A stretch of 64,000 bases of DNA, taken from assembly GCA_026394965.1 (NCBI GenBank), contig JAPLZQ010000103.1:13028-77027 (forward strand), in the 5' to 3' direction. The DNA comes from Candidatus Woesearchaeota archaeon. GTDB lineage: Archaea; Nanobdellota; Nanobdellia; Woesearchaeales; 0-14-0-80-44-23. A program made the position numbers and the translations under genes. The notes beneath the pieces are model-generated. The model saw nothing but the letters and a program-made list of their open reading frames with translations. It had not been told where the DNA came from and did not search any database. Shown one piece after another: positions 1 through 64,000 of this stretch. Position 1 is the first letter of the stretch. Every line of letters begins with the position of its first letter.

Positions 1-174
1 AAAATATCTTAAAAGCTCATCCAAGACTGCATCAGATATCACAATCTTGTTTCCTGAGGAGATGATTTGCTCCGCGAGCTTCAAGCCATATTCACCCAAG
101 GGCTCATTCTGAAAGCCAACCCTGTCATTAAGAATATCAATCCAGATTGCAGTATCAAAATAATAACGGGGCAT
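1..174 (-). CDS. PIN-domain (VapC-like) protein, N-terminal part; gene runs off the window edge
   Basis: Reverse-complement of 1-174 translates from ATG (172-174) as MPRYYFDTAIWIDILNDRVGFQNEPLGEYGLKLAEQIISSGNKIVISDAVLDELLRYF with no stop before the window edge. The YFDT...D...ISDAVLDEL pattern resembles a PIN domain N-terminus. Confidence 0.3.
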   Translation of the reverse strand, partial: MPRYYFDTAIWIDILNDRVGFQNEPLGEYGLKLAEQIISSGNKIVISDAVLDELLRYF

Positions 175-285
175 GCCATTATCTGTAAATTCTGTCTTTA
201 TATGCGTTGCCTGAGAAAAGCACAAAATTTTCGGCACGCTCACAAAATCAAATGCTTTTTATATCCCTGCTGAATTACTGATTTT

Positions 286-1500
286 ATGGCTGAGCTTAAG
301 TTCCAGGACATTTCCTTCTCAGAGGGAAAGGATTCTGTCAGGGCAAATTTTCTAAGAATATTCTGCTTTGAAATCCCAAAAGAAGAGCTTTCAGGAATAG
401 CTCCGTTTAAGATAGATTCCCACAGCATAAGCTTTGAATGCCCTGAAAAGAGAGCCAGCAGCAGGTTCTACAACCTGCTTGAAAGGGGCTTTCTAAAATT
501 AAAAAATTCCATAAACGGGAGAAAGGCAGTTTACATTCACAGGAACTCAGGAATTCCCCTTATCGGGAGCAATGCTTTTGGGATAGTGGACAGAAACACA
601 TCCTGCGTTGAAGTCAAGCCAATAACAGGATGCAACATTGACTGCGGCTTCTGCTCAGTTGATGAGGGGCTCACGGGAAAGAAGACAAATGACATTGTGG
701 TTGAGGAGGAATACCTCATCAGCGAATTCAGGAAGCTTGCTGAGAAGAAAAAGTGCGGGCTTGAGGCGCACATAAACGCAAACGGCGAGCCCCTTCTTTA
801 TTCACGGATTGTGGATTTAATCAGGGACCTTAAGGCAATTCCCAATGTAAATACAATATCCATAGACACAAACGCAACAATGCTCACAAAAGAGCTCGCA
901 GGGGAGATGGCAGAAGCAGGGCTGACAAGGTTCAACATATCCCTGAGCGCAATTGACGATGCTGAGAGCAGCAGGATAAACAGGTGCAGACTGGACACAC
1001 GCCATGTAATGGAAATAGTAGAGTATGCTGCAACAATCGCAGACGTTATAATTGCGCCTGTCTGGATTCCAGGGCTTAATGACTCTGAAATCCCGAAGAT
1101 AATAGATTTTTCAAAAAGAATCAGGAACAAAAGCCAGAAAACTCCATTTATCGGAATCCAGAACTTCCTGAACTATCCCCACGGCAGAAACCCCGTGAAG
1201 GGGATTGAAATGGAGGAATTCCGGAAAAGGCTGGCTCTGATTGAGAAGAAATCAGGCGAAAAGCTTATTCTTGGAAAAGAGGATTTCGGGATAAAAGAAA
1301 CAGAAAAGCTCCAAAAGCCGTTCAAAAAAGGGGACATTGTCTCAGCAGAGATAAAGTGCGAAGGCAGGTTTCCCAGAGAGAGGATAGCATGCGCAAAGGA
1401 CAGGAACATAACAATCCTCAGCTGCGACAAGGACTCAGGCATTGTTAAAGTGAAAATTCTAAGAAGCAAGCACAACATCTTCCTCGCAAAGAAGATATAG
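286..1500 (+). CDS. radical SAM domain protein
   Basis: 404 aa ORF. CNIDCGFCSVDEG is a CxxxCxxC radical SAM cluster motif. The C-terminal about 60 aa (GDIVSAEIKCEGRF...) could be a TRAM-like beta domain. Confidence 0.6.
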   Translation: MAELKFQDISFSEGKDSVRANFLRIFCFEIPKEELSGIAPFKIDSHSISFECPEKRASSRFYNLLERGFLKLKNSINGRKAVYIHRNSGIPLIGSNAFGIVDRNTSCVEVKPITGCNIDCGFCSVDEGLTGKKTNDIVVEEEYLISEFRKLAEKKKCGLEAHINANGEPLLYSRIVDLIRDLKAIPNVNTISIDTNATMLTKELAGEMAEAGLTRFNISLSAIDDAESSRINRCRLDTRHVMEIVEYAATIADVIIAPVWIPGLNDSEIPKIIDFSKRIRNKSQKTPFIGIQNFLNYPHGRNPVKGIEMEEFRKRLALIEKKSGEKLILGKEDFGIKETEKLQKPFKKGDIVSAEIKCEGRFPRERIACAKDRNITILSCDKDSGIVKVKILRSKHNIFLAKKI

Positions 1501-1566
1501 ATTATCCGTGTGCATTTTTAAGCAATTTCAAAAAACTTAAATAATCAGACATTTCCCAAGAGTTTT

Positions 1567-2265
1567 ATGGGAAATGCGGGGGATGGCGACAAAAGCGTTG
1601 TGATAACATATGAAACCCTCTTTGAGATTCAAAGGAGGGAAAAAAACAGGGACGACCTCCAGAAGCTTGACCCGACCTTTTTCTCAGATGTGGTGAAATA
1701 CCTTCAGGACAAGAAGAACATACTTTCGCAGGCGCAGTCAACCCTTTTCTCATCAGAAGAAAAGGAAAAGACAGAGATTCAGGTTCAGAACATAAGAAAA
1801 ATCATAAAAGACCTCTATGACAGGAGGGAAAGGAAGATAATTGAGACTGCAATAATAAAATCAAAAACCAAATCCTCGGCAATAGCAATAGAAAACATGC
1901 TCCCTGAAGAAAAGCACATATTCAATGAAGTTGTAAAGGTTCTTGACCTTGCAAGGGAAGATGTGCTTTACAGCATAATAAATGCAAAAGAGCCCGAGCT
2001 TATGCAGGAAATCCGAAAAGAGAAAAATGAAGAGCATGAAATTAAGCATGAAGACGAGAATGCGCCTGAAAAGAAGGCAGAGGGAAAAGACGATAAGAAG
2101 GAAACAAAGATGGTGAGGTTCCTGCAGGCAGTCCCGAGATTCTACGGATTTGACTCTGAGATATACGGCCCCTTTGAGCAGGAGGACATAGCGTGCCTGC
2201 AGAAGGAGCTCGCAGACGTATTAATTCTGAAAGGGCGCGCAGAGCAGATAAGCGACGGAAAATAA
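1567..2265 (+). CDS. hypothetical charged protein, possibly GINS (Gins51-like) subunit
   Basis: 232 aa. The N-terminal helical segment YETLFEIQRREKNRDDLQKLDPTFFSDVVKYL resembles the A-domain of archaeal GINS. The middle is highly charged and the C-terminus is a small hydrophobic domain. The family assignment is tentative. Confidence 0.3.
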   Translation: MGNAGDGDKSVVITYETLFEIQRREKNRDDLQKLDPTFFSDVVKYLQDKKNILSQAQSTLFSSEEKEKTEIQVQNIRKIIKDLYDRRERKIIETAIIKSKTKSSAIAIENMLPEEKHIFNEVVKVLDLAREDVLYSIINAKEPELMQEIRKEKNEEHEIKHEDENAPEKKAEGKDDKKETKMVRFLQAVPRFYGFDSEIYGPFEQEDIACLQKELADVLILKGRAEQISDGK

Positions 2266-2315
2266 GAAAAAAAGAAAAAAGGGAAAATTGTCCCTCAACA
2301 TCATTAAAATATGAA

Positions 2316-2413
2316 TAGCCCCGCCCGGATTCGAACCGGGGTCCCCAGCTTTCCTCAAGCAATTTTATATTGCCTCCAAAGGCTGGGATGATTGGCCACT
2401 ACACTACGGGGCT
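2316..2413 (-). tRNA. tRNA-Gln (anticodon UUG) with an intron of about 25 nt at the canonical 37/38 position
   Basis: Reverse-complement reads AGCCCCGUAGUGUAGUGGCCAAUCAUCCCAGC-CUUUGG[intron GAGGCAAUAUAAAAUUGCUUGAGGAA]A-GCUGGGGACCCCGGUUCGAAUCCGGGCGGGGCU. The GUAGUGGCCAAUCAU D-arm is typical of archaeal tRNA-Gln. T-arm GGUUCGAAUCC. CCA is not encoded. Confidence 0.7.
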
Positions 2414-2440
2414 TTGCGAGGTAAGTCAAATTAAATGCCG

Positions 2441-2450
2441 GTTTTAAATA
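2441..2450 (-). promoter_or_regulatory. TATA-like box about 28-37 bp upstream of tRNA-Gln
   Basis: The + strand gttttaaata reads ATATTTAAAAC on the minus strand, at the expected distance for an archaeal promoter. Confidence 0.25.
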
Positions 2451-2469
2451 TCTTTGCAAAAATAAAAAA

Positions 2470-2841
2470 TTACTCCTCAGGAATCATCGTCCAGCCGAGC
2501 GATTTCATCTTTCTGGATAAAGAGCCTTTCACAAGCACCTCAATATGGTATCCCTGCGGGCATGTCTTGCACGCATCGCAAACTGCAGTTCCATCAGGAA
2601 CAGCAATTCTCCTGTAGCCGAGAACCTCAATATCAAAGGAGTTTGAAAAGTATGCTGTAATCAGCTGCTCCTCAGTCGGCGCCTTTACAAACTGCACATG
2701 CCCCTCAGAATACCACTCCTCCCATGGAGTTTTCTCGCACTGCATTGGCTGGAATCTGAACCAGAGCTCCTTGGAATATGCGCAGGAAGAAAGGACAAGT
2801 GAAGCTATGCAAAGCGCAATTATAATGTATTTTCCATTCAT
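2470..2841 (-). CDS. small secreted protein (N-terminal signal peptide), hypothetical
   Basis: 123 aa with N-terminal MNGKYIIIALCIASLVLSSCAYS hydrophobic leader and several Cys. No recognisable family. Confidence 0.4.
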   Translation of the reverse strand: MNGKYIIIALCIASLVLSSCAYSKELWFRFQPMQCEKTPWEEWYSEGHVQFVKAPTEEQLITAYFSNSFDIEVLGYRRIAVPDGTAVCDACKTCPQGYHIEVLVKGSLSRKMKSLGWTMIPEE

Positions 2842-3085
2842 GAAAATTCACCCCTTTTTTATTACAGATAATCAGAAATTGTTTTTTATTTAATAAACTT
2901 ATTCAATTGCTGTCCTTCAGCGGATTAATCTGATAATCTGAGTTCCGAGCAATTGCACTTTATTCCGAAAAATTTATAAATGCACCCCTGTTCTTAAAAA
3001 TAAGCCTTTCTAATGATTCTATCCAAATTAGAGGGGACTAGAAAGATTGAAACGCTCACAAAAACGGAAAAAATGAGGGATTGTA

Positions 3086-3775
3086 ATGGCAATAAAGAAA
3101 GGGGATTTTATTGAGATTGCATTCACAGGAATGCTTGACGACGGAATGGTTTTTGACACAACAGATGAAAAAACAGCAAAGGAAAGCGGAATCCACAATG
3201 CAAATTCAGAATATGGTAATTTAATCATGTGCGTTGGCGAGGGGCATGTGCTTTCCGGGCTTGACACAAAACTCATCGGGAAGGAAACAGGAAAGGAATA
3301 CGATTTCAGGCTTACTGCCGAGGAAGGATTTGGAAAAAAGGACACAAAGCTTCTGAGGCTCATTGCAACAAGCAAATTCACAAAGCAGAACATAATGCCC
3401 CAGCCAGGGCTTCAGGTCAGCATTGACGAAATAATGGGGACCATTAAATCAGTAACAAGCGGAAGGGTGATAGTTGACCTCAACCATCCCCTCTCCGGAA
3501 GAGCCCTTGAATACAAGGTGAAGATTGGAAGGCTTGTTACAGATTCCAAGGAAAAGGCAAATGCAATCCTCAAGATGAGGCTTGGAATAAGGGATGCTGA
3601 AATCACAATTAATGAAAGCGCGTGCGCAATAAAACTGAAGAGCAAGGTTCCAAAGACAGTTTTAGACACAGTCACAGAAGAGATAAAAAGATTATGCGGA
3701 TTTTCAAGCGTTGAATACACAGAGCCGGAAGAAAAGAAGGCAGAAAGCGCAAAAGAGCCGGAAAAATCCAAATAG
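3086..3775 (+). CDS. FKBP-type peptidyl-prolyl cis-trans isomerase (SlyD-like, with insert-in-flap domain and charged C-terminal tail)
   Basis: MAIKKGDFIEIAFTGMLDDGMVFDTTDEK... is a typical archaeal short FKBP N-terminus. 229 aa. Confidence 0.7.
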   Translation: MAIKKGDFIEIAFTGMLDDGMVFDTTDEKTAKESGIHNANSEYGNLIMCVGEGHVLSGLDTKLIGKETGKEYDFRLTAEEGFGKKDTKLLRLIATSKFTKQNIMPQPGLQVSIDEIMGTIKSVTSGRVIVDLNHPLSGRALEYKVKIGRLVTDSKEKANAILKMRLGIRDAEITINESACAIKLKSKVPKTVLDTVTEEIKRLCGFSSVEYTEPEEKKAESAKEPEKSK

Positions 3776-3890
3776 AACTTTTTGAAAGGTTATTTGCAAC
3801 AATTCATGTTCAAGGGATTTGCGGAAAAATTTAAATACCTGAAAAACCAAAGGTAAAACACAGGACAATTACGCTTAAAGAGGTGCACAA

Positions 3891-4976
3891 ATGGCTTATA
3901 TCCCGGGAAATGCAGTACACAGAAAGACTCTGCCGATAGACGCTGAGCTGGAAGAGATTGTCGGAAGGCAAAAGGCAACAATAAAAGTCGTCGGATGCGG
4001 AGGAGCAGGCAACAACACCATAAACAGGATTACTGAAGTGGGGGTTACCGGAGCAGAGACAATAGCAATAAACACAGACGCCCAGGATTTGCTTTACACA
4101 AACGCTGACAAGAAGATAATCATAGGGAGGGAGCTCACCAAGGGATGGGGAGCTGGTTCAGACCCGAAAATCGGCGAGCAGGCTGCAAGGGAAAACGAGC
4201 ACGAAATCAAGGAAGCCCTTATCGGCGCTGACATGGTTTTTGTAACATGCGGGCTTGGCGGAGGGACAGGAACCGGTTCATCGCCGATTGTAGCAGACCT
4301 GGCAAAAAAATCAGGCGCGCTGACAGTCGGGATTGTTACGCTTCCATTCTCAATGGAAGGGAAGAGAAGGTTTGAAAACGCAATAACCGGGCTTGAAAGA
4401 CTGGAAGCTGTCGTGGACACTCTCATTGTGATACCAAATGACAAGCTTCTCGAGCTTGCGCCTGACCTTCCGGTCCAGACTGCATTTAAGATTGCTGACG
4501 AGGTATTGACAAACGCAGTCAAGGGAATTGCCGAGCTTGTGACAAAAGCTGGGCTGATAAACCTTGACTTTGCTGACATAAAATCAGTAATGTCAAACTC
4601 GGGCGTTGCATTGATAGGAATGGGAGAGTCAGACACAAACGACAGGGCTACAGAGTCAGTTGAAAAGGCGCTGGAGAGCCCGCTCCTCGATGTGGATGTA
4701 AGCGGCGCAAACGGAGCATTAATCAACATATGCGGAGGGCCTGACATGACTCTTGAAGAGGCAAGGAAGGTTGTTGAGACAATCTCAGACAAGCTTGACC
4801 CCAATGCAAAAATCATATGGGGCGCCCAGATAAGCGAGGACCTTGCAAAAACAGTGAGGACAATGCTGATTGTAACAGGGGTTAAGTCCCTGCAGATTTT
4901 AGGCCCTGTCAATAAGACAGTTGACCGAAAAAGAAAGGACATAGAAAACGAGCTTGGAATAGAATTCATAAACTAA
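3891..4976 (+). CDS. ftsZ: cell division GTPase FtsZ (paralog 1)
   Basis: [16 protein letters not shown] tubulin signature GGGTG(S/T)G region, then [13 protein letters not shown], through to the C-terminal domain. 361 aa. Confidence 0.9.
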
Positions 4977-5003
4977 AAAAATAACAGGCAAAGGTGGAAT
5001 GAG

Positions 5004-5204
5004 ATGAGCTTTGGTTCAAAGGTAAAGGATTCAATGAAAAGGATTAAGACATTTGTGATTGAGTGCAGGAGGGTGTTACAGATTACAAAGAAGCCCTCAA
5101 GGCAGGAATTCAGCGCAATAGTCAAGGTGGCAGGGCTCGGAATGATAGCAATCGGGGCAATTGGCTTTGTGATACAGCTCGCAAGGACTCTTCTAACCCA
5201 GTAA
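5004..5204 (+). CDS. secE: preprotein translocase subunit SecE / Sec61-gamma
   Basis: 66 aa with a single C-terminal TM helix (VAGLGMIAIGAIGFVIQLA) and basic N-terminus. Sits immediately upstream of spt5 and L11, the conserved archaeal order. Confidence 0.7.
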   Translation: MSFGSKVKDSMKRIKTFVIECRRVLQITKKPSRQEFSAIVKVAGLGMIAIGAIGFVIQLARTLLTQ

Positions 5205-5266
5205 TTATCTGACAGCACATAGTCTAAATAATCTAAAAAAAAGAGATTTCAGGAAGGTATTTTAAA

Positions 5267-5779
5267 ATGGCAGAAGAAAAATCAGGCGAATCAAAGATAT
5301 TCGCATTAAGGGTTACAGCAAACAGGGAAGACCAGATAATGGACTTCGTTTCAAGCAATGTTGAAAGGAAAAAGATAAACGTTTTCTCAGTCATAAGGCC
5401 GCACGGCATGAGAGGCTACATTTTCCTCGAAGCGCCGACTGCCCAGGATGCAGATGAGGCAGCGAAGAATGTGCCATACGCAAGGGGGCTTCTACCCGAC
5501 ACAGTGGCTTACGAGGAAATAGAGCACATGCTTGAGCCCAAGAAAAAGTCTGAAAGCGGCGTTAAGAAGAATGACATAGTTGAGATAATAGGCGGACCTT
5601 TCAAGAGGGAGCAGGCAAAAGTCATGAGGATAGACAAGACCAAGGAAGAGGTTGTTGTTGAGCTCCTTGAGGCAGCTGTCCCAGTCCCGATAACCCTGAA
5701 GCTTGACTCTGTCAAGACAATAAGAAGAGAATCTGAAGAGGAGGAAGAAGACAAGGATGATTCTAGAGATGATTACTAA
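5267..5779 (+). CDS. spt5: transcription elongation factor Spt5 (NusG homolog) with KOW motif and acidic C-terminal tail
   Basis: An NGN domain (IFALRVTANREDQIMDFV...) followed by the KOW segment KKNDIVEIIGGPFKREQAKVMRID. Conserved position between secE and rpl11. Confidence 0.8.
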   Translation: MAEEKSGESKIFALRVTANREDQIMDFVSSNVERKKINVFSVIRPHGMRGYIFLEAPTAQDADEAAKNVPYARGLLPDTVAYEEIEHMLEPKKKSESGVKKNDIVEIIGGPFKREQAKVMRIDKTKEEVVVELLEAAVPVPITLKLDSVKTIRRESEEEEEDKDDSRDDY

Positions 5780-5831
5780 AAGCCCAAATTTAGAAATCTT
5801 TATAAATTAATCCTTAATCCCAAAACTCAAA

Positions 5832-6611
5832 ATGACAAAAGACACAATTGAAGTTTTAGTAGAAGGCGGAAAGGCAACAGCAGCGCCTCCGCTTGGACCG
5901 GCATTAGGACCTGCAGGAGTGAACATCGGGCTTGTTGTGGCTGAAATCAACAAAAAGACAGCAAGCTTCAAGGGCATGCAGGTGCCTGTAAAGGTAATAA
6001 TTGAAACAGACACAAAGACCTTTGAGATAAGGGTGGGAACACCCCCGGCATCACAGCTGATATTCAAGGAAGCGGGAATTGAGCACGGCTCAAAGAACCC
6101 GAAAGACGAAAAGATTGCTGACATCAAGATTGAGCAGGTAATCAAGATTGCAAAGATGAAGGAGGATTCCCTGCTCGGGAAAAACCTCAAATCAAGGGTA
6201 AAGGAGATAATGGGAACATGCAACGGCATAGGAATCCTTGTTGAGGGAAAGCCTGCAAGGGAAAGCATAGCAGATGTTAATTCCGGCAAGTTTGATGAGG
6301 AAATCAGGCTTGAAAAGACAGAAATCTCAGCAGAAGAAGTAAAGCAGCTCCAGGAAGAAAAGACTCACCTCGCAGAAGAACTCGAAAAGAGAAGAGAGGA
6401 GTTCATGGCAAAAGCGAAGGAGATAATGAGCGCAATGCAGGGCAAGGAGAAAAAGGCAATAAAGATGAAGATGAGGGAAGCAAAGATTCCAGACGAAATC
6501 ATCACAGAACTCCTGCCGGCAGAGGAAGTGCCGGGAGCAGCAGGCGCTCCAGCTCCAGGAGCAAAAGCCGAGGCAAAGCCGGAGCAGAAGCCGGCAGCAG
6601 GGAAGAAATAA
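5832..6611 (+). CDS. rpl11: 50S ribosomal protein L11 carrying an unusual C-terminal extension of about 110 aa
   Basis: The N-terminal about 145 aa is canonical L11 (GGKATAAPPLGPALGPAGVNIGLVVAEINKKT...). The in-frame continuation is a charged coiled-coil-like segment and an Ala/Pro-rich basic tail (EEVPGAAGAPAPGAKAEAKPEQKPAAGKK). Confidence 0.8.
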   Translation: MTKDTIEVLVEGGKATAAPPLGPALGPAGVNIGLVVAEINKKTASFKGMQVPVKVIIETDTKTFEIRVGTPPASQLIFKEAGIEHGSKNPKDEKIADIKIEQVIKIAKMKEDSLLGKNLKSRVKEIMGTCNGIGILVEGKPARESIADVNSGKFDEEIRLEKTEISAEEVKQLQEEKTHLAEELEKRREEFMAKAKEIMSAMQGKEKKAIKMKMREAKIPDEIITELLPAEEVPGAAGAPAPGAKAEAKPEQKPAAGKK

Positions 6612-6709
6612 AACACTTCCCGCTTTTTTATTTTTTTAAAACTTCTTATTTTTTAACCTGATTATTTGAACACTCACCATAATTACTGAAAAGAATTTGT
6701 TTTTCTGGT

Positions 6710-6772
6710 GTTGACGATTACAATTTTTTAATAATTATGATGAGACGTTTGTTTTACGTTGTTGACGAATAC
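6710..6772. repeat. two 12 bp direct repeats GTTGACGA(T/A)TAC spaced 51 bp apart in the promoter region of the downstream transporter
   Basis: gttgacgattac at 6710-6721 and gttgacgaatac at 6761-6772. An AT-rich intergenic region lies downstream of a T-run after rpl11. Confidence 0.35.
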
Positions 6773-6863
6773 GAAAACAACTATTTTTTTATAATTATAA
6801 TTTTAATATTTTCTCTGAAAGTATTTTCGCATAATCCGATAATGTTAAATATCACCTCAAATT

Positions 6864-8543
6864 TTGGCATTGAGAGAAAAAGAGAGTGAAAATAGGATGA
6901 ATGGGCTGGGAATAAAAGATTCAGGAAAAGCTTCTTCAAAAGAAACTGCCAAATTGAAAGAGGATGAGAAAAAGGCAGAAATCGCATCCAAGCTCAAGCC
7001 AGTCATTGAAGAGGAGAATCCAGAAAACAGGATTCTGATAACAATCCCGAAAGATGCAATAAAGGAGCATAAGAAGGGGATTTTGGACCGGATTATACCT
7101 GATGACGGCAAAAACAATGAGACCAGCAAAAAAAGCCTCAAATACTCAATAATTGAGGGCTCTGCAAACTCAGTGATGACTGGATTCGGAGAGAACTACA
7201 TAAGCTCATTTGCAGTAAAGCTCAATGCAACTGATGTCCAGCTCAGCTTTATTGAGACATTCCCTGTTCTCATAGCATCATTCTTCCAGCTCTTCAGCGT
7301 GGGCGCAATTGACAGGATAAAAAACAGGAAGAAGATAATACTCTCGGGAATATTCGCACAGGCGTGCACATGGCTTCTTATAACCTCAATTGCGCTGTAT
7401 TTCAAAAACCCAATTCTTCTTTTGATATTCTTCACAATGGAAGTGAGCTTCAGGATATTTGTCAATCCCGCATGGAGCAGCATGATGGGAGAAATTGCCG
7501 AAGAAAAAATAAGAGGCAAGTACTTCGGGATAAGAAACAAGATTGCCGGCGCAATAAACTTTTTTGCAATGCTCATAGCAGGAAGAGTGATATACCTGTT
7601 CTCAATAAATGAAAAAAAGGACTTTGTGCTATACGGCTTTGCAATTCTCTTCGCGCTTTCATTTGTCGCAAGGATGATATCCTGGCATTTCATGAGAAAA
7701 ATACATGAAAAGCAGTATATCATTGAGGAAAAAAACAAGTTCACCCTCTGGCAGTTCATAAAGAACATGCGGATGAACAACTTCGGGATATTCATAATTT
7801 TCCTTTGCATCTTCAATTTTGCAGTTTATGTGTCATCCCCTTTTTTTACAGCATACATGCTGAAAGGGCTCGGTATGAATTTCTGGCTTTACACAATAGT
7901 CAACAGCGCAACAACAGTTGTGACATTCCTTGTCATGAGCTACTGGGGGAAATACTCAGACATATTCGGGAACAGGCACATATTTGAGATAACCGGATAT
8001 CTAACACCTTTAGTTCCAATACTTTTCATACTCTCCCCAAACCCTTATTACCTTTTCATAATCAATGCATTCTCGGGATTTGTGTGGGCTGGATTCAACC
8101 TGAGCTCATCAAACTACATTTATGACGCAGTAAGCCCCCAGAAGAGAGTTAGGTGCCTCTCATATTACATCTTCCTTGACGGAATTGCAATATTTTCAGG
8201 AGCACTTGCCGGCGGCTTAATAATGTCTGCGATAAAAGCGCCGATAGCGCTTCCGATAATCTCCCTTTCAAAATACCATGTCATATTCATTGTATCAGGG
8301 CTTCTAAGGCTTGCCGCAGTCGCCTATTTCATGCCGAAAATCAGGGAAGTGAGGCTCGGGATAAAGGAGGTTGCGAGCGAGGAGCTTTTCGTGAAGCTTA
8401 TTGCAATAGAGCCAGTGAAGAGCTTCTTTTACATGACGACAAGAAACATAAACTACGGGGTCGGAAAGATAGAAGAAATGGGGAAGAACTTCATAGAGCT
8501 CACTGAACTGGACAAGATTGTGAAAAAGAAAAAGAAAGAGTAA
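6864..8543 (+). CDS. multi-pass membrane transporter, MFS-like
   Basis: 559 aa. A hydrophilic Lys/Glu-rich N-terminus of about 90 aa is followed by about 12 predicted TM helices. The true start may be the internal ATG at about 6897 (MNGLG). Confidence 0.45.
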   Translation: MALREKESENRMNGLGIKDSGKASSKETAKLKEDEKKAEIASKLKPVIEEENPENRILITIPKDAIKEHKKGILDRIIPDDGKNNETSKKSLKYSIIEGSANSVMTGFGENYISSFAVKLNATDVQLSFIETFPVLIASFFQLFSVGAIDRIKNRKKIILSGIFAQACTWLLITSIALYFKNPILLLIFFTMEVSFRIFVNPAWSSMMGEIAEEKIRGKYFGIRNKIAGAINFFAMLIAGRVIYLFSINEKKDFVLYGFAILFALSFVARMISWHFMRKIHEKQYIIEEKNKFTLWQFIKNMRMNNFGIFIIFLCIFNFAVYVSSPFFTAYMLKGLGMNFWLYTIVNSATTVVTFLVMSYWGKYSDIFGNRHIFEITGYLTPLVPILFILSPNPYYLFIINAFSGFVWAGFNLSSSNYIYDAVSPQKRVRCLSYYIFLDGIAIFSGALAGGLIMSAIKAPIALPIISLSKYHVIFIVSGLLRLAAVAYFMPKIREVRLGIKEVASEELFVKLIAIEPVKSFFYMTTRNINYGVGKIEEMGKNFIELTELDKIVKKKKKE

Positions 8544-8596
8544 GCCATTAATAGCAGAGATAAATCAGATTGCAAAAAAAATGGTTCCTTAAATGC

Positions 8597-8875
8597 CTAA
8601 AGGTTGTTTTTTACCTTGTCAATATTCTCGGCAACATCCTGCCCCTTTTTTGTAAGGGTAAGAAGCTTTAGTCTGCCCTGCTTCTCGAAATTGATAAGCC
8701 CTGCCTTCTGCATCTCCTGCAGAATCTTCACAACATGTGAATAGGTGCAGTCAATCACTTTTGCAAGTGATGAGGCGTATATCTCAGACTTGGCATTCCT
8801 GAGCTCCACGAGCATCATTGCCGGCTTCTCTCTAAAAATCACATTAAAAATTTTCTTATTTTCCATAAAGTCCAC
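8597..8875 (-). CDS. winged helix-turn-helix transcriptional regulator (ArsR/TrmB-like)
   Basis: 92 aa. SSLAKVIDCTYSHVVKILQEMQKAGLINFEKQGRLKLLTLTKKG is a classic wHTH recognition helix plus wing. Confidence 0.5.
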   Translation of the reverse strand: MDFMENKKIFNVIFREKPAMMLVELRNAKSEIYASSLAKVIDCTYSHVVKILQEMQKAGLINFEKQGRLKLLTLTKKGQDVAENIDKVKNNL

Positions 8876-9022
8876 CCCGCACCCATCACCTCGGGTTAAA
8901 CCAGCGTGAAATCAAAAAAAACTCTTTATTTCCCCAAAAAAAATAATTATTAACTAATATTTAAATCTTTGTTTTTCCAATAGTTATTTAGAAATGGTTA
9001 TATTAAAGAGTTATTTCGGGCA

Positions 9023-9793
9023 GTGATAAAACAGGGCAAAAGGTTTATTAATAGAGGGGGAGTATTTTTCAGCATGCGCAAAGCCAATGAGAAATTCAAG
9101 GTGTGGGGGGATGTATTTGACAATTTCGCGCTTGTTACCATAGAGAAGCTTATAGACAAGAACTGCTTTGATGAGCTGGAAAGCCCGATATCAGTTGGAA
9201 AAGAGGCGAATGTGTTCTCAGCGAAGCGGGGCAGTGACAGGGTTGCAGTAAAGATATACCGCCTTGAGACCTGCGACTTCAACAGGATGTATGACTACAT
9301 AAGGGCAGACCCGAGATACATCGGGATGAAGAAAAAAAGAAGGCAGGTGATACTTGCCTGGTGCCAGAGAGAATACCGAAACCTGATGAAGGCAAGAGAA
9401 GCTGGCTTAAGCGCACCCTACCCGATAGCGTTCCTGAACAATATTCTCGTTTCTGAATACATCGGGGATGAAAACCCTGCGCCAAAACTCAAGGATGAAA
9501 TCCCAAAAGAGCTTTCCGCATTTGCCATTGAGGTATTCACGCAGGTTAGAAAATTTTACAAGGCAGGGTATGTCCATTCAGACCTTTCGGAATTCAACAT
9601 CCTCATTTTTAATGAAAAGCCGGTGTTCATAGACTTCAGCCAGGCAACAACAGATAGGAATCCAAATTTTTCAGAATACCTGAAAAGGGACATAAAAAAC
9701 ATGTGCCACTTCTTCAGGAAAAAAGGACTATCTCTCGATGAGGATAAAATTGCCGCTTACATAAAGGGCGACAAGGAAAAGCTTATAATATAA
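9023..9793 (+). CDS. RIO-type serine/threonine protein kinase
   Basis: SVGKEANVF resembles the Rio STGKEANVY ATP-binding loop. VHSDLSEFNIL is the catalytic loop and FIDFSQA the metal-binding DFG-equivalent. Confidence 0.7.
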   Translation: MIKQGKRFINRGGVFFSMRKANEKFKVWGDVFDNFALVTIEKLIDKNCFDELESPISVGKEANVFSAKRGSDRVAVKIYRLETCDFNRMYDYIRADPRYIGMKKKRRQVILAWCQREYRNLMKAREAGLSAPYPIAFLNNILVSEYIGDENPAPKLKDEIPKELSAFAIEVFTQVRKFYKAGYVHSDLSEFNILIFNEKPVFIDFSQATTDRNPNFSEYLKRDIKNMCHFFRKKGLSLDEDKIAAYIKGDKEKLII

Positions 9794-9820
9794 ATTGAAT
9801 AAAGCCGCAGAAAATAAAAG

Positions 9821-10570
9821 GTGAAAATGATGAATACATTTTTATGGATACTTCTTGCAACCGTGATTGACGGGCTTCTTGCATTTGTAGGGATATTCAC
9901 ATTCTTCATGAAAAAGAAAACTCTTAAGAGCACAATCTTCTCCCTTGTCGCATTCTCAGCAGGCGCCCTTATGGCAGGAGGGCTTTTTCACATGCTTCTC
10001 GAGGGGCTTGAAAAGATGAAGGCAGAGCTTGCCCTTTCACTTTTCCTTCTTGGCTTCCTTATCTTCTTTGCAATAGAGAGAGTCCTCAAATGGAGGCACT
10101 GCCACGAGGAACACTGCGATGTGCATCCGATGACATCCCTTGTTGTTATTGGCGACAGCGTCCATAATATTGTTGACGGGCTTGTAGTTGCAGCTGCTTT
10201 CATAGTAAGCGTAAGGTTCGGGATAATCACAAGCCTGATGCTTTATCTGCACGAAATACCCCAGGAGCTCGGGAATTTCAGCATAATGGTGTACGGGGGC
10301 GAAAAGAGGAAAAAGGCGCTCCTGTACAATTTCCTCGCCCAGCTCACCTGCATAATCGGAGGAATCATCGGATATTTCTTCTCGGCAGGCTCATCATTCA
10401 GCACATACATGCTCCCGATTGCGGCAGGAGGATTCATTTACATCTCTGCTTCTGATTTAATACCTGAACTTCACAAAGAGGCAGACCTGAAAAAGTCAAT
10501 GCTGGCATTCGGGATGTTTGTTATCGGAATGGCGTTCATGCTTGCAACAAAGTTCCTGCTTGGGGCATAA
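9821..10570 (+). CDS. ZIP family metal (zinc) transporter
   Basis: 8 TM helices, a His-rich loop (HCHEEHCDVHP) and the HEIPQELGNF signature of ZIP/ZupT transporters. Confidence 0.7.
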   Translation: MKMMNTFLWILLATVIDGLLAFVGIFTFFMKKKTLKSTIFSLVAFSAGALMAGGLFHMLLEGLEKMKAELALSLFLLGFLIFFAIERVLKWRHCHEEHCDVHPMTSLVVIGDSVHNIVDGLVVAAAFIVSVRFGIITSLMLYLHEIPQELGNFSIMVYGGEKRKKALLYNFLAQLTCIIGGIIGYFFSAGSSFSTYMLPIAAGGFIYISASDLIPELHKEADLKKSMLAFGMFVIGMAFMLATKFLLGA

Positions 10571-10625
10571 AAGCAATAATCAAAATGTTTAAATAGGCGC
10601 CCTTCCCTCTAAAAAAAAAGAAAAA

Positions 10626-11462
10626 GTGTGTGACAGAATGCATAATAAAAAGGCTCAGCTTGCGGTTTTCGTTCTTATTGGAATTGTGATATGCGTGGCA
10701 TTCGGAATATTTTACTTTGCGAGCCAGAACATCAAAAGCTCAAAGGAAATCCCGTCAGAAGCAATAATGAGCCAGTCAATAGAGTCATATGTCAAGAGCT
10801 GCTTTGACTTCACATCCAAAAACGCAGTATTCCTTATCGGAAGATACGGCGGATACCTTTACCCTGACATTAATGTAAATGAAATAAGCACTGACTTCGG
10901 CAAGGCAACCTATCTGTATGATGAGAACAATCCAAACGGGAAGAAATGGCTTCTCTCAATTGAAGAGATGCAGCAGGAGATTTCATACTATGTCCAGGGT
11001 GAAATCAGGAACTGCGTGGATTTTGAGATTTTCAGAAAGCAGGGCTACGAGATAGAAGAGGGAATTCCTGAAGTAACCTCAGTGATAAGGGACAGCTCAG
11101 TCCTGCTGAAGATGGACTACCCAATAACTGCAATAAGGGGAAGCACCTCAATAAGCCTGAACAGCTTTCAGAATGTGGTTGATATACAGCTCGGAAGGAT
11201 AGTCAAGACAGCAGAGAACATAATTGAAAGCGTTGAATACTCAGAAAATGAGGCAGATATTGCCCTAATCGCAGAAACAGGCGGCAGCCTTCAGAACAAC
11301 CCCTTATTTTCCTACAATTTCCTGTTCAGAATAGTGACTAAGATGGAAACAGAATGGGCATTCCTTAATGACAGGATAAGCACGCTCTGGGTGATTTACG
11401 ACAGGAAGGCAAATCCTGAATACATGTTTATATTCGCAACACGGCACAAAAAGATAATATGA
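10626..11462 (+). CDS. hypothetical membrane-anchored protein
   Basis: 278 aa with a single N-terminal TM helix (LAVFVLIGIVICVAFGIFYF), then a soluble domain. The likely ATG start is at about 10638. Confidence 0.4.
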   Translation: MCDRMHNKKAQLAVFVLIGIVICVAFGIFYFASQNIKSSKEIPSEAIMSQSIESYVKSCFDFTSKNAVFLIGRYGGYLYPDINVNEISTDFGKATYLYDENNPNGKKWLLSIEEMQQEISYYVQGEIRNCVDFEIFRKQGYEIEEGIPEVTSVIRDSSVLLKMDYPITAIRGSTSISLNSFQNVVDIQLGRIVKTAENIIESVEYSENEADIALIAETGGSLQNNPLFSYNFLFRIVTKMETEWAFLNDRISTLWVIYDRKANPEYMFIFATRHKKII

Positions 11463-11569
11463 GAATTATGAAATGGATATATACGAGAGGAAAATAAAAA
11501 AGAGATAAGAATTATAATATCATAATGAGATAAAAGGCATCAAAAGCGGTAAAATATTATGATTATATT

Positions 11570-14098
11570 ATGATTAAAAAAATTGAGATGCATAAGATGA
11601 GAAAAAGGGATTTATGGATGGCTGCTCCGTTAATCATATTGCTTCTCTTCATAGAACTTTCAATTGCAGAGTGCTCAAAAAGCGAGGGAACAGACCCAAA
11701 TTCAGAATATCCGCTGAGATTTTTTGCAGGAGTATGCACAGATAATATTGGGGCGCATCCTGACGAGATAATTGAAAAAGAAGGGAAGTATTACCTTGCA
11801 GAGCAGGTATGCAACATATCATCGGGCTTGTGCACTGACTATTTTGATATTAACGGAGCATATGGAGGAAGTGTAATAAGCGGGAGAAATGCCCTTTCCT
11901 GCAGCTATGATCTTCCTGAAAAAGGGCTCAGCGAAGAGGAGAAAAAGGGCTCTGCTGAAAACTTTACAGTAAAAATCGGAGAAATTGAGTATCAATCAGC
12001 AAGATGCTGCAGAAATGAAAATTCAGTATGCACTGATTCTTCTGAAAATCGCACTGATTTGAGGGCATGCTGCGCAGGATTTTCATGCATAAGCGGAAAA
12101 TGCGCAAAAATTCCTGAATGCATCCCTTCTTCTGAACTCTGCTCAGACGGGATTGACAATGACTGCGACGGAAAGGTTGACTGCGATGACACAGACTGCT
12201 TCAGCCAGGATGAAAAGCCCCTTTTCTGGGATGCGATAAAAGATACTGACTGCAAGAGCTCATTTGCAGAGGGCTTTCCAGGATGCAGGCTTGCGCAGTG
12301 CGGGGAATGCATGCCTGACGGAACAGGAACAAGATGCGAATGCAGCATATTAACTGCTGAAAAAAGGGAAGAAGGAAAAGAATATGTTCCTGCTGTAAAG
12401 AGCTGCATCCAGAAAAATGATAATTCATGCATAAAAAGCGAGTGCGCAAAACTTGGAGGGATGTGCCTGAACAAGTCAATACTCACAAACTGGAACTGTG
12501 GGGAAACAGAGGGGCTCTCTGAAGCAATTGGCGTTCCAGAGAGCGCATGCGGAAACTGCGAATTTGACTGCTGCATTCCAAAGCAGGAGCCATCATGCGG
12601 AGCTGAAAACCAGCCCTGCTGCATATACGGCTGCGGATTTTTCAATGAGGGATTAAGCTGCTGCGCAGACAATGTCTGCAGGAAATCCTGCACTGCGCCT
12701 TCAAGCGCTATTGAAAGAATAACAAAAAATGAAGAGGGCATAATAACTGTATATGCAACCTTGCTGGATGGAACATATGTCAGGGTAACAATAGCAAATG
12801 ACGGAAAGATAATATCTGCGGAAAGCGACGGAAACATTGAAGACACAGCAAAAGACGAGAGAGAAGGAAAATTCAAGGCAGATGAAAACTTGAAGAACAA
12901 CATTAAACTTCCTGAATCAGTAAAGGCATATGCAGAAAGGAATAATGTAACAAGAACTGATGAAAAGCCGAAAAGCGCAGAAAAGCGCTCATACCAGGAA
13001 CAGTGCTCAATTGACAATGAACCCAAATGCGATGATTCCGCAGGGCTTGTCTGCGTGAAAAAGGCGCTTTATGAGTGCGACTGCATGGCTGATTTCAAAT
13101 GGGATGATTCTGCAAAAAAATGCATTGAATCAGAGCCAGAAGAGGTATTTGACACATGCAGGTTCAGGAACCCGACTGGAATTGCAGTAAGGTCGAGAGA
13201 TGAGATATTTGTAACAGACACAGGAAACAACAGGATTATAGTTTTCAAAAGGCCTGTTGAAACTCTTGATGATGAAAAGCCATCTTTTGTCAAAAAATAC
13301 ATTTTTGGAAATCCTGACGGAAGCGCAGGGACAATTCCGGGAAAAGAGTTCAATGCTCCTACAGGAATATCAGTTGACCAGGGCGACTACAACAGGGTTT
13401 ATGTTTCTGACTCAAACAACAACAGGGTGCAGGTGCTTAACTACTGCGAGCCCTCAAAATTATACACTTTCATAAAGCAGGAAAGCTCTGCCGGAGGAAC
13501 ACAGTTCAGCTTCCCTGCAGGGATAGAGGTTTATGATGAGAATCTCTTCATAGCTGACCTTAAGAACAACAGGATTGTAGTATTAGGAAGCAGCAGGGAC
13601 AGGACTCTGGAATTTATCAGGCAATTCGGCTCGCACACTGAATCAGAGTTTGAAGAGGGAAAATTCAGGGAGCTTTCAGACATTACAGTTTATTCAAACG
13701 GGATATTTGCAGTGGACAGCCAGAGCAGAAGAATCCAGGTTTTTGACAGCCAGGAATATTTCTCAAGCGGCAATTTCAAGCTTAAAGGAACAATTGAATT
13801 TGAGGAAAGCGCAAGGATTTACGCAATTGCCACAAAGGGAAAATACATTTATGTAAGCGATTCAGTCAACGGAAAGGTATACCAGATAGACAGCGACGAT
13901 TACAGCAAAAGAAAGTCAATTGACGGCTTGGACACTCCAACAGGGCTTGATGTGATTGATGAGCCAAGAGACAAGGGCTTTTCCTACCTTTACATATCTG
14001 AATCAGGAAAGAACAGGATACTTGTCTACAACACAAAGTCCTATTTTGAGGAAGGGATAACAGAGCCGGCTGCGATAATCGGCCCTGTAATCTGCTGA
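11570..14098 (+). CDS. large secreted cysteine-rich protein with NHL-type beta-propeller repeats
   Basis: 842 aa. It has a signal/TM leader (LWMAAPLIILLLFIELSIA), an N-terminal half very rich in paired Cys including a CSDGIDNDCDGKVDCDDTDC calcium-binding-like module, and a C-terminal half with repeated NHL-like blades (DTGNNRIIVF, DSNNNRVQVL, DLKNNRIVVL, DSVNGKVYQI, ESGKNRILVY). Confidence 0.6.
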   Translation: MIKKIEMHKMRKRDLWMAAPLIILLLFIELSIAECSKSEGTDPNSEYPLRFFAGVCTDNIGAHPDEIIEKEGKYYLAEQVCNISSGLCTDYFDINGAYGGSVISGRNALSCSYDLPEKGLSEEEKKGSAENFTVKIGEIEYQSARCCRNENSVCTDSSENRTDLRACCAGFSCISGKCAKIPECIPSSELCSDGIDNDCDGKVDCDDTDCFSQDEKPLFWDAIKDTDCKSSFAEGFPGCRLAQCGECMPDGTGTRCECSILTAEKREEGKEYVPAVKSCIQKNDNSCIKSECAKLGGMCLNKSILTNWNCGETEGLSEAIGVPESACGNCEFDCCIPKQEPSCGAENQPCCIYGCGFFNEGLSCCADNVCRKSCTAPSSAIERITKNEEGIITVYATLLDGTYVRVTIANDGKIISAESDGNIEDTAKDEREGKFKADENLKNNIKLPESVKAYAERNNVTRTDEKPKSAEKRSYQEQCSIDNEPKCDDSAGLVCVKKALYECDCMADFKWDDSAKKCIESEPEEVFDTCRFRNPTGIAVRSRDEIFVTDTGNNRIIVFKRPVETLDDEKPSFVKKYIFGNPDGSAGTIPGKEFNAPTGISVDQGDYNRVYVSDSNNNRVQVLNYCEPSKLYTFIKQESSAGGTQFSFPAGIEVYDENLFIADLKNNRIVVLGSSRDRTLEFIRQFGSHTESEFEEGKFRELSDITVYSNGIFAVDSQSRRIQVFDSQEYFSSGNFKLKGTIEFEESARIYAIATKGKYIYVSDSVNGKVYQIDSDDYSKRKSIDGLDTPTGLDVIDEPRDKGFSYLYISESGKNRILVYNTKSYFEEGITEPAAIIGPVIC

Positions 14099-14117
14099 GA
14101 AAAAGCGAAGGGAAAAA

Positions 14118-14579
14118 ATGAAAAGCAAAAAGACAGAGTTTATAATCATAACATTTTCAATTCTGATAATCCTATTTGCTTCATCAGGATGCATGAAGAA
14201 AACACAATGCTCCCCTGACGACCCAAAATGCGCAAACACATTAAAGGACAGCGATGCAAGGCGGGAATGCGCCTCAGACTTCTGCTACTGCCAGGTTTGC
14301 GAGAAGGGAGAATGGCTTAAAGTTAACAAGGCAGAAAATAACATAAATAGCTGGGGCGACTGCGCAGACTACTGCGAAAGAACAGGCAGCTCGCCTGACT
14401 CTGACAAGGGCTACTCATTTGTGTGCAGCGATATTGTATCCCATGTTGCCCCAAAATGCAACTGCCCAAATGGATATAGGTGCTGCAGAGTAAAGGCATA
14501 CAAGGCAGAGAACCAGTGCATTGACATAACTGACTTCTGCCCTTACACCTGGCAGCCTGACGAACTGTGCAGCAGCTGA
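14118..14579 (+). CDS. small cysteine-rich secreted lipoprotein-like protein
   Basis: 153 aa with a signal peptide ending in a lipobox-like SSGC and 18 Cys in the mature part. Adjacent to and co-oriented with the NHL protein. Confidence 0.45.
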   Translation: MKSKKTEFIIITFSILIILFASSGCMKKTQCSPDDPKCANTLKDSDARRECASDFCYCQVCEKGEWLKVNKAENNINSWGDCADYCERTGSSPDSDKGYSFVCSDIVSHVAPKCNCPNGYRCCRVKAYKAENQCIDITDFCPYTWQPDELCSS

Positions 14580-14646
14580 AGACATTAAGAAAGAGAATTA
14601 AGAAAGAACGCCTTTACTAAATTTTGTTTTATTCTTTATTGGGTTT

Positions 14647-15675
14647 TTAATTTTTCTTCCTGAAGGAATAATTTTTTTCTGCTGTGTGCCAGAATGCATC
14701 AATGTCATCTGTTCTTTCATAGGGGCGAACAGCAGTTTCAGAAAGACTCTGCCTTGCCCCTTTCTGGTGCTCAAGAAGCCCGAGCCATGAAATCATAGCC
14801 CCGTTGTCCACAAGAAGCTCAGGAAGAGGCGAAAAGCATTTTGCACCACGCTCATCGCACATTTTTTTTGCCATCTCAAAAAGGCGCTTGTTGCAGGCAA
14901 CCCCTCCGCCCATGAGAAGCTCGCTCTTTCCGCAGTGGGCAATAGCCCTCTCAGAAACCTCAACAAGCATTGCAAAAACAGTCTCCTGAAGGGAATAGCA
15001 CAAGTCAGGAACAGAATATTCCCTGCTTTCATACTTTTTCCCGATGTTGGTGAGTATCCCGCTGAAAGACACATCCATCCCTTTAACCACATAGGGCAGT
15101 TCAATGTAATTCTTTCCTTCAAGGGAAAGCTGATAAACTTTAGGCCCTCCTGGAAATCCCATCCCAATCTTCCTTGCAAAGGTGTCAATCATGTTTCCAA
15201 TTCCCATGTCAAGGGTTTCCCCGAAAATCCTGTATCTCCCGCCTTCAAATGCGATTATCTGGGTGTTTGCGCCTGATGCATACATAAGAACCGGGTCCTT
15301 TGAGTCAGTAACAAGCCGCCCAATTTCAAGATGCGCTATGCAGTGATTAACACCTATAAGCGGCTTATCCAAAAGCACTGAAAGTGTTCTTGCAACAAAT
15401 GCTCCAACCCTTAGGCAAGGCCCTAATCCGGGCCCTTGAGAGAAGGATATCAGGTCAATGTCGGAAAATGAGACATTTGCATCAGAAAGCGCCTGCCTTA
15501 TAACAGAGTCAAAGCATTCAGAATGGTGCTCTGCCGCCTCCCAGGGGATAATTCCCTCCTTTTCAGAAGTGTATGCGGACTTCACATTTGCAAGAATTGA
15601 GACTTCGCGATTTTCCTCTTTCACGATTCCCACTCCAAATGTGTGGGCTGTGCTTTCAATCCCAAGGCATATCAT
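14647..15675 (-). CDS. kae1: KEOPS subunit Kae1 / tRNA N6-threonylcarbamoyladenosine synthase (TsaD family)
   Basis: MICLGIESTAHTFGVGIV at the N-terminus, HCIAHLEIG metal-binding His motif, and GGGVACN. 342 aa. Confidence 0.85.
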   Translation of the reverse strand: MICLGIESTAHTFGVGIVKEENREVSILANVKSAYTSEKEGIIPWEAAEHHSECFDSVIRQALSDANVSFSDIDLISFSQGPGLGPCLRVGAFVARTLSVLLDKPLIGVNHCIAHLEIGRLVTDSKDPVLMYASGANTQIIAFEGGRYRIFGETLDMGIGNMIDTFARKIGMGFPGGPKVYQLSLEGKNYIELPYVVKGMDVSFSGILTNIGKKYESREYSVPDLCYSLQETVFAMLVEVSERAIAHCGKSELLMGGGVACNKRLFEMAKKMCDERGAKCFSPLPELLVDNGAMISWLGLLEHQKGARQSLSETAVRPYERTDDIDAFWHTAEKNYSFRKKN

Positions 15676-15765
15676 TTTATGGAATTAAAAAGAGGTTGGT
15701 TAAATAACTTTTTATTGCATAAGAAGAAAATGATAAAAAGAATAAAAGGAGAAAAATAATGGGAG

Positions 15766-15960
15766 TTTACTCCTCATTAATCTTTATTGCAGAGTGCGGG
15801 CACTGAACCTCGCATGCCCTGCATCCTATGCACTCATTTGGCTTCTTGACGACTGTCTTCCCCTTTTCCTCGGCATACACGCTCATGGGGCAGACGCTTA
15901 TGCATGTCTTTGTATTCTTGCATTTCTTATAGTCAATAACAGGTTTGAAAGAAATTTTAA
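15766..15960 (-). CDS. tiny 4Fe-4S ferredoxin-like ORF (start codon uncertain)
   Basis: Minus-strand translation gives ...KPVIDYKKCKNTKTCISVCPMSVYAEEKGKTVVKKPNECIGCRACEVQCPHSAIKINEE*. It has one canonical CxxCxxCxxxCP cluster motif plus a second Cys group. There is no in-frame ATG before the first Cys cluster, so it is absent from the ORF track. Confidence 0.3.
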
Positions 15961-15976
15961 TCCGCCTCCAAAAAAC

Positions 15977-16750
15977 TTATTCCGAAGATTCCTTCTCTTC
16001 TTCAATATCTATTGGCAGGTCTTCCGGATGCTTTTCAGAATCAGACTCCTTCTTCTTGATGTTCTCAATTATCCTCTGATCCTCTGACTCGCCTTCCATC
16101 TCCTCATCCTCTTCAGGATTGGAGAGAATCTCATCCTGCTTCCTGAGCTTCTCAATCCTGACTGCCCTTGTCGGCTGCAGAACAGAGAATGCCCTTATGT
16201 CACACACCTTCAGGGGATATTCCTTCCTGATGAACGAGTTCATTTCGCTCTGGAACTTTCCCGAGATTATTTCAGAAACAATGTCATCATAATTCTTCTC
16301 AGTTGCGCTCTTTATTATGAAATACCTTTCAGCCCTCCTGAGACTTGCAATTACGTTCCTGCTTGTGTTTCCCGATGTTATGAAAACCGGCTTGAACTGG
16401 ACAATCTTGCCGTCCAATGTCTTGACTATGAACGAGTCGCTTATCTTGTCCCTTCCGCGCCTTACAATCCTCTTTATCATGGCAGGCATCATTTCATACC
16501 CGATAAGTTCGGTAAGGGCGTGCTTGTTGTCCTTTATTTCAGTAATCCTGAACTTGACATTTATGTTCTGCTTCTTGATGTTCCCTGTGATATTCATCAG
16601 GTTGACGCTTATTGTCCTTCCGATAAGCGAATTTGGGGAAGCTGTAACAGTCTCTCCCATAGAGACCTCATTGAAGTTCTTTGAAGCGAGAATCTCATAC
16701 CATTTCTTTTTCTCTTTCTGTGTCTTGTCTAATTTTTGTGCTTTAGCCAT
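15977..16750 (-). CDS. rps3ae: 30S ribosomal protein S3Ae with acidic C-terminal tail
   Basis: MAKAQKLDKTQKEKKKWYEILASKNFNEV... is a canonical S3Ae N-terminus. The true ATG is at 16748-16750, as the ORF track start at 16792 is an upstream in-frame alternative. The last roughly 45 aa are Glu/Asp-rich. Confidence 0.8.
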   Translation of the reverse strand: MAKAQKLDKTQKEKKKWYEILASKNFNEVSMGETVTASPNSLIGRTISVNLMNITGNIKKQNINVKFRITEIKDNKHALTELIGYEMMPAMIKRIVRRGRDKISDSFIVKTLDGKIVQFKPVFITSGNTSRNVIASLRRAERYFIIKSATEKNYDDIVSEIISGKFQSEMNSFIRKEYPLKVCDIRAFSVLQPTRAVRIEKLRKQDEILSNPEEDEEMEGESEDQRIIENIKKKESDSEKHPEDLPIDIEEEKESSE

Positions 16751-16915
16751 CTTAATGAAAGGGAAAAAACACCTGTTTATAAAGATTTTCATTTTTGAGG
16801 AAAAGTTTGGAGAAAAAGCATATTCCGGTTTTTAGAATGCGGCTCTCAGGAATTGAGCTGAAAATAACCCCGGCTCACCAAAAGGTATTTATATAAAACT
16901 GATTTTCAAAAAAGC

Positions 16916-17614
16916 ATGCTATACCTAACAAAAAAACCAAAAAACGCAGTTGTGATAGAGGCTTTCCCGGGATTCGGGCTTGTCGGAACAATAGCAGTTG
17001 AATTTCTCATAGAGCACCTCAAGACAGAGCATATCGGAAGGATAAGCCTGAAAGAGGAAATACCGCTTGTGGCAATCCACGAGGGAAAGCTTGTTGAATC
17101 CATGGGAGTCTTCTACAGCAAGGAATACAACATAATTCTCATTAGAAGCGTGAACAAGATTACCGGGCAGAACTTCCGCGAGCTTTCAGAGGACTTCATG
17201 AAGCTGGAAGAAGAGCTTGAGGTGAAGGAGTTCGTAAGCCTTGAAGGCGTTAATTCCCCTGCAGCAGGAGGGGATGTTTTCTTCTTCTGCAAGGAAAAGG
17301 AAAAAGAGAAGGACTATGAATCTCTCGGGATAAAGCCCCTGAAAGAGGGGATAATCCTTGGGACAACAGCGGCGCTCCTCACATGCCTGAAAAGCATAAG
17401 CGGGCTTTTTGCAGAAACAAATTCAGAGCTGCCTGACAGCAAGGCATCTGCCGAGCTGATAAAGATTCTTGACAAGCGCTTCAGCCTCAAGGTTGACTAC
17501 CAGCCGCTCCTGGACAATGCAAAGAAATTTGAGAACAAGCTCAAGCAGGTAATAGAGAAGAGCAGGGCTGCAACAGACGAGCAGGAAAAAAAGAAGCTTA
17601 ACTACGTCGGATAA
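16916..17614 (+). CDS. PAC2-family (proteasome assembly chaperone 2-like, COG1938) protein
   Basis: AVVIEAFPGFGLVGTIAVEFLIEHL matches the GFPGxGxVG N-terminal motif of archaeal PAC2 proteins. 232 aa. Confidence 0.5.
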   Translation: MLYLTKKPKNAVVIEAFPGFGLVGTIAVEFLIEHLKTEHIGRISLKEEIPLVAIHEGKLVESMGVFYSKEYNIILIRSVNKITGQNFRELSEDFMKLEEELEVKEFVSLEGVNSPAAGGDVFFFCKEKEKEKDYESLGIKPLKEGIILGTTAALLTCLKSISGLFAETNSELPDSKASAELIKILDKRFSLKVDYQPLLDNAKKFENKLKQVIEKSRAATDEQEKKKLNYVG

Positions 17615-17742
17615 AAATCCGGCATTTGATTCTGCTGCTGTTTTCTATGCTTTTTTTTTCAATTCTTTTAATTTCAATCCTGCAATATCCCGGCAATTCT
17701 TTTTAGAAAAGTTTTTAAATACCCCCTTAATCCTCATCATTC

Positions 17743-18051
17743 ATGAAGATTCCAAAGATAATAAAAAGGTATTGCGCGCACTGCAAGAAGCATACGCCTC
17801 ACAAGGTATTCCAATCCAAAAAGAAAAAGCCAAGCTCCCTGAGCTACGGCTCAAAGTACCGGGCCAGGAAGAGGGGGCGTGCCAGAGGGCAGGGCGGGCA
17901 TGGAAGGTATTCCAAGCCAGCAGTAACCGCCTGGAAGATGGCTGGAAAAAAGCAGTCAAAGAAGACTGACTTCCGCTATGAATGCAGCGTGTGCAAGAAG
18001 AGCAGCGTGCAGAAGGAAGGAAAAAGGGCAAAAAAGGTTGAATTCGTATAA
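17743..18051 (+). CDS. rpl44e: 50S ribosomal protein L44e
   Basis: MKIPKIIKRYCAHCKKHTPHKV... with a C4 zinc ribbon (CAHC...CSVC), very basic, 102 aa. Confidence 0.8.
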   Translation: MKIPKIIKRYCAHCKKHTPHKVFQSKKKKPSSLSYGSKYRARKRGRARGQGGHGRYSKPAVTAWKMAGKKQSKKTDFRYECSVCKKSSVQKEGKRAKKVEFV

Positions 18052-18176
18052 ACCCTGATTTTATGCTTTTATTTTTTTAATAAAACAAAATTGATAACGT
18101 CGAGAGGCAGACCGGTGAAAGCTTGTCTGCGCTGGAGAAACAGTTTTTGATTTCTCCTATATTAAAAAGGCAGGAT

Positions 18177-18296
18177 ATCATAAAAATCCGCTGAGAGCGT
18201 TTGATCGGACGCTCTCTTAATCGCGGATTTTTAGGATACAAAAAGGCGCTGTATCTCGCAACTAAAGTAATGAGTTTTAGCGCCTTTTTTGTATAA
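18177..18296. repeat. intergenic nested-palindrome element, copy A (full)
   Basis: ATCATAAAAATCCGCTGAGAGCG...CGCTCTC...GCGGATTTTTAGGATACAAAAAGGCGCT...AGCGCCTTTTTTGT. Outer IR AAAAATCCGC/GCGGATTTTT (18183-18192 / 18223-18232), inner IR GAGAGCG/CGCTCTC, and a second hairpin CAAAAAGGCGCT/AGCGCCTTTTTTG. The element recurs at 26307, 35110 and 50165. Confidence 0.5.
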
Positions 18297-18327
18297 TCTC
18301 TGCTGAAAAATGCGAGGAAGGACAAGA

Positions 18328-18783
18328 ATGGCAAGAATGCATTCAAGAAGGAAAGGAAAAGCCGGAAGCAACAAGCCGAAGGAAGCAACCAAAAAAAGCT
18401 GGATAAGATACGCTCCCAAGGAAGTTGAAATGCTTGTTGCAAAGCTCGGAAAAGAAGGCAAGAGCGGCTCAGAGATAGGAATGATTTTAAGGGACACATA
18501 CGGAATCCCTGATGTAAAGGCTCTCACAGGAGAGACAATCTCAAAGATACTCGGAGACAAGAAGCTCCTCCCAAAGCTCCCTGAAGACCTTATTGCGCTC
18601 CTCAGAAGGATAGTCCTGATAAGGAAGCACATTGAGAAAAATGCAAAAGACCAGAGCGCAAAGAGAGGGCTGATACTCACTGAGTCAAAAATCAGAAGGC
18701 TTGTCAAATACTACAAGATAACAGGAAAGGTTCCTGTTGAATGGAAGTATGAGCCTGAAAAGATAAGGCTTTACATAGAGTAA
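18328..18783 (+). CDS. rps15: 30S ribosomal protein S15 (S13e)
   Basis: MARMHSRRKGKAGSNKP is the canonical archaeal S15 N-terminus. The ORF track begins 6 codons upstream at 18310. The C-terminal S15 fold follows (LIALLRRIVLIRKHIEKNAKD). Confidence 0.85.
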   Translation: MARMHSRRKGKAGSNKPKEATKKSWIRYAPKEVEMLVAKLGKEGKSGSEIGMILRDTYGIPDVKALTGETISKILGDKKLLPKLPEDLIALLRRIVLIRKHIEKNAKDQSAKRGLILTESKIRRLVKYYKITGKVPVEWKYEPEKIRLYIE

Positions 18784-18961
18784 GCGCCTTAAATTATTTT
18801 ATTATTTTTTATAATATTTTTCATTATTTTATTATTTTTAATCTGATTATCTGAATTATATTCTTTTTAACTTATTTTGCAGATACAATATATTTAATAA
18901 GCGGCTTCCTTAATTTCAGATTCTGCTTTACTGCGAATCTGTGCGGTTTTAATTTTAAGAG

Positions 18962-20434
18962 GTGGATAGGAAATTGGGCGATGTTGAAGAGTGCAGGGCA
19001 AAGGACTCTCTTGAAGCATTCATGAAGAATGTAAAGATTGCTGCTGATGAATTTCTGGCGCTTGACAAGGGGGAAACAATAAGGCTTGTGTCCCACCTTG
19101 ACTGCGACGGAATAAGCGCTGCATCAATAATGATAAGGATGCTGAACCGGCTCAACCGCAGATACGCCCTTTCCATAATTCCCCAGCTGGATGAAAAGGC
19201 AATATCCGAGCTTTCCAGGGAAAACTACAAAACCTTCTTCTTTACAGACATAGGCTCGGGGCAGATTTTCAGGATAAGAAAGTTCATGAAAGAGAAAAAA
19301 GTATTCATACTTGACCACCACGACATTGAAAGAAATTCTGAAGAATCTGAAAAATCAGACGGAATAGTTCATTTAAACCCCCACCTTTCGGGAATAGACG
19401 GCGATTCGGAAATATCAGGAGCAGGCGTTGTATTCCTTTTCGCAACTGAGATTGACAAGAAAAATGAGGACATGGCGCACATTGCGCTTATAGGCGCTAT
19501 CGGGGACATACAGGACAGGAACGGATTCTCAGGCATAAACTTATCCATCATAAAAACCGCTGAAAAAAACGGCAGGATTAAAGTGGAAAAGGGATTAAGG
19601 CTCTTCGGAGCCCAGACAAAGCCCATCCACAAGCTCCTTGAGCAGAGCACAGACTTCTTCATTCCCGGAATTACAGGCTCTGAAAGCAGCTCAATACAAT
19701 TCCTGAAAAGCCTTGGGATAAATCCCAGGAACAGCGAAGGGAGCTGGAAAAAACTCCCAAATCTTTCAAGTGAAGAAATGAAAAAGCTTGTTACAGGAAT
19801 AATCCTTATGCGCCTTGAAGAGAAAAATCCAGAGGACATCCTTGGACAGGTCTACACAATCCTGGGAGAGGAAGAGGAATCGCCCCTGAGAGATGCAAAG
19901 GAATTCTCAACCCTTCTCAATGCCTGCGGAAGGATGGGAAAGGCATCATTTGGTATAGGCGCATGCCTTGGGGATTCGCGCGCAAAACAGCAGGCGCTCT
20001 CAACGCTTGTTGACTACAAAAAGGAGATAATGAAATCCCTAAAGTGGTATGAGGAGAACAGAGAATCAAAGGCAGTTGTGTCAGGCGACGGCTTCATGAT
20101 AATAAATGCCTCGGACAAAGTGATTCCAACAGTTATTGGAACAATGGCTTCAATCATCTCAAAGTCAGGAATGATACCTGAGGGAACAATAATTGTGTCA
20201 ATGGCTCAGGCAGAAAGCGGAAAGACAAAGGTGTCTGGAAGGGTTGCAGGGAGAAAGCAGTCAGAGCATGACATGAGCGCTGTTATGAGAAAGATAACAT
20301 CCATTGCAGGCGGTGAAGCAGGCGGGCACCGGAATGCTTCAGGCGCAGTGATACAAACAGAAAATGAGGAAAAATTCATAGCAGCAGCCCAGAGCGTCCT
20401 CTCAAACATCTGCAAGGAAGAAAAGGTATTCTAA
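18962..20434 (+). CDS. DHH-family phosphoesterase, archaeal RecJ/GAN (Cdc45-like) type
   Basis: DHH motifs I-III: HLDCDGISAAS, ILDHHD, and a GGH-like GGHRNASG in the DHHA1 region. 490 aa. Confidence 0.65.
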   Translation: MDRKLGDVEECRAKDSLEAFMKNVKIAADEFLALDKGETIRLVSHLDCDGISAASIMIRMLNRLNRRYALSIIPQLDEKAISELSRENYKTFFFTDIGSGQIFRIRKFMKEKKVFILDHHDIERNSEESEKSDGIVHLNPHLSGIDGDSEISGAGVVFLFATEIDKKNEDMAHIALIGAIGDIQDRNGFSGINLSIIKTAEKNGRIKVEKGLRLFGAQTKPIHKLLEQSTDFFIPGITGSESSSIQFLKSLGINPRNSEGSWKKLPNLSSEEMKKLVTGIILMRLEEKNPEDILGQVYTILGEEEESPLRDAKEFSTLLNACGRMGKASFGIGACLGDSRAKQQALSTLVDYKKEIMKSLKWYEENRESKAVVSGDGFMIINASDKVIPTVIGTMASIISKSGMIPEGTIIVSMAQAESGKTKVSGRVAGRKQSEHDMSAVMRKITSIAGGEAGGHRNASGAVIQTENEEKFIAAAQSVLSNICKEEKVF

Positions 20435-20777
20435 AAAAAGGCATTCTGAATTATTGGAAAAATCAGCCCGAAAATATTTCATGCTTTTAATTTTTAGAAA
20501 TTGATTCTGTAGTCCTGCCGCTGCTGCTATTTTTTAAAAAAAAGAAAAAAAAGAAAAAATAAAAAAAAAGTTCTCCATTGCCTCACGGCAAGGAGACAAA
20601 CGTTTTTGCCTTCATTTAGGTTTGTGGGGGTGGGAAAATGAAGGCAGAAAGTCAACACCCGAAGGTGAGCGTGAATAAGTGACTTTTTGCGATCCCTCTC
20701 AATCATGAATTTGTGAGCGTGAAAATGCTATAAGGCTCCGGAAAAGCCCGGAGCAAAAAACATTTTACTGATTTGCC

Positions 20778-21914
20778 TTACTGAAGGATTTCAATCCCCA
20801 GCTCGTCGCTGACATGGTTTGCAACAGCCCTGTTCGCAGCTGTCATGCTTCTCTTGTACTCGTCTTTTCCGAGGAGCCATGGAGATTTTACGCCTGTTAT
20901 TATTGTCATCACAACAAGCTTGCCCTTCATGTCCTCCTGAATCCTTGCTCCCCAGATGACATTTGCATCTGTGTCCATGGATTCTGTCACAAGTTCGCCT
21001 ACCCTGCTGACTTCTTCAAGAGTCATGTCTGGGCCTCCTGTCACATGGATTAAGGCTCCTGTTGCTCCCTTGTAGTTGATGTCAAGAAGCGGATTTGAGA
21101 GCGCTCCGTTAACTGCCTCTTCAACCCTGTTGTTGGTATCAGATGAGCCGACTCCGATTGCTGCGACTCCGCCGTTGCTCATGATTGCCTTTACATCTGC
21201 GTAATCCAGGTTTACAAGGCTTGGAACCGCAATTGTCTCGACAATTCCCTTAATCATTGTTGCAATGAGCTCGTTTGCTACGGCAAATGCCTGCTGGATT
21301 GGAAGCCCGCCTGCAATCTGGACAAGCCTGTTGTTGTCTATAACGACAACTGTGTCAGAAACCTGCCTTAACTGCTGGAGCCCGAATTCTGCCTTGTCAA
21401 CTCTCACTCTTTCAATCTTGAAGGGCATTGTTACTGTTCCTATGACAATTGAGTTTATGTCCTTTGCAATCTTTGCAATGACTGGAGCTGCTCCTGTTCC
21501 TATTCCTCCTCCCATTCCTGCGCACACAAAAACCATGTCCGCATCCTTGAGAGCCTCTTTCAGCTCCTGCATGTTCTCCTTGGCTGCCTCAGCTCCCTTT
21601 TCCGGGAATCCTCCGCATCCGAGCCCTCTTGTCACATCCCTACCGATGATGAATTTGCGATCAGCTTCAGTTATGTCAAGGTGCTGCTTGTCTGTGTTAC
21701 AGGCTAGAATCTCAGCTCCGCGTATTCCCTTCTGGTAGAGCCATGAAACCATATTGTTTCCTGCGCCACCAACGCCTATAACCTTAATGTTGGCCTGCCC
21801 TTCAAGTCCCTCAACTTTCCTGTCCGAATGTTCCAATGCGTTCTGTATTATATAGTCCATTTTTTCAACCCCCTTTTGTCTGTTTTTGCTATTTGTTTGT
21901 AAAAGCCCACACAT
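20778..21914 (-). CDS. ftsZ: cell division GTPase FtsZ (paralog 2)
   Basis: IKVIGVGGAGNNMVSWL, CAGMGGGIGTGAAPV and NLDYADVKAIM. 378 aa, diverged from paralog 1 (3891-4976). Confidence 0.9.
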   Translation of the reverse strand: MCGLLQTNSKNRQKGVEKMDYIIQNALEHSDRKVEGLEGQANIKVIGVGGAGNNMVSWLYQKGIRGAEILACNTDKQHLDITEADRKFIIGRDVTRGLGCGGFPEKGAEAAKENMQELKEALKDADMVFVCAGMGGGIGTGAAPVIAKIAKDINSIVIGTVTMPFKIERVRVDKAEFGLQQLRQVSDTVVVIDNNRLVQIAGGLPIQQAFAVANELIATMIKGIVETIAVPSLVNLDYADVKAIMSNGGVAAIGVGSSDTNNRVEEAVNGALSNPLLDINYKGATGALIHVTGGPDMTLEEVSRVGELVTESMDTDANVIWGARIQEDMKGKLVVMTIITGVKSPWLLGKDEYKRSMTAANRAVANHVSDELGIEILQ

Positions 21915-22340
21915 CGTTCCAATCTATATTCTGGAAAAAACATAATACAAAACCATAATATTTATATTCTAGTATGGTTTTTACTACTTTTAGAAAAAGA
22001 TACTTGCGCCAACAGGTAACCTTTTCGGTAATTCAACTATTTTACGCCAAAATTCAAGAAACGATTGCTTCAAACGAGGTTTCGCCAAAAACTTTGTTTG
22101 AAAATTTTATATTTTCTTCATAGTTAATAAGTATATAAATATTTCTGGAATCTGAAATATATTTTCAAAAATCTATATCCATATAGCGCATTTATATATT
22201 AATACTCAAAATGGGCTCTTTAGTATTTCAGTATACCTTTAATTATATTCAAAAAACGGGGTTTTCCGACGGGAAAAAAGCGCAGCAGATTATCATAAAG
22301 ATTTAAATATTGAATCAAAATAATTCCAAACTGGATAAAA

Positions 22341-23102
22341 ATGGCGCTTTACCTCATAGGACTAGGGCTGGGTGACGAAAGGGACATAACCCTGAAGGGG
22401 CTGGAATTTGCTAAAAAATCAGATTATGTCTATCTTGAGAGATACACTGCCATCCTTCCTGCTGGAAAGGAGAAGCTGGAAAAGCTCATCGGAAAAAAGA
22501 TTTTAGACGCTGAAAGGATTGATATGGAGCAGGGCTCGTCTGAACTGATTGAAAAGGCAAAGAATTCTGATGTTTCAGTCCTTGTCGTAGGAGACCCCCT
22601 CAGCGCAACAACCCACGCCGAGATAATGCGTGAAGCAGAGGAAAAGGGGGTAAAGGCATTTGTGGTTAACAATGCCTCAATCCTGAATGCAATAGGGAGT
22701 GTTGGGCTTCAGCTCTACAAGTTTGGAAAAACAACAAGCATTCCCTTTCCTGAGGAGGGCTTCACTCCTGAAACTCCCTATGATGTTCTTGCAGAAAACC
22801 TCTCAATAGGGGCTCACACCCTCATTTTGCTGGACCTGCGCCCGAAAGAAGGCAAATTTATGACTGCAAACGACGGCATAAAATACATGCTTGATATTGA
22901 GGGCAGGAGAAAAAAAGGGATATTCACAGAAAAAACCCTCTGCATCGGATGCGCAAGGATGGGCTCAGATGATTCAACGATAAAATCAGGAACAGCAAAA
23001 CAACTTCTTGCCGAGGACTTTGGAAAGCCGCTTCACTGCATAATAATCCCGGGAAAGCTTCATTTTGTCGAGGAAGACTGCATAAAGAGATGGAGAGTTT
23101 AG
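22341..23102 (+). CDS. dph5: diphthine synthase (diphthamide biosynthesis methyltransferase)
   Basis: MALYLIGLGLGDERDITLKGLEFAKKSDYVYLERYT is the canonical DphB/Dph5 tetrapyrrole-methylase-fold N-terminus. 253 aa. Confidence 0.8.
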   Translation: MALYLIGLGLGDERDITLKGLEFAKKSDYVYLERYTAILPAGKEKLEKLIGKKILDAERIDMEQGSSELIEKAKNSDVSVLVVGDPLSATTHAEIMREAEEKGVKAFVVNNASILNAIGSVGLQLYKFGKTTSIPFPEEGFTPETPYDVLAENLSIGAHTLILLDLRPKEGKFMTANDGIKYMLDIEGRRKKGIFTEKTLCIGCARMGSDDSTIKSGTAKQLLAEDFGKPLHCIIIPGKLHFVEEDCIKRWRV

Positions 23103-23103
23103 A

Positions 23104-23478
23104 ATGCGGAAGGTTTTTAATAAAAAAAAGCAGGAAAAGAAAAAGCCATGCGCGATAGATAAAGATGATTCAGGAATGGCAAGCGCTGAGGAGCTTTTTG
23201 AGCTTGCAAAGAGCGGGGTTGAAACAGTAGAATCCCTTAAGAAGAGAATAGAGAACATGGAGAAGTGGTTTGAAGAGGAGATAAAGAGAAGGGATGCAAT
23301 ATTAGACAATGTGCACAGGGAGAAGCAGATGCTCTTCAACTCAGCTGTGAGCGAGGCGAACAAAAGCGGGGAGATGAAAATTATAATTGAGCGCTACAAG
23401 AAAAAGGTAATTGCGCTTGAAGAGGCACTCTCTGAAAAAGAAAGCCCGAAGAAGAGGGCAATAAGAAAAGAGATATGA
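23104..23478 (+). CDS. hypothetical coiled-coil protein
   Basis: 124 aa, Lys/Glu-rich with heptad-like pattern. The start overlaps the dph5 stop. Confidence 0.35.
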   Translation: MRKVFNKKKQEKKKPCAIDKDDSGMASAEELFELAKSGVETVESLKKRIENMEKWFEEEIKRRDAILDNVHREKQMLFNSAVSEANKSGEMKIIIERYKKKVIALEEALSEKESPKKRAIRKEI

Positions 23479-23579
23479 TTAACATATTGTGCATAAATGA
23501 ATGAGCATCAATGAATTTTCAAAATCAAACAGCAAAACAGGATAATTATAAATAAACTAAAAAAAACAATCCAGATAAA

Positions 23580-25355
23580 ATGAAAGAAGAGATTAATGAA
23601 AAAAAGAAAATCGCTTCCCTCCTTGCAGAAGCAACAGGGAATAAGGAAGAGGATATTGAAAGCCTGATTGAAGTTCCTCCGAAGATGGAGATGGGCGACT
23701 ATGCATTTCCATGCTTCTCATTTGCAAAGTCAATGAAAAAGAGCCCGGCGCAGATTGCCATGGATATAAGCAAAAAGGCAAATTCGGCGCTTTCTGAAAA
23801 AAATTATCTGTTCATTGAAAGGGTGGAAAGCACAGGGCCCTATCTTAATTTTTTCCTGAAAAAAGGGATTTTTGCAGAAAAGGTCCTTAAAGAAATAATA
23901 GCAAAAGGCGATTCATACGGCTCAGGAGAAAAGAAAAAAGACAAGGTGATGGTGGAGTTTTCTGACCCCAACACCCACAAGGCATTTCACATCGGGCATC
24001 TCAGGAATGCATCAATCGGGGACTCCCTTGTGAGGGTTATGAGATTCTCAGGATACAATGTTACAGCAGCCAACTACATCGGGGATGTCGGGGCTCATGT
24101 CGGAAAATGCCTCTGGGCTCTTGAAAAATTCCACAGCGGAGAGCTTGGAAAGATTCCAAAAAATGAAAGGGGGGAATTTTTGGGGCAGGTTTACACTGAT
24201 GCAACAAAAAGAATAGCAGAGGCAGAGGAGAAAAAGGATTCCTCGCTAAAAGAAGAGGCTGCCCTCATTGCAAAAAAGCTTGAGGAGGGCGACAGCTCAC
24301 TAACAAAACTATGGAAAGAGACAAGAGAATGGAGCATTGAGGAATTCAAGAGGATATACAGGGAGCTCGGGATAAATTTTGATATTTATTTCTTTGAAAG
24401 CGAGGTTGAAAAGAAGGGAAAGGAAATAGTCAGCGAGCTCCTGAAAAAGAAAATAGCAGAAGAAAGCCGGGGCGCAATAATAGTTGACCTGAAAAAATAC
24501 AATCTTGATGTTTTTCTCATACTCAGGACAGACAAGACAGCCCTTTATGCCACAAAGGACCTCGGGCTTGCAGAGGACAAGTTCAGAAAATATGAGATAG
24601 ACAGAAGCATATATGTTGTCGGCTCAGAGCAGAAAATGTATTTCCAGCAGCTCTTCAAAACCCTTGAACTCATGGGATTTCCCAATGCAAAAAAATGCTA
24701 CCACCTTGCGCACGAGCTTGTGATGCTTGAAGAGGGAAAGATGTCCTCAAGAGAGGGGAATGTTGTAACATACGGAACTCTTGCATCAGAGATGATGAAA
24801 AAGGCAGAAAGCGAGATTGAGAAGAGGCATCCTGAATGGGCAAAGAAGGAAAAAGAGGATACAGCAAAAAAGATAGCCATTGCTGCAATGAAATTCTCAA
24901 TGCTCAACCAGGACAACAACAAGCCGATAATATTCAGCATAGTAAAAGCCCTTGACTTTGAGGGCGAGACAGCATCCTATGTGCAGTATGCCTGCACAAG
25001 GGCTTCATCAATCCTGCGAAAGGAAAAGGAGGAAAACAAAAAGTTCATCCCTGCTGAAGAGATTAAATCAGCTGATTTATCAGTCCTGAATTCAGCTGAG
25101 GAAAGCGCGCTCATCAGAAAGCTTTCAGAATTCCCTTCAGTAATCTCAAAGGCAACTGAGGAATACAAGCCGTTCATAATCCCGAAATACCTGCTTGAGC
25201 TTTCAAAGCAGTTCTCAATATTCTACCGCGAATGCCAGATTATGAAAGCAGAAGAGAAAGTCAAGAAGGCAAGGCTGATTCTCACTGAAAGCGCAAGAAC
25301 AGTCATAGCAAACGGGCTTTCCCTGATTGGTATTCCGGCGCTTGAGAGAATGTAA
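23580..25355 (+). CDS. argS: arginine--tRNA ligase
   Basis: FSDPNTHKAFHIGHLRNASIGD is the class I HIGH motif in the ArgRS context. KMSSREGN is the KMSKS variant. The C-terminal DALR anticodon-binding region ends ...LSLIGIPALERM. 591 aa. Confidence 0.85.
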   Translation: MKEEINEKKKIASLLAEATGNKEEDIESLIEVPPKMEMGDYAFPCFSFAKSMKKSPAQIAMDISKKANSALSEKNYLFIERVESTGPYLNFFLKKGIFAEKVLKEIIAKGDSYGSGEKKKDKVMVEFSDPNTHKAFHIGHLRNASIGDSLVRVMRFSGYNVTAANYIGDVGAHVGKCLWALEKFHSGELGKIPKNERGEFLGQVYTDATKRIAEAEEKKDSSLKEEAALIAKKLEEGDSSLTKLWKETREWSIEEFKRIYRELGINFDIYFFESEVEKKGKEIVSELLKKKIAEESRGAIIVDLKKYNLDVFLILRTDKTALYATKDLGLAEDKFRKYEIDRSIYVVGSEQKMYFQQLFKTLELMGFPNAKKCYHLAHELVMLEEGKMSSREGNVVTYGTLASEMMKKAESEIEKRHPEWAKKEKEDTAKKIAIAAMKFSMLNQDNNKPIIFSIVKALDFEGETASYVQYACTRASSILRKEKEENKKFIPAEEIKSADLSVLNSAEESALIRKLSEFPSVISKATEEYKPFIIPKYLLELSKQFSIFYRECQIMKAEEKVKKARLILTESARTVIANGLSLIGIPALERM

Positions 25356-25420
25356 ACAGAAATCTTTATTCTTTTTATTCCCTTATTTCAACATTGTCAA
25401 TAATCCCGTCTGAATCCAAA

Positions 25421-26224
25421 TCAACCCCTTCCACAACCTTTGCGCCTTGTCCCAGAATACCTTCTCCCTGCAAGGATAAGAATGCTTTTTCCGGGGTTAA
25501 ACGGGTTCTTCGCCTTGACAATTATCCCGATCTCGTCATTTGAGTATGATTTGCCTGAAAGGGTTGAATAAACGCTCCACACATCCTTTTTCTCAAATCT
25601 CACAGGAAGCTTTGGATTTACCTCCTTCACAATCCTGTTTGTCACAGGACCTCCTATCAGTATAAGATTCTCCTTAAGGTCCTCATCCTTTACTTCAGTA
25701 TCGAGCTTTACAGTAAATGAGGGCACATAATTGAGAAAGGTTCCAAGGAAAAGCGCAAAGTCAACTGCATAATATCCGTCCCTTGAGCGCGCCTTGTCAG
25801 GGCCGTGGGGGTCAGGGCTTCCCACAATGAAGAAAGCATCCAGCTGCCCATCCTTTATGAAGGGCTCAAAAAAAGGGCTTTCTCCCCCAAGGTGAAGCAT
25901 GTTCGGGCTGTTCTCAAAATCCCGGAACTTGACTACAAAAGAAGGCTCCTCAAGAGCATAGTATTTTGCAAGAGCGCCCTGCTTGCTTTCGCTTTTCACA
26001 ACTTTCACAATGCCTGCCTTTTCAAGCTTTCTGACGTGGTAATACACCTTCTGCTCATTCACCTTCAGCGCTTTGGAAATCTCAATGACATACATCTCTT
26101 TTGCTGAGAGAAGATTCAGGATTTTTACAGCAAGCTCAGATGAAAGATGCCTGGAATCCCTTGCGCTTATCTCCTTTGCAGGGAGGGAAAGAATCTCATT
26201 CTTGTTTTTCTCAACTATGAACAT
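25421..26224 (-). CDS. winged-helix DNA-binding domain protein fused to an uncharacterised C-terminal domain
   Basis: N-terminal wHTH (EMYVIEISKALKVNEQKVYYHVRKLEKAGIVKVV). The C-terminal about 170 aa has no match recognisable to me. The likely true ATG is at 26222-26224. The ORF track start at 26311 lies inside repeat element copy B. Confidence 0.45.
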   Translation of the reverse strand: MFIVEKNKNEILSLPAKEISARDSRHLSSELAVKILNLLSAKEMYVIEISKALKVNEQKVYYHVRKLEKAGIVKVVKSESKQGALAKYYALEEPSFVVKFRDFENSPNMLHLGGESPFFEPFIKDGQLDAFFIVGSPDPHGPDKARSRDGYYAVDFALFLGTFLNYVPSFTVKLDTEVKDEDLKENLILIGGPVTNRIVKEVNPKLPVRFEKKDVWSVYSTLSGKSYSNDEIGIIVKAKNPFNPGKSILILAGRRYSGTRRKGCGRG

Positions 26225-26306
26225 TAATGCGCCTCTCTTTGCTCTTATTAAACAAACACTATTGATAAGAAGAGCTATTATAAAAAATTTTTTATTTCTG
26301 CTAAAA

Positions 26307-26570
26307 ATCATAAAAATCCGCTGAGAGCGTTCGGACGCTCTCTGATTCGCGGATTTTTAGGATGCCAAAAACGGCGCTTTATCTCTAAACTAAAGTACCA
26401 AAAATTCGCTAAGCGAATTTTGGAATCATAAAAATCTGCAATGGCAAATTTTTAGGATGCAAAAAGTGGCTTTGCCGCTTTTTTGCACATGAAAATCAAA
26501 GATTTTCAGTTCAAGAAATCATTTGATTTCTTTGTATTGAGTTTTAGCGCCGTTTTTTAGCATAAATTGC
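26307..26570. repeat. intergenic nested-palindrome element, copy B (expanded, carrying a nested degenerate second copy)
   Basis: Same ATCATAAAAATCCGCTGAGAGCG...CGCTCTC...GCGGATTTTTAGGATGC as copy A at 26307-26365. The second hairpin arms (CCAAAAACGGCGCT at about 26365 and AGCGCCGTTTTTTAG at about 26545) are split by about 160 bp. That insert contains AATCATAAAAATCTGCAATGGCAAATTTTTAGGATGCAAAAAGTGGC...GCCGCTTTTTTGC, a degenerate inner copy, plus a small AAAATTCGCT/AGCGAATTTT hairpin. Confidence 0.45.
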
Positions 26571-26611
26571 AAGTAAGATAGAAGATAAGATTTTTAATTA
26601 ATTCTTTCTGT

Positions 26612-27460
26612 TCAGAAATCCTTTGTCCGCATCACTTTTATCCCGCGCGCTTTTGAGATTCCCTCTGCAATCGCATCAACCTTTTCCTTGTACTGCCCCA
26701 TGCCCTTCCAGTCCAGGATTATTGACTCGGGCTTTGGAACAGTCCTTTCAATTGCCTGAAGAACTATTTCCTCATCAATATTATCAAGCATGTATTTTGG
26801 GCATACATGCCCGACTGCAATCCCGGATTCTATTATGATTTTCTTGAAATTTGAAAGGGTGTGAAGCCCGCCTATCCCGACAGCAGAAGGGCACTCCGGA
26901 ACCTCATTTGAAAGAAGCTCAAAAAGGGCTTCCCCTATGATTTTGCCTGCTTTCCTGTCTTTCCAGCGCTCAAGCTCAGAGCCGATTTCAATGAACATGC
27001 ACGGCTTTTCAAGGAAAGGGCCGTGGTGGGTGCACTCCTGGACAACATCATACCCCGAGCCATTTCCCCTTATTTCAAGAATCTGCATCGCCCTCTTAAG
27101 AAAGGATGCCGGGCAGACGCAAAGCTCCCTATCCCTGCCGCCAAGCCCTGCTGAACCCCAGTTTCCTGGAGAGTGCACGCTTAAACTGGGAATTCCAGAT
27201 TCGCTTCGATGCTTGCTCATGAAGATGAAAAAATCCGCTGAGATAAGCCGGTCAAGGTTCTCGTAATGCACAAGCTCTGAGTCAGTTGTATAAATCCTTG
27301 CCTTGACTTCATTAGAGCCCGCATGAAAAGTTCTCTCAAAAACAGGGTATGAATCAAAAACCCCGCATTTCATAAATTCAGCTGTTTCAAGGAAAGAATC
27401 CTTTATGTTCATTCCTGCATGGTCCTCTGTTGAGCAGACTAATGCGATATTGTGAAACAT
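26612..27460 (-). CDS. dtdA: D-aminoacyl-tRNA deacylase, archaeal DtdA type
   Basis: Motifs HSPGNWG, ECTHHGP, GIGGLHT and DWKGMG match my recollection of the archaeal Dtd (DUF516) family, for example the Pyrococcus HVTGNWG/ATHHGP/GIGGGHY/DWKG. 282 aa. Confidence 0.6.
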   Translation of the reverse strand: MFHNIALVCSTEDHAGMNIKDSFLETAEFMKCGVFDSYPVFERTFHAGSNEVKARIYTTDSELVHYENLDRLISADFFIFMSKHRSESGIPSLSVHSPGNWGSAGLGGRDRELCVCPASFLKRAMQILEIRGNGSGYDVVQECTHHGPFLEKPCMFIEIGSELERWKDRKAGKIIGEALFELLSNEVPECPSAVGIGGLHTLSNFKKIIIESGIAVGHVCPKYMLDNIDEEIVLQAIERTVPKPESIILDWKGMGQYKEKVDAIAEGISKARGIKVMRTKDF

Positions 27461-27587
27461 GGCAGTTAATTAAGGGGGTTTAAGTTAAAAATATATCTAA
27501 AAAGAGGGGGATGGATCAACAAGAATGTTTCATTGGTGAAAAAACAAAAAAATTTATAAATTTGGAGGTAGTTAAATCAAAAATCCG

Positions 27588-28145
27588 ATGAATCTGCAAC
27601 AGATAATTCAAAAAAAACACTTAAGGCTTTCTGTATTATTGGCTCTTCTTTCAATAATTGTAATTTTTATGGGGGTATTTATAATAAGGCCGTCAATAAC
27701 AGGATACGCGGTTTACCAAGAGATGGTCAAAATAAATTCTTCTTTTGAAGAATATATACAAAATCTGGATGAACTTCACGAAGAAATACTTTCAAAAAAT
27801 ACAAACTTATCTGTATGCTATAACTTCAATGAACAACTATTTTCTGAATTTGAAAAGTGCAACAATATTAGTCGGGAATACAAAGCAAAACTGGATGTTC
27901 TAAGTTTGAACTGCAGCAAGTTAATGGAGAATAAAAACGCAAAAATAGAGGAGCTGCAATCGCAAATTGATTCAAAAACAAAGCAATATGAGGAATTAAA
28001 AACTGATTATGACCTTTTTGTAAAAAGCGTTGCTGACAACATCTGCTGCAAGACAAAGGTTGACAACCCTAATATAAAATATTACAGAATAGAAAATCAC
28101 AAAGTTCTATGCCTTGAAGAAGGAACCCAGCAGATAAACTGTTAA
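27588..28145 (+). CDS. hypothetical membrane-anchored coiled-coil protein
   Basis: 185 aa with an N-terminal TM helix (LSVLLALLSIIVIFMGVFII), then a coiled-coil and a Cys pair at the C-terminus. Confidence 0.35.
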   Translation: MNLQQIIQKKHLRLSVLLALLSIIVIFMGVFIIRPSITGYAVYQEMVKINSSFEEYIQNLDELHEEILSKNTNLSVCYNFNEQLFSEFEKCNNISREYKAKLDVLSLNCSKLMENKNAKIEELQSQIDSKTKQYEELKTDYDLFVKSVADNICCKTKVDNPNIKYYRIENHKVLCLEEGTQQINC

Positions 28146-28251
28146 AAAAACTAAACCATCTCATTCTGATAGATATCTAAGTAATTTCACTCATAAGATT
28201 ATTTAACAATTAAAAAAGAGAATAGAACATAGAATTAAGAATATTCAAATC

Positions 28252-28392
28252 TTACTCTATGACTGCGCCGCACTTCTTGCAGTACACTTCATTGTCCTTC
28301 CTGACAACTTCTGTGCTTCCGCATTCCGGGCACTTCAGGATTCCCTCGCCGCTCACGCTCTGAAGCGACTTCTCACTCGGGGATAATGCCAT
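28252..28392 (-). CDS. small zinc-ribbon protein (TFB N-terminal ribbon-like)
   Basis: Minus-strand 46 aa MALSPSEKSLQSVSGEGILKCPECGSTEVVRKDNEVYCKKCGAVIE, a CPxCG...CxxCG zinc ribbon. Below the ORF-track size cutoff. Confidence 0.4.
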   Translation of the reverse strand: MALSPSEKSLQSVSGEGILKCPECGSTEVVRKDNEVYCKKCGAVIE

Positions 28393-28581
28393 GCCTAACT
28401 TTAGAATTTTATGATATTTAAATCTTTTGAATTACTCGCAAAAGAAGAAATCTGAATGCCAAAAAGGGCTTTTCAGCCATAAAAGAAAAGCGCGACAAAT
28501 GAATTAAAAAAGACAACGCAACAGGATAGTATAACAGAATAATAAAATAATAAAATAATAAATTAATAAAATAAAAAAAGC

Positions 28582-29322
28582 TTATTTCCTCTTCTTTGCC
28601 TTTTTTACCACATGCTTAACAGTGCTTTTTTCAGTTTTCTTATCCTCGCAGAAAACCATTGCAAATGCAGTAATCGATGTTATCCCCGCAGTCATTGAAT
28701 AAATTGAAGAGGACAGCATTTCAAGGAAACCTGTTGCGCTGTAAAAAATCATGGAAAGAAGCACTGAAATAATGGCGCTGTAAATCCCTGTGAAAACTGA
28801 TGTCAGAAAATACTTTGCTGAAAAAGCCCTCCTGAAAACCTCTTTTATCCTGAATGCTTCCCTTATCTTCCAGTCCTTTGCATATTTCAGCCATGCTGAA
28901 GGCATGACATACACTGCAAGAATGAAGAGCACTGCAAAAGCAGCAGAGAGGGGGACTGGAATTAACTTAACCACTTCCCTTATGATTTCAGGAGTCAATC
29001 CTGATGCGTCAACTACTCCTGCAATGTCAAACAGGTATGAAACCTTTGCAATGAATATCGCTGCTGCAGCTGAAAAAACAGCAAGAGCAGGAATCAGGTA
29101 AATTATGGATATAAAAATGGAGCAAAGCCCCCTTATGAAGAGATTTCCCCAGTCAACCCATTCTGGAAGCCCAAGCTTTTTCTTGAGCGAAAGGTTTCCT
29201 GCGGTAAGAACGTAGCCCGAGACAAAAAGGTTCACAATGGGAATGATTCCGAGAAGAATCCCGATTATCAGATTCCTGAAATCTGAAAAAGGGCGCTTAA
29301 TTGCGCTGATATAATCAACCAT
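28582..29322 (-). CDS. hypothetical multi-pass membrane protein with basic C-terminal tail
   Basis: 246 aa with about 6 TM helices and a C-terminal KHVVKKAKKRK. Confidence 0.45.
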   Translation of the reverse strand: MVDYISAIKRPFSDFRNLIIGILLGIIPIVNLFVSGYVLTAGNLSLKKKLGLPEWVDWGNLFIRGLCSIFISIIYLIPALAVFSAAAAIFIAKVSYLFDIAGVVDASGLTPEIIREVVKLIPVPLSAAFAVLFILAVYVMPSAWLKYAKDWKIREAFRIKEVFRRAFSAKYFLTSVFTGIYSAIISVLLSMIFYSATGFLEMLSSSIYSMTAGITSITAFAMVFCEDKKTEKSTVKHVVKKAKKRK

Positions 29323-29533
29323 TCAAAACCACCTCTTTAATTTTATGACATCCCGAAAACGGACATTCTGATTTCAATCATTTATTGATTAAAAATCTTT
29401 TGATTCTGCGCATCCCAAAGTTTCATCAAACGGGAATATAAGTATTTTTTTAAGTATAAAAATAATAAAATAGAAAAGTATTTAAATAAGCATTAATATA
29501 AGTATATTTGGCCGAATAAAACCGAATCAGAAA

Positions 29534-29707
29534 ATGAGAGAACTCACAAGAAAACTTTACAGGAGGGGAAGCAGCTACGAGACAACTATTCCAATGCCTC
29601 TCCTATTTTCACTTGAGCAGAACAGGAAGTATGAGGTTGTGTTCTCATTGGAAAAAAACAGGTGGTTCATAGATTTCCGCGAAAGGAGGGAAAAGGGACG
29701 GAAATAA
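29534..29707 (+). CDS. small AbrB/SpoVT-like (swapped-hairpin) DNA-binding protein
   Basis: 57 aa MRELTRKLYRRGSSYETTIPMPLLFSLEQNRKYEVVFSLEKNRWFIDFRERREKGRK. The RRGSSYETTIP segment resembles the AbrB/MazE GSSxxVxIP motif. Below the ORF-track cutoff. Confidence 0.35.
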   Translation: MRELTRKLYRRGSSYETTIPMPLLFSLEQNRKYEVVFSLEKNRWFIDFRERREKGRK

Positions 29708-29771
29708 CCGGAAAAAATTCACGATTAAAAAAAGAGGTGGTGGAGATAACAGAAGGAGAAGAGGTGAATAA

Positions 29772-30089
29772 ATGGAAAGGAAGCTTACAAGGATAATGGA
29801 GGATATTTCCTACGAAGACCTCTACAAGATGAAAAATGACCTCGAGAGCGGGGGAGACCACCTTAAAAGGCTTGTAGAAAAGAAGATAAAAGAGGTTGAA
29901 AGCCAGGAAGTGAAAACATGCGCGACATGCGGGAATCCTGTGAACCTTATAACAAATAAGTATTACAGCATAATCTTTGGACCCCCTGACTTAAGGAAAA
30001 AGGCGTATTTCTGCGCTCTGGACTGCCTGGACTATTTCATTCAGAGGCTGAAAGAAGTGGAATCAAAGAAGATAAAACTGATGCAATGA
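29772..30089 (+). CDS. hypothetical protein with putative C4 zinc-binding site
   Basis: 105 aa. CATCG...CALDC pairs. Confidence 0.35.
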   Translation: MERKLTRIMEDISYEDLYKMKNDLESGGDHLKRLVEKKIKEVESQEVKTCATCGNPVNLITNKYYSIIFGPPDLRKKAYFCALDCLDYFIQRLKEVESKKIKLMQ

Positions 30090-30215
30090 ACAATGCAATT
30101 ATTAAAAAAATCCTGCGCCCAAGCAGTGCGCAGGTGAAATACGCTTTTATTTTAATCAAAAAAAACATTTTGAAAAAAACAAAGGTTTAAAAGAAGCCTG
30201 ATTTTCGCAAGAAAG

Positions 30216-31013
30216 ATGAGAGAAAAAAATGATGAAAAGGGAAAAGTGAAGATTTCTGAAGAGGAAAATAAAAAACATTCCCCTTTGGATGAGCCAAGTG
30301 CAGAATCATCTGATGAGATTGATGAGGATGAATTTTCTGCAGAGATAGACTCAGTCAGCCCTATGAAGCACTCAAAAAGGGCGGATGAGGAGCTTTTTTC
30401 ATACACAATAAAAGTGCCTGGCGACAGGATAGCCGCAGTAATCGGGAAGGGCGGAGAAACCAAAAGAGAGATTGAGGCTGAAACCGGCTGCATCCTGGAC
30501 ATTGACAGCCATGAAAATGAGATTGAAATCTTCAGCAAGGACTCAATAAAACTATACACTGCCAAGGAAGTGATAAGGGCAATAAGCCGCGGCTTCAACC
30601 CGAAGATTGCAGTCCAGATGCTCAAGTCAGACTACACTTTTGAAGTGATAGAGCTGAGGCATGTGATAAGCTCTGTTTCCCAGATGAAAAGGCTGAAAGG
30701 CAGGGTTATTGGAGAAGGCGGAAAGGCAAGGAAGACAATAGAAGACCTGACTGACACAAACATAAGCGTCTACGGAAAGACAATAGGCGTAATAGGCGAG
30801 GCATCAAGGGTTGCGATAGCAAGAAAGGCAATAGAGTTGCTCCTCAAGGGAAGCGCCCACCACTCAGTATACACATGGCTTGAAAGGAAGAGGAGAGAAC
30901 TAAGGGATGATGAGTTCAAAAGTGAATTCGGCGCAACAGACGAGAAGGAAATAGCCGAGAAAAAAACAGGCGCGAAAAAGGATGAGGCTTCTAAAGAGGA
31001 TTTTCCAAAATAA
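30216..31013 (+). CDS. KH-domain RNA-binding protein (archaeal Dim2/Pno1-like, two KH domains) with acidic N-terminus
   Basis: Two KH signatures, IGKGGETKREIEAETG and IGEGGKARKTIEDLTD, with the second KH followed by a VIGEASRVAIARKAIELLL helix. 265 aa. Confidence 0.65.
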   Translation: MREKNDEKGKVKISEEENKKHSPLDEPSAESSDEIDEDEFSAEIDSVSPMKHSKRADEELFSYTIKVPGDRIAAVIGKGGETKREIEAETGCILDIDSHENEIEIFSKDSIKLYTAKEVIRAISRGFNPKIAVQMLKSDYTFEVIELRHVISSVSQMKRLKGRVIGEGGKARKTIEDLTDTNISVYGKTIGVIGEASRVAIARKAIELLLKGSAHHSVYTWLERKRRELRDDEFKSEFGATDEKEIAEKKTGAKKDEASKEDFPK

Positions 31014-31102
31014 AGCAATTGCTTTAATCTCATAAAAACCATTCAATTTTTTAAAAAAGCATATGCTGAAGAAAAGATAAGCTTATAAGAAAGACATTAA
31101 AA

Positions 31103-32920
31103 TTGCAGGAAGGCAAAATGGCAGAGAAAGAAAAAGCGGAGAAAAAGCCCGAAGGCAAAATCACCGACTACATTGAGAAAAAGCAGGAAAAGAAAACAGA
31201 GGAGAAAGAGCATAAAAAAGAGATTGAAGAGAGTAAGAATAATGGTTCAGATAATGTAATCGCGTTTGAGCTTGCAAAAAAGCAGCAGGAAATCTCAGTT
31301 GCGGAATTCTTTGAGAAAAACAGGCACCTTCTCGGCTTTGACAACAAGAGGAAGGCACTCCTCACTGCAATAAAAGAGGCAGTGGACAACTCGCTTGACG
31401 CCTGCGAGGAGGCAAGAATACTTCCCGAGCTCCTTGTTGAGATTGTGGAAATGGGGGAGGAAAAATTCAGGGTGTCAGTTGCAGACAACGGACCTGGAAT
31501 AGTTAGAGAGCAGATTCCAAACATATTCGCAAAGCTTCTCTATGGAAGCAAGTTCCACACGCTGAAGCAGGCGAGGGGGCAGCAGGGGATAGGGATATCT
31601 GCTGCAGCGCTCTACGGACAGCTGACAACAGGGAAGCCGATAAGGATAATCTCAAAAATTTCCCCAAAGCATCCTGCATACTACTACGAGCTTCACATTG
31701 ACACGAAAAACAACAAGCCGGAAATCCTGAAGCAGGAAGAGCGGGAATGGGATATTGAGCATGGCACAAGAATAGAAATAGACCTTGAGGCAATTTACCA
31801 GAAGGGCGACCAGTCAGTTGACGAGTATCTCAAGCAGACAGCAATCATAAATCCGCACGCGACAATAACCTACACAAACCCCAAGGCAGAACAGTTCATA
31901 TTCGCAAGGGTGTCAAAAGAGCTTCCTGCTGAAGCAAAGGAGATAAAGCCCCACCCATACGGAGTGGAGCTCGGGCTTCTCCTGAAAATGCTGAAGAGCG
32001 CAGAGGAAAGGACGCTGCAAAGCTTCCTGACAAGCCAATTCTCAAGAGTAGGCGCTGGAACTGCAAAAGAGATATGCGAAAAGGCAGCAATGCTTCCAAA
32101 TTCAAAGCCCCATGAGATAGACCGGAACCAGGGAGAAAAGCTGATTGATGCGATAAGGAACACAAGGATAATAGCACCCTCTCCGGACTGCCTTTCACCT
32201 ATAGGCGCACAGAATCTTGAGAACGGGCTCCGAAAGGAGATTAATGCTGAATTCTACACTTCAACTGCAAGACCGCCATCTGTCTACAGGGGAAACCCGT
32301 TTGTGATAGAATGCGCAATCGCATACGGCGGGCAGATTCCGGGAGACAAGCAGGCGACAATTCTCAGGTTTGCAAACAGGGTTCCCCTGCTTTACCAGCA
32401 GGGAGCCTGCGCAGCAACAAAATCAATAACAGCCACAAACTGGAAATCATACGGGCTATCCCAGAGCAACGGGGCAGTGCCTGTAGGACCATGCGTGATA
32501 GCAATACACCTTGCATCTGTATGGGCTCCGTTTACAAGCGAGGCAAAAGAGGCAATAGCCCACTACCCTGAAATAATCAGGGAGATGAAGCTTGCCCTCC
32601 AGGAATGCGGGAGAGAACTTACAAAATACATACACAAGAAATACAGGGTAAATGATGCGATAAAGAAAAAGTCCTACATTGAGAAATACCTTCCTCACAT
32701 AGCACTAGCGTTAAAAGAGCTTCTCGGGCTCACTGAAACCGAGGAGAAAAAACTCCAGGCGGCAATAAAGGAGCTCCTTGAAAAGACAAGGCAGATTGAA
32801 AGCATTTCAGATGAAGGCTCTGAGGAAGAGGACAACGGAAGGGAGAAATTCGGGATAAAAGGGAATGTTGAGGAAGAGCTTGAGAATGCCGAGGACAGCG
32901 ATGATGAGGGCAGTGAGTAA
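31103..32920 (+). CDS. top6B: DNA topoisomerase VI subunit B (GHKL ATPase)
   Basis: Bergerat-fold motifs ELVDNSLDA-like (EAVDNSLDACEE), VADNGPGI, and GQQGIGISAA. A transducer domain and acidic tail follow. 605 aa. Confidence 0.9.
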   Translation: MQEGKMAEKEKAEKKPEGKITDYIEKKQEKKTEEKEHKKEIEESKNNGSDNVIAFELAKKQQEISVAEFFEKNRHLLGFDNKRKALLTAIKEAVDNSLDACEEARILPELLVEIVEMGEEKFRVSVADNGPGIVREQIPNIFAKLLYGSKFHTLKQARGQQGIGISAAALYGQLTTGKPIRIISKISPKHPAYYYELHIDTKNNKPEILKQEEREWDIEHGTRIEIDLEAIYQKGDQSVDEYLKQTAIINPHATITYTNPKAEQFIFARVSKELPAEAKEIKPHPYGVELGLLLKMLKSAEERTLQSFLTSQFSRVGAGTAKEICEKAAMLPNSKPHEIDRNQGEKLIDAIRNTRIIAPSPDCLSPIGAQNLENGLRKEINAEFYTSTARPPSVYRGNPFVIECAIAYGGQIPGDKQATILRFANRVPLLYQQGACAATKSITATNWKSYGLSQSNGAVPVGPCVIAIHLASVWAPFTSEAKEAIAHYPEIIREMKLALQECGRELTKYIHKKYRVNDAIKKKSYIEKYLPHIALALKELLGLTETEEKKLQAAIKELLEKTRQIESISDEGSEEEDNGREKFGIKGNVEEELENAEDSDDEGSE

Positions 32921-32931
32921 GGAGCGGAAAA

Positions 32932-34017
32932 ATGAAAGATGAAATGATAAAAAGAATAAAGGAGCTCTCAAGGAATCTGTATGAGAGCATAATTCAGCAG
33001 AAGAAGCCCCAGCTTTCAATGCCTGTTCGCTCGCTATCAAACGTGGATTTTGACAAGGCAAAGGGATATTTTGAGATAGGAAATGAGAAGAAGACAAGGA
33101 CTCTTACTGTAAACACATCAAAGACATTCGCTCAGACATTAAGAATGTTGTCGCTCTCAAAAAGCCTTATTGAAACAGATGACATTGCAACAAAGAGAGA
33201 GGCATACTATGTGTCAAAGAACTGGGGCGAGGCAAGGTTCCTTGAGCAGCCGGAATCAGACATGGTAATGGATGACATTGAAGCAATGTTCATGGTTAAT
33301 AGGGAGCAGATAGGGTTCATTCCTGAGGAAAAGGGGGGCGATGTCTCAGGAGAACTTATTGTAGTGGATAAAGACCCCGAAACAGGAAAGGAGATAAAAA
33401 TTGACTGCACCAAGATGGGAACAGGCGCATACTCAATCCCGAGCAGCGTCGAGCACCTGCAGTTCGAGACAACGGCAAATTTCATACTTGCAATAGAGAC
33501 AGCTGGAATGTACCAGAGGCTTGTAAAGCATGCCTATTTCAGGAAATCAAAATCAATACTGATATCGCTTGGGGGAGTCCCGACAAGGGCATGCAGGCGG
33601 TTCATAAGAAGGCTTTCTGATGAAAAAGACATTCCAGTCTATGTGTTCACAGACGGAGACCCATACGGATACCTGAACATCTACAGGACTCTTAAGGTGG
33701 GAAGCGGAAATGCAGCCCACATCAACAAGTTCTTCTGCGTCCCAAAGGCAAAATACATGGGAATCACCCCGGGAGACATAAACGATTACAAGCTTCCAAC
33801 CCATCCCCTCAAGGAAGTGGACATAAAAAGGGTTAAGGACGGATTCAAGAACGACCCGTTTGTCAAGGCATACCCTGAATGGCAGAAGGCCCTAAACCAA
33901 ATGGTTGAGATGAAAAAGAGGGCTGAGCAGCAGGCGCTTGCACAGCACGGGCTCAACTTTGTGATTACTGACTACCTTCCGCAAAAGCTGGAAAACCAGA
34001 AAACATGGCTTCCTTAA
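32932..34017 (+). CDS. top6A: DNA topoisomerase VI subunit A (Spo11-like)
   Basis: Winged-helix with catalytic Tyr region (EAYYVSKNW), toprim acidic motif YVFTDGDPYGY. Immediately downstream of top6B. 361 aa. Confidence 0.9.
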   Translation: MKDEMIKRIKELSRNLYESIIQQKKPQLSMPVRSLSNVDFDKAKGYFEIGNEKKTRTLTVNTSKTFAQTLRMLSLSKSLIETDDIATKREAYYVSKNWGEARFLEQPESDMVMDDIEAMFMVNREQIGFIPEEKGGDVSGELIVVDKDPETGKEIKIDCTKMGTGAYSIPSSVEHLQFETTANFILAIETAGMYQRLVKHAYFRKSKSILISLGGVPTRACRRFIRRLSDEKDIPVYVFTDGDPYGYLNIYRTLKVGSGNAAHINKFFCVPKAKYMGITPGDINDYKLPTHPLKEVDIKRVKDGFKNDPFVKAYPEWQKALNQMVEMKKRAEQQALAQHGLNFVITDYLPQKLENQKTWLP

Positions 34018-34084
34018 AATTTCCTAATAATAATAAAAAAAATTTATAAAGCAGCAAGAAAATAAATTTATAAAGTTTAACGAA

Positions 34085-34531
34085 TTGTACAAAGATATGA
34101 GAAGTTTCAACAACTTGTTTAAGAAAAAAGTTATTGAAGAAAATAAAAACAACAGAGTTATTCCTTCTGGTATCACTTTTAAAATTATAGTAAATCCGTC
34201 GTTAAGTGAGGATCATCAAAAAGCGTTAAGATATGTTATCATCAAAAATTCTGGGTTAGATCAATATTTTAAAAATATTGATGTGACTTTTTATGATAGC
34301 TATAATGGGAATAATGTGAGCAATGATAAACTTAAGGGAAAACAAATGCTGGTTAAAGTTTTTTGCCCAGAACCCATTGTGAGTATAGAAAAAGATAAAG
34401 AAGACGAGTTCTATAAACAGCTAAAATCTAAAGTTACAGAATATATAATAAAAGCTATTCAAAAAAACACTGAAAAAAAATATAAAGCTAATTTAGAAGA
34501 ATTTCTATTTACATACAGATTAGAATTTTAA
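34085..34531 (+). CDS. hypothetical protein encoded in an AT-rich, compositionally atypical segment
   Basis: 148 aa. Strong AAT/TTA/AAA codon bias unlike the flanking genes, and no recognisable motif. Confidence 0.35.
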   Translation: MYKDMRSFNNLFKKKVIEENKNNRVIPSGITFKIIVNPSLSEDHQKALRYVIIKNSGLDQYFKNIDVTFYDSYNGNNVSNDKLKGKQMLVKVFCPEPIVSIEKDKEDEFYKQLKSKVTEYIIKAIQKNTEKKYKANLEEFLFTYRLEF

Positions 34532-34753
34532 ATACTTTATTTCTTAAAAAGTAATCTATAAAATAAAGAGGAGATAAACTAAATTTATTTTTCTGCGAGC
34601 TTGACCAATTCTGCGTAGAATCCCATTGAAGAGAAATACACTGCTGAAATAACAAAGCTGAGCGCGAAGTAAACAAATGAAAGATCAGAGCCTTCATCTG
34701 TTTTTAAAACAGAGGGGTTTTTGAAACACTTTACTCCGCAATTGGCGCATGCA

Positions 34754-34840
34754 GTGATTGAATCAATGTTGGGGCATGCAGCAATTGAATCAATGCTTTT
34801 TGGCATCTGGCCCTTCACTTCAGAAATTGAATCAATGCTT
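34754..34840. repeat. tandem array of three about 27 bp degenerate repeats, each centred on the palindrome ATTGAATCAAT
   Basis: Palindrome cores at 34757-34767, 34784-34794 and 34826-34836. The longer units GCATGCAG(T/C)(G/A)ATTGAATCAATG(C)TT(TTT)GG are repeated. They overlap weak ORFs on both strands (34585-34977 minus, 34721-34924 plus). Confidence 0.5.
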
Positions 34841-35325
34841 TTTGACGCACTGCCTTCCTGCCAAGAAATTCCAAGAGTCATAATTGAAGCAGCAGTGCGT
34901 GGAGAGATTTCATACTGCGGGTAAGTGTTCAGCCAGTCATGCTCTCTGTTTTCATTTCCCCATCTCATTTTTATCACTCGAAAAATTCTTTTAGATTTTT
35001 TCAGATACCCTAACTCCCTCGCTCTGATTTTGCAGGCATAGCCAGATTAAATAGAGAAGGATATTTTAATTTATCGGGAAAAAATAAAAAACGGCTTGGA
35101 AAAGAGAGAATTATCATAAAAATCCGCATAAACTTCAAAGTCCAAAGAATTACTGCATGGACTCGTTTTGAAAATATCCTGCCAATTTAAAAGCTATGAG
35201 GGATTAGTTACCATTATTTGATAGTGAAAAAACCGAAATATTTATAAACCCTTTCTGAATTGTTATCACTGCCAGTCAATAATAAACCGGCAATAATCTC
35301 ATTTAAAAGGATTGGGGGTAATAAC

Positions 35326-36837
35326 ATGTTAGGCATCGGACAGAAGGCGCAGGCAAGTAATTACCAGCAGCAGATAAGGGATATGGTTTCTTACATAAAT
35401 CAGCATTTCATAGCAGAGGCTCCAAAAGACATATACCTCAATGAATCGCAGGAGGGTATAGGCGGGCACACAAAAGGAGCCCTTCTTAAAGAGGCAATAG
35501 AGAGCGCAAAAAGCAAAAAGCCGATTTCAGAAAATATCCTTCCCATCACAACCACAATGCTTGCATTAAACTCTTGCATCGGAAACAACACCCTCATTTC
35601 AGGAGATGTTGGGACAGGAAAGACAAGGCTCGCAAGCGTAATAGGCTCAATGGTTTACCAAATCCCAGTTGAGATTTTTGACTGGAGAAAAATTGTCGGA
35701 AGCCCGGGAGCAACAGTCAATGACATTTATGCAACTCACGACATCGCTGAACTAAACAAGGGAATAGACATGGCATTTCTTTATCTCCCATTCCATATGC
35801 CTTACCTTATCATAGATGAACTCAACAGGTTCTCTGAACTTGAGCAGAACAGGATAAGAGAGGGCGTTGCAAATGATGTGTGGAACTATGCAAACCACTC
35901 ATGGAAGATAGACAAACAGGTTGTTGTATCAGCAATGAACCCCGATGTTTACGGAGGCACATTCTCCCTCAATGAAAATCTTGTGGACAACTACTCAATT
36001 CTCCTTTGGCCGCCAACATACAATCCAATAGCGCACCAGCATCTTGTAGAGCACGCCGATGAGAAGATAAAAGAGGGGCTGGGGCTTGAAGACAAGGTGG
36101 GCGAGTTTTTTGAATTCTACAAATCCCACAAGAACGATGCAAAAGCAATCAAAGATAAGATATCAGATCTTCAGCAGGCAACTGTCCAGGAATATGAAAG
36201 AAGGAAAATCCCGATAATCAAGAACGGATTTGTGTCAGAGATAAAAAAAGAGATTTCGGAAATAAGGTTTGCAGACGAGCCTCTTCTCTTCTTCTATTCA
36301 ACGCTTTCTGAGATATCCCAAAGCACAAAGTTCGGGGAAAACCGGTTTGAGGATCCAAGGTCAGATGACGAGCATGACAAGAGATACCTCTCAACAAAAG
36401 TGCTTAGGGGGCTTGCAGGAAGGTTCATGAAGGACTGGGAAATGATGTCAAAGGGGCTTGCATGGTACCTTGGAAGGGACAGAGTTACAGTTGAGGATGT
36501 GAAAACAGCATTTGTATTCACATCAGCAGCAAGGATAAACCCTGAAGAAAGATTCAAGCAGAAGGTATGGAACAGCCAAAGAAGCCTCCCCATAAGGCAC
36601 GCTATTGCAAAGCAGGTTATTGATGACTCATTCAAAAACTACACTGATTACACAAGCGCAGACAAGTCATTTGAGCATGTCAGAAAGGCAATACTCATGA
36701 TAACTGAGAATGAGCTTAATGCAGAAACAATCTCTGAAGCAAGAAAAGACCTGGAAATGAGCGACCATCCTGTTGCAAGGACAATTGAAGAAGCTCTCCT
36801 TTGCATGCAATATGAAAGCATGCAGAACAGAAAGTAA
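35326..36837 (+). CDS. MoxR-family AAA+ ATPase with a C-terminal extension of about 250 aa
   Basis: Walker A GDVGTGKT, Walker B LIIDELNRF (the MoxR-type DE(I/L)NR), sensor-1 VVSAMNP, and an ENLVDNYS segment in the position of the MoxR LDRF box. The likely start is the ATG at 35326, preceded by GGGGG. The ORF track starts at 35260. Confidence 0.7.
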   Translation: MLGIGQKAQASNYQQQIRDMVSYINQHFIAEAPKDIYLNESQEGIGGHTKGALLKEAIESAKSKKPISENILPITTTMLALNSCIGNNTLISGDVGTGKTRLASVIGSMVYQIPVEIFDWRKIVGSPGATVNDIYATHDIAELNKGIDMAFLYLPFHMPYLIIDELNRFSELEQNRIREGVANDVWNYANHSWKIDKQVVVSAMNPDVYGGTFSLNENLVDNYSILLWPPTYNPIAHQHLVEHADEKIKEGLGLEDKVGEFFEFYKSHKNDAKAIKDKISDLQQATVQEYERRKIPIIKNGFVSEIKKEISEIRFADEPLLFFYSTLSEISQSTKFGENRFEDPRSDDEHDKRYLSTKVLRGLAGRFMKDWEMMSKGLAWYLGRDRVTVEDVKTAFVFTSAARINPEERFKQKVWNSQRSLPIRHAIAKQVIDDSFKNYTDYTSADKSFEHVRKAILMITENELNAETISEARKDLEMSDHPVARTIEEALLCMQYESMQNRK

Positions 36838-36866
36838 GCGAATCACTTGGCTTGAGAATAAAAAAA

Positions 36867-38171
36867 ATGACTCTTTTTGACATGTCTGGAATAGAGAAAA
36901 GGGAAACAAAGGAAAACTCTCACGGATTAGAGGCGCTCCTCAATGCAGGAGACGCATTCTTCAATGAATTCGGGAGGTTATCCTGGAAAGAAATGATTGA
37001 CTTAATGAAAAAAAACAGAAATTATGCCAAAGAGTTCATAAAAGAAAAACTTAATGGGACAGAGTATTCTACAGAAGACATAGAGGACTATGTTATCATA
37101 AAAAGCGCAGAAGGAACAAGGAATTCAAGCTCCCTAAATTCAAATGTTCTTGGTGAATACTCGGGAAAAATTCTCAGCCTTCTCACAGAGGAAAATTCAA
37201 GTAAAGGAAAAAAAACAGTGATAAAAATTGACGGAAAAGGCGGGACTTTTGACCGTCTTTTTTACGGCGCAGAATTCTTTGATGAAGTATACATCTCAAA
37301 CATGAATGGAGAGGGAATATGCTCATCAATGGCGAACGGCAACATCCTTGCCCTAAACAACTGCAACGGGGGTAATACTGCAACATTCATCGGCGCAGGA
37401 AGCAACGGAGGCGTTAAGGCAGCAATACTGAACAATGCAAATAGCACGCACAATCTATTTTACGATGCTGCGTTTATAAACGGGCACATAGGGCTTGCCA
37501 TGCTCAACAACTCAACAGACAGTTACCATATAGAAATGGCCCTTTCTCTGATATACCCGGGAATAGAGCGGCTTGTAATACGAAACAAATTCAATCCCGA
37601 AAAATTCCAATTTGAAGATTTGCCTGTTGAGGATGGAAATGAAAATAAAGATTTCAAATTTTATGCTGATGAATATGCATTTGGAATAGAAAACGATTCA
37701 GAGATAATGGTTGCAAACAACGTCAGAAATAAAAGAGAATATGGCGGGCATCTATTCGGAAGGATGATTGAGCCAAACACTGAACTGCAGGAATTCCTGA
37801 AAAAAAACGGGATTGACAGAATGGCTGAGCTTTCAGACAAAATGGTGGATGCGGACTTAGACACTATTCAGGAAAATGCCAGAATGATTTACCATATTCA
37901 CAACGAAACTGCAACAAAAGAAATGCTCGAAGGAAGAGACAGATATTATCATACAATAAGACTTTTTGAAGAAATTGTTCCTGATGTTCTTGAAGAAATC
38001 CCCAGAAAACCAAAAGATGATTCAAATAATTATCCAAATCAGGAAAAAATCTATGAAAACGCCGGAGAAAAGATACAGAAGAAGGCAAGCAGGTGGATTA
38101 AAAACACATGGTATGACATAAGAGAAATATTTTTCATAAATCAGATAATGGACAAGATAAGGGGCAGATGA
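36867..38171 (+). CDS. paralog 1 of tandem GIEKREKKE-motif / Gly-Asn periodic-repeat family
   Basis: N-terminal MTLFDMSGIEKRETKE. Core KKTVIKIDGKGGTFDRLFYGAEFFDEVYISNMNGEGICSSMANGNILALNNCNGGNTATFIGAGSNGGVKAAILNNANS, then the C-terminal helix ELQEFLKKNGIDRMAELSDKMVDADLDTIQENARMIYHIHNE. The ORF track starts at a TTG at 36852. Confidence 0.6.
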   Translation: MTLFDMSGIEKRETKENSHGLEALLNAGDAFFNEFGRLSWKEMIDLMKKNRNYAKEFIKEKLNGTEYSTEDIEDYVIIKSAEGTRNSSSLNSNVLGEYSGKILSLLTEENSSKGKKTVIKIDGKGGTFDRLFYGAEFFDEVYISNMNGEGICSSMANGNILALNNCNGGNTATFIGAGSNGGVKAAILNNANSTHNLFYDAAFINGHIGLAMLNNSTDSYHIEMALSLIYPGIERLVIRNKFNPEKFQFEDLPVEDGNENKDFKFYADEYAFGIENDSEIMVANNVRNKREYGGHLFGRMIEPNTELQEFLKKNGIDRMAELSDKMVDADLDTIQENARMIYHIHNETATKEMLEGRDRYYHTIRLFEEIVPDVLEEIPRKPKDDSNNYPNQEKIYENAGEKIQKKASRWIKNTWYDIREIFFINQIMDKIRGR

Positions 38172-38186
38172 AATTCGGTGAAAAAA

Positions 38187-39566
38187 ATGGCATTCAGCGA
38201 TCTTACTGGAATAGAGAAAAGGGAGAAAAAGGAAATAATTTCTTCTGGATTAGAGATGCTTCTTCAGGCAGGAGACGCATTTCTAAACAAATTTTCCAGA
38301 CTATCAATTGAGGAACATGTGGATTTGGAAATGAACAACCACAGTTATGCTGAAGATTTTATAAAAGAAAAACTGAGAGGAGTTGAGTATTGCGCTGCAG
38401 ACATAGTGGACTATGTTATCATAAAAAGCAGGGAAAACGCACAGGAGCGCGGATATCTCGAGGAAGAAGATCTTGCCAGATATTCAGGGATAATTCTAAG
38501 CAGGCTTACAGAGAAAAATTCGAGGAAAGGAAAAAAAACAGTAATAAAAATTGACGGAAAAAATGGTACCTTTAACAATCTTTTTCGTGGAGCAGAATTC
38601 TTTGATGAGATATACATCTCCAACATGAACGGGGGATGGCTGTGCTCAGCAATGGCAAACGGCAATATTCTCGTGCTAAACAACTGCAGCAGCAACGGCG
38701 CTGCAGCATTCATAGGAATGGGAATGAACGGCGGAGTCAAGACAGCAATATTGAACAATGTAACCGAACCTTCATATAAATTAAGACAGGCATTTGGATC
38801 AGTCGATAAATCCGATAAATTTTTTAATATTGCAAATTTAGAGGGGCATGTCGGGCTTGCTATGATCAACAATTCGGCAAACGATGAGGTCATGCAGTCT
38901 TATGATATTGAAACGTTGCATTATCATTCAATCACACATTATTCAATAGCAGAACAGCTGGTAATACGCAACTTCCCTTATCAAAAAAACCCATTTAAAG
39001 AATGGCATCTTAAGAGAATAGGCGACTCTGCAAACTGCGGATTGTATTCTGAAAGCGGGGCGGTATTATTTTCTTACAACATATCCCCCTTACCAGTAAT
39101 CGACTGCTCGCAGGTAATTATTGAAAATAATTTCTATAATTTAGGATTATATACTAACCATCAATTCGGAGAAACAACAGACCCAACTGCTGAAATCCAG
39201 GAATTCCTGAGAAAAAACGGGATGGACAGAATCATTGCGCTTGCAGATGAAATGACTGAAGCAGACTTAGACACAATACAGAAAAACGCCAGACAGATTT
39301 ACCGGATTCACGAAGAAACCGCAACACCAAAAATGCTCAAAGGAAGAGAAAACTACTGTTTCTCAATGAGACGCTCCAAAGAAAATATTCCCGATGTTCT
39401 CGAAGAATTCAGTTCAAACATTCAGAATGGTTCAGATTCAGGAAAAATCTACGAAAGCGCTGAAGAAAAAATACAAAAGAAAAGAGACAGATGGATTAAA
39501 AACGCTCAGTATGACATAAAAAAGATGTCTTTCATAAAATGGGCAATAGACAAAATAAGAAGATAA
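38187..39566 (+). CDS. paralog 2 of tandem GIEKREKKE-motif family
   Basis: MAFSDLTGIEKREKKE..., the same core (KKTVIKIDGKNGTFNNLFRGAEFFDEIYISNMNGGWLCSAMANGNILVLNNCSSNGAAAFIGMGMNGGVKTAILNN), and C-terminal EIQEFLRKNGMDRIIALADEMTEADLDTIQKNARQIYRIHEE. About 45% identical to paralog 1. Confidence 0.6.
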   Translation: MAFSDLTGIEKREKKEIISSGLEMLLQAGDAFLNKFSRLSIEEHVDLEMNNHSYAEDFIKEKLRGVEYCAADIVDYVIIKSRENAQERGYLEEEDLARYSGIILSRLTEKNSRKGKKTVIKIDGKNGTFNNLFRGAEFFDEIYISNMNGGWLCSAMANGNILVLNNCSSNGAAAFIGMGMNGGVKTAILNNVTEPSYKLRQAFGSVDKSDKFFNIANLEGHVGLAMINNSANDEVMQSYDIETLHYHSITHYSIAEQLVIRNFPYQKNPFKEWHLKRIGDSANCGLYSESGAVLFSYNISPLPVIDCSQVIIENNFYNLGLYTNHQFGETTDPTAEIQEFLRKNGMDRIIALADEMTEADLDTIQKNARQIYRIHEETATPKMLKGRENYCFSMRRSKENIPDVLEEFSSNIQNGSDSGKIYESAEEKIQKKRDRWIKNAQYDIKKMSFIKWAIDKIRR

Positions 39567-39581
39567 AATTCGGTGAAAAAA

Positions 39582-41453
39582 ATGGCAGAAGACAAAAAGC
39601 AGGGCGCGGAAGACAAAAAGCTTGAGGAAATCATAAAGAAATGCTTTGAGGAGACAAAGGACCGGTATCTCAGACCTCCGATAAGCGGACCTCTGATAGT
39701 TGACTCTGAAATTGAAATGAACGGCTTGGGAACAGCATTTCTGAACTTCCTTGACTTATCCATTGGAATAAATGCCCCTTTTCTTAAAAAAATGGCAGGA
39801 TATGCCAATGGTGATATTGAAAAGATGGCAAAGGGAATTTTCACCCACGAAATCGGGCATTATATGTTTTTTCCCCAGAATGTAAGCCTTTCACTTTACC
39901 TCTCATATGAGGCAGAGGAGAATTTCAAGGAAAACAGCGCAATAATATACGCCCTTTTCGCTGACTATGTCAACAATTCTCTCATCTATTACCAGCAGGT
40001 TGAGGCAGAGAGTTTGAAAGGGCTACTTGCAAGCTCATATCTCGACAAAAAAAACAGGGCAACAAACAGCGCAATGGCCTTAAGCTACGGAAAAAGGATG
40101 AAAGAGGAATTCTCCGTTGACCTAAGCGGCTTTGAAGAGGAAACCATGAAAAAAATAATCAAGGCAGCAGACGAGATTGATTCAGTAACAGTTAGCATGA
40201 GCAGGAACTACAACCTGCAGTATTCCCAACTCCGAAGATTCGGAGAGGCAATACTTCCCCTTCTTAATATTGACAGGCAAAAAATGAAGGAGAATCAGAA
40301 GAATAACTGCGACAAAAATTGCCAAAACAACGGGGGGCAGGGTGAAAACCCTTGCAATTGCCCTTCTGGCGGGGGCTCAAGAATAATAACCAAGGAAGAT
40401 TTTGACAAGCTTCCCGCTGAAGATAAGCAGAAGATAAAGCAGGCAATAAGGGAAATGATAAAGCACATGGACAAGAAGAAATATGAAAAAATAAAGGAGC
40501 ATTTCCTTGGAAAAGAGAGCGCTAAGAAAGACAGGGCTCCTGGAATCGGAACAGGCATAGAAAATGTGGAATCTGCTGAAGATAAAACAACTGAGTACTA
40601 CAAGGAGCTTGCAGCAGAATACGGGATATTCATAAGGCCCAAGAAAACAAGAACCTTATCCTCAACAAAGCAGGTTTTCGGAAAAGAGGACTTCAAGATG
40701 GACAGCCCGCCGATAGGGATAGACACAAGATACTCCGGCGGAAAAATACTTCCGGGGCTTACAAAGAAAATCAGGATAGAGTCAATACCTTACCTAAAAA
40801 ACTCACAGTCGCTCCCTTCTCTCATAATATACAAGGACGCATCAGGAAGCATGCCTAATCCCCAGCAAGAGACATGCTATGCAACCCTTGCCGGAACAAT
40901 ATTCATAATGAGCTATTTTCGGAGCGGATGCAATGTGGGAGTTTCCCTGTTTGACTCGGAAATGACAGACATATTCAGAAGCGAGGATGAGGATGAGCTG
41001 ATAAAGATGATTTGCAGCTACAAGGGCGGCGGAACATCAATTGATTTGGACAGGTTAAAAAAAGACATAGCAGAATCAAAATCAGAGATTCCAATAGACC
41101 TGAAGAAAATAAATGAGGAAGAAATCAGGAAAAACCCGCTTTTCAGGAAATACCTGAACAAAAACGGAAGGATAAGCCTTCAGGAGCTCACAAGCCAGAG
41201 CTATGTTGACCTGATGATAATAACAGACGGCGGAATCATGAATGTTGATGAGCTGATTGACTTCATGAAAAACAACGAGAAATACCGCCCTACAATAATA
41301 CACACCGGCACATTCCAGCTAGATATACCGGGATATGACCAGCAGCACACCTGCTCTTATGGGGGAATAACCGTGTTCAAGGCGGACTCAAAAGAGGACC
41401 TTGTGAGAATATCGCAGGACATAATTGAAAAGAACCTTATTTCAGGCAACTAA
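39582..41453 (+). CDS. von Willebrand factor A (vWA) domain protein with complete MIDAS, fused to an N-terminal HExxH zincin-like region and a Cys-rich linker
   Basis: C-terminal vWA with MIDAS residues all present: DASGS in IIYKDASGSM, the Thr in KGGGTS, and the Asp in LMIITDGG. The N-terminal region contains FTHEIGHYMFF (HExxH). The linker is CDKNCQNNGGQGENPCNCPSGGG. The start ATG at 39582 shares the upstream 22 bp AAATTCGGTGAAAAAAATGGCA with paralog 2. Confidence 0.65.
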   Translation: MAEDKKQGAEDKKLEEIIKKCFEETKDRYLRPPISGPLIVDSEIEMNGLGTAFLNFLDLSIGINAPFLKKMAGYANGDIEKMAKGIFTHEIGHYMFFPQNVSLSLYLSYEAEENFKENSAIIYALFADYVNNSLIYYQQVEAESLKGLLASSYLDKKNRATNSAMALSYGKRMKEEFSVDLSGFEEETMKKIIKAADEIDSVTVSMSRNYNLQYSQLRRFGEAILPLLNIDRQKMKENQKNNCDKNCQNNGGQGENPCNCPSGGGSRIITKEDFDKLPAEDKQKIKQAIREMIKHMDKKKYEKIKEHFLGKESAKKDRAPGIGTGIENVESAEDKTTEYYKELAAEYGIFIRPKKTRTLSSTKQVFGKEDFKMDSPPIGIDTRYSGGKILPGLTKKIRIESIPYLKNSQSLPSLIIYKDASGSMPNPQQETCYATLAGTIFIMSYFRSGCNVGVSLFDSEMTDIFRSEDEDELIKMICSYKGGGTSIDLDRLKKDIAESKSEIPIDLKKINEEEIRKNPLFRKYLNKNGRISLQELTSQSYVDLMIITDGGIMNVDELIDFMKNNEKYRPTIIHTGTFQLDIPGYDQQHTCSYGGITVFKADSKEDLVRISQDIIEKNLISGN

Positions 41454-41482
41454 AAGCAATAGGGGTGATGGGGAAGTGAAAA

Positions 41483-42394
41483 ATGCCAATAGAAGAACTA
41501 TCAAAAGTGGAGAAGAGGGAAACAATAGAGCACAAAAGCACCGCAGAGGAATTCATAAAAAAATGCGGGGAAGCAACAGAAGAGATAAGCGCATTATGCG
41601 CCCAGAAGAAAAACCGCGGTTTTCAAATTGACACAATACGCGACGTATACACCCCGATGGACCGGCTTCTTGAAAAAAGCCTTTCAGAGCTCGACTATTC
41701 GGCAGCGGACATTGAAACATTCATAAGTTCAGAGTACCATCGAGAAATTGCAGACGCAAAAAGATTGCCGCTGGGAGTCTGCACCAGAATAACACTGGAA
41801 ACCCTCACAAAAAAAAACAGGGCAAAAGGAGAAAAAACAGTAATAAAAATTGACGGCAGCTGGAATGAATTTAACTACTTATTTTTCGGCATACAAAACT
41901 TTGACGAGATATACCTCTCAAACATGAAAGGAGAGAGAATACTCTCAGTATCTGATGGAGGCAAGTGCGGAACAGCTGTCCTAAACAATATTGAAGGAAG
42001 CGGTTTGTGCTCATACCTTGATTACAACATTGGTTCACTTGATAATCTAATCTGCAATATGTCTAAGACGTTTTATTTTAAGGATATGCACCGGTCTAAA
42101 CCAAGAAATATTGGCTTTGCCCTGTTAAGCGATTGCATGGTAAATTCTGATGATCAATTCAACTGCTGCTATTTCAGAGAAATTTTGGGAGAAAAAGAAC
42201 CAATTAAGGAAGACAAGGAAAAATATGAGATTATCCTTGAGCTTGCAGCAAAGATGACTGACTCACCAATAGATGAAATAGAAAACCTTAGCCGGCAGAT
42301 AATACAAATCTATCGCTCAGATAAAGAGGATGAGAATATCATAGAGAAAACCAGCAAAACAGGATATGCCCATTTCAAATGGCTTAAGAGATGA
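41483..42394 (+). CDS. paralog 3 of tandem GIEKREKKE-motif family (short, divergent)
   Basis: MPIEELSKVEKRETIEHKS..., core KTVIKIDGSWNEFNYLFFGIQNFDEIYLSNMKGERILSVSDGGKCGTAVLNNIEGSG. The repeat region is truncated. 303 aa. Confidence 0.55.
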   Translation: MPIEELSKVEKRETIEHKSTAEEFIKKCGEATEEISALCAQKKNRGFQIDTIRDVYTPMDRLLEKSLSELDYSAADIETFISSEYHREIADAKRLPLGVCTRITLETLTKKNRAKGEKTVIKIDGSWNEFNYLFFGIQNFDEIYLSNMKGERILSVSDGGKCGTAVLNNIEGSGLCSYLDYNIGSLDNLICNMSKTFYFKDMHRSKPRNIGFALLSDCMVNSDDQFNCCYFREILGEKEPIKEDKEKYEIILELAAKMTDSPIDEIENLSRQIIQIYRSDKEDENIIEKTSKTGYAHFKWLKR

Positions 42395-42429
42395 AAAAAA
42401 TCAAAAAGAAGTGATAAGGAAAACAAAAA

Positions 42430-43323
42430 ATGCCGCTAAACGAGCTTACCGGAATAGAGAAAAGGAATAAAAAGGAAAAGGGAGAGGACAGGACTGAATA
42501 TTTCACAAGAATCAGCAACGGAATAGTCAAAAGCATGCTCAAAGAGTTCGTGAGAATGAGAAAAAGAATCCTTGTCAAGTTCATTGAGGAAACAGATGAG
42601 GAAAGAAAGGAATTTGTCAAAAACGCTATTGGAAGCTTTGAATACAATGAGAGGGATTTGGAAGGGTTGATACAGGCAAAAATTGAAGATGAGAACAAAT
42701 CGCCAATGCTCGGTTACTATACAGGAATTCTTCTGGAAATGCTTACTGAAAGGAACAGAAAAAAGGGAATTGAGACAACTGTCAGGATTGACGGATGCGG
42801 AAGGGACTTTCCCTACCTTTTCATGGGAGCAAGAAACTTTGACAATGTCTACATCTCCAACATAACCGGAGATAAAATACTTTCAAATTCGCTTGATGGA
42901 GGAAGGGGAAAGACAGCGGTTATAAGCGGGCTTAAGGGAGATTCTGCAGCATACTGGATGGCGCGCAAGGGAATGCTTGACCTGCTTGTGATAAATGATT
43001 CTATCGGCGAATTCACTGCAGCAGGAATCGCTGAAGGAGGCTGCATAAAAAGGGTGGTTCTAAGGAACATTACAAGCGACACTGGTTTAACACTTGAATT
43101 CGCGAAAATGAACAACGGCAAAATCCCAGAACTGATTTATGATGCAAAACCGGGAATGTTATCCGGCATAGGCGATTATATCACTATGAAATTCGGGCGC
43201 GTTCCAAGAAGGAGGGGCTCCCTTGAATGCGCAGCCAAGATGAGCGGCGCATCAGTTTATGACATAGAGAAATACGCAAATGAGATAAACAGCCTGTTCA
43301 GAGAAAAAAATGCCACTAAATGA
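42430..43323 (+). CDS. paralog 4 of tandem GIEKREKKE-motif family
   Basis: MPLNELTGIEKRNKKEKGE..., core ETTVRIDGCGRDFPYLFMGARNFDNVYISNITGDKILSNSLDGGRGKTAVISGLKGDSAAYW... 297 aa. Confidence 0.55.
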   Translation: MPLNELTGIEKRNKKEKGEDRTEYFTRISNGIVKSMLKEFVRMRKRILVKFIEETDEERKEFVKNAIGSFEYNERDLEGLIQAKIEDENKSPMLGYYTGILLEMLTERNRKKGIETTVRIDGCGRDFPYLFMGARNFDNVYISNITGDKILSNSLDGGRGKTAVISGLKGDSAAYWMARKGMLDLLVINDSIGEFTAAGIAEGGCIKRVVLRNITSDTGLTLEFAKMNNGKIPELIYDAKPGMLSGIGDYITMKFGRVPRRRGSLECAAKMSGASVYDIEKYANEINSLFREKNATK

Positions 43324-44428
43324 GCTTATTGGAATAGAGAAACGGGAGAAAAATGATAACCCAGAGAGCCAACTTGAAAAGCTGCTTGAAATCGGGGAGG
43401 ATGTTGTAAAAAAATTCGGGAAAAGCGAGCTTGCGGACAGAATTACATATGACAACCGGTTTGAGCCGATTTCAAAATTAAGGGAGAAGATAGAAATCTA
43501 CTGCATGAGAAGCATTGAAAACATTGAATACACAGAAAAGGACATAGAGTCATTTGTGAACGGCAGATTGGGCGTCTCACGGGATACTGGTGAGCAGGTA
43601 ACCATAGGAACTTATTCTGGAATCATTTTGGACATATTAACCATGAAAAACCGGGAAAAGGCAAAAGGAACAAGAATAGCGATTGATGGGAAAGGCGAAG
43701 AGTTTGACTATCTGTTTTCCTGTGCGAAAAACTTTGATGAGGTTTATGTCTCAAACATAAAAGGAGACTACATCTGCACATATGCGGGGGCAGAAGGATA
43801 TGGAAAGATGATAGTCCTGAATGATATTAAAGGCGACTACATTGGAAAATCAATTGCTGCATTGCGCGGAAATGTTGAGATTGCAGTTATAAATCGCGCA
43901 GAAGGATTAGGAACCGGGCATGAAATCGCCTCATACCACGGGAATGCTGGATTAATTATTGTAAACAATGCGATTGGAAGGGAAACATTGATGGACGTGG
44001 CTGTTGAAGGCGGAAGCATAGGGCTCGCTTTGATAAACAAGGCAATTGGCGATTATACTGCCTGGTGCGCAGCTTATGATTCAGGGAGCATTGGGGACCT
44101 CGTAATAACAAACTCAAAAACCAAATCAGAAAAAGGATTTGATATTGATGTAACCAGGATAAAAAACATCCTCCTGAAAATGAATAAATTCAACTTCTCA
44201 AACAAAACTGGCAAAGGAATGCTTATTGGAAACAATGAAGATATGGAAAAGAGTTTCAATGAAGATTACCGAATAAATGAATTATCAGATGCTGTTAAAA
44301 AAATCGTAAAGAAAAAAGAAATTGAAGGGATTATAAAACAGGCAGGAAAGATACAGTCAATATATGAAACCATAAAAGAGAGAGTTGAAGGAGACCTGGC
44401 ATGGATAAAGGAGCATTCGGAGATTTAG
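43310..44428 (+). CDS. paralog 5 of tandem GIEKREKKE-motif family
   Basis: MPLNELIGIEKREKNDNPE. Its first 36 nt are nearly identical to the paralog 4 start. Core TRIAIDGKGEEFDYLFSCAKNFDEVYVSNIKGDYICTYAGAEGYGKMIVLNDIKGDYIGKSIAALRGNVEIAVINRAEGLGTGHEIASYHGNAGLIIVNNAIGRETLMDVAVEGGSIGLALINKAIGDYTAW. 372 aa. Overlaps the paralog 4 stop. Confidence 0.6.
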   Translation: MPLNELIGIEKREKNDNPESQLEKLLEIGEDVVKKFGKSELADRITYDNRFEPISKLREKIEIYCMRSIENIEYTEKDIESFVNGRLGVSRDTGEQVTIGTYSGIILDILTMKNREKAKGTRIAIDGKGEEFDYLFSCAKNFDEVYVSNIKGDYICTYAGAEGYGKMIVLNDIKGDYIGKSIAALRGNVEIAVINRAEGLGTGHEIASYHGNAGLIIVNNAIGRETLMDVAVEGGSIGLALINKAIGDYTAWCAAYDSGSIGDLVITNSKTKSEKGFDIDVTRIKNILLKMNKFNFSNKTGKGMLIGNNEDMEKSFNEDYRINELSDAVKKIVKKKEIEGIIKQAGKIQSIYETIKERVEGDLAWIKEHSEI

Positions 44429-45321
44429 ACGCAATAGAGAAGCGGGAGAAGAAGGAATACCCGCACACACTTGAAGCGCTGATAGAGGCAGAAGAGAAAA
44501 TAAAACCAAAAATCCTGGGGAGATACCCGTCCTATCCAAGAGAGACAGACAAGTATCTTGATGTGCTTTCCCTTGCTGGAGAAGCCCTCAAAAAAACTGA
44601 TTACACGGAAAAAGACATAGAAAACTTTGTGCTTTCCCAATCAGGAAGCGGGGAAAATGAAAGCGAGGAAATGTTTATTGGGATTTACGCGGGAGCAATT
44701 GTGGAAAACCTTGGAAGGAGAAAAGGCAGGAAAAAAACAATAATTGCAATTGACGGAAAGGGAAGGAAATTCAACTACCTCTTCCACTGCATAAGGAATT
44801 TCGGGGAGATATACCTCTCAAACTTCAACGGCACATACATATGCCACAATGCAGCAAGCTACGGAAAGGGCGAAATCCTTGTGCTCAACAGAGTTAAAGG
44901 AAATGGAAACGGCGGATATGCCGGCTCAAAGGGAAAAATAGGGCTTGCAATACTTAATGAAACAGGCGCTGTAAATGAATTCACAATTCTCAGGCAGATG
45001 ATAAATTTCGGGTACAATGAAAAATTCAACATAGAACGCTTTGTGATAAAGGAAAAAAATGTCAAGCTTAGCAAAATGGCGCAGGTTTTCAAAAGGGAAA
45101 TTGAAGTTCCTGAACTGCTTGAGGTTTACAAACTGTCAGAAGAAACAATAAACGGAAACAAACCAGGCAGTTTATACGAAACTACAAGAGTCCAGAAAAT
45201 CAAAATCAAGAGTAAGGAAAAAAAAGAGATAAACAGTTTAACAGAAGAGATGGAAAGCGCAGAAATCGGAGAAATGGCAGATATTGCAAAACGCATAAGG
45301 GAGCTGTGCTATGAACAATAG
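44401..45321 (+). CDS. paralog 6 of tandem GIEKREKKE-motif family
   Basis: MDKGAFGDLDAIEKREKKEYPHTLEALIEAEE..., core KKTIIAIDGKGRKFNYLFHCIRNFGEIYLSNFNGTYICHNAASYGKGEILVLNRVKGNGNGGYAGSKGKIGLAILNETG. 306 aa. Confidence 0.55.
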   Translation: MDKGAFGDLDAIEKREKKEYPHTLEALIEAEEKIKPKILGRYPSYPRETDKYLDVLSLAGEALKKTDYTEKDIENFVLSQSGSGENESEEMFIGIYAGAIVENLGRRKGRKKTIIAIDGKGRKFNYLFHCIRNFGEIYLSNFNGTYICHNAASYGKGEILVLNRVKGNGNGGYAGSKGKIGLAILNETGAVNEFTILRQMINFGYNEKFNIERFVIKEKNVKLSKMAQVFKREIEVPELLEVYKLSEETINGNKPGSLYETTRVQKIKIKSKEKKEINSLTEEMESAEIGEMADIAKRIRELCYEQ

Positions 45322-46417
45322 AAAAACGCCTTTTGATGAAATGTCAGGAATAGAGAAAAGGGAGAAGAAGGAATATTCGCACACACTTGAAGCCCTAATT
45401 GAAGAATCTGGACATTCTGTAAAGAGGATGCTTTCAATGATGATAAAAGCAATGGCTTGGAATGACCTTAGCGGAATGTACATTCACGCATTTCATGAAG
45501 CATCAGAAGAACTTGAAGGGGTTGAATACAACGAAAGAGACCTGTCTGACTTCATAACAGCAAACAGTGGAATTCCAATGGAAAGCGATGAAGAATGCGC
45601 TCTTGGAGTATACTCTGGGATACTGCTTGACCTGCTTACAAGAAGGAGAAGAAAAGAGGGGAAGAAGTCAGTTGTAAAGATTGAAGGCGCAGGAAAGGAA
45701 TTCCATTATCTCTTTTATTATGCAAAAAACTTTGATGAGGTTTACATATCAAACATTGAAGGCGACAAAATCTGCTCAAGGATGGGAAGCCACAGCGGAA
45801 GCGGAAATTTCATAGTGCTTAACAATGTGAATGGAAATTTCATCGCAGACACAGTAGGATACAGCAGCGGAAAAGTGAATATGGTTGTGATAAACAATTC
45901 TCGCGGAATAATGGCTGGAAACAGCATTGCTGAACGCGGAAGCGCTGGATTAATAGTCCTGAACAGCATAAATGCTGCAGGAGATATAGGATGCGCAATT
46001 GCAAAAGAGGGGGAAGCCGGAACAGTCATATTAAACAATCTTAACGGAGACAGGATAGGAGATTACTGCGGAAGCGCTAAAGGAAAAATCGGGAATATTG
46101 CATACCTGTCAATAAAAGCAAAAGAATCAGTCGGCGAATTTGTGCCTGATTATGAGAGCGAAATCGGGAAGATGATAATACTGGACAGCCATGTTAAAAA
46201 TCGCAATGTTGGGGCGGAATTCAGCGGATTCGGCAGATCTGAAATAATAACTGAACAGGAAAATGAAAAAGCAGAAAGGGCGCTGGAAGAAACAGGGATT
46301 AAAGAAATAATCCTGCTTGCAGATGAAATGGGAAAATTTGGCGCTGAAAGATATGAGGAATACGCTCATAAGATTTATTGCTCATACAAAATGGCAGGTG
46401 GAAAATATGCCTTTTGA
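45311..46417 (+). CDS. paralog 7 of tandem GIEKREKKE-motif family
   Basis: ...FDEMSGIEKREKKEYSHTLEALIEESG, where the N-terminus is near-identical to paralog 6 at the nucleotide level. Core KKSVVKIEGAGKEFHYLFYYAKNFDEVYISNIEGDKICSRMGSHSGSGNFIVLNNVNGNFIADTVGYSSGKVNMVVINNSRGIMAGNSIAERGSAGLIVLNSINAAGDIGCAIAKEGEAGTVILNNLNGDRIGDYCGSAKGKIGNIAYL. 368 aa. Confidence 0.6.
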   Translation: MNNRKTPFDEMSGIEKREKKEYSHTLEALIEESGHSVKRMLSMMIKAMAWNDLSGMYIHAFHEASEELEGVEYNERDLSDFITANSGIPMESDEECALGVYSGILLDLLTRRRRKEGKKSVVKIEGAGKEFHYLFYYAKNFDEVYISNIEGDKICSRMGSHSGSGNFIVLNNVNGNFIADTVGYSSGKVNMVVINNSRGIMAGNSIAERGSAGLIVLNSINAAGDIGCAIAKEGEAGTVILNNLNGDRIGDYCGSAKGKIGNIAYLSIKAKESVGEFVPDYESEIGKMIILDSHVKNRNVGAEFSGFGRSEIITEQENEKAERALEETGIKEIILLADEMGKFGAERYEEYAHKIYCSYKMAGGKYAF

Positions 46418-47480
46418 TGAGCTTTCGGGAATAGAGCTGAGAGAAAAAGCAGGGCAGGATAAAAATGCTCTTGAAAAAATCCTTGAAATCTGCGATTATC
46501 TTTGCAGAAACACTTCAGAGGTATACCGCTACCTTTTCGACACCATGAACTCTGATTCAGAATTCTATTCACATGTGCGCTCCTTCGCTCTCTCAAAAAC
46601 CAGGAATATTGATTTCAATGAAAAAGACATTTGTGACTTCATTATTGCAAAATCCTATGAAAAGCAGGAAAAGGAAGGGGTAATAGGGCTTTTTTCAGGA
46701 GTTCTCCTTGACATACTTACAGAAAGAAACAGGAAGCAAAAAAAGAAGACGATAATCAAGATTGACGGCAAAGGCGCAAAATTCAGCTACCTGTTCTACG
46801 GCGCAAGAAACTTTGACGAGATATACCTTTCAAACTTCAACGGCAGATACATCTGCGCAAAGATAGGGAGCGAAGGGAGAGGCGGGATAGCTGCGCTTTC
46901 CAGAATTGACGGAAGCTACACAGGAGAATCGGCAGGGGCATTCTCTGGAGGAATAGATGCGCTGATTGTAAACTCGGCAACTGACAATGAGCTCTGCTCA
47001 AAAATTGGTTTTTCCGGGGGAAAAGCAGGATTAGTGCTGATAAGCAATTCAAAAGCATTTCTTGCAGGAAGCTCAATTGCAAGAGATGGCTCTGCAGGCA
47101 TGATTGTCCTTAACCAGATAATTTCAGAGCACATTGGCGATTACATAGGAGAAGGAGGGCATGTTAAAAAGCTTGCAATGAACAGCCTGTCGGGCTCCTA
47201 TGTTGGCAGAAACATCGGGACAAATAATGGAGAGGTAAGCGAGATAGCGCTCAGGGATATAAAAGCGAGCTATGTTTTTTCATCAGCAAATTTTGAAAGG
47301 ACAAGGAGCCTCATCAGGTACAATGATAATGAAGCTGAAATCTATTTCAGGAAAAACCGCATTGACAGAATCATCTCGCTTTCAGAGGATATTGATTTGG
47401 CAGATGATATTGATGAACTGGAAAGGATATCAAAAAAGATTTATCGGGAATACAGAAAAGGGATGAAAAATGGGGCTTGA
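46407..47480 (+). CDS. paralog 8 of tandem GIEKREKKE-motif family
   Basis: MPFDELSGIELREKAGQDK..., core KKTIIKIDGKGAKFSYLFYGARNFDEIYLSNFNGRYICAKIGSEGRGGIAALSRIDGSYTGESAGAFSGGIDALIVNSATDNELCSKIGFSGGKAGLVLISNSKAFLAGSSIARDGSAGMIVLNQIISEHIGDYIGEGGHVKKLAMNSLSGSYVGRNIG. The ORF track begins upstream at 46317. Confidence 0.6.
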   Translation: MPFDELSGIELREKAGQDKNALEKILEICDYLCRNTSEVYRYLFDTMNSDSEFYSHVRSFALSKTRNIDFNEKDICDFIIAKSYEKQEKEGVIGLFSGVLLDILTERNRKQKKKTIIKIDGKGAKFSYLFYGARNFDEIYLSNFNGRYICAKIGSEGRGGIAALSRIDGSYTGESAGAFSGGIDALIVNSATDNELCSKIGFSGGKAGLVLISNSKAFLAGSSIARDGSAGMIVLNQIISEHIGDYIGEGGHVKKLAMNSLSGSYVGRNIGTNNGEVSEIALRDIKASYVFSSANFERTRSLIRYNDNEAEIYFRKNRIDRIISLSEDIDLADDIDELERISKKIYREYRKGMKNGA

Positions 47481-48549
47481 AGAGCTTTCGGAAATAGAAA
47501 AGAGAAAACCCAGCATCGCAAATAAAAGCGGGCTTGATGCGGTAATATCTGGAATGGAAGAATGCGTGAGCAGGGTAAAGACAATGATGATTCTTCCTTT
47601 TCCACTCTATTCCATACAAAAGGTCTATGAGATAGCAGAGAAAAGGCTGGAATCAGCAGATTATTCTGAAGATGAGATAATTGACTGCATAATTGCAGGC
47701 AGGAAATATGAAGATTATGGGAACAAGGCAATAGCAGGCGCATACACAGGAGCTCTCCTCAGCATCCTTACTGAAAGAAACAGTAAAAAAGGCAGGAAAA
47801 CAATAATGTATGTTGATGAAAAATGCAGCGGGTTTGACTATCTGTTCTACAATGCAAGAAGCTTTGATGAGGTTTACCTGAATAATTTCAACGGCGATTA
47901 TGCATGCTATGGAATGGAAAACGGAAGAAGGGCAGTTGTTAACAATTCGCATGGAGACACAATGTTCTGGGACATTGCATCTGGAAAAATTGAAAAAAGA
48001 GACAATGCGCATCCAAATGCGGAAATGATACTTATTAACAATTACCAGCCAAATGTTTATTTCAATACTGAGATAGGCTCTTTTGCAGGAGCATACGGGG
48101 GCTCAATAGGGCTTTTCCTTGCAAACAGCTGCTGCAGCTGGCAGACAGGAAGGGACATTGCCTACAGCGAGGGCTTTGCAGACACGGTAATACTCAACAA
48201 GACAAAAGGGGATGAAATCGGGAATGGAATTGCATGCAACAGAGGAAGGGTGAATAATCTTCTCATAATCGGAGGAAGCCAGAATTTTGTAGGAAATGAC
48301 ATTGCTCAGGTAGGCGGCTCTGTCGGAAACCTTCTTGTGCAGGGAAAGAAAGGAAAGGTGATGTGCGGGGCTAACTTTTACCGGGTTGAAAGGCAGATAA
48401 GCAGGAGCAGGAACAAGAGAAGGTTCATGGAAAAAAGGGGAATACCAAAGATTCTTGCATTAGCCGAGCAGATGAAAACAGCTGGAAAAGATGAGATTAT
48501 CATGCTCTCTGAGCAAATCTGGCAGGAATACACAGAAAACAGAAAATGA
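47470..48549 (+). CDS. paralog 9 of tandem GIEKREKKE-motif family (most divergent)
   Basis: MGLEELSEIEKRKPSIANKS..., core RKTIMYVDEKCSGFDYLFYNARSFDEVYLNNFNGDYACYGMENGRRAVVNNSHGDT..., then Gly-rich repeats and C-terminal GIPKILALAEQMKTAGKDEIIMLSEQIWQEY. 359 aa. Confidence 0.55.
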   Translation: MGLEELSEIEKRKPSIANKSGLDAVISGMEECVSRVKTMMILPFPLYSIQKVYEIAEKRLESADYSEDEIIDCIIAGRKYEDYGNKAIAGAYTGALLSILTERNSKKGRKTIMYVDEKCSGFDYLFYNARSFDEVYLNNFNGDYACYGMENGRRAVVNNSHGDTMFWDIASGKIEKRDNAHPNAEMILINNYQPNVYFNTEIGSFAGAYGGSIGLFLANSCCSWQTGRDIAYSEGFADTVILNKTKGDEIGNGIACNRGRVNNLLIIGGSQNFVGNDIAQVGGSVGNLLVQGKKGKVMCGANFYRVERQISRSRNKRRFMEKRGIPKILALAEQMKTAGKDEIIMLSEQIWQEYTENRK

Positions 48550-48611
48550 ATTTTTATTAAAATCAATTATTTAAAAACATATTTATATTGCAACACTCAT
48601 TTCCTGTGATT

Positions 48612-49226
48612 ATGATTAAAGCAGTTGCTTTTGACCTGGGAGGAGTGTTGTTCTCATGCGGAACACCTATTGCAGTTGAAAGAATCTCTAAAAAGCACGG
48701 CTATGAAAAGAATCTCATAAGCGACCTGCTATCCTCTGAAAAGAGCATAAAGTTAAGAAAGGGGAAGATGAGCGATAATGCATTTTGGAAATGGGCTGAA
48801 AAAACCCTGCCTGCGGGATACAATGTTGCGACAATCAAGAGGGAATGGTATGACTGCTACATCATAGACGGAGAGGTATTTCAGCTGATAAAAGAGCTCT
48901 TCATGAACAAAAGAATAAATCTTCTTGTTTTCTCTGGAAACATACGCTCAAGGGTGCTTTATCTTAACAAGAAATACGGCTTCCGGAAGTACTTTGACCA
49001 TGAGGTATACTCATTTGACCACGGCTGCATGAAGGGCAGCAAAGAGTTTGTGAAGAAACTCATATCCGAGGCAGGATGCAAACCGCCTGAAATCCTTTAC
49101 ATTGATGATAATCCAATCCAGGCGAAGCCTGCTTCTATGATGGGAATAAACCTTCTCATATACAAAAAGGGAAAAATTGAAGAACTTAAGGAAGGGATAA
49201 AAAGATTCGGGATAGCGCTGAGATAA
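48612..49226 (+). CDS. HAD-superfamily hydrolase
   Basis: MIKAVAFDLGGVLF is HAD motif I (DxG/D). FSGN is motif II-like, and IDDNP with a downstream Lys gives motifs III/IV. The ORF track starts at 48588. Confidence 0.55.
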   Translation: MIKAVAFDLGGVLFSCGTPIAVERISKKHGYEKNLISDLLSSEKSIKLRKGKMSDNAFWKWAEKTLPAGYNVATIKREWYDCYIIDGEVFQLIKELFMNKRINLLVFSGNIRSRVLYLNKKYGFRKYFDHEVYSFDHGCMKGSKEFVKKLISEAGCKPPEILYIDDNPIQAKPASMMGINLLIYKKGKIEELKEGIKRFGIALR

Positions 49227-49247
49227 GAACAGGAAAGAATAGCAAGC

Positions 49248-49255
49248 TTTAAAAA
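49248..49255 (+). promoter_or_regulatory. TATA-like box (TTTAAAAA) about 26-33 bp upstream of tRNA-Arg
   Basis: Position and A/T composition are consistent with an archaeal tRNA promoter. Confidence 0.25.
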
Positions 49256-49280
49256 CAGCTTTTTAATTCTCTCCTGCATC

Positions 49281-49355
49281 GGGTCCATTGCCTAGCCTGG
49301 ATAAGGCGACAGCCTTCTAAGCTGTAGATCGGGGGTTCAAATCCCCCTGGACTCA
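49281..49355 (+). tRNA. tRNA-Arg (anticodon UCU)
   Basis: GGGUCCAUUGCCUAGCCUGGAUAAGGCGACAGCCUUCUAAGCUGUAGAUCGGGGGUUCAAAUCCCCCUGGACUCA. The acceptor GGGUCCA/UGGACUC pairs, the anticodon stem ACAGC/GCUGU with loop CUUCUAA gives anticodon UCU, and the T-arm is GGGGGUUCAAAUCCCCC. Confidence 0.8.
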
Positions 49356-49451
49356 CTTATTATTTATAATTTATTTTTAATTTCTAAATTATTCAGTCGT
49401 TTCTTTTTCCATCCATGCTTTTTCTTATTAAAGAAAAAGGATGGGTGCGCT

Positions 49452-49467
49452 AATCCCCCTGGACTCA
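49452..49467 (+). repeat. 16 bp direct repeat of the tRNA-Arg 3' end (AATCCCCCTGGACTCA), att-site-like scar
   Basis: An exact copy of tRNA positions 49340-49355 lies 97 bp downstream. It is preceded by a hairpin CTTTTTC-CATCCATG...TTATTAAAGAAAAAGGATGG. Confidence 0.6.
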
Positions 49468-49544
49468 TTTTTCTTAATTTATCATATTAACTTTTAGAAA
49501 TAATAAGATTTAATAATTAAGAAAAAAAAATCAGAGAGAATTTC

Positions 49545-49916
49545 TTATTCTTTCTCCCCGAGGAAAGAGTATTCCCCCTTTCGGTTCACGATGAGCCTTA
49601 TGCAGGGAAGGAAAATGAGCTCGTCAAAGATGTCCTTTTCTGCAGCCCCTTTTATGGCATAGTAAGAGGCATTGTACTGGACAACACCGATTGCAGTCTG
49701 GTTGTTCTTGTGAAGCCGCTCAAGCTCTATAATCTGCTCAGTCTCCCCTATCTCAGCATATCCTGGCTGGGATTTCTGCTCAGGGAAAGACACATCCTCT
49801 ACTTCCAAATATTCAGAGCTCCTGTCTCCAACAAGATATGCAACGCCTATGTTGCTATCGAATCTTCTTGAGAGCTTTCGCACAATCATGTCTATTGCAG
49901 ACTTGTCAATTTCCAT
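49545..49916 (-). CDS. hypothetical protein
   Basis: 123 aa, no recognisable motif. The N-terminal half (DMIVRKLSRRFDSNIGVAYLVGD) is vaguely MPN/Mov34-like but has no JAMM His motif. Confidence 0.3.
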   Translation of the reverse strand: MEIDKSAIDMIVRKLSRRFDSNIGVAYLVGDRSSEYLEVEDVSFPEQKSQPGYAEIGETEQIIELERLHKNNQTAIGVVQYNASYYAIKGAAEKDIFDELIFLPCIRLIVNRKGEYSFLGEKE

Positions 49917-50035
49917 AAAAAAACACCCCAGAATATAGAAAATATACGAGGTTCATATATAAACTTTTATCTTTTTAAGCATATACAATCCCCTGTGAAA
50001 TATGGGAATTTCAGGGGGAAATCAATTCAGAAATG

Positions 50036-50043
50036 TTTATAAA
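50036..50043 (+). promoter_or_regulatory. TATA-like box (TTTATAAA) about 28-35 bp upstream of tRNA-Cys
   Basis: Position and sequence. Confidence 0.25.
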
Positions 50044-50070
50044 CCACCTAGGTTTTATGATTTTTAAGGC

Positions 50071-50143
50071 GCGGGGGTAGCCAAGTGGCTAAGGCAATCG
50101 CCTGCAGAGCGATCATTCGGGGGTTCGAGTCCCTCCCCTCGCT
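50071..50143 (+). tRNA. tRNA-Cys (anticodon GCA)
   Basis: GCGGGGGUAGCCAAGUGGCUAAGGCAAUCGCCUGCAGAGCGAUCAUUCGGGGGUUCGAGUCCCUCCCCUCGCU. Acceptor GCGGGGG/CCCUCGC, anticodon stem AUCGC/GCGAU with loop CUGCAGA giving GCA, and T-arm GGGGGUUCGAGUCCCUC. Confidence 0.8.
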
Positions 50144-50164
50144 TTTTATTGTTTATGAATTAAA

Positions 50165-50203
50165 TTATCATAAAAATCCGCGGAGAGTTTCCTGCTCCGC
50201 AAT
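50165..50203. repeat. partial copy of the nested-palindrome intergenic element (5' half with variant inner hairpin)
   Basis: TTATCATAAAAATCCGCGGAGAG...GCTCCGC immediately downstream of tRNA-Cys. It shares the ATCATAAAAATCCGC head with copies at 18177, 26307 and 35110. Confidence 0.35.
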
Positions 50204-50269
50204 AAAGCACAAAGACATCTTTAAATCTCACCAAAAGTTTAATAAACTTAAGAACATATTTTATATTGC

Positions 50270-50914
50270 ATGGATACGCCTGCAACTGCTGAGCTCATTA
50301 AGTGGGTATTCAATGGAATCACATTAGTTCTTGTAACCATCGCGTCTTCATTGGCAGCAAAGAAAAAGCAGCATATAGCCATCCTTATCGTGTTTGTAGC
50401 AAATGCAGTTGCTCTTTTTGTTCTTCTCTCTCCTCTACTGGCTTGGATAGCTTCAATTGTATGCATTATCCGGATATCATCACTGAAAGAAGCAGGGCAG
50501 AATGAACAATCTTTAAAAAATCCAAAGCCTTCTACAGGCAATAATAAGAAGGCGGGAAACATAATTGGGCTTCTTTTGGGCATAGGATTTGTAGCTGCAC
50601 CTCTGATAGGATATATCAGGAAAGAAGCGTCATTTTATGATCCCAACAGCCAGGGCTGGATTATTTTATTTGCATTGATTGGCGCTTTTATGATAATAAA
50701 TAATATCTTTGCCCTTCTAAAAAAAGAAGAAAACACTCAACCAGCTGTCACACCCATTGTACAAGAAACCAAAGACACTGCAGAGCCGCCTTCTAAAGAA
50801 AATCCTGTTGCCAAAAAAGAATCTGAAAAATCTGCGGACAAAGTCAGATGCCGTTACTGCGACAAATTGTATAATGCCAACTATAACGGTTGTCCATATT
50901 GCAAGAAGAAATGA
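50270..50914 (+). CDS. hypothetical membrane protein with C-terminal zinc-ribbon
   Basis: 214 aa, about 4 TM helices, and a C-terminal CRYCDKLYNANYNGCPYCKKK. Confidence 0.4.
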   Translation: MDTPATAELIKWVFNGITLVLVTIASSLAAKKKQHIAILIVFVANAVALFVLLSPLLAWIASIVCIIRISSLKEAGQNEQSLKNPKPSTGNNKKAGNIIGLLLGIGFVAAPLIGYIRKEASFYDPNSQGWIILFALIGAFMIINNIFALLKKEENTQPAVTPIVQETKDTAEPPSKENPVAKKESEKSADKVRCRYCDKLYNANYNGCPYCKKK

Positions 50915-50952
50915 ATATTCTTTAATGGCGATATTGCCCGCCCCTAACTTTT

Positions 50953-51327
50953 TTATTCTTTCTTGAAAAGAAGCCAGTTCTTCTCGCCGGTTTTTGCAAA
51001 CTTTAGAAGCACATACTTTCCAATCATTTTTTTTCCTTTGAGAACAAAAACAATCTTTTCATCCTTCCTTGACTCAAGTTCAAATGTTCCAGAGTCCCAG
51101 ATTTTAACTGTTCCAGCACCGTATGAGCCTTCAGGAATTACCCCCTCAAAGTTGATGTAGGAAACATCATGGTCTTCAACCTGAACAGCAAGGCGCTTGA
51201 TTCCAGGCTCAAGCGGTGGCTCTTTTGGAACAGCCCAGCTCTTGAGAACAGAATCAAGCTCAAGCCTGAAATCCCAGTGGAGATGGGATGCATTATGCTC
51301 CTGGACTACAAACCTTTGCGTTATCAT
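50953..51327 (-). CDS. stand-alone LigD 3'-phosphoesterase-like domain protein (LigD_N family)
   Basis: FVVQEHNASHLHWDFRLE closely matches the LigD PE domain signature as I recall it (FVIQKHDASRLHYDFRLE). 124 aa. Confidence 0.55.
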   Translation of the reverse strand: MITQRFVVQEHNASHLHWDFRLELDSVLKSWAVPKEPPLEPGIKRLAVQVEDHDVSYINFEGVIPEGSYGAGTVKIWDSGTFELESRKDEKIVFVLKGKKMIGKYVLLKFAKTGEKNWLLFKKE

Positions 51328-51366
51328 AGGATAAAAGAATATTATGAGATTAATAAATTTGACTCC

Positions 51367-52287
51367 TTATTTGAGAAAATCAAAGTTTCCGTGGATTGCA
51401 TTCTTGTATATCCCAATTCCGTGCGTAAGCTCCTTAATTAAAAAAAATGCATTTCCCGTTGCGTGGTTTGATGGTGTTCCAAGGTCCATCATCAGCGAGA
51501 ACTCTTCCCGTTCATTTGATGTGGGCATAAGATAAGAAAATTTCGTCCGGTTTTCGTTAAGCTCCCTGCACATCCAGAAATAAACTGATTTTAGTTCACC
51601 CAAAGTGCAGTCTGAATTCCGCCGCACATACTCCTTGTTTCCTGTCTTTTCAGAATACTGCTTTCCAATCTCCCTTTGAACGCCTAATGCGTGCCCTTCT
51701 TCAAAGAAATAAAGGCCTCCGCTGAATTTTCCCATTATTCCGCTTTTCTGCTGGAGGTAGTGAGTATATTCATGCGCAAAATAAAGGGCTGTGTCAACTT
51801 CATTCGCCCTGTGGAGAGTGATTTTTGAATTTCTTGCGTTAAATGTGTTATCAGAAGAAAGTTGATTGCGGTATCCTGATGCAAAACTTATCATCCCCGC
51901 AGATAAAAACAGCGCAGGTATTGAAATTGCACCTATGTTTCCTGAAAGGATTTCAAAAAGCGATGCTCCAGCTCCAAAAGAGCCGGCAGAGTAAAGTCCG
52001 AGAATTGATAGCTTATACCGGTCAACATCTCTGAAAATGCTGTAAAATGAAGTATCAGGCATTTTCTCATCGGTTTTAAGAAAAGAGTCAACTGCGCTCT
52101 TTGAATCAGAAAGTATTGATTCAAGCGCTTTTTTGCCATCAATCTTTTTTGAATCATGATTGATTTTTCCAATTTTCTCAATCTCATAGGAATATTGCAC
52201 GAGCAGGTGCTCAAGAACAGGAATATTCTCCTTTCTCTTAATGAAATCCAAGATATTCTCTCCTGTTAATTTAAATTCATCAGACAT
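51367..52287 (-). CDS. hypothetical protein with HExxH motif (possible zinc-dependent peptidase)
   Basis: 306 aa. FAHEYTHYLQQ contains HExxH. No other motif recognisable. Confidence 0.35.
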   Translation of the reverse strand: MSDEFKLTGENILDFIKRKENIPVLEHLLVQYSYEIEKIGKINHDSKKIDGKKALESILSDSKSAVDSFLKTDEKMPDTSFYSIFRDVDRYKLSILGLYSAGSFGAGASLFEILSGNIGAISIPALFLSAGMISFASGYRNQLSSDNTFNARNSKITLHRANEVDTALYFAHEYTHYLQQKSGIMGKFSGGLYFFEEGHALGVQREIGKQYSEKTGNKEYVRRNSDCTLGELKSVYFWMCRELNENRTKFSYLMPTSNEREEFSLMMDLGTPSNHATGNAFFLIKELTHGIGIYKNAIHGNFDFLK

Positions 52288-52377
52288 TACAGCAAGAATG
52301 CATTTCCCATTTATAAATGTTACTCATAAGTAGTTACATAATTCAAGTAAACCTTTTAATACTGAGCAATTTTCCAT

Positions 52378-53124
52378 TTGAGAATGGAAAGCGTAAAAAA
52401 GATTCTTGTGTCAGAAGAGGGAAGGACATTTTACATAAGGGACATAAGCCAGGACTTTCACACCCAGTTCGGTTTCATAAAATCAAAGGACTTAAAGAAG
52501 AAGGACGGCTCAGTTGTTGTCTCAAACACAAGCCAGAAATTCCACATATACTCACCAAGCTTCATAGATTCTTACAGAAGGATAAAGCGGGGCCCCCAGA
52601 TAATACCTGCGAAGGATGTTGCAGCAATAATCGCTGAAACAGGGCTTGGAAATAAAAGCGTGATTGTGGATGCTGGAACAGGTTCAGGAGCCCTCGCCTG
52701 CTTTCTTGCAAACTACGCAAAGAAGGTAGTCAGTTATGAACTGCGCGAGGATTTCTTCAAGATTGCATCAGAAAATGTCAAGATGCTCGGGCTTAAGAAT
52801 GTTGAGCTGAAAAACAAGGATGTGTATCTGGGAATTGACGAAAAGAATGCTGACATTATTGTCTTTGACCTACCTGAGCCGTGGCTTGGGATTAAAAACG
52901 CAGAAAAGGCGCTTAAGATAGGAGGATATCTTGTCTCATACAGTCCGACAGTCCCCCAGATAATGGACTTCGCATCTGAGATTTCAAAGCACAAATGCTT
53001 CAGCCACATTAAGACAATTGAAATAATGGAAAGAAGATGGGATGTGCTTGAAAGGAAGGTAAGGCCTAAGAGCCAGGAAATAGGGCACTCAGGATTCCTT
53101 AGTTTCTACAGAAAAATCTGCTGA
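52378..53124 (+). CDS. trmI: tRNA (adenine-N1)-methyltransferase TrmI/Gcd14 family
   Basis: N-terminal beta-domain followed by the Rossmann SAM-binding VIVDAGTGSGALACFLA and the DLPEPW motif typical of the TrmI family. 248 aa. Confidence 0.7.
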   Translation: MRMESVKKILVSEEGRTFYIRDISQDFHTQFGFIKSKDLKKKDGSVVVSNTSQKFHIYSPSFIDSYRRIKRGPQIIPAKDVAAIIAETGLGNKSVIVDAGTGSGALACFLANYAKKVVSYELREDFFKIASENVKMLGLKNVELKNKDVYLGIDEKNADIIVFDLPEPWLGIKNAEKALKIGGYLVSYSPTVPQIMDFASEISKHKCFSHIKTIEIMERRWDVLERKVRPKSQEIGHSGFLSFYRKIC

Positions 53125-53146
53125 AAAAAGCAGTTAAATATCTGAT

Positions 53147-54367
53147 TCATACAATATCCTCTTTTACGATTTCTCCTGGGCGTGTTGATTTTCCAGCCCA
53201 GATTTTCCTTCCCGGATAAATTGAAGTATTAATTCCTGTATGGACATTGTCCCCGATAATTGCCCCAAGCTTTCTCCTTCCGGTGTCAACAAGAGTTCCA
53301 TTTACCATTGACTTTATGCTTGAGTTGTCATGCCGAAGGTTTGCGACAATTGTTCCAGCCCCAAGGTTTGAATCATATCCAATCACTGAATCGCCGACAT
53401 AAGAGAGATGCGCAACATTTGTCCTGTCGTAGATTATTGAGTTCTTGATTTCAACAGCGTTTCCCACATGGCAGTTGTTCCCAATTGTTGTTGAAGCGCG
53501 GATGAAGCAGTTTGGGCCTATCCTGCAGTTCTCACCTATGAAAACAGGGCCCTCAATGTATGCGCCGCTTTTCACAACGCTCCCTTTCCCCACATAAACC
53601 TCGCCATTAAGGGTTGCGCCCTTTTCAACAACCCCCTCAATTTTTCCCTTCATCTGCTTCAGGAAGAACTCATTTATGTCCAGAAGGGACCATGCATATG
53701 TTACAGGAAGCCAGTAATCCCGCACTTTCTCAACAAAAATCTCCTCGCGCCGGCAAAGGTTCCTAAGAAGGTCTGTCAGTTCATACTCTCCGCGCTCTGA
53801 TTTCTCAATTTCAGAATTAAAAATCTTCTCATCAAGAACATAGCATGCTGTGTTTGCAAGATTGGAAAAAAACTTCTTCGGCTTCTCAACAACATCCTTT
53901 AAAATCCCGTTTTCCGCAATGAAGATTCCGAAATTCTCTGGATTCTCAACCTCTTTTGCAAGGACGCAGTATTTGTGAGCAAGGCATGATTCAATGTCTT
54001 TCCTGCTGAAAAGGTCGTCTCCCATAAGCACAATGAACCTGCCCTTCAAAAAATCTTTTGCCTGCATAAGGGCATGCCCTGTTCCCAGCTGCTCTTTCTG
54101 CTCAACATACCTTATTTTCATGCCATTGTAGCTCTCTCCAATGTATTCCTCAATCATCTCATGCCGAAATCCAGTGATTATGATTACATCTTCAACAAGC
54201 CCGGAAAGCTCTCCAAGATTGTGCTCAAGAAGGGTTTTTCCTGCAACTTTCAGGAGAGGCTTTGGCCTTTCAAGAGTCAGCGGGTAAGTTCTTGTGGATT
54301 TGCCTGCAGCAAGTATAACTGCAGTCCTCACTTTTTCAGTTTTTTCCGAAGAATAATTTTTTGGCAT
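53147..54367 (-). CDS. glmU: bifunctional sugar-1-phosphate nucleotidyltransferase/acetyltransferase (GlmU-like; N-terminal nucleotidyltransferase plus C-terminal left-handed beta-helix)
   Basis: AVILAAGKSTRTYPLTLERPKPLLKVAGKTLLEHNL is a G-x-G-x-R nucleotidyltransferase loop. The C-terminal third has hexapeptide repeats (IGENCRIGPNCFI, IGNNCHVGNAVEI, IGDNVHTGINTSI). In an operon with glmS and glmM. Confidence 0.7.
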   Translation of the reverse strand: MPKNYSSEKTEKVRTAVILAAGKSTRTYPLTLERPKPLLKVAGKTLLEHNLGELSGLVEDVIIITGFRHEMIEEYIGESYNGMKIRYVEQKEQLGTGHALMQAKDFLKGRFIVLMGDDLFSRKDIESCLAHKYCVLAKEVENPENFGIFIAENGILKDVVEKPKKFFSNLANTACYVLDEKIFNSEIEKSERGEYELTDLLRNLCRREEIFVEKVRDYWLPVTYAWSLLDINEFFLKQMKGKIEGVVEKGATLNGEVYVGKGSVVKSGAYIEGPVFIGENCRIGPNCFIRASTTIGNNCHVGNAVEIKNSIIYDRTNVAHLSYVGDSVIGYDSNLGAGTIVANLRHDNSSIKSMVNGTLVDTGRRKLGAIIGDNVHTGINTSIYPGRKIWAGKSTRPGEIVKEDIV

Positions 54368-54376
54368 TTTACCCTC

Positions 54377-55729
54377 CTAAAGAAGCTCCTTTTTTGCTGT
54401 CTCTGCAAGAGATTTTGCAATTGAATCTGTCTTTCTCTTATCTTTTCCTTCCACAAGTATGCGCAGAAGGTTTTCAGTTCCTGAATACCTTACAAATATC
54501 CTTCCGCTTCCTTTTAATTCCTTCTCAAATTTTTTCATCTGCATTGAGAATTTCGGCATTTCAGAAAATTGCTTCTTCTGGCTTACGGGAATATTCAGGA
54601 GTGTTTGGGGAAATTTCTTCATGCACTTCTTAAGTTCAGAAAGGTGCTTCTCATTTTTCTTCATAATTTTAAGAATCTGAAGCGCAGCTATTGTTCCATC
54701 ACCTGTTGTTGAGCTCTCAGTGTAGATTATGTGCCCTGACTGCTCTCCGCCAAGATTAAAGCCGCCTTTTTTCATCTCGTCAACAACATACCTGTCCCCA
54801 ACATCAGCCCTTATCATTTTTATGGCATTCTTTTTCATGAGAATCTCCAAGCCCATATTGCTCATATGGGTTGCAACAAGGGTGTTTTTTTTAAGCATGC
54901 CTTCCTTTTTAAGATAAAGGGCAGATATTGCCATAATCTCATCGCCGTCAACAAGAACGCCGTTCTCATCGCACAGAATAACCCTGTCAGCATCCCCGTC
55001 AAGCGCAACTCCCAAATCAGCATGGTATTTCTTCACAGCTGAAACCATAACTTCAGGATGAAGGGCTCCGCAGTCCTTGTTTATGTTGACTCCGGAAGGA
55101 TTGTTATTCAGGACAATGACATCGGCGCCAAGCTCTGAAAAGGTTTTTGGCGCTGTTTTGTATGCTGCGCCGTTTGCGCAGTCAAGCACAATCCTAAGCC
55201 CTGCAAAGGAAATGTTTTTAACAGAGGACTTTGCAAACTCAATGTATCTATCAGAGGCATCGTTAATACGATAAACCCTTCCAAGCTCAGATGGAGGAAC
55301 CTTAAAATTGATGTTTTCCGAGAAAACAAGATTTTCTATTTCTTCCTCAGCAGAATCAGGGAGCTTGAAGCCGTCCCCTGAGAAGAATTTTATCCCATTG
55401 TATTCTGAGGGGTTGTGCGATGCCGAGATTACAATGCCTGCATCAGCTGAAAAGCTCTTTGTGAGATGCGAAACAGCAGGTGTCGGCATTGGGCCAACTG
55501 CAATTACATCAGCTCCGGCAGAGCATAATCCTGCAATAATTGCGTTTTCAAAGATGTAGCATGAAAGCCTTGTGTCCTTTCCGACAACAATCCTGCTTTT
55601 CCTGTTTTTGCCCTCAAAATATTTTCCTGCAGCAAGCCCAAGCCTCAATGCAAGCTCTGCATTCATTGGATACTCATTTGCAATTCCCCTTATTCCATCT
55701 GTTCCAAAAAGCTTTCTCATTTCATGCAC
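54377..55729 (-). CDS. glmM: phosphoglucosamine mutase / phosphohexomutase
   Basis: FGTDGIRG at the N-terminus, the active-site SASHNP phosphoserine loop, and GDGDADR metal-binding. 450 aa. Confidence 0.8.
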   Translation of the reverse strand: MHEMRKLFGTDGIRGIANEYPMNAELALRLGLAAGKYFEGKNRKSRIVVGKDTRLSCYIFENAIIAGLCSAGADVIAVGPMPTPAVSHLTKSFSADAGIVISASHNPSEYNGIKFFSGDGFKLPDSAEEEIENLVFSENINFKVPPSELGRVYRINDASDRYIEFAKSSVKNISFAGLRIVLDCANGAAYKTAPKTFSELGADVIVLNNNPSGVNINKDCGALHPEVMVSAVKKYHADLGVALDGDADRVILCDENGVLVDGDEIMAISALYLKKEGMLKKNTLVATHMSNMGLEILMKKNAIKMIRADVGDRYVVDEMKKGGFNLGGEQSGHIIYTESSTTGDGTIAALQILKIMKKNEKHLSELKKCMKKFPQTLLNIPVSQKKQFSEMPKFSMQMKKFEKELKGSGRIFVRYSGTENLLRILVEGKDKRKTDSIAKSLAETAKKELL

Positions 55730-56373
55730 CTTTCAAGGAATTTCTTATTAATCTTTTTTCTGTCTCTGACAATAAAATCTGCCTCTGAAAAATCCTGGCA
55801 CTCGCTGTATGAATGGGGGACAGCAACGCACTTCATCCCGGCACGCTTTGCAGAAGAAACGCCGGAATGCGAATCCTCAAAAGCAATGCAGTCCTCAGGC
55901 TTAACCCCGAGCTTCTTTGCAGCAAGGAGATATATTTCAGGGTCCGGCTTCTTGCTCGCGACTTCATTTGAGGTAACCATTATTTCAAAGAATTCTGAAA
56001 TGCCTGTCTTTTCAAGCACCTTTTCAACAATCTCCGTTCTCGTGCTTGTGGCAAGAGCGAGCTTCAGCCCTTTATTCCTAAAAAACTTTATTGCATTAAC
56101 AAGGAAGGGGTTTGCCTTAATCTTTGAGCTTTTCAGGAGGGAGAGAAAAAACTTCCTTCTTTCAAGCACAACATTTTCAGAATCAGATTCCTTTCCAAGA
56201 GGGGAAAGCGCAATCCTGAATTTTTCAAGCTCATCCTTTCCTGTCCAGTTGCAGTACTGGGCCTTTGAAATCCTTATCCCGTATTTCTTCAGGGCAAAGT
56301 TGCTGGATTTGAGCCAGAGCGGCTCTGTCTTAACTAAAGTCCCGTCCATGTCAAAAATAACTGCCTTAATCAT
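55717..56373 (-). CDS. HAD-superfamily hydrolase (beta-phosphoglucomutase-like subfamily IA)
   Basis: MIKAVIFDMDGTLV (motif I DxDGT), then ATSTRT and FEDSHSGVSSAKRAGM motifs. 218 aa. Embedded in the glmS-glmM operon. Confidence 0.65.
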   Translation of the reverse strand: MIKAVIFDMDGTLVKTEPLWLKSSNFALKKYGIRISKAQYCNWTGKDELEKFRIALSPLGKESDSENVVLERRKFFLSLLKSSKIKANPFLVNAIKFFRNKGLKLALATSTRTEIVEKVLEKTGISEFFEIMVTSNEVASKKPDPEIYLLAAKKLGVKPEDCIAFEDSHSGVSSAKRAGMKCVAVPHSYSECQDFSEADFIVRDRKKINKKFLERCMK

Positions 56374-58134
56374 TCATTTCACCGTAACTGATTTTGCAAG
56401 GTTTCTCGGCTTGTCAGGGTCGCAGTTCCTAAGAAGCGCAAGGTAATATGAGAGAATCTGGATTGGGATTATTGAAAGGATTGGGCTGACAAAACCTGCA
56501 TCTGGAATTTTTATGAAATAGTCAAAAACCTTGCTTTCAACAGAGTCAATCCCGATTATAAATCCGCCCCTTGCAGAGATTTCCATAGCATTGCTGATTA
56601 TCTGCTTTCTCGTTCCCTTGTCTGAGAAGATTATCGCAGGAGTGCCTTTCTCAATTAAGGCGATTGTCCCGTGCTTTAATTCTCCACCTGCAAAACCCTC
56701 TGCGTGAATGTAGGAAACCTCCTTTATCTTAAGCGCGCCCTCAAGCGCAGTTGGATAGAAGGAATTCCTTCCAATTAAAAAGATATCCCTTTTTTCCTTA
56801 AGCTTTTCAGAAAGTTTGTGCAGGCTTTCCCTGTTTTCCCTTATAATTTCAGGAACAAGGGCTGCTGCCTTTGAAATAAGATTCTTTCCCTCCTCTGCCT
56901 TTCCTGCTGCTGAATATGAAAGAAGCGCAATTATTGCAAGCTCAGAAGTGTAGCTTTTTGTGGAAAGCACGCATATTTCAGGCCCGGCATTCATCATTAT
57001 TGTGTAATCAGAGAGCCGAGTAAGTGTTGAACCCATAACATTGACTATTCCTATCACTTTTGCCTTCCTTTTCCTCGCTGACTTGACAGCCTCAAGAACA
57101 TCTATTGTTTCCCCTGACTGCGAGACAGCTATAACAAGGGTTTTCTCATTGATAAATTCCTCAAAATTCGGAAATTCAGATGCCAGCACATAGTTAACAT
57201 GCTTTTTTGCAACATGAGAGAAGACATAAGAGGCAAAGATGCACGCGTGGTAGCTTGTCCCTGCGCCGATGAAGAATATGCCTGACGCTGAGTTAATCTC
57301 TTTTGAGACATTTTCAATAAGCCCTTTTTCCTGCGCAATTGCGTTCCTTATTGTGAATTTCTGCTCATCAATCTCCTTCATCATGAAGTGCTCATACTCG
57401 CCCTTGCTTGCCTGCTCAGGACTCCAGTCTATAACAGAAATTTCTTTCTTGATTTCTTTTCCGTCTGAATATCTCAGGAATCTCGGCTTTTTTTCAAGGA
57501 CAACCATATCGCCGTCATCAAGGAAAACCGCTTTGTTGGTGAATTCCAGAAAAGCTGTAACATCTGAACCGATGAAGTAATTTTCTTTTTTCTCATCAAT
57601 CCCGAAAACCATTGGGGAACCGTTCCTTGCACCCACAAGAGTGTCATTGCATTCAGCAACTATTGCAAAACAGCCCTCAATTGAATTGAAAGCAAGCCTG
57701 CAGGCTTCTGTAAAATCATTGCCTTCCTTCATGAATTCCTGAATTAGGTTTGGAACTGTCTCTGTGTCTGTCTCGCTCCTGAAGAAATAGCCCTTTTCAA
57801 TTAGAGTGTCTTTTAATTCCTGGTAATTCTCAATTATTCCGTTATGAAGGACTGCAATCTTGTTGTTGTTTGAAAGATGAGGATGGGCATTTTCAACAGT
57901 AACTCCGCCGTGAGTTGCCCACCTTGTGTGCCCCATGGCAATTTTGGAAACTGTTTTCTCAATTGAGAAATCCCCTATCCGCCCAACCTTCCTTATAAGA
58001 TTAAACCCGTCTTTACCCGGGTATGCAATCCCGAATGAGTCATAGCCGCGGTATTCAAGGCGCTTCAGCCCGTCAACAATAACTGAATTCACGTCCAATC
58101 CTTCCTGCGACTTAAAAGCGATTATCCCGCACAT
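56374..58134 (-). CDS. glmS: glutamine--fructose-6-phosphate aminotransferase (isomerising)
   Basis: MCGIIAF is the N-terminal nucleophile Cys2 of class II amidotransferases. It has two SIS domains and the C-terminal ...KPRNLAKSVTVK. 586 aa. Confidence 0.9.
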   Translation of the reverse strand: MCGIIAFKSQEGLDVNSVIVDGLKRLEYRGYDSFGIAYPGKDGFNLIRKVGRIGDFSIEKTVSKIAMGHTRWATHGGVTVENAHPHLSNNNKIAVLHNGIIENYQELKDTLIEKGYFFRSETDTETVPNLIQEFMKEGNDFTEACRLAFNSIEGCFAIVAECNDTLVGARNGSPMVFGIDEKKENYFIGSDVTAFLEFTNKAVFLDDGDMVVLEKKPRFLRYSDGKEIKKEISVIDWSPEQASKGEYEHFMMKEIDEQKFTIRNAIAQEKGLIENVSKEINSASGIFFIGAGTSYHACIFASYVFSHVAKKHVNYVLASEFPNFEEFINEKTLVIAVSQSGETIDVLEAVKSARKRKAKVIGIVNVMGSTLTRLSDYTIMMNAGPEICVLSTKSYTSELAIIALLSYSAAGKAEEGKNLISKAAALVPEIIRENRESLHKLSEKLKEKRDIFLIGRNSFYPTALEGALKIKEVSYIHAEGFAGGELKHGTIALIEKGTPAIIFSDKGTRKQIISNAMEISARGGFIIGIDSVESKVFDYFIKIPDAGFVSPILSIIPIQILSYYLALLRNCDPDKPRNLAKSVTVK

Positions 58135-58284
58135 TATTGCACCTCTCTATCTGAAAAACAAGAAAAAGGGGGAGGAGAAGGCAGTATTTAAATATTATTA
58201 AAAAATTTATAATACCATTATAAAAATATTTATAATACTCTTTTCAGCAAAAAGAATAAATCCTGGAACGCATTTAACCTTCCT

Positions 58285-58875
58285 ATGAAGCCGGAATCAA
58301 GGATTCTTGGGGTTGATGACAGCCCTTTTGACAAGTTCGGGAAAAAAAGAAATGTCCTCATAGTTGGAACCCTCTACCGCGGAGGGAATTTCCTGGACGG
58401 AGTTGTCTCAACTCAGGCAGAGATAGACGGAGCAGATGGAACTAAAAAAATAGGGAATATGATTACGGGGACAAAATTCTTCCCTCAGATAAGAGCGGTA
58501 TTCCTGAAAGGGATTGCAGTTGCTGGATTCAATGTGATTGACATAAATGAGCTCTCCAAAAAAACAGGAATTCCAGTGATTGTTGTGATGAGAAAATACC
58601 CTGACATTCCAGGAATAAAAAAGGCGCTTTCCAATCTTAAAGACAGAGGGAAAAGATTTGCGCTCATAAGAAAAGCAGGGAAGATAAGCAGGGCAAAGGT
58701 TTTTTACAGAGGAAAGGAAAACACCTTGTTCCTGCAAATCGCAGGGACAACCTTGAAAGATGCGCAATCCTTCCTGAAAATCAGCTGCACCCACTCAATA
58801 ATTCCCGAGCCATTAAGGACTGCGCACATAATCGCGTCTGGAATTGTGCTTGGGGAAAGCAGGGGAAGGGCGTAA
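58285..58875 (+). CDS. UPF0215/DUF99-family protein
   Basis: MKPESRILGVDDSPFDKF matches the conserved N-terminus of the archaeal UPF0215 family. 196 aa. C-terminal tail PEPLRTAHIIASGIVLGESRGRA. Confidence 0.45.
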   Translation: MKPESRILGVDDSPFDKFGKKRNVLIVGTLYRGGNFLDGVVSTQAEIDGADGTKKIGNMITGTKFFPQIRAVFLKGIAVAGFNVIDINELSKKTGIPVIVVMRKYPDIPGIKKALSNLKDRGKRFALIRKAGKISRAKVFYRGKENTLFLQIAGTTLKDAQSFLKISCTHSIIPEPLRTAHIIASGIVLGESRGRA

Positions 58876-58922
58876 ATTCCAAACAAGAAAAAATATTTAC
58901 AATTTAAATTAGAAAAATAAAA

Positions 58923-60842
58923 TTATACAATATCCACGTCTTTTATGCAGTTCTGGATTATGTTCTGGCAGTCATCCATCACAGTAATGAGATTCCTGTC
59001 ATTTGCCGCATTCCTTATCTGCCCAATCCTGTCTAAAATCTGCCTGAAAAACCTCATGACATCCCCTTCGAGCATTGTCGTGTTCTTTATCACTTCAAAA
59101 ATTGATTCCCCTTTGTATGCCGGATAAATCAGGGAAGTCATCTCGTTGAAATAATTAAAGCGCCTGTCCTTTTTCATGAATCCCTTATCAATAAGTATTC
59201 TTCTCAGTGCAGCCACATCCTTTGACTTAACCTCGTTTTCAAACTCTGTCTTTTCAGATGCCTCATTGCATATGCATGCAAGCACAATCAGGATTTGGTA
59301 TTCATTAAGGGACTTGTAAAAGTCAGTTGCGAAAATCTCCCCGAAAAGAATCTCGTCAGCGTAAATCCTTGATGAAAACTCGCCCTTCTCAGTTAATTCA
59401 TTTCCGTCTATGTAGCCGAGGCGCTCAAGCTTGCTTTTTATGTTTTCAAACGCCCTATGACTTCTCTTGTTCTTTATCTCAGCATAATCCATCCCGTATT
59501 TCTGGAATGAGTTGAAGCTCTTGCAGAGGATTTCCTGAATCTCATCAGGGGGATGGTTCTTTATGAGATTAAGAACTGTATTCACTGAAAGCCTGAACTG
59601 CGAGACAATAGGCTCCTTGTCCTCATCTGTGATTTGTCTTAATTTCCCATAGTCAAAATCGCGCCTGTCAATCATTGCAAATGCAAATCCTTCCTTATCA
59701 ATGCCTCTCCTTCCGGCTCTTCCTGAAATCTGGAAGTATTCCTTTGAATAGAGAAACCGAAAATTTATCCCGTCAAATTTTCTCATGGAGTCAAAGCAAA
59801 CTGACTTTGCAGGCATGTTGATTCCAACTGCAAAGGTTTCAGTCACATAGAGAACTTTTATCATTCCCTTTCCGAAAAGTTCCTCAATCATCTCCTTAAT
59901 CACGGGAAGTTCTCCTGCGTGGTGAAACCCAATTCCATATGGAAGGGTTTCTCTGAGAATCTTAGTTGACTCAAGCTGGCTTATCTCAGGAGGGGCTGAT
60001 GCTAATTTCTGCCTTATTATTGAAGTAATCTCAGCATTTGGAGGAAAAAGATGCTCTTTTGAAAGGGCAAGTGCGTTCTGCTGGCAGAGGTTTCTTGAGA
60101 ATGTGAAAAACAGGCAGGGAAGCTTGTCCTTGATTTCCCTGATTAATGCGATGTGATTCGGCTTTTTTACCTTTTCCCTTTGCCCTTTGTGGCGCATTGC
60201 ATGATGATATTCAGGAATGTCTGCTATGTCATTTATCTCATCAAGAGAGCATATTCCCAGTTGGGCATCGTAAAAATAGCGCTTAAGGGGAACTGGTCTT
60301 ACTGTGTGCTTTATCACAACAACCTTATGGTTGCTTATTGCCTGAATCCATGCTGCGAACTCCTCTGCATTTGGGATTGTTGCAGAAAGGCATAGGAATC
60401 TAACGTGAGATGCAGAGAAGATTATTGACTCCTCCCACACATAGCCGCGCTCAACATCATTTATGTAGTGAATCTCATCAAAAATCACATAGGAAACATC
60501 CTTTATCAAATCATCTCCTGAAAGCACCATGTTCCTGTAAATCTCAGTAGTCATTATCAGAATCTGCCCTTTTGGATTGATTACAATGTCCCCTGTCAAA
60601 AGCCCGACAGCATCTTCCCCGTAATCTGCTGAGAATTCGCGGTATTTCTGGTTGGAAAGCGCTTTTATCGGCGCTGTATAAATGACTTTTATTCCCTTTT
60701 TTATGTCCCTGTTGATTATGTAGTCAGCAATCAGGGTCTTTCCTGAGCCAGTTGGCGCAGAAACAACAACAGAATTATTGCTCTCAATTGCCTCAATTGC
60801 ATCTTCCTGGAATTTGTCTAAAGTGAGCCCCTTATACTGCAT
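58923..60842 (-). CDS. Ski2-like DExH-box ATP-dependent helicase
   Basis: Motif I APTGSGKT, motif II DEIHY, motif III SAT, motif VI QISGRAGRRG. A C-terminal helical/winged-helix region follows. 639 aa. Confidence 0.75.
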   Translation of the reverse strand: MQYKGLTLDKFQEDAIEAIESNNSVVVSAPTGSGKTLIADYIINRDIKKGIKVIYTAPIKALSNQKYREFSADYGEDAVGLLTGDIVINPKGQILIMTTEIYRNMVLSGDDLIKDVSYVIFDEIHYINDVERGYVWEESIIFSASHVRFLCLSATIPNAEEFAAWIQAISNHKVVVIKHTVRPVPLKRYFYDAQLGICSLDEINDIADIPEYHHAMRHKGQREKVKKPNHIALIREIKDKLPCLFFTFSRNLCQQNALALSKEHLFPPNAEITSIIRQKLASAPPEISQLESTKILRETLPYGIGFHHAGELPVIKEMIEELFGKGMIKVLYVTETFAVGINMPAKSVCFDSMRKFDGINFRFLYSKEYFQISGRAGRRGIDKEGFAFAMIDRRDFDYGKLRQITDEDKEPIVSQFRLSVNTVLNLIKNHPPDEIQEILCKSFNSFQKYGMDYAEIKNKRSHRAFENIKSKLERLGYIDGNELTEKGEFSSRIYADEILFGEIFATDFYKSLNEYQILIVLACICNEASEKTEFENEVKSKDVAALRRILIDKGFMKKDRRFNYFNEMTSLIYPAYKGESIFEVIKNTTMLEGDVMRFFRQILDRIGQIRNAANDRNLITVMDDCQNIIQNCIKDVDIV

Positions 60843-60945
60843 GGCAGGGGAAAAGAAGGCGCCTGTTTAAAATCTTTCGGAAAAAAAAGATTGCCAACAA
60901 TAAAGTTTATTAACAAGCGCATCAGATTCAACTGCTGGTGCATAG

Positions 60946-61686
60946 ATGGAGATTTCTGTAATAGCTTCAGGAAGCAACGGCAACTGCTGTATCGTGGAAG
61001 AGAAAGGGACAAGCATCATGATAGATGCCGGAAAGAGCATAAAAGAGATAGAAAAGAGGATGAACAAACTTGGGAAGAGCATTGAAAACCTGAATGCAAT
61101 CCTTTTAACGCACTCTCATATAGACCACTCTATGTCTGCTGGGGCAATTTCAAGAAGGTTCAAAATTCCCCTTTATCTCACAAGCGAGACATACAAGGAG
61201 ATTTCAGGAACCCTTCACAATGCAGAAATCAAGAGATTCTCAGCCAAAAGCCACTTTCACATAAACGGAGTTGCAATAAAGCCAGTTGAAACATCACACG
61301 ATGTCCCAACCTGCGGATTTGTAATCGGGAATTTCGGGATTTTCACAGACACCGGGATTGCAACAGATGGAATGAAAGAATCAATTCCCAATCTCAAGGG
61401 AGTTTTGCTTGAATCAAACCATGACATTGACATGCTCATAAACGGTCCATACCCTCCATACCTGAAATACAGGATTCTTTCCTCCCATGGGCACCTGAAC
61501 AACATAGTCGCAAGCCAGCTTTTGGAAGACAAGGGAAAGGGGCTTTCTTTTGCGCTTCTCGGGCACCTTTCAGAAATTAACAACTCTCCGAAAATTGCGC
61601 ATGAAACATTTGAGACAATTGTCAGGAAAAAGATTGAATGCGCTGTATGCTCAAGGGAAAAAGAAACAGGCGTTTGGGAATTATGA
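60946..61686 (+). CDS. metallo-beta-lactamase-fold hydrolase
   Basis: LLTHSHIDHSMSAG (HxHxDH), downstream His/Asp ligands (ESNHD, GHLS). 246 aa. Confidence 0.65.
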   Translation: MEISVIASGSNGNCCIVEEKGTSIMIDAGKSIKEIEKRMNKLGKSIENLNAILLTHSHIDHSMSAGAISRRFKIPLYLTSETYKEISGTLHNAEIKRFSAKSHFHINGVAIKPVETSHDVPTCGFVIGNFGIFTDTGIATDGMKESIPNLKGVLLESNHDIDMLINGPYPPYLKYRILSSHGHLNNIVASQLLEDKGKGLSFALLGHLSEINNSPKIAHETFETIVRKKIECAVCSREKETGVWEL

Positions 61687-61689
61687 GGA

Positions 61690-63315
61690 TTATGCTTTTC
61701 TCCTGCTTTCCCCTTTAATGAGCCCTGATGCGAGTATGTGCGCTGCCTGAAGCGGCTCTGATATTGCAGGATGCGCGCATTCTTTTTCTCCCATCTTCTC
61801 GTTTGCAGAATAAAGCAAATCCTCTGCGTCTCTTTGTATCAGGATTGGAAGGTTCTTTGTGTCAAGCCCTGCGATAACCGCATCTTTGGTTTTTAGCTCA
61901 GATATACCTCTGTTTGCGAGCTGCGTAGGGTCCAGGAAATAAATGTCCGTGCTCAAATCCATGTTTATGTGCACTGCCTGAATGTAGGAATGTCTATAGT
62001 CGCTTATGTTGTCTTCTTCAACCCCGAATTTCCAGTTTGCGAATTTCTCCGGCTGCATAGGAATTAAGTATTCCCTAAGATAATGCAGTGCAAGAGCAGT
62101 GTAGTCAGTGCATTTTCCAGTCACTTCTTCGCTTTTTTTCCCAGAGAATATGTCTTTGATTGTATCCTCTAATTTTTTGTATTTTGTTATGACATTTCTT
62201 GCAAAATATGCTGAAAGCACCAGCGCCTCTCCGACAGAGTATTCTGAAAGCGGCTTGTTTATTCCTGAGGTGAGCCCTTTTTTCTCTTCGTCGCTCGCAA
62301 GTATCTTTGCAGTTATCTCTGATGCGAGCCGCACAAATCTTTCCCTTGATTTTATCGGAAGAAGCCTATCAACATCATCATATGTTGTCCCCTTAATCTC
62401 TGAAAGCAATGACATTTTTATTTTTCTTTTCAGGCTCTCGTTTGGATTAAGAGTTTCTATTTCGCCTGTTGCCTCATTCGGCTTTTCATTTCCAGTGTAG
62501 TCAAGAAGGGTTGAAAGGTCTTTTATCCTGGCTTTTCCAACGGTTTCAAGAGCAGTCAAGTATGAGAATCTTACAAACTCAAGCCCACTTATTGCTTTCT
62601 TCTTCCCATCTTCGCTTATTTCAGGAAGCTCGGATATAAATCTCACAATTTCATTGTAATTTGAGAGAAAGTCAAGCGGTTCAAAGCTTATACCAGTATA
62701 AGTATACCAAGTCTTATTTATATGCGTAAGGGTGGTTGCCTCAACCATTATTTTATGAGCTTCAATCATTTTCTTATGTGCCTCAACATCTTTTTCTTTT
62801 GGGTCAAGAAGGTTATTCAGGTGAAAATTGAAAGCGCCGTTCTGTTGGTTTATCCAAGAATTGCCAACTGCATCGTTTAATACTTTATTGATGCCTGAAA
62901 AGTTAAGCCCCAGCGGGAAATTCAGAAATCCTTTGTCCAGCTTGTGCATGTATTCTGCAGGATGCGCCTGAAGCTCAGCCATTGTGATTATTGGAGAATC
63001 ATACCCTCTTTCAAGCGAGGGAGAAAATCTCTTAAAGTCATATCTCTCAACTACATCAGCTGCCTTTAGCGCAGATAATGCTGCCTCTTTTGAGTTTTCA
63101 GTAATCGTTATATTCATACTTGCAAGAAAATCATTTGCTTCAGAGCCCAATTCTGCCTGGGCAACACTTCTTTCAACAACGCTTTTTACTAGCGCCTTTT
63201 TGCTTTCAGCGTCTATAACTTTTGCTTCAAGATCTGCCTTTCCGCTTATCATGATAGACACTTTGTTTTCGAGTTCGTCTATTCCGAGCATTTTTTTTAT
63301 CCATTTTCCTATCAT
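61690..63315 (-). CDS. hypothetical 541 aa protein whose C-terminal 23 aa match the DUF99 protein tail
   Basis: No recognisable catalytic motif. The C-terminal tail is SEPLQAAHILASGLIKGESRRKA. Confidence 0.4.
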   Translation of the reverse strand: MIGKWIKKMLGIDELENKVSIMISGKADLEAKVIDAESKKALVKSVVERSVAQAELGSEANDFLASMNITITENSKEAALSALKAADVVERYDFKRFSPSLERGYDSPIITMAELQAHPAEYMHKLDKGFLNFPLGLNFSGINKVLNDAVGNSWINQQNGAFNFHLNNLLDPKEKDVEAHKKMIEAHKIMVEATTLTHINKTWYTYTGISFEPLDFLSNYNEIVRFISELPEISEDGKKKAISGLEFVRFSYLTALETVGKARIKDLSTLLDYTGNEKPNEATGEIETLNPNESLKRKIKMSLLSEIKGTTYDDVDRLLPIKSRERFVRLASEITAKILASDEEKKGLTSGINKPLSEYSVGEALVLSAYFARNVITKYKKLEDTIKDIFSGKKSEEVTGKCTDYTALALHYLREYLIPMQPEKFANWKFGVEEDNISDYRHSYIQAVHINMDLSTDIYFLDPTQLANRGISELKTKDAVIAGLDTKNLPILIQRDAEDLLYSANEKMGEKECAHPAISEPLQAAHILASGLIKGESRRKA

Positions 63316-63566
63316 GGAAGAACAAGAGAACTCTCATTCTTTATAAACTTTTCGTTACTAATCAGTAGTTATAATTACTTTTCAACCATTAAAACTGCCT
63401 TGCCTGATTCGCCAATTAAGCGCAAATCTCCGCCTTTTAACATGTTAATTACAGAATTCGTTTTTCTCCTTATCTTCTAAGAAATGGTTTACCCGTAATA
63501 CAGTTTTCCTTCTGCTTTCTGCTCCCTGTCTTTTCTGAACTCTTCCTTGTTTAAAATATGTCTAAT

Positions 63567-63854
63567 TTAGCACTCCCAATGATGAGGATAGGATAAAAGC
63601 CCATATTCTTCGCCTGCATTTCCTTTTAATACAAAAAAGGGCCATTCTTTCAATCTGCAATCAAAGAACCTTTTTCCATTTTTATCCATCAGAGTAGCGC
63701 TGAAGAAATATTTGCCGGTAAGAAGAGGTGACTTGTCTATTACAAACTTAATCTTGCCTTTGCCTTTTATTTCAGGAATAATCATTCCAGAAGAAATTGT
63801 GTTCTGTCCAAAGAGATAAGCACCGTCTTCAGAGTGTATTGCAATTCCAAACAT
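63567..63854 (-). CDS. hypothetical protein (may be part of a longer gene continuing beyond the window end)
   Basis: 95 aa ORF. Coding-like sequence continues on the minus strand to 64000. Confidence 0.2.
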   Translation of the reverse strand: MFGIAIHSEDGAYLFGQNTISSGMIIPEIKGKGKIKFVIDKSPLLTGKYFFSATLMDKNGKRFFDCRLKEWPFFVLKGNAGEEYGLLSYPHHWEC

Positions 63855-64000
63855 TGGATACTTTATTTTTTCTCTTGCATTATAATTGATTTCTGCGATG
63901 AACGGGGCGTTTGTCTTAAATTTTTGAGTGCCAGAAGAAGATAATTTTACTGATTCTATCCGCGCTTTATCTAAACCTGTTGCCTTTCTAAAACCGCATT

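Follow-up and report, generated by a model that had tools for sequence, protein, structure and literature searches.

Among the described systems closest to the repeat analysed here are the REP/BIME/REPIN sequences of bacteria, which are mobilised by RAYT (a Y1 HUH transposase), and the IS200/IS605 PATEs of Halobacteria and cyanobacteria. REP sequences are short imperfect palindromes, GC-clamped and bearing a brief conserved 5′ motif beside the stem; they occur in many intergenic copies, often as doublets, their stems are kept by compensatory change, and they have effects on termination and mRNA ends. PATEs (palindrome-associated transposable elements) are non-autonomous and have orientation-specific ends, each with a subterminal hairpin; they lack long terminal inverted repeats and duplicate little or none of the target. 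These features recur in the element described below, the effects on termination and mRNA ends as predictions.

The element occurs in a 64-kb window (the whole stretch of DNA analysed) from a Candidatus Woesearchaeota MAG, and about 60 further copies lie in other DPANN archaeal contigs (Woesearchaeota/Nanoarchaeia-type). It is probable, at roughly 0.7 for the explanation as a whole, that these copies are short (about 65–330 bp) dispersed palindromic DNA elements of such archaea that are, or recently were, mobile. The family, a set of small double-hairpin repeats in DNA that seem to be mobile and that occur in many Woesearchaeota-type (DPANN) archaea, is undescribed; it was not found in the literature searched, and viral, plasmid and phage collections contained no copies.

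Architecture of the element family

A full element comprises two adjoining hairpin units in fixed order and orientation, with the consensus ATCAT-A5-TCCGC(variable interior)GCGGA-T5-AGGATGCC-A5-(covarying stem)-T5-GYGC, followed by AT(A/G)A. Unit 1 is ATCAT-AAAAATCCGC(interior)GCGGATTTTT-AGGAT and unit 2 is GCC-AAAAA-(stem...stem′)-TTTTT-G(T/C)GC. The short frames of both units (15–23 nt) are nearly invariant; for the 3′ arm of unit 1 this invariance is partly ascertainment, because that arm was the search pattern of one scan, although it is also seen in an independent head-based scan. The interiors of the units show covariation, and they may shrink to a few bases, grow by the addition of other small hairpins, or be inverted. 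The copies include a series of deletion variants and range from about 65 to 331 nt, all non-coding with stops in all frames. In both units, and on both strands, a GC-rich stem is directly followed by at least five T, and the only terminal inverted repeat is an imperfect 8-mer (CATAAAAA versus the reverse complement of TTTTTGTG).

Copies in the window

The window contains the following copies and parts of copies:

17606–17660, plus strand: possible decayed copy, a weak candidate, GGATAAAAATCCGGCATTTGATTC... (model R1, 19 bits, E 0.014)
18177–18292, plus strand: copy A, full double hairpin with reduced interior (R1, 54.6 bits, E 2.6e-12)
18177–18237, plus strand: unit 1 of copy A, ATCAT-A5-TCCGC...GCGGA-T5-AGGAT
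18238–18292, plus strand: unit 2 of copy A, ACAAAAAGGCGCT...AGCGCCTTTTTTGT
18293–18296, plus strand: ATAA at the 3′ end of copy A, probably target-derived
26307–26561, plus strand: copy B, full, with nested insertions in unit 2 (R1, 60.2 bits)
26307–26363, plus strand: unit 1 of copy B
26364–26397 and 26537–26561, plus strand: 5′ and 3′ halves of unit 2 of copy B, then ATAA at 26562–26565
26398–26424, plus strand: second hairpin family, part 1, CCAAAAATTCGC-TAA-GCGAATTTTGG, chained small hairpins
26425–26488, plus strand: nested minimal copy of about 64 nt (R1, 31.3 bits), ATCATAAAAATCTGC-AAT-GGCAAATTTTTAGGATGC-AAAAAGTGGC-TTT-GCCGCTTTTTTGCAC, then ATGA
26489–26536, plus strand: second hairpin family, part 2, ATGAAAATC-AAA-GATTTTCAG and AAGAAATCA-TTT-GATTTCTT
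35113–35127, plus strand: remnant, the 15-nt head ATCATAAAAATCCGC, then directly ATAA at 35128–35131
50167–50210, plus strand: truncated 5′ fragment of unit 1, head through apical loop, ATCATAAAAATCCGCGGAGAGTTTCCTGCTCCGCAATAAAGCAC

The head is exact at 18177, 26307, 35113 and 50167 and has one mismatch at 26425 (all on the plus strand), and its inverted partner ATCCTAAAAATCCGC lies at 18223–18237 and 26349–26363 (minus strand). These seven matches compare with 0.34 expected, and none of 100 shuffles reached seven. Fold energies are also far below those of shuffled sequences (z = −6.6 for copy A and −8.6 for copy B). A strict scan of the window for A4-stem-T4 hairpins returned only the two second hairpins, and none in shuffles. 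A consensus terminator scanner missed the element hairpins only because of its loop limit of 8 nt. Model R1 found no match in 20 unrelated control loci.

Motif counts, sequence reading and alignment thus agree with the original prediction that a recurrent nested palindrome is present. Copies A and B share, as had been proposed, the inner repeat GAGAGCG/CGCTCTC, the outer repeat AAAAATCCGC/GCGGATTTTT and AGGAT(A/G)C; their second hairpin reads (C)AAAAA(C)GGCGCT...AGCGCC(G)TTTTTT by sequence reading and alignment. Both copies and both partial heads lie where they had been placed, with the ends of A and B moved inward to 18292 and 26561, the ATAA that follows taken as target-derived, and the partial heads refined to 35113–35127 and 50167–50210. 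All window copies are intergenic, again as predicted. They are cut-down versions of a larger double-hairpin element that is widely conserved, which had not been anticipated.

Copy A is flanked by a conserved sRNA-like motif downstream of rpl44e on one side and by rps15 (ATG at 18328) on the other. The target origin of its ATAA is suggested by analogy with the empty and filled MazG-like site described below and by the flank logo. Together, the T-run and the ATAA form a TATA-like box, TTTTTTGT^ATAATC (^ marks the insertion point), which lies 36 nt upstream of the rps15 ATG and is a putative promoter.

Copy B is situated between two minus-strand genes, one DTD2-like (26612–27460) and one HTH/S-layer-like (25421–26311), and over 66 nt is 93–98% identical to copies at five other loci (L126, L135, L156, L161 and L180). 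Its second hairpin is split, as had been noticed, by an insert measuring about 140 nt (not about 160 bp), and the degenerate head within the insert belongs to the nested minimal copy. The insert also holds a second hairpin family that had escaped notice. The resulting chained-hairpin array occupies the CTAAAG loop region of unit 2, with GTA repeated at both borders of the whole insert; it is found at the same place in L146 and at other loci in L156 and L168. In L146, a related genome whose copy is otherwise homologous to copy B, the nested copy is absent and the empty site reads TTGGAAC^ATGAAAATC, which supports the proposed self-insertion.

The remnant at 35113–35127, either the product of a deletion or a footprint, precedes by about 130 nt an AAA/MoxR-like gene that has its own TTTATAAA box at about 35236. 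The fragment at 50167–50210 begins 23 nt downstream of tRNA-Cys and matches the first half (5′) of unit 1 from L135 and L161 at 83–91% identity. The weak candidate at 17606–17660 overlaps the stop codon of a PAC2-family gene.

Covariation within the palindrome

Compensatory changes were found in 15 of 32 pairs, a value reached in none of 500 shuffles and far above that of slid controls. Such covariation, strong in two helices, would be expected if the copies were structured small RNA genes or cis-acting RNA elements (e.g., 3′-UTR stabilisers) under RNA-level selection, with multiple paralogous copies per genome. This possibility, already raised in the original prediction, is also favoured by the conservation among copies of the apical loop CTAAAG and the bulges TTTGAC, by the high stability of the folds, and by the fact that orthologous copies are better conserved than flanking coding DNA. 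However, at the Rfam gathering threshold nothing was detected on six element-bearing loci and only the tRNAs in the window, consistent with the earlier failure to match a known RNA family; relaxed thresholds (E ≤ 10) gave nothing meaningful, the only weak similarity being to a terminator hairpin. Mismatch cells contain 16 G-U and 17 A-C, so that wobble pairs show no preference for either strand. L130 and L048 carry the interior in inverted form, and many copies, including those of the window, retain only a few nucleotides of it; the flanks, including any upstream promoter position, are unrelated between copies, and no promoter is conserved upstream; and copies overlap stop codons and interrupt a gene. 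An RNA family is thus disfavoured and considered unlikely. Stem covariation, the parity of G-U with A-C mismatches and an interior that tolerates deletion, expansion or inversion all point to a palindrome used at the DNA level or on both strands, not to a strand-specific RNA gene.

Mobility and insertion sites

One groundwater metagenome contains seven identical copies with unrelated flanks, and another sample contains four. In L139 an element lies beside ftsZ, and the orthologous spacer in the window has none; conversely, five related contigs (the L195–L200 set) have no element upstream of rps15. A logo of the flanks at 53 sites indicates insertion at A-rich RAW^AT(A/G)AWAAA, where the left flank shows only R-A-W(-A) and the stronger signal, AT(A/G)A, is on the right. 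Owing to this preference, the element frequently lands on TAA stop codons (upstream stop codons fall inside TCATAA), lysine-rich 3′ ends of genes and TATA-like boxes; it has also entered loops of other copies and, in a single case, the interior of a gene. Duplication at insertion is at most 2 bp (AT), as judged from one clean empty/filled pair and one approximate pair that agrees with it.

The ORFs of the 64-kb window include no transposase, integrase or HUH gene and no TnpA/TnpB Pfam domain, and within a few kb of the approximately 60 copies there is no recurrent gene and no autonomous parent element. Of the MITE-like character originally suggested, mobility stands, on the identical copies with unrelated flanks and the gene insertion with its empty site. 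As for the classical MITE hallmarks of clear terminal inverted repeats, a fixed duplication and a parent IS, the copies show only the 8-nt match between their ends and the AT repeat of at most 2 bp, and no parent IS was seen. Because the hairpins are subterminal, long terminal inverted repeats are lacking and there is little or no duplication, the element would fit a single-strand HUH-type mechanism (IS200/IS605-PATE, REP-RAYT, or Helitron-like insertion at A^T) or a recombinase acting on a 2-bp core. The insertions themselves lie at A-rich sites with at most a 2-bp AT repeat, at gene ends, in other copies and, in one case, in a gene.

Imperfect palindromes of variable length with conserved ends, directly past stop codons, also recall integron attC-like or other site-specific recombination sites marking gene cassettes. 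Such an identity is exceedingly improbable, given that no RYYYAAC/GTTRRRY core sites occur in the sequences read, that the flanking genes are housekeeping genes in mixed orientations, and that no integrase is nearby.

Copies at gene borders occur in all four neighbour orientations, and where the neighbours are co-oriented, the downstream ATG follows the tail by 6–32 nt in 8 of 23 cases; copy A is arranged likewise with respect to rps15. Each unit, as A5-GC stem-loop-GC stem-T5, has the form of a bidirectional intrinsic terminator, and the terminator-like architecture of the original prediction is indeed present, with a hairpin and then a T-run on both strands. A GC-clamped hairpin with T5 behind it on each strand would be expected to halt archaeal RNA polymerase whichever way it approaches, and the units are thus probable terminators for both directions of transcription. 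Together with the target ATAA, the last T-run may also rebuild a TATA-like box 24–36 nt upstream of many downstream starts. It is tempting to go further and regard the copies as bidirectional terminators or intergenic punctuation evolved by the host and spread by duplication and recombination instead of transposition, a reading with which the placement at gene ends, the terminator hairpin in Rfam and the purifying selection on resident copies (see below) would agree. It is nevertheless quite improbable, because it accounts neither for the insertion into a coding sequence with a clean empty site and the nested insertion, nor for identical copies with unrelated flanks, and because the near-invariant 15–23-nt frames are not needed for termination. 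Furthermore, hairpin terminators are otherwise not a feature of this genome, a point that also weighs against the predicted terminator role.

A MazG-like gene interrupted by the element

In L137, L192 and L193 the element interrupts a MazG-like gene of 101 amino acids. The intact homologue in L194 provides the empty site, CCAGAA^ATAATCAAG (GAA^ATAATC), with at most a 2-bp AT repeat, and the closest element-free homologues are all exactly 101 amino acids long, which is the length of the joined exons. Across strains whose dS reaches 0.84, dN/dS of the split gene stays at 0.06–0.25; in the N-terminal 13 codons, five changes are synonymous and two non-synonymous; and orthologous resident elements are 96–98% conserved, versus a dS of 0.2–0.8 at nearby neutral sites. 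As judged from these substitution patterns, both the split gene and its resident element are still under purifying selection. The high conservation of orthologous copies counts against a purely selfish, decaying insertion.

The substitution patterns, the conservation of the resident element and the 101-residue homologues would also suit an intron-like or "tolerated" element, removed or bypassed at the RNA or translation level in the MazG-like gene, whose family spreads because insertion does not kill genes. On the other hand, an explicit scan and MFE folds for a bulge-helix-bulge at the three junctions gave marginal matches at best, in which the flanking helices did not exceed 2 bp, and no Rfam ribozyme or intron matched the other copies. 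The element in the gene has stops in all frames, one version is 157 nt long and thus not a multiple of three, and the gap is far longer than known translational bypasses. In addition, three different residues take the place of a conserved lysine in the N-terminal exon, and a TTG in the tail of the element is a possible start for the C-terminal fragment. An intron-like element is thus very improbable, and a mobile DNA palindrome remains the preferred explanation for this insertion.

Comparison with known palindromic elements

The palindrome of REP sequences is present, but the 5′ motif is ATCAT instead of the GTAG-type tetranucleotide. The host is archaeal (DPANN), the two units differ and always follow in the same order, A5/T5 collars flank the stems, and the roughly 400 kb of loci that carry the element yielded no RAYT-like gene. 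With PATEs the element shares a subterminal hairpin at each end, without terminal inverted repeats or duplication; by contrast, its left flank is a weakly conserved RAWA in place of a fixed tetra- or pentanucleotide, its hairpins run right up to the ends, and the window contains no TnpA/TnpB. The Correia elements (NEMIS/CREE) of Neisseria are similar in size (about 100–160 bp), in their many copies at gene borders and in their 2-bp target repeat, and their outward promoter elements and terminator or processing roles correspond to functions predicted here; however, Correia elements end in 26-bp terminal inverted repeats, target TA and include an IHF site, whereas the present element consists of nested double hairpins, uses AT within an AT(A/G)A target and sits in a promoter context of the archaeal TATA type.

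The single clean empty site is compatible with Helitron-like insertion between the A and T of AT without duplication, in which case the element would begin with TC and have a hairpin a few nucleotides before its 3′ end. This likeness is a resemblance only, since the 3′ end is GTGCA and not CTRR, the length is about 100 bp, and no Rep/helicase gene was seen. The GC clusters and double-hairpin elements of yeast and Allomyces mitochondria and the Rickettsia palindromic elements are likewise small mobile palindromes of AT-rich compact genomes whose insertions occur in spacers, within one another and at times in genes that are not thereby abolished, although their sequences and hosts are unrelated, and the Rickettsia elements are translated in frame, whereas the present element has stops in all frames. 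Like MITEs, the element is small, non-coding and present in multiple copies at unrelated loci, and it is best read as a new non-autonomous palindromic mobile element of MITE/REP/PATE-like character.

Copies of the Element in the Window

The element is a double-hairpin palindromic repeat of two units in fixed order, and the original prediction that such a repeat recurs between genes was borne out in all details, including the second hairpin and its splitting in copy B, when the four places were read and aligned. The copies and an associated second hairpin family are as follows.

18177-18292, plus strand: copy A, between rpl44e and rps15
26307-26561, plus strand: copy B, between two minus-strand genes
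26425-26488: nested minimal copy inside copy B
35113-35127, plus strand: 15-nt remnant, upstream of an AAA/MoxR-like gene with its own TTTATAAA box
50167-50210, plus strand: fragment (copy D), a truncated 5′ part of unit 1, 3′ of tRNA-Cys
26398-26424 and 26489-26536: second hairpin family (also in other contigs: L146, 7275-7400; L156, about 3200-3330; L168, about 3170-3290)

The head, that is, the 5′ 15-mer ATCATAAAAATCCGC, has four exact plus-strand matches (18177, 26307, 35113, and 50167) and one with a single mismatch (26425), and two further matches, at 18223-18237 and 26349-26363, are to its inverted partner ATCCTAAAAATCCGC; these seven matches compare with 0.34 expected, and seven were reached by no shuffle. 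Both full copies fold into structures far more stable than those of shuffles (z = -6.6 and -8.6), and a strict scan of the 64 kb for A4-stem-T4 hairpins returned the two second hairpins only (shuffles gave none). A covariance model of unit 1, run on the window, retrieved only the two full copies and the nested one, plus a weak candidate at 17583-17666. The window copies are reduced variants (A and B lack P3, and the nested copy has lost nearly everything), and their shared parts are 93-98% identical to copies on 936-kb and 124-kb metagenomic contigs. A promoter role for the head was rejected, as canonical TTTATAAA boxes were found elsewhere, and a coding role (..IIKIR*) was rejected, as neither the frame nor the upstream stops are conserved. 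Some copies adjoin tRNAs (copy D, L018, L186, and L187); this association was regarded as incidental, since most copies have no tRNA nearby.

The window has a G+C content of 41.6% and encodes an intron-containing tRNA and ribosomal proteins of archaeal type; a “Candidatus Woesearchaeota archaeon” MAG has, on an 84-kb contig, a protein 100% identical to the S15 of the window, and positions 146-2265 are syntenic with a Woesearchaeota contig (L111) at 69-72% nucleotide identity. The intron-bearing tRNA gene (2316-2413, minus strand, 98 nt) was matched by Rfam and missed by ARAGORN, and at the syntenic position after the GINS gene L111 has instead a copy of the element that is truncated where the contig ends. 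Pfam assigned only housekeeping domains to about 50 window ORFs (GINS, two FtsZ, Spt5, L11, S3Ae, L44e, S15, ArgRS, topoisomerase VI, Kae1, and others) and detected no transposase or integrase domain among them. The two FtsZ paralogs stand less than 17 kb apart (3891-4976, plus strand; 20778-21914, minus strand). About ten tandem paralogous ORFs of approximately 300-460 aa (36852-48549, plus strand), visible as repeat families D1-D12, stand 3′ of the AAA/MoxR-like gene at 35260-36837, and those tested contain no Pfam domain. A conserved two-hairpin motif (TCGAGAGGCAGACCGG..CTTGTCTGCGCTGGAGAA..TTCTCC; 18095-18160, plus strand) lies upstream of rps15 behind a TATA-like box (about 18078-18092), and occurs there in five related contigs (L195-L199) as well; it could be either a small RNA or the leader of rps15, and it matched no Rfam family. 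Another candidate structured RNA, likewise without an Rfam match, is a region rich in hairpins, about 170-200 nt long (GCCTTCATTT..GGGGGTGG..AATGAAGGC and neighbors; about 20560-20780, minus strand) downstream of the ftsZ-like ORF 20778-21914, which is conserved downstream of the ftsZ ortholog in L139, L196, and L199.

Structure and Covariation

The consensus of unit 1 is ATCAT-AAAAATCCGC-(P2 stem - TAC - P3 hairpin, loop CTAAAG - GTTTGAC - P2′ - TTTGAnA)-GCGGATTTTT-AGGAT, and that of unit 2 is GCC-AAAAA-(stem ... stem′)-TTTTT-G(T/C)GC; AT(A/G)A follows the element. Across 29 distinct unit-1 sequences, 96% of cells are paired and compensatory double changes occur at 15 of the 32 pairs, values that no shuffle reached and that were far lower when partners were slid. 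The outer helix is invariant in these sequences; for its 3′ arm this is partly a matter of ascertainment, since that arm was the search pattern, and the 5′ arm and the hits of an independent head-based scan show invariance likewise. G-U cells number 16 and A-C cells 17, equal frequencies that favor neither strand. In one locus (L130) unit 1 keeps its frame while its entire interior is inverted, the model scoring 80.7 bits on the strand opposite the frame, and another (L048) has a minimal hairpin with an inverted loop. Other interiors have undergone deletion, in many cases between short direct repeats, or have been expanded by additional small A-run/T-run hairpins. Because of this covariation, the lack of strand preference, and the inverted, deleted, and enlarged interiors, a palindrome relevant as DNA or on both strands fits better than a strand-specific RNA.

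Insertion and Target Site

Identical copies with unrelated flanks were found seven times in one groundwater sample and four times in another. That the element had inserted into itself in copy B is supported by the otherwise homologous copy in L146, which lacks the inner element and reads TTGGAAC/ATGAAAATC at the site (the slash marks the insertion point). The remainder of the copy B insert belongs to the second family, small hairpins in chains, A-rich in the 5′ arm and T-rich in the 3′ arm (CCAAAAATTCGC.., CATGAAAATC.., AAGAAATCA..), which a related genome carries at independent loci as well; the insert has GTA repeated at its borders. The spacer beside the ftsZ ortholog contains a copy in L139 and none in the window, and five contigs with 73-75% identical S15 keep the conserved motif upstream of rps15 and lack the element.

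An empty site is also available for a MazG-like gene: the intact homolog (L194) reads CCAGAA/ATAATCAAG and the interrupted ones (L137, L192, and L193) read CCTGAA(ATCAT...TTTTTGTGC)ATAATCAAG. The insert there is thus ATCAT...GYGC, 126 or 157 nt in length, and the ATAA that always lies 3′ of the element is derived from the target. As to target-site duplications, a check of which had been proposed, at most an AT is repeated at this locus. At 53 sites combined in a logo, the element is preceded by R-A-W and followed by AT(A 43/G 10)A-W-A-A-A. This A-rich target accounts for upstream ORFs often ending at TAA within TCATAA or losing only their last few lysine-rich codons, and for downstream start codons often lying 6-32 nt past the element tail. 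The element is, then, a dispersed, inserting, self-nesting palindrome with a preferred A-rich target.

Around one copy (L185, reverse strand, about 255-500), the 3′ end of a NOL1/NOP2/Sun-like gene (GGTTTCTTTGTCGCCAAA) recurs downstream, once inverted and once direct, the direct repeat carrying the apparent original C-terminus (GFFVAKVKKC*); this arrangement suggests a fold-back or inverted duplication linked to insertion.

Distribution and Lineage

Scanning species genomes with the head 15-mer was unspecific (at least 120 matches, mostly due to chance among the matches listed), and the matches listed included archaeal contigs with the head paired to GCGGATTTTTAGGATGC 5-110 nt downstream. A metagenome scan with an 18-mer gave 71 stretches, of which some 60 proved to be real copies; viral contigs, plasmids, and phages yielded none. 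The unit-1 model gave no match in 20 unrelated control loci and found additional copies within element-bearing loci. The earlier failure to place the element in a known RNA family stands: Rfam returned nothing relevant at the gathering threshold (window and six loci) or at relaxed thresholds (L060 and window 17900-20900).

Three element-bearing contigs (L002, L011, and L076) are labeled “uncultured Methanosarcinales archaeon.” The close homologs of the protein tested from L076 all bear Woesearchaeota or Nanoarchaeota names, and a protein on the 936-kb contig shares 53% identity with it; therefore, the label or binning of L076 is probably wrong and the family looks confined to this Woesearchaeota-type DPANN lineage. 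The covariance model and the 18-23-nt frames provide a specific marker for such contigs, which already suggests that some “Methanosarcinales” contigs in public MAGs are mis-binned.

A MazG-Like Gene Interrupted by the Element

In L137, L192, and L193 the element lies inside a gene identified by the names of its homologs as a MazG-like NTP pyrophosphohydrolase, the protein having no Pfam or PDB match. Its joined exons encode 101 aa, the exact length of dozens of homologs. Between element-bearing strains dN/dS is 0.058, 0.069, and 0.25 (dS 0.23-0.84), and the split gene is still under purifying selection; the N-terminal 13 codons show five synonymous and two non-synonymous changes. The resident element is 96-98% identical and its flanks 64-90%, and private variants (CTGAAG and CACAATAACC) common to all three copies argue for one ancestral insertion. 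The element has stops in all frames, and 157 is not a multiple of three. A BHB (bulge-helix-bulge) intron was rejected, no such motif having been found. It is possible that the element is removed by some non-BHB route, or that the gene yields a two-piece or N-truncated protein starting at a TTG of the element tail; gene callers called such TTG-started C-terminal pieces. If RNA data confirm it, an in-gene copy with purifying selection on gene and element would exemplify a tolerated or domesticated insertion of a kind rare in archaea.

A Possible Role in Gene Punctuation

Each unit is a GC-clamped hairpin with T5 behind it on either strand, and archaeal transcription arriving from either side should therefore end at a copy; the last T-run and the target ATAA may in addition form a TATA-like box. 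The 3′ edge of copy A reads TTTTTTGT/ATAATC and lies 36 nt upstream of the rps15 ATG, a position occupied by TGTATAAAT or ACATATAAAC in relatives. Apart from the element, the window genome shows no enrichment of hairpin terminators, and a generic consensus terminator scanner missed the element hairpins because its loop limit is 8 nt. It is tempting to speculate that the element is more than selfish: a mobile “gene-punctuation cassette” retained by host selection, which would combine a bidirectional terminator, a TATA-like box, and a start context. Such a cassette would perhaps be tolerated inside genes, the MazG-like gene having it removed or bypassed by a non-BHB mechanism or having been converted into a working gene, in two pieces or N-truncated, with expression from the 3′ edge of the element. 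We consider this reading unlikely, with a probability of roughly 0.15.

The element is probably moved by an enzyme that recognizes the folded ends, candidates being HUH Y1/Y2 enzymes (as for REP, PATE, and Helitron-like elements) or a recombinase acting on a 2-bp core. Pfam pointed to no candidate gene among the roughly 50 window ORFs and none appeared near copies; clustering of all ORFs near about 60 copies yielded as partners only spurious ORFs across the element itself.

Comparison with Known Repeat Classes

The genomes of DPANN archaea are tiny and streamlined and are regarded as poor in mobile elements, and to our knowledge hardly any work exists on transcription signals in these organisms. 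An element that is conserved, multi-copy, and self-nesting would offer a new handle on how these genomes rearrange, how transcription units are delimited in unculturable organisms, and which enzyme recognizes folded DNA ends in archaea. No description was found in the literature searched by exact sequence and keyword. The element works like bacterial REP/REPIN, PATE, and Correia elements and like the double-hairpin or GC-cluster elements of mitochondria; of the features that define these classes, it lacks GTAG and long terminal repeats, and neither a fixed duplication nor a partner gene was found. We rate it as a new form of a known class.

Follow-up and report, generated by a model that had tools for sequence, protein, structure and literature searches.

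Short palindromic units gathered within about 100 nt are typical of operator/iteron arrays and of archaeal ORB origin repeats, for which a non-coding location and a recurring, frame-independent DNA motif are the criteria. Other described systems are recognized by other marks. Intragenic tandem repeats have a period that is a multiple of 3, a constant codon phase and a copy number that differs between orthologues; MITEs are short, non-coding and multiple in copy, with terminal inverted repeats; tRNA-integrated islands have flanking repeats of the tRNA 3' end, an integrase and a foreign composition; and in AT-rich ORFan single-gene "islets" a compositional break coincides with the boundaries of an indel. 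We compared with these systems a 1.3-kb stretch (34030-35330) of a 64-kb DNA sequence, the whole of which is called the window here, from a Woesearchaeota (DPANN) archaeon.

The initial annotation had described this stretch as one AT-rich, foreign segment with palindromes at the edge of an accessory island. All the sequence features that it listed exist where it had placed them, but they do not form a single unit, and the stretch is very likely a mosaic of four independent features lying side by side (Table 1). First, an AT-rich cassette of 0.54 kb, with one gene and its own TATA-like promoter, would have been inserted horizontally between the convergent genes top6A and NTV63_04780. Second, a peptide-coding unit of NTV63_04780 (K-S-I-D-S-I-x-x-C-x-N) appears to have been duplicated twice, in frame. 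Third, the other AT-rich DNA would be a normal promoter-bearing spacer 5' of a MoxR-like operon, and fourth, a mobile double-hairpin element of MITE-like type seems to have left a stray arm of 19 nt in this spacer.

Table 1. Features between top6A and the MoxR-like gene, with positions counted from the first nucleotide of the window.
Feature	Position	Strand	Remark
top6A (DNA topoisomerase VI subunit A)	32932..34017	+	conserved left anchor
AT-rich single-gene cassette, roughly 0.54 kb	34020..34560		absent in sister contigs L086/L087
Two TATA-box-like TTTATAAA motifs	34043-34050, 34067-34074	+	within 20-nt direct repeat
NTV63_04775 (GenBank hypothetical), 144 aa, probably acquired	34097..34531	+	small alpha+beta ferredoxin-like protein
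NTV63_04780, conserved small gene, 127 aa	34585..34968	-	holds the palindromes; GC 41.9%
TA dinucleotide, insertion point in sister contigs	34650..34651		from alignment of L086/L087 with window
In-frame repeat array, three (K)S-I-D-S-I(A/T)AC(P/A)N-type units	34742..34844	-	Ile-Asp-Ser-Ile at residues 45-48, 59-62, 68-71
Divergent intergenic spacer, ordinary	34969..35325		between minus-strand gene and MoxR-like gene
Solo terminal arm (AATTATCATAAAAATCCGC) of MITE-like element	35108..35127	+	exact 15-mer, inverted partner absent
NTV63_04785, MoxR-like AAA+ ATPase, 503 aa	35326..36837	+	first gene of 13.2-kb cluster

The AT-extreme part is confined to about 34020-34560. The GC content of 34001-35000 is 30.8% against about 42% for the window, and that of 34018-34584 is 23.8%. 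The cassette has 24.0% GC compared with 41.7% in the rest of the window and is the lowest 550-nt stretch of the 64 kb. The gene that holds the palindromes has a normal GC content and the AT-extreme stretch lies elsewhere, so the palindrome array is outside the AT-rich, foreign-looking DNA. The spacer 5' of the MoxR-like gene has a GC content of 31.9%, which is typical for intergenic DNA of the window (mean 30.8%, sd 5.5, n=33); it is about 95% conserved in L086/L087, out to 35190, and has no Rfam match at E up to 1. By GC content and codon usage the 144-aa gene was an outlier, and the MoxR block showed native GC and normal CAI values.

The minus-strand gene NTV63_04780 (its GenBank entry is P0080) is called by three independent annotation pipelines. 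Its product has an N-terminal region (MRWGNE..TLGIS), a middle part rich in Cys and a hydrophobic helix at the C-terminus; the orthologue P0002 shares 48% identity along the whole length, with start and stop conserved. In L081-L083 the orthologue directly follows prs on the same strand, 6 nt apart, and L001 carries a weak homologue that is convergent to top6A as in the window. A helix is predicted at residues 94-126 of the C-terminus, for which alone the otherwise poor structural model (pLDDT 47.5) is usable, and this conserved small protein is probably tail-anchored. It is almost certainly wrong to take as the real gene the plus-strand 67-aa ORF (34721-34924) with its IESML repeats, or to regard the DNA as non-coding and the minus-strand ORF as spurious. 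The plus frame is open in the window and partly open in L081, but the minus-strand product is conserved past both ends of the plus ORF (MRWGNE..DWLNTYP; DLSFVYF..SSMGFY.ELV), and the conserved start and stop, the neighbouring prs and the agreement of the pipelines all argue for the minus strand. Differences by codon position in the minus frame are 28/18/39; its position 2 is the most conserved (18 vs 28 differences), and the plus frame would invert this order. Because the wobble positions are common to both frames, that test alone is insufficient against the plus ORF.

The palindrome ATTGAATCAAT, of 5+1+5 structure with an unpaired centre, has exactly three copies in the 64 kb, at 34757, 34784 and 34826. 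There are 82 5-N-5 palindromes in the window where about 62 are expected, so a single copy is unremarkable and the triplication alone is non-random. Read in the same codon phase, each copy gives ATT GAT TCA AT[T/C], and the distances between them, 27 and 42 nt, are divisible by 3. Tandem Repeats Finder reported two 27-nt units at 34742-34795 with 88% matches, and the third copy stands 42 nt on. The orthologue P0002 from L081 has one unit (SKSLESIVSCANC), and the homologues of L001 and L003 also have one unit each, so that period, phase and differing copy number are those of a coding tandem repeat. Folding over the palindromes is nothing unusual on either strand (z -0.03 and +0.41), which removes a structured RNA from the candidates, and Rfam gave no match over the region at the gathering threshold or at E up to 1. 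To judge from codon phase and orthologue copy number, the three palindromes are in-frame coding duplications and very probably not an operator array. The unit was presumably duplicated by slippage or unequal recombination, and the repeats would lengthen a poorly structured linker, for which no protein binding is required. As ATT GAT TCA ATT happens to be a 5+1+5 palindrome, the duplication yielded three identical "palindromes".

An operator array for a dimeric DNA-binding protein, or a replication/partition site, had been proposed initially. Such an operator, iteron or partition array, which would regulate the MoxR operon or mark a replication/partition locus, is very improbable. Three identical palindromes do lie inside 80 nt, about 500 nt from the start of the MoxR-like gene, and regulatory sites can overlap coding DNA; but all three sites fall within the conserved coding sequence 34585-34968 in a single codon phase, their 27- and 42-nt spacings are not helically phased, and the orthologues have one, non-identical unit. 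Nor does the motif recur as a frame-independent element in the 64 kb: the search for it beyond the array gave no further exact copy and no enrichment, with 12 one-mismatch matches against 5.3 expected, of which 6 are the three sites themselves on both strands. Pfam scans of the neighbouring proteins showed no HTH, RHH, ParB or Orc1 domain, and a replication origin was rejected because an adjacent Orc1/Cdc6 gene and a turn of the GC skew are both absent.

Besides the in-frame repeats, the stretch contains the sequence ATCATAAAAATCCGC, a partial copy of which had been noticed near 35110-35125; it is present as an exact 15-mer at 35113-35127. There are 5 exact copies in the window, and 16 matches if up to 3 mismatches are allowed, where 3.7 are expected; 0 of 100 shuffles reached this number. 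ATCATAAAAATCCGC is an arm of a double-hairpin, MITE-like element, the other arm being GCGGATTTTTAGGAT. Full hairpin copies lie at 18175-18294 and 26305-26560 (the latter nested) and a partial copy at 50160-50207; the MITE-like copies form strong hairpins (z -5.5 to -11), while the solo arm at 35108-35127 has a local fold of z = -0.06. The element is thus short and non-coding, with terminal inverted repeats and multiple copies. A distant locus (L055) has the same arms with a different core. Since a second hairpin module stands outside the conserved arms, the true ends of the element are uncertain. The sister contigs L086/L087 carry a 137-139-nt double-hairpin, MITE-like insert (z = -11) at the TA dinucleotide 34650-34651. 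It replaces the part of the minus-strand gene that encodes the C-terminal tail, and the protein P0001 diverges past ...ALSFV. A 2-bp duplication of TA or AT is compatible with this insert, the alignment being ambiguous. Because a gene is disrupted in the sister contigs, the element is mobile in this Woesearchaeota population. No transposase domain was found among the roughly 35 window proteins scanned, and the hairpin element had no match in viral collections. A literature search for MITEs of Woesearchaeota returned only papers on arthropod mites.

The AT-extreme cassette is of another kind. The ORF at 34085-34531 (148 aa) is real, with ATG 34097 as the likely start of a 144-aa protein (NTV63_04775), and coding-type substitution patterns are seen among its homologues. 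It has 26% GC and a GC3 of 23.5%, the lowest among 63 window ORFs. Homology to L086/L087 ends at 34019 and is picked up again at about 34561, so the compositional break coincides with the boundaries of the indel; in these contigs a 36-nt spacer separates the stop of top6A from the stop of the convergent gene, and in the outgroup L001 a 12-nt spacer without the cassette occupies the same site. L086 and L087 are independent assemblies (ENA and JGI), short metagenome contigs of about 0.9 kb whose flanking DNA is 95.6% and 95.1% identical to the window. Neither a protein-alignment query nor a degenerate DNA pattern yielded further strains of the population from metagenome contigs, and exact-protein look-ups with Top6A and the 127-aa protein returned nothing.

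Homologues of NTV63_04775 occur in unrelated contexts (L084, L085, L088/L091, L092/L093 and L094), for example on an archaeal contig with RadA (L093) and on a contig of bacterial appearance (L091), which has GRDB and a sigma-70-like promoter. The homologue is 6-19 GC points under its host contig in 7 of 8 contexts, and in the eighth (L094, a contig of 27.6% GC) it equals the host. Genomes of about 27% GC appear to be the native setting of this family, which looks foreign in the others. Horizontal acquisition of the gene, proposed in the initial annotation from its codon usage, is well supported by composition and distribution: it is the top compositional outlier, is missing in L086, L087 and L001, and has scattered homologues that are AT-richer than their hosts. 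Conversely, the gene could be ancestral at this site and deleted in the lineage of L086/L087, with its low GC reflecting a constraint of function or expression, which we regard as quite unlikely. Presence and absence alone give no direction, and AT-rich codons are favoured by the high content of K, N and I in the protein; but GC3 is about 23% compared with about 50% in the neighbours, a signal of synonymous sites and not an amino-acid effect, and the offset between gene and host in unrelated contigs is gone only in the 27.6%-GC host. Moreover, the outgroup L001 lacks the gene too, and no homologue is found among the 80 top6A loci.

Following acquisition, the cassette gene may have been expressed from its own promoter, as the second TTTATAAA motif is centred about 27 nt upstream of ATG 34097; this putative function follows from textbook archaeal promoter geometry. 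A scan for bacterial-type promoters and terminators is uninformative for an archaeon. As for its entry, the site shows no target-site duplication or recombination signature. An imperfect direct repeat of 26 nt, with copies at 34046 and 34563, is the sole candidate; it could have arisen by chance in AT-rich DNA and was rejected as a target duplication, its copies being just 77% identical and neither of them closer to the empty site. An IS200-like or IS200/IS605 element (HUH Y1 transposase) was discarded because the HUH motif is absent and the protein does not qualify as TnpA, for which that motif, a catalytic Tyr and a Pfam match to Y1_Tnp are diagnostic, and an integron cassette because no attC-like inverted repeat lies downstream of the ORF. 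The fold of NTV63_04775 is a generic ferredoxin-like, small alpha+beta domain. Neither small protein (144 or 127 aa) had a match in PHROGs, PADLOC, NCBIfam or Pfam; the best E-value in a sequence-profile search of the PDB was 0.9, a fold search of BFVD gave TM-scores of 0.5 or less, and the 144-aa family had no match in viral collections or, by tblastn, in plasmids and phages. A bolder reading, which we consider doubtful, is that the family is a promiscuous single-gene cassette that stays AT-rich across distant hosts and lands in minimal convergent spacers without a recognisable recombinase, repeat or vector. Its proposed hosts are DPANN archaea, other archaea and apparently bacteria. If true, it would imply an undescribed route of transfer and insertion, or a selfish function of the ferredoxin-like protein.

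To the left of the cassette, top6A encodes the Pfam domains TP6A_N, Topo_VI_alpha and Toprim (E down to 3.8e-58), and 80 related top6A loci were collected, the best of them in Woesearchaeota MAGs with 81-85% amino acid identity. To the right begins the MoxR block, which is locus-variable among relatives, compositionally native and not bounded by the tRNA-Arg repeat. Its first gene, NTV63_04785, has weak Pfam matches to AAA_3 and AAA_lid_2, and homologues with 41-58% identity stand in different genomic contexts in other Woesearchaeota. The core cluster is 46-58% identical there and therefore looks lineage-native, though relocated. It had been suggested that the whole 34-49.5 kb is one accessory island, with the AT-rich DNA at one edge and the tRNA-Arg direct repeat at the other. 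That it is a single island integrated at tRNA-Arg, with these as its left and right ends, is unlikely, although the part that concerns variability was partly borne out. As anticipated, the HAD homologue comes immediately after top6A in L004 and L005, and tRNA-Arg(TCT) after that. In L001 and L081 both flanks are kept, and the place of the 13.2-kb block is taken by 1-3.6 kb of nucleotide-metabolism genes, namely prs, joined in L001 by GMP synthase and a phosphoribosyltransferase; and the block occurs within 10 kb in 0 of 80 top6A loci. These four relatives are distant, with Top6A at most 85% identical, and at such a distance synteny is lost as fast upstream of top6B.

The pairing with the tRNA-Arg repeat was not supported. 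What lies between the two copies of the tRNA 3' end, at 49340 and 49452, is no more than 112 nt of inserted DNA downstream of the tRNA, and precisely this insert is missing from L081; no tRNA fragment was found near 34-35 kb. The block has 40.8% GC against 42.5% and 40.9% in its flanks, with CAI values of 0.67-0.77 like its neighbours. Pfam scans of all its proteins gave only weak AAA+ and HAD matches and revealed no integrase or transposase domain, and neither PADLOC (run on 8 of these proteins) nor NCBIfam (on 4) showed an integrase or recombinase. Besides, the proposed island would include NTV63_04780, whose presence at this position is ancestral, and nine tandem paralogues make up much of the size of the MoxR cluster.

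The main value of these results is corrective, as what looked like a regulatory or replication array very probably arose when part of a real small gene was duplicated in frame, and they guard against mis-annotation of short palindrome clusters in the poorly annotated DPANN genomes. Smaller results are a clean strain-level case of what is probably a single-gene acquisition in a Woesearchaeote, direct evidence for the mobility of a MITE-like hairpin element in a Woesearchaeota population, and a small conserved alpha+beta family that is AT-richer than its host contig in 7 of the 8 contexts examined. Current concepts are unchanged by any of these.

In comparison with known systems, the palindromes resemble operator/iteron arrays and ORB repeats in their tight clustering, but they sit in a conserved coding sequence at a fixed phase, their orthologues have no array, and no DNA-binding, Orc1/Cdc6 or partition gene is adjacent. 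As in a tRNA-integrated island, the lineage-variable MoxR block adjoins tRNA-Arg(TCT), whose 3' end is repeated directly; however, the two copies enclose only 112 nt, on the side of the tRNA away from the block, and the block has native composition and no integrase. The cassette shares with AT-rich ORFan islets the sharp compositional break, strain-level presence and absence, promoter-like elements of its own and homologues scattered over unrelated genomes. It differs from them in being inserted in a 12-36-nt spacer of convergent genes, without integrase, transposase, attC-like site or clear target duplication, and without a match in phage, plasmid or viral collections. The hairpin element differs from archaeal and bacterial MITEs in that no cognate transposase was found among the window proteins scanned and that the arms are conserved while the cores differ between distant Woesearchaeota; it is like them in being non-coding and about 120-140 nt long, with inverted terminal arms of 15 nt and a strong hairpin fold, in occurring as multiple and nested copies and as solo ends, and in showing an insertion polymorphism between close strains and a possible TA duplication. 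Finally, compared with the intragenic tandem repeats in linkers of small membrane or surface proteins, the array of NTV63_04780 has no more than three imperfect units, its period is not uniform (27 and 42 nt), and its copy number is constant between the two strains compared. As in those repeats, its units are multiples of three in constant phase, copy number differs between orthologues (3 vs 1), and the repeats lie in a predicted unstructured segment before a hydrophobic C-terminal helix.

An archaeon of the Woesearchaeota (DPANN) is the source of the window, whose best matches among the 80 related loci are Woesearchaeota MAGs, with Top6A identities of 81-85%. The three genes of interest are NTV63_04775, NTV63_04780 and NTV63_04785 in GenBank, on an 84-kb MAG contig. 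The features named in the initial annotation are all present at their sites: the ORF at 34085-34531, three exact copies of the palindrome ATTGAATCAAT (34757, 34784 and 34826, with zero others in the window), the tandem units (two of 27 nt, with the third copy following after another 42 nt) and the ATCATAAAAATCCGC element near 35110 (an exact copy at 35113). The AT-richness described there is real but not uniform, as GC varies segment by segment. Segment 34018-34584 has 23.8% GC and holds the most AT-rich 550-nt stretch of the 64 kb; its ORF has the lowest values of 63 ORFs (GC 26%, GC3 23.5%). The palindrome-bearing gene has 41.9% GC, while the spacer at 34969-35325 (31.9%) is indistinguishable from 33 other intergenic spacers (30.8 ± 5.5%), and the MoxR block has 40.8% versus 42.5% and 40.9% in its flanks.

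Positions of the Top6B and Top6A genes, the palindrome-bearing gene and copies of the hairpin element in the window
Feature	Position	Strand	Remarks
Top6B	31103-32920		Pfam-confirmed
Top6A	32932-34017		Pfam-confirmed
NTV63_04780	34585-34968	-	127 aa; full-length orthologue P0002 at 48% identity
Element, full copy	18175-18294		DNA fold z -7.1
Element, full copy	26305-26560		further hairpins nested inside
Element, partial copy	50160-50207		
Element, solo 19-nt arm	35108-35127		no partner; z -0.06

The AT-rich part amounts to a strain-specific cassette of one gene. The 144-aa ORF is missing from two metagenome contigs of independent assembly, L086 (ENA) and L087 (JGI), which share 95.6% identity with window 35190-34649 and 95.1% with the 3' end of top6A. 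They cease to match the window at 34019 and match again from about 34561, and only 36 nt separate the top6A stop from the stop of the convergent gene. In the outgroup L001 a spacer of just 12 nt separates top6A from the homologue of the convergent gene, which makes gain of the cassette in the window lineage the parsimonious reading. Horizontal acquisition of the small ORF, as the initial annotation suggested, is well supported by these three cassette-free loci, by the lowest GC and GC3 and by homologues in unrelated neighbourhoods. An imperfect 26-nt direct repeat flanking the ORF was considered as an insertion trace and was not convincing.

As evidence that the 144-aa ORF is a real gene, 11 homologues share 55-73% identity with it, a full-library profile search gave 33 cluster representatives, and the substitutions relative to the homologue in L088 number 32, 13 and 46 at the three codon positions, 34 of the codon changes being synonymous. 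Structure prediction gave a confident model (pLDDT 85) of a plain beta-alpha-beta-beta-alpha-beta ferredoxin-like domain, to which TPR repeats are fused in some relatives. Two TATA-box-like TTTATAAA boxes lie upstream, the second centred about 27 nt before the ATG at 34097, which by standard promoter geometry fits a leaderless archaeal transcript. The neighbourhoods of the homologues are unrelated to one another: for instance, the L093 contig is archaeal and encodes RadA, and the L091 contig is bacterial-looking and carries GRDB and a sigma-70-like promoter. The family lies 6-19 GC points under its host contig in 7 of 8 contexts, and it equals host GC only in a contig of 27.6% GC. The drop is sharp and confined to the gene at L091 3985-4407, in L088 and at L093 1045-1464 (hosts of 45-51% GC, one bacterial-looking), and is absent at the L094 homologue (723-1103; contig 27.6% GC). 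This pattern suggests that the donor pool is very AT-rich and that the gene passed between distant lineages. That the family forms a promiscuous AT-rich single-gene cassette, with an insertion route unaccounted for, seems unlikely.

The palindrome array is coding sequence, and it does not mark an edge of the MoxR block. NTV63_04780 and its orthologue P0002 share a conserved start (MKWGNE) and stop; in L081-L083 prs lies 6 nt before the orthologue and on its strand, and weaker homologues occur in L001 and L003, the former convergent to top6A as in the window. Each palindrome reads ATT GAT TCA AT(T/C), i.e. Ile-Asp-Ser-Ile (residues 45-48, 59-62 and 68-71), and all three are in one codon phase with spacings of 27 and 42 nt. 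Since the orthologues have one unit each (SKSLESIVSCANC), the array arose from two in-frame duplications of a K-S-I-D-S-I-x-x-C-x-N unit. Palindromes of the 5+1+5 kind are common in the window (82 versus about 62 expected), so that only the triplication needs explaining, and ATTGAATCAAT is not enriched elsewhere within it. The repeats sit in a segment without confident structure, before a long hydrophobic C-terminal helix (a poor model, pLDDT 47.5). Neither strand of the palindrome DNA gave a fold signal (z -0.03 and +0.41), and the region has no Rfam match. An operator or partition array, as first proposed, is very improbable, given these in-phase codons of a conserved gene. An overlapping plus-strand ORF of 67 aa has its wobble positions in common with the minus-strand frame, so that counts by codon position are by themselves insufficient to exclude it as the real gene; however, the minus-strand product is conserved past this ORF at both ends and the minus frame varies least at position 2. 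That either the plus-strand ORF is the real gene or the region is non-coding is extremely improbable.

ATCATAAAAATCCGC forms the arm of a hairpin element that is mobile. In full copies the 15-nt arms ATCATAAAAATCCGC and GCGGATTTTTAGGAT pair around an inner GC stem, and a second hairpin comes next. A copy of 137-139 nt (z -11; L086 546-684) sits in L086 and L087 at the TA corresponding to window 34650-34651, within NTV63_04780, whose hydrophobic tail is replaced; a 2-bp duplication is possible, the alignment being ambiguous. The distant Woesearchaeote L055 has the same arms around a different core (1-100 and 3802-3816). Because of the hairpin copies, the insertion in the sister contigs and the L055 arms, the element is MITE-like and recently active. 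We found no transposase for the ATCATAAAAATCCGC/GCGGATTTTTAGGAT element among the roughly 35 window proteins scanned.

The initial annotation also took the whole 34-49.5 kb for an accessory island, with the tRNA-Arg direct repeat at its other end. The comparison with relatives that it proposed came out partly positive: in L004 and L005 top6A is indeed directly followed by a HAD homologue and tRNA-Arg(TCT). L001 and L081 keep the NTV63_04780 homologue as one flank and tRNA-Arg, tRNA-Cys and LigD_N as the other, and lack the MoxR block: between the flanks L081 has prs only, L001 has prs, GMP synthase and a phosphoribosyltransferase, and the window has 13.2 kb. In these relatives, whose stretches L001 5707-9462 and L081 6717-7724 were compared with window 34969-49226, prs (PRPP synthetase) is tightly linked to the NTV63_04780 homologue; none of the three genes occurs at this locus or anywhere else in the 64-kb window. 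Against a classical island, the block is native in composition and CAI and has no Pfam-recognisable integrase or transposase domain, and its four-gene core (MoxR-like ATPase, paralogue, 605-626-aa protein, paralogue) recurs with 46-58% identity in a different context in another Woesearchaeote; synteny upstream of top6B is equally poor in these distant relatives. The tRNA repeat spans only a 112-nt insert and has no partner near 34-35 kb. We therefore rejected a tRNA-integrated island, which is quite improbable, and an accessory block between top6A and tRNA-Arg keeps slight support. The best description of the MoxR block is an arrangement specific to the lineage, at a locus prone to rearrangement; the left limit lies within 34969-35325 and the right one before HAD (48588).

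Nine tandem paralogues make up most of the length of the block. The locus (35326-48549) encodes a divergent AAA+ ATPase, a 626-aa protein and these paralogues (297-462 aa, mutual identity 27-50%); its proteins have no credible Pfam or PADLOC match except weak AAA+ ones on the ATPase, and NCBIfam is also empty for the first four. Another Woesearchaeote (L090) has a minimal four-gene version adjoining primase, Cas4-like and Rpb7 genes, and a version with 10 or more genes adjoins the protein P0057.

Besides, the 16-nt 3' end of tRNA-Arg(TCT), AATCCCCCTGGACTCA, recurs 112 nt downstream (49340 and 49452; window 49340-49468). The intervening 112 nt are AT-rich, and exactly these are missing in L081; probably a small integration at the tRNA left them behind. 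A second low-GC patch contains a 185-aa ORF (27588-28145; GC 31.5%, GC3 32%) with weak coiled-coil-like matches only, in 2 kb (27500-29500) of 33-36% GC, which may be another acquired gene.

In conclusion, acquisition of the small ORF stands and an accessory locus remains weakly supported, while the operator or partition array and the pairing with the tRNA repeat are dropped. The components of the region, which are an acquired ORFan cassette, a coding tandem repeat and a MITE-like element, all belong to kinds already known.

What the first reader, a model, noticed from the sequence alone, without database searches (positions are those of the whole stretch)
35326..48549. Undescribed MoxR-AAA+ / vWA-zincin / nine-paralog operon (about 13 kb, all on + strand, tightly packed)
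Directly visible: a MoxR-type AAA+ ATPase (Walker A GDVGTGKT, Walker B IIDELNR, sensor VVSAMNP), a protein fusing an HExxH (HEIGH) region to a vWA domain with all MIDAS residues (DASGS, T, D), and nine tandem paralogs of one protein family. They are arranged MoxR, P1, P2, vWA, P3-P9, with 0-14 nt gaps or overlaps. Established: MoxR ATPases are almost always genetically coupled to vWA proteins, for example RavA-ViaA, CbbQ-CbbO, NorQ-NorD and GvpN contexts. MoxR-vWA pairs have also been reported as cores of diversifying 'ternary' NTPase systems implicated in biological conflict. Inference: the nine diversified cytoplasmic (no signal peptide) paralogs are substrates or effectors remodelled by, or assembled with, the MoxR-vWA pair. 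That would make either a conflict/defence system with a rapidly diversifying sensor or effector family, or a filament-forming beta-solenoid family needing a chaperone-like ATPase. The paralog family is not one I recognise.
Basis: partly seen in the sequence, partly recalled or inferred. Interest (0 to 1): 0.92.

Follow-up and report, generated by a model that had tools for sequence, protein, structure and literature searches.

The report
MoxR-vWA operon with beta-helix paralog array
A tiny symbiotic archaeon (Woesearchaeota) carries a 13-kb operon in which a chaperone-type ATPase and its metal-site adaptor, fused to a putative protease, sit among nine fast-diverging copies of an undescribed beta-helix protein; relatives carry from 1 to about 77 copies.

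Summary
Window 35326-48549 holds eleven tightly packed + strand genes: a divergent MoxR AAA+ ATPase, a 626-aa protein with an invariant N-terminal HExxH motif and a C-terminal vWA/MIDAS domain, and nine paralogs (PAR).

PAR matches no Pfam, NCBIfam, PADLOC, PHROGs or PDB sequence. An AlphaFold model (pLDDT 91) shows a helical bundle, a right-handed parallel beta-helix and C-terminal helices. Only 343 representatives exist among 1.84 billion proteins; all hits named by a source are Woesearchaeota.

The gene triad recurs. In 11 distinct loci MoxR is always followed by PAR, and vWA is present wherever the DNA extends far enough. Copy number runs from 1 to about 77 (32 verified in one genome).

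Paralogs cluster by genome. Against a near relative, dN/dS is 0.31 for PAR and 0.04 for MoxR. A flexible N-terminal tag is conserved within genomes but differs between them.

Best reading: MoxR plus vWA-zincin acts on a diversifying, tag-bearing repertoire of cytoplasmic beta-helix binding proteins, most likely in defence or host interaction. Function is inferred, not shown. Some distant PAR genes lack neighbouring MoxR/vWA. This is a new variant of MoxR-vWA systems built around a new protein family.

The parts
35241..35248 (+). TTTATAAA, an archaeal TATA-box-like element about 78 nt upstream of the MoxR ATG. A GGGGGT Shine-Dalgarno-like element lies at 35314-35319.
   Evidence: Read directly from the sequence. 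Promoter function is inferred, not tested.
35326..36837 (+). MoxR-type AAA+ ATPase, 503 aa. Walker A at G93-T100, Walker B at D164/E165, sensor-1 at N205. Longer than typical MoxR proteins.
36852..38171 (+). PAR paralog P1 (439 aa from the TTG start; NCBI aa from the ATG at 36867).
38178..39566 (+). PAR paralog P2 (462 aa), 54% identical to P1.
39573..41453 (+). Adaptor protein of 626 aa. It has an N-terminal helical domain with invariant HExxH, a Cys/Gly-rich linker, a conserved beta-hairpin region (residues about 361-409) and a C-terminal vWA domain with a complete MIDAS motif.
39846..39860 (+). Codons for HEIGH (residues 92-96), the putative zinc-binding motif. D131 (D or E in 15 of 15 homologues) is a candidate third ligand.
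   Evidence: Motif only; the fold was not tested.
40836..40850 (+). Codons for DASGS (residues 422-426), the MIDAS DxSxS motif. T488 and D552 complete the site.
41483..42394 (+). PAR paralog P3 (303 aa).
42430..43323 (+). PAR paralog P4 (297 aa).
43310..44428 (+). PAR paralog P5 (372 aa).
44401..45321 (+). PAR paralog P6 (306 aa).
45311..46417 (+). PAR paralog P7 (368 aa), the one modelled. N-terminal tag at residues 8-20, helical bundle at 25-115, about 8 beta-helix rungs at 119-310, C-terminal helices at 315-361.
46407..47480 (+). PAR paralog P8 (357 aa from the ATG at 46407, which matches the other paralogs' N-termini). The ORF is open from 46317.
47470..48549 (+). PAR paralog P9 (359 aa), the last gene of the module.

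Best explanation
This is a self-contained three-component system restricted, as far as sampled, to Woesearchaeota and related DPANN archaea.

Shown:
- A MoxR AAA+ ATPase and a vWA/MIDAS protein carrying an invariant HExxH motif are encoded together with one to many copies of a new cytoplasmic protein family (PAR).
- PAR has a flexible, conserved N-terminal tag (hydrophobic-x-x-L-x-G-I-x-x-R/K), a conserved helical domain plus two conserved first beta-helix rungs, then variable rungs that differ in sequence and number.
- PAR genes multiply independently in each genome and change about eight times faster than MoxR at non-synonymous sites.

Inferred mechanism, by analogy with NorQ/NorD, CbbQ/CbbO and Rea1:
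1. A MoxR hexamer holds one vWA adaptor.
2. The adaptor's MIDAS ion grips a conserved acidic residue in the constant part of a PAR protein.
3. ATP hydrolysis remodels the PAR protein.
4. The adaptor's HExxH domain cleaves it, probably at or near the tag, or is itself switched on by it.

The variable rungs would act as ligand-binding surfaces. The array would then be a repertoire of specificity subunits sharing one activating machine. I think the most likely role is intracellular recognition of invaders (virus or other conflict). Host-cell interaction is second.
For: Linkage: in 11 distinct loci MoxR is followed on the same strand by PAR, and vWA is present in all 8 loci that extend far enough. 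L018 shows PAR x5, vWA, PAR x4.

Constant versus variable parts, as pairwise identity among the nine window paralogs: tag 53%, rungs 1-2 51%, later rungs 18-19% with indels. Long family members repeat rung blocks.

Tag: it has low pLDDT, so it is probably flexible. It is 66% identical within a genome and 30% between genomes, a ratio of 2.2 against 1.3-1.5 elsewhere in the protein. This fits co-evolution with a single-copy partner.

Diversification: paralogs cluster by genome. Copy number runs from 1 to about 77. Against L001, MoxR is 95% identical but PAR only 52-69%. dN/dS is 0.04 against 0.31. DNA identity drops from about 90% to about 55% inside P1.

Localisation: no signal peptide or TM segment.

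Precedent: the MIDAS site of NorD binds acidic residues of its client and is powered by the MoxR ring. MoxR-associated variable sensor proteins have been proposed in bacteria.

Neighbours: toxin-antitoxin or Abi genes lie beside several loci (PIN/RHH, MazE/PIN, AbiEii).
Against: - There is no experimental or expression data.
- There are no PADLOC or PHROGs matches. The window's own flanks are housekeeping genes with no defence or mobile genes.
- dN/dS is below 1 everywhere measured, so relaxed constraint is not excluded.
- The zincin fold is untested.
- Three PAR loci (L020, L021, L023) have no MoxR/vWA within 10 kb.
- Beta-helix folds are most often extracellular carbohydrate-binding proteins, which sits oddly with cytoplasmic sensors.
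- The TA/Abi neighbours are few and were not tested for enrichment.
Confidence: 0.4

Rival explanations
1. Host-interaction or surface-structure repertoire. PAR proteins would be adhesin-like or tailspike-like beta-helix binders. The MoxR/vWA-zincin machine would mature them by cleaving the tag and assemble or export them by a non-classical route. They would give this episymbiotic archaeon a variable set of host-binding proteins. A precedent is the MoxR p618 / vWA p892 pair that helps build the tails of Acidianus two-tailed virus.
For: - The top structural neighbours are polysaccharide-active enzymes, phage tailspikes and adhesins (PfbA, UpaB).
- Distribution is DPANN-restricted.
- The very large tandem arrays resemble variable surface-protein families.
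- ATV p618/p892 is a documented MoxR-vWA pair acting in assembly of a structure.
- A conserved, flexible N-terminal tag could be a sorting or processing signal.
Against: - No signal peptide, TM segment or lipobox; the N-termini are highly charged.
- No secretion genes in any of the loci.
- No conserved catalytic or sugar-binding residues in the variable rungs.
Confidence: 0.25
2. Classical MoxR-vWA maturation chaperone. The pair would insert a metal or cofactor into, or remodel, a housekeeping enzyme complex. PAR proteins would be client-specific adaptors or scaffolds, as with NorQ/NorD, CbbQ/CbbO, CoxD/CoxE and RavA/ViaA.
For: All experimentally studied cellular MoxR-vWA pairs are maturation or remodelling factors (the titles and abstracts listed). 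The vWA domain is structurally closest to NorD.
Against: - No candidate client enzyme is conserved next to the module; neighbours differ in every locus.
- A housekeeping adaptor would not be expected to vary from 1 to about 77 copies or to evolve eight times faster than its ATPase.
- PAR has no conserved ligand-like His or Cys residues.
Confidence: 0.12
3. Cytoskeletal or filament-forming beta-solenoids. PAR proteins would polymerise end to end and need the ATPase for assembly or disassembly.
For: The fold is a beta-solenoid. MoxR-vWA pairs can assist filament-related assembly.
Against: - Helical domains precede and follow the beta-helix in the model, so both ends are probably capped (inference).
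- Extreme sequence divergence and variable rung number among copies are not expected for co-polymerising subunits.
Confidence: 0.06
4. Neutral or selfish amplification. The paralog arrays would be runaway tandem duplications of a dispensable gene under relaxed constraint, with no repertoire function.
For: dN/dS is raised but below 1. Copy number is very unstable.
Against: - All 9 window copies and all 23 consecutive L022 copies are intact ORFs that match the HMM.
- The tag and first rungs remain conserved in every copy.
- Gene packing is tight, with overlaps.
- These are small, streamlined genomes.
- There are no near-identical recent duplicates.
Confidence: 0.07

Closest known systems
NorQ/NorD, CbbQ/CbbO, RavA/ViaA, CoxD/CoxE (cellular MoxR AAA+ plus vWA adaptor pairs)
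   Same: Adjacent genes for a MoxR-class ATPase and a cytoplasmic protein with a C-terminal vWA domain and a full MIDAS motif. The vWA model is best matched by NorD in the NorQD complex. In those pairs the client is engaged through an acidic residue at the MIDAS site, which is the mechanism I infer here.
   Different: - Sequence similarity is marginal: Pfam below threshold, no PDB sequence hit for the single proteins.
- The adaptor's N-terminal domain carries an invariant HExxH.
- MoxR is about 170-200 aa longer than typical (my knowledge of typical lengths).
- The linked third gene is a multi-copy, fast-evolving beta-helix protein, not a metalloenzyme.
vWA-MoxR 'ternary' conflict systems (VMAP and iSTAND types; Kaur et al. 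2020, PMC7159879)
   Same: The logic of three components: MoxR, vWA and a third, rapidly diversifying protein. Peptidase domains take part, and the proposed role is biological conflict.
   Different: - Gene order there is strictly VMAP-MoxR-vWA; here it is MoxR-PAR(n)-vWA-PAR(n) or MoxR-vWA-PAR(n).
- VMAP is all-alpha with a defined VMAP-C domain; PAR is a beta-helix.
- Effectors there are fused C-terminally to vWA; here vWA is C-terminal and HExxH N-terminal.
- Those systems occur in multicellular bacteria, these in DPANN archaea.
- There the third component is one gene per system, with up to six whole paralogous systems in one genome; here the third gene alone is present in up to about 77 tandem copies beside a single MoxR and vWA.
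Rea1/Midasin MIDAS domain binding the UBL domains of Rsa4/Ytm1
   Different: It is eukaryotic, with ATPase and MIDAS in a single giant polypeptide. Its clients are ribosome assembly factors and it has no protease motif. The parallel in client binding is inference only.
Acidianus two-tailed virus p618 (MoxR) / p892 (vWA)
   Same: An archaeal-world MoxR-vWA pair acting on several structural partner proteins.
   Different: It is viral and acts in virion tail growth. Its partners are not beta-helix paralogs. No PHROGs or IMG/VR match was found for the proteins here.
Right-handed parallel beta-helix proteins (pectin-lyase-like fold: polygalacturonases, phage tailspikes, PfbA, NosD)
   Different: - Only 5-13% identity, and no Pfam Beta_helix, PbH1 or other hit.
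- PAR is cytoplasmic by sequence.
- PAR has its own N-terminal tag plus helical bundle and C-terminal helices.
- No conserved catalytic groove residues.
DGR-diversified MoxR-associated sensor proteins (PMC10907252)
   Same: A variable ligand-binding protein genetically tied to a MoxR ATPase and a peptidase, proposed to act as an invasion sensor.
   Different: Diversity there comes from a reverse transcriptase acting on a C-type lectin fold. Here there is no RT and no template/variable repeat pair. Diversity comes from tandem duplication, divergence and rung gain or loss.

Membership tests
MoxR class of AAA+ ATPases (Pfam AAA_3, PF07726) | Walker A, Walker B (DExx), sensor-1 Asn and an AAA lid domain, in the MoxR arrangement. 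| tested here: met
   GDVGTGKT, IIDELNR and SAMNP are invariant in 26 homologues. AAA_lid_2 scores 22.3 bits against a cutoff of 22.7.
MoxR class of AAA+ ATPases (Pfam AAA_3, PF07726) | Significant sequence match to the family model or to a solved MoxR. | tested here: inconclusive
   The window protein scores 19.5 bits against a cutoff of 27. Thirteen of the 26 listed proteins of the family carry precomputed PF07726. The family profile hits MoxR structure 2r44 at E 1.2e-4. It is a divergent member.
MoxR class of AAA+ ATPases (Pfam AAA_3, PF07726) | Genetic coupling to a vWA-domain protein. | tested here: met
   vWA is in the same operon in all 8 loci whose DNA extends far enough.
vWA domain with MIDAS | The DxSxS ... 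T ... D metal-site residues. | tested here: met
   D422, S424, S426 and T488 are invariant and D552 nearly so.
vWA domain with MIDAS | The vWA (Rossmann-like alpha/beta) fold. | tested here: met
Zincin metallopeptidases | An HExxH motif in a helix, plus a downstream third ligand. | tested here: met
   H92, E93 and H96 are invariant in 15 of 15 homologues, within predicted helix 82-99. D or E at position 131 occurs in 15 of 15.
Zincin metallopeptidases | The zincin fold, or a significant family match. | tested here: inconclusive
   All fold-search hits fall on the vWA domain. Pfam gives only single-member weak hits: SprT-like at 0.047 and Peptidase_M76 at 0.18. There is no DUF2201-type hit.
VMAP/iSTAND vWA-MoxR ternary conflict systems (Kaur et al. 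2020) | The third component has a VMAP-C (all-alpha) or inactive STAND domain. | tested here: not met
   PAR is a helical bundle plus a beta-helix. No direct profile comparison with VMAP-C was possible.
VMAP/iSTAND vWA-MoxR ternary conflict systems (Kaur et al. 2020) | Strict gene order VMAP-MoxR-vWA, and effector domains C-terminal to vWA. | tested here: not met
   MoxR is first in every locus. vWA is the C-terminal domain, with HExxH N-terminal.
Known anti-phage defence systems (PADLOC-DB v2) | A match of any component to a defence-system model. | tested here: not met
   Only a P-loop-level TRIP13 hit (E 0.0026, residues 90-111) for MoxR. Nothing for vWA or PAR.
Pectin-lyase-like right-handed beta-helix superfamily | A three-sided right-handed parallel beta-helix. 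| tested here: met
Pectin-lyase-like right-handed beta-helix superfamily | Sequence-family membership (Beta_helix/PbH1) or conserved catalytic residues. | tested here: not met
   No Pfam hit at E of 1 or less. No PDB sequence hit. No conserved polar residues in rungs 3-8.

The most novel reading that the evidence does not exclude
DPANN archaea would possess a previously unrecognised germline-encoded recognition system. It would be a tandem repertoire of up to about 77 variable beta-helix receptors, each carrying a genome-specific N-terminal tag. All would be serviced by one MoxR-vWA-metalloprotease machine that activates or cleaves them on ligand binding. This would be an archaeal analogue of multi-receptor innate immune or host-recognition arrays, built from a protein family with no described relatives.
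Probability: 0.3. Interest if true: 0.88.

Novelty: new variant of a known kind. Interest (0 to 1): 0.72.

Why it matters
MoxR-vWA pairs are widespread, but only a few have known clients. Here the likely partner is obvious from the genetics and belongs to a protein family with no entry in Pfam, NCBIfam, PADLOC, PHROGs or the PDB.

Woesearchaeota have very small genomes. Even so, one of them gives roughly 80 kb of one 677-kb contig to this family, and the window's organism gives 13 kb. That argues for strong selective value.

If the paralogs are variable recognition subunits, this would be a new way for reduced-genome symbionts to sense viruses or hosts. It would also extend the MoxR-vWA 'ternary' theme from multicellular bacteria to DPANN archaea, and give a tractable three-protein system for testing how a MIDAS adaptor and an AAA+ ring hand a client to a protease.

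Tried and rejected
- **Family scans of the paralogs and the vWA protein.** Pfam, NCBIfam, PADLOC and PHROGs gave nothing above noise.
- **PDB sequence searches.** Single proteins and profiles gave nothing for PAR or vWA.
- **Word-indexed homology search with the paralog profile.** It returned only 4 proteins because of candidate truncation. The full HMMER scan was needed.
- **afdb50 fold library.** Unavailable.
- **Zincin fold of the N-terminal domain.** Could not be isolated, because both fold searches of the whole model were dominated by the vWA domain.
- **A1 pattern against IMG/VR.** No relative found.
- **Diversity-generating retroelement or recent gene conversion as the source of variation.** Rejected. 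Repeats among the paralogs are only 60-80% identical and restricted to the conserved core, and Pfam and ORF scans of the window showed no reverse transcriptase.
- **Integrated mobile element or provirus.** Rejected for the window. Flanks are housekeeping genes, no integrase was found, and the only GC dip is in the upstream spacer.
- **Testing whether the tag is lost in PAR genes that lack neighbouring MoxR/vWA.** The tag is kept, so this test was uninformative.
- **A conserved enzyme active site in PAR.** Rejected. Conserved residues are mostly hydrophobic or Gly, plus an acidic cluster in rungs 1-2.

Full report
**1.

ORF listing shows eleven + strand genes between 35326 and 48549, with spacing from a 28-nt overlap to a 35-nt gap.

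- **First gene (35326-36837).** It carries the stated Walker A, Walker B and sensor-1 motifs.
- **Fourth gene (39573-41453).** It carries HEIGH and DASGS.
- **The other nine genes.** They align with each other at 25-54% identity to P1. Each matches a family HMM at E 1e-53 to 1e-92, and nothing else in the 64-kb window matches.
- **Upstream signals.** A TTTATAAA element at 35241-35248 and a GGGGGT element 6 nt before the ATG fit an archaeal promoter and ribosome-binding site. That is reading, not proof.
- **Flanks.** Upstream are topoisomerase VI B and A. Downstream are a HAD hydrolase, tRNA-Arg and tRNA-Cys.
- **Rest of the window.** It is archaeal housekeeping (GINS, Spt5, L11, RIO, Kae1, ArgRS, GlmS), with no integrase or transposase.
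- **Source.** The contig is an NCBI MAG labelled Candidatus Woesearchaeota, locus tags NTV63_04785 onward. All genes are annotated 'hypothetical protein'.

**2. The two machine components**

*The ATPase.* It scores just under Pfam thresholds for AAA_3 and AAA_lid_2.
- It belongs to a family found as 26 clusters at 41-100% identity, 13 of which carry PF07726.
- The catalytic residues are invariant across the family.
- The family profile finds the Cytophaga MoxR structure 2r44 at E 1.2e-4.
- I treat it as a divergent, unusually long MoxR.

*The 626-aa protein.* It has no Pfam hit.
- Fifteen homologues share invariant H92, E93, H96, D422, S424, G486, G487 and T488, and nearly invariant G425, S426 and D552.
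- The AlphaFold model is moderate overall (pLDDT 74) and good for the N-terminal 250 residues.
- The vWA/MIDAS assignment is therefore solid.
- The 'zincin' assignment rests on the invariant HExxH in a predicted helix and a D/E 35 residues downstream. Its fold could not be tested, because the vWA domain dominated both searches.

**3. The paralogs are a new family with a clear architecture**

- No library or PDB sequence matches them.
- A full HMMER scan of 1.84 billion representative proteins finds only 343 relatives, of 250-540 aa.
- With 150 of them as the alignment, AlphaFold gives a confident model of P7 (pLDDT 91.4, pTM 0.89). The first 20 residues have low confidence. A helical bundle spans 25-115, about eight beta-helix rungs of roughly 24 residues follow, and three C-terminal helices end the protein.
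- None of the eleven proteins has a hydrophobic segment or signal peptide.

Conservation among the nine window copies is uneven:

| Region | Mean pairwise identity |
|---|---|
| N-terminal tag | 53% |
| Helices 71-118 | 35% |
| First two rungs | 51% |
| Later rungs | 18-19%, with indels |

Longer relatives contain repeated rung blocks. Conserved residues are hydrophobic or Gly, plus an acidic cluster in rungs 1-2. There is no obvious active site.

**4. The triad is a conserved module**

Contexts of MoxR homologues, plus a genome-collection scan, gave 11 distinct loci.
- In all 11, PAR genes directly follow MoxR on the same strand.
- The vWA gene is present in all 8 loci whose DNA extends far enough.
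- Gene order varies: MoxR-PAR-vWA, MoxR-vWA-PARn, or MoxR-PARn-vWA-PARn.
- Neighbouring genes are never the same, so the module is self-contained.
- Named sources are Woesearchaeota, Nanoarchaeota/Nanoarchaeia, and a few MAGs with doubtful labels.

Copy number varies widely: 1 (L005, L008), 2 (L002, L010), 4 (L017), 6 or more (L007), 9 (window), and about 19 or more in the J4434 genome (L012 and L018).

The HOK51/SI073_bin58 genome stands out.
- The nine genes after MoxR are PAR (L011).
- All 23 consecutive ORFs of a 22-kb stretch 38 genes downstream are PAR (L022).
- Gene tables show the same uninterrupted pattern up to two genes past HOK51_08010.
- By locus-tag arithmetic this is about 77 genes. 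Thirty-two are verified; the rest are inferred.

**5. Evolutionary behaviour**

- In an NJ tree the paralogs cluster by genome, so each lineage expanded its own set.
- A near relative (L001) has a MoxR that is 95% identical, but paralogs that are only 52% and 69% identical.
- DNA identity falls from about 90% to about 55% within the first paralog.
- At equal synonymous divergence (dS 0.52 against 0.57), dN/dS is 0.04 for MoxR and 0.31 for the orthologous paralog.
- There are no near-identical tracts or DGR-type repeats. Variation therefore comes from duplication, divergence and rung gain or loss.
- The N-terminal tag behaves differently from the rest of the protein. It is 66% identical within a genome and 30% between genomes, a ratio of 2.2 against 1.3-1.5 elsewhere. 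This is the pattern expected if every copy must fit one genome-specific partner.

**6. Limits of the linkage**

Of the PAR-first look-ups, L001, L018 and the HOK51 array lie with MoxR/vWA. L020, L021 and L023 show no MoxR/vWA of this family within 10 kb, although the tag is retained.
- In L021 the PAR gene is followed by two GHKL-type ATPase-like proteins, one ending in HECGH.
- These loci may be satellite copies or alternative partnerships. I could not decide which.

**7. Mechanism**

Established knowledge: MoxR hexamers bind one vWA adaptor, whose MIDAS ion engages an acidic residue of the client, and ATP hydrolysis remodels that client (NorQ/NorD).

On that basis I infer the following.
- The vWA-zincin adaptor docks the constant part of PAR proteins.
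- MoxR remodels them.
- The HExxH domain cleaves them at or near the tag, or is controlled by them.
- The variable rungs would supply binding specificity.

Cytoplasmic location, lineage-specific expansion, fast divergence and occasional TA/Abi neighbours favour an intracellular conflict or sensing role. The adhesin-like fold and the symbiotic lifestyle keep a host-interaction role alive. Classical cofactor-insertion, filament and neutral-amplification readings fit less well (see the rival explanations).

**8. Comparison with known systems**

The system works like a MoxR-vWA chaperone pair with a dedicated client. It also resembles the 'ternary' vWA-MoxR conflict systems in logic, but it fails their defining features: the VMAP/iSTAND third component, the VMAP-MoxR-vWA gene order, and effectors C-terminal to vWA. 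No paper in the searchable library describes it.

**9. Verdict**

This is a new variant of a known kind of system, built around a new protein family. Function is still inferred.

Noticed in passing
window 34757-34837: Three exact copies of the near-palindromic 12-mer ATTGAATCAATG lie within 80 nt, about 490-570 nt upstream of the MoxR start. They sit inside a 130-aa minus-strand ORF (34585-34977) that has no family. The window has 4 hits at one mismatch or fewer, against 1.3 expected; 6 of 100 shuffles reached 4 hits, so the count alone is not striking and the point of note is the clustering. They could be operator-like sites or a coding repeat.
   Followed up: partly
window 34085-34531: A 148-aa Lys/Asn-rich ORF with no family lies in the low-GC spacer (GC 0.354 at 34001-36000) between topoisomerase VI A and the operon.
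   Followed up: no
window 3891-4976 (+) and 20778-21914 (-): Two full-length FtsZ paralogs lie within 17 kb of each other.
   Followed up: no
window 11570-14098: An 842-aa NHL-repeat protein with an arylesterase-like stretch, large for such a small genome.
   Followed up: no
L022 1-21961; L011 11721-21390: In one Woesearchaeota genome (HOK51/SI073_bin58) the same paralog family forms an uninterrupted same-strand array. All 23 ORFs of L022 and the first 9 ORFs after MoxR in L011 match the family HMM. Locus tags and gene tables imply about 77 copies over roughly 80 kb.
   Followed up: partly
L021 6098-11437: A PAR gene is followed by a 46-aa ORF and then by two paralogous GHKL-type (Bergerat-fold-like, DDGTGY...GQFGEG) proteins of 578 and 633 aa. 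The first ends in HECGH. MazE/PIN genes lie upstream. This may be a different NTPase partner for the same family.
   Followed up: partly
L020 945-12689: Two PAR genes sit beside unknown proteins of 1151 aa and 946 aa and an FHA-caspase gene. There is no MoxR or vWA within 10 kb.
   Followed up: partly
L016 / L005 (DYKD01000001.1, CCWRTO010000001.1): A minimal MoxR-PAR-vWA triad sits at the end of a 107-kb contig. One of the two records (DYKD01000001.1) is labelled Brevinema andersonii, a spirochaete. This is probably a mis-binned or mislabelled contig, or else horizontal transfer.
   Followed up: no
window 48588-49226: A HAD-family hydrolase gene follows P9 on the same strand after 38 nt, then tRNA-Arg (49281-49356). 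It is not found beside the module in the other loci examined, so it is probably not part of it.
   Followed up: partly
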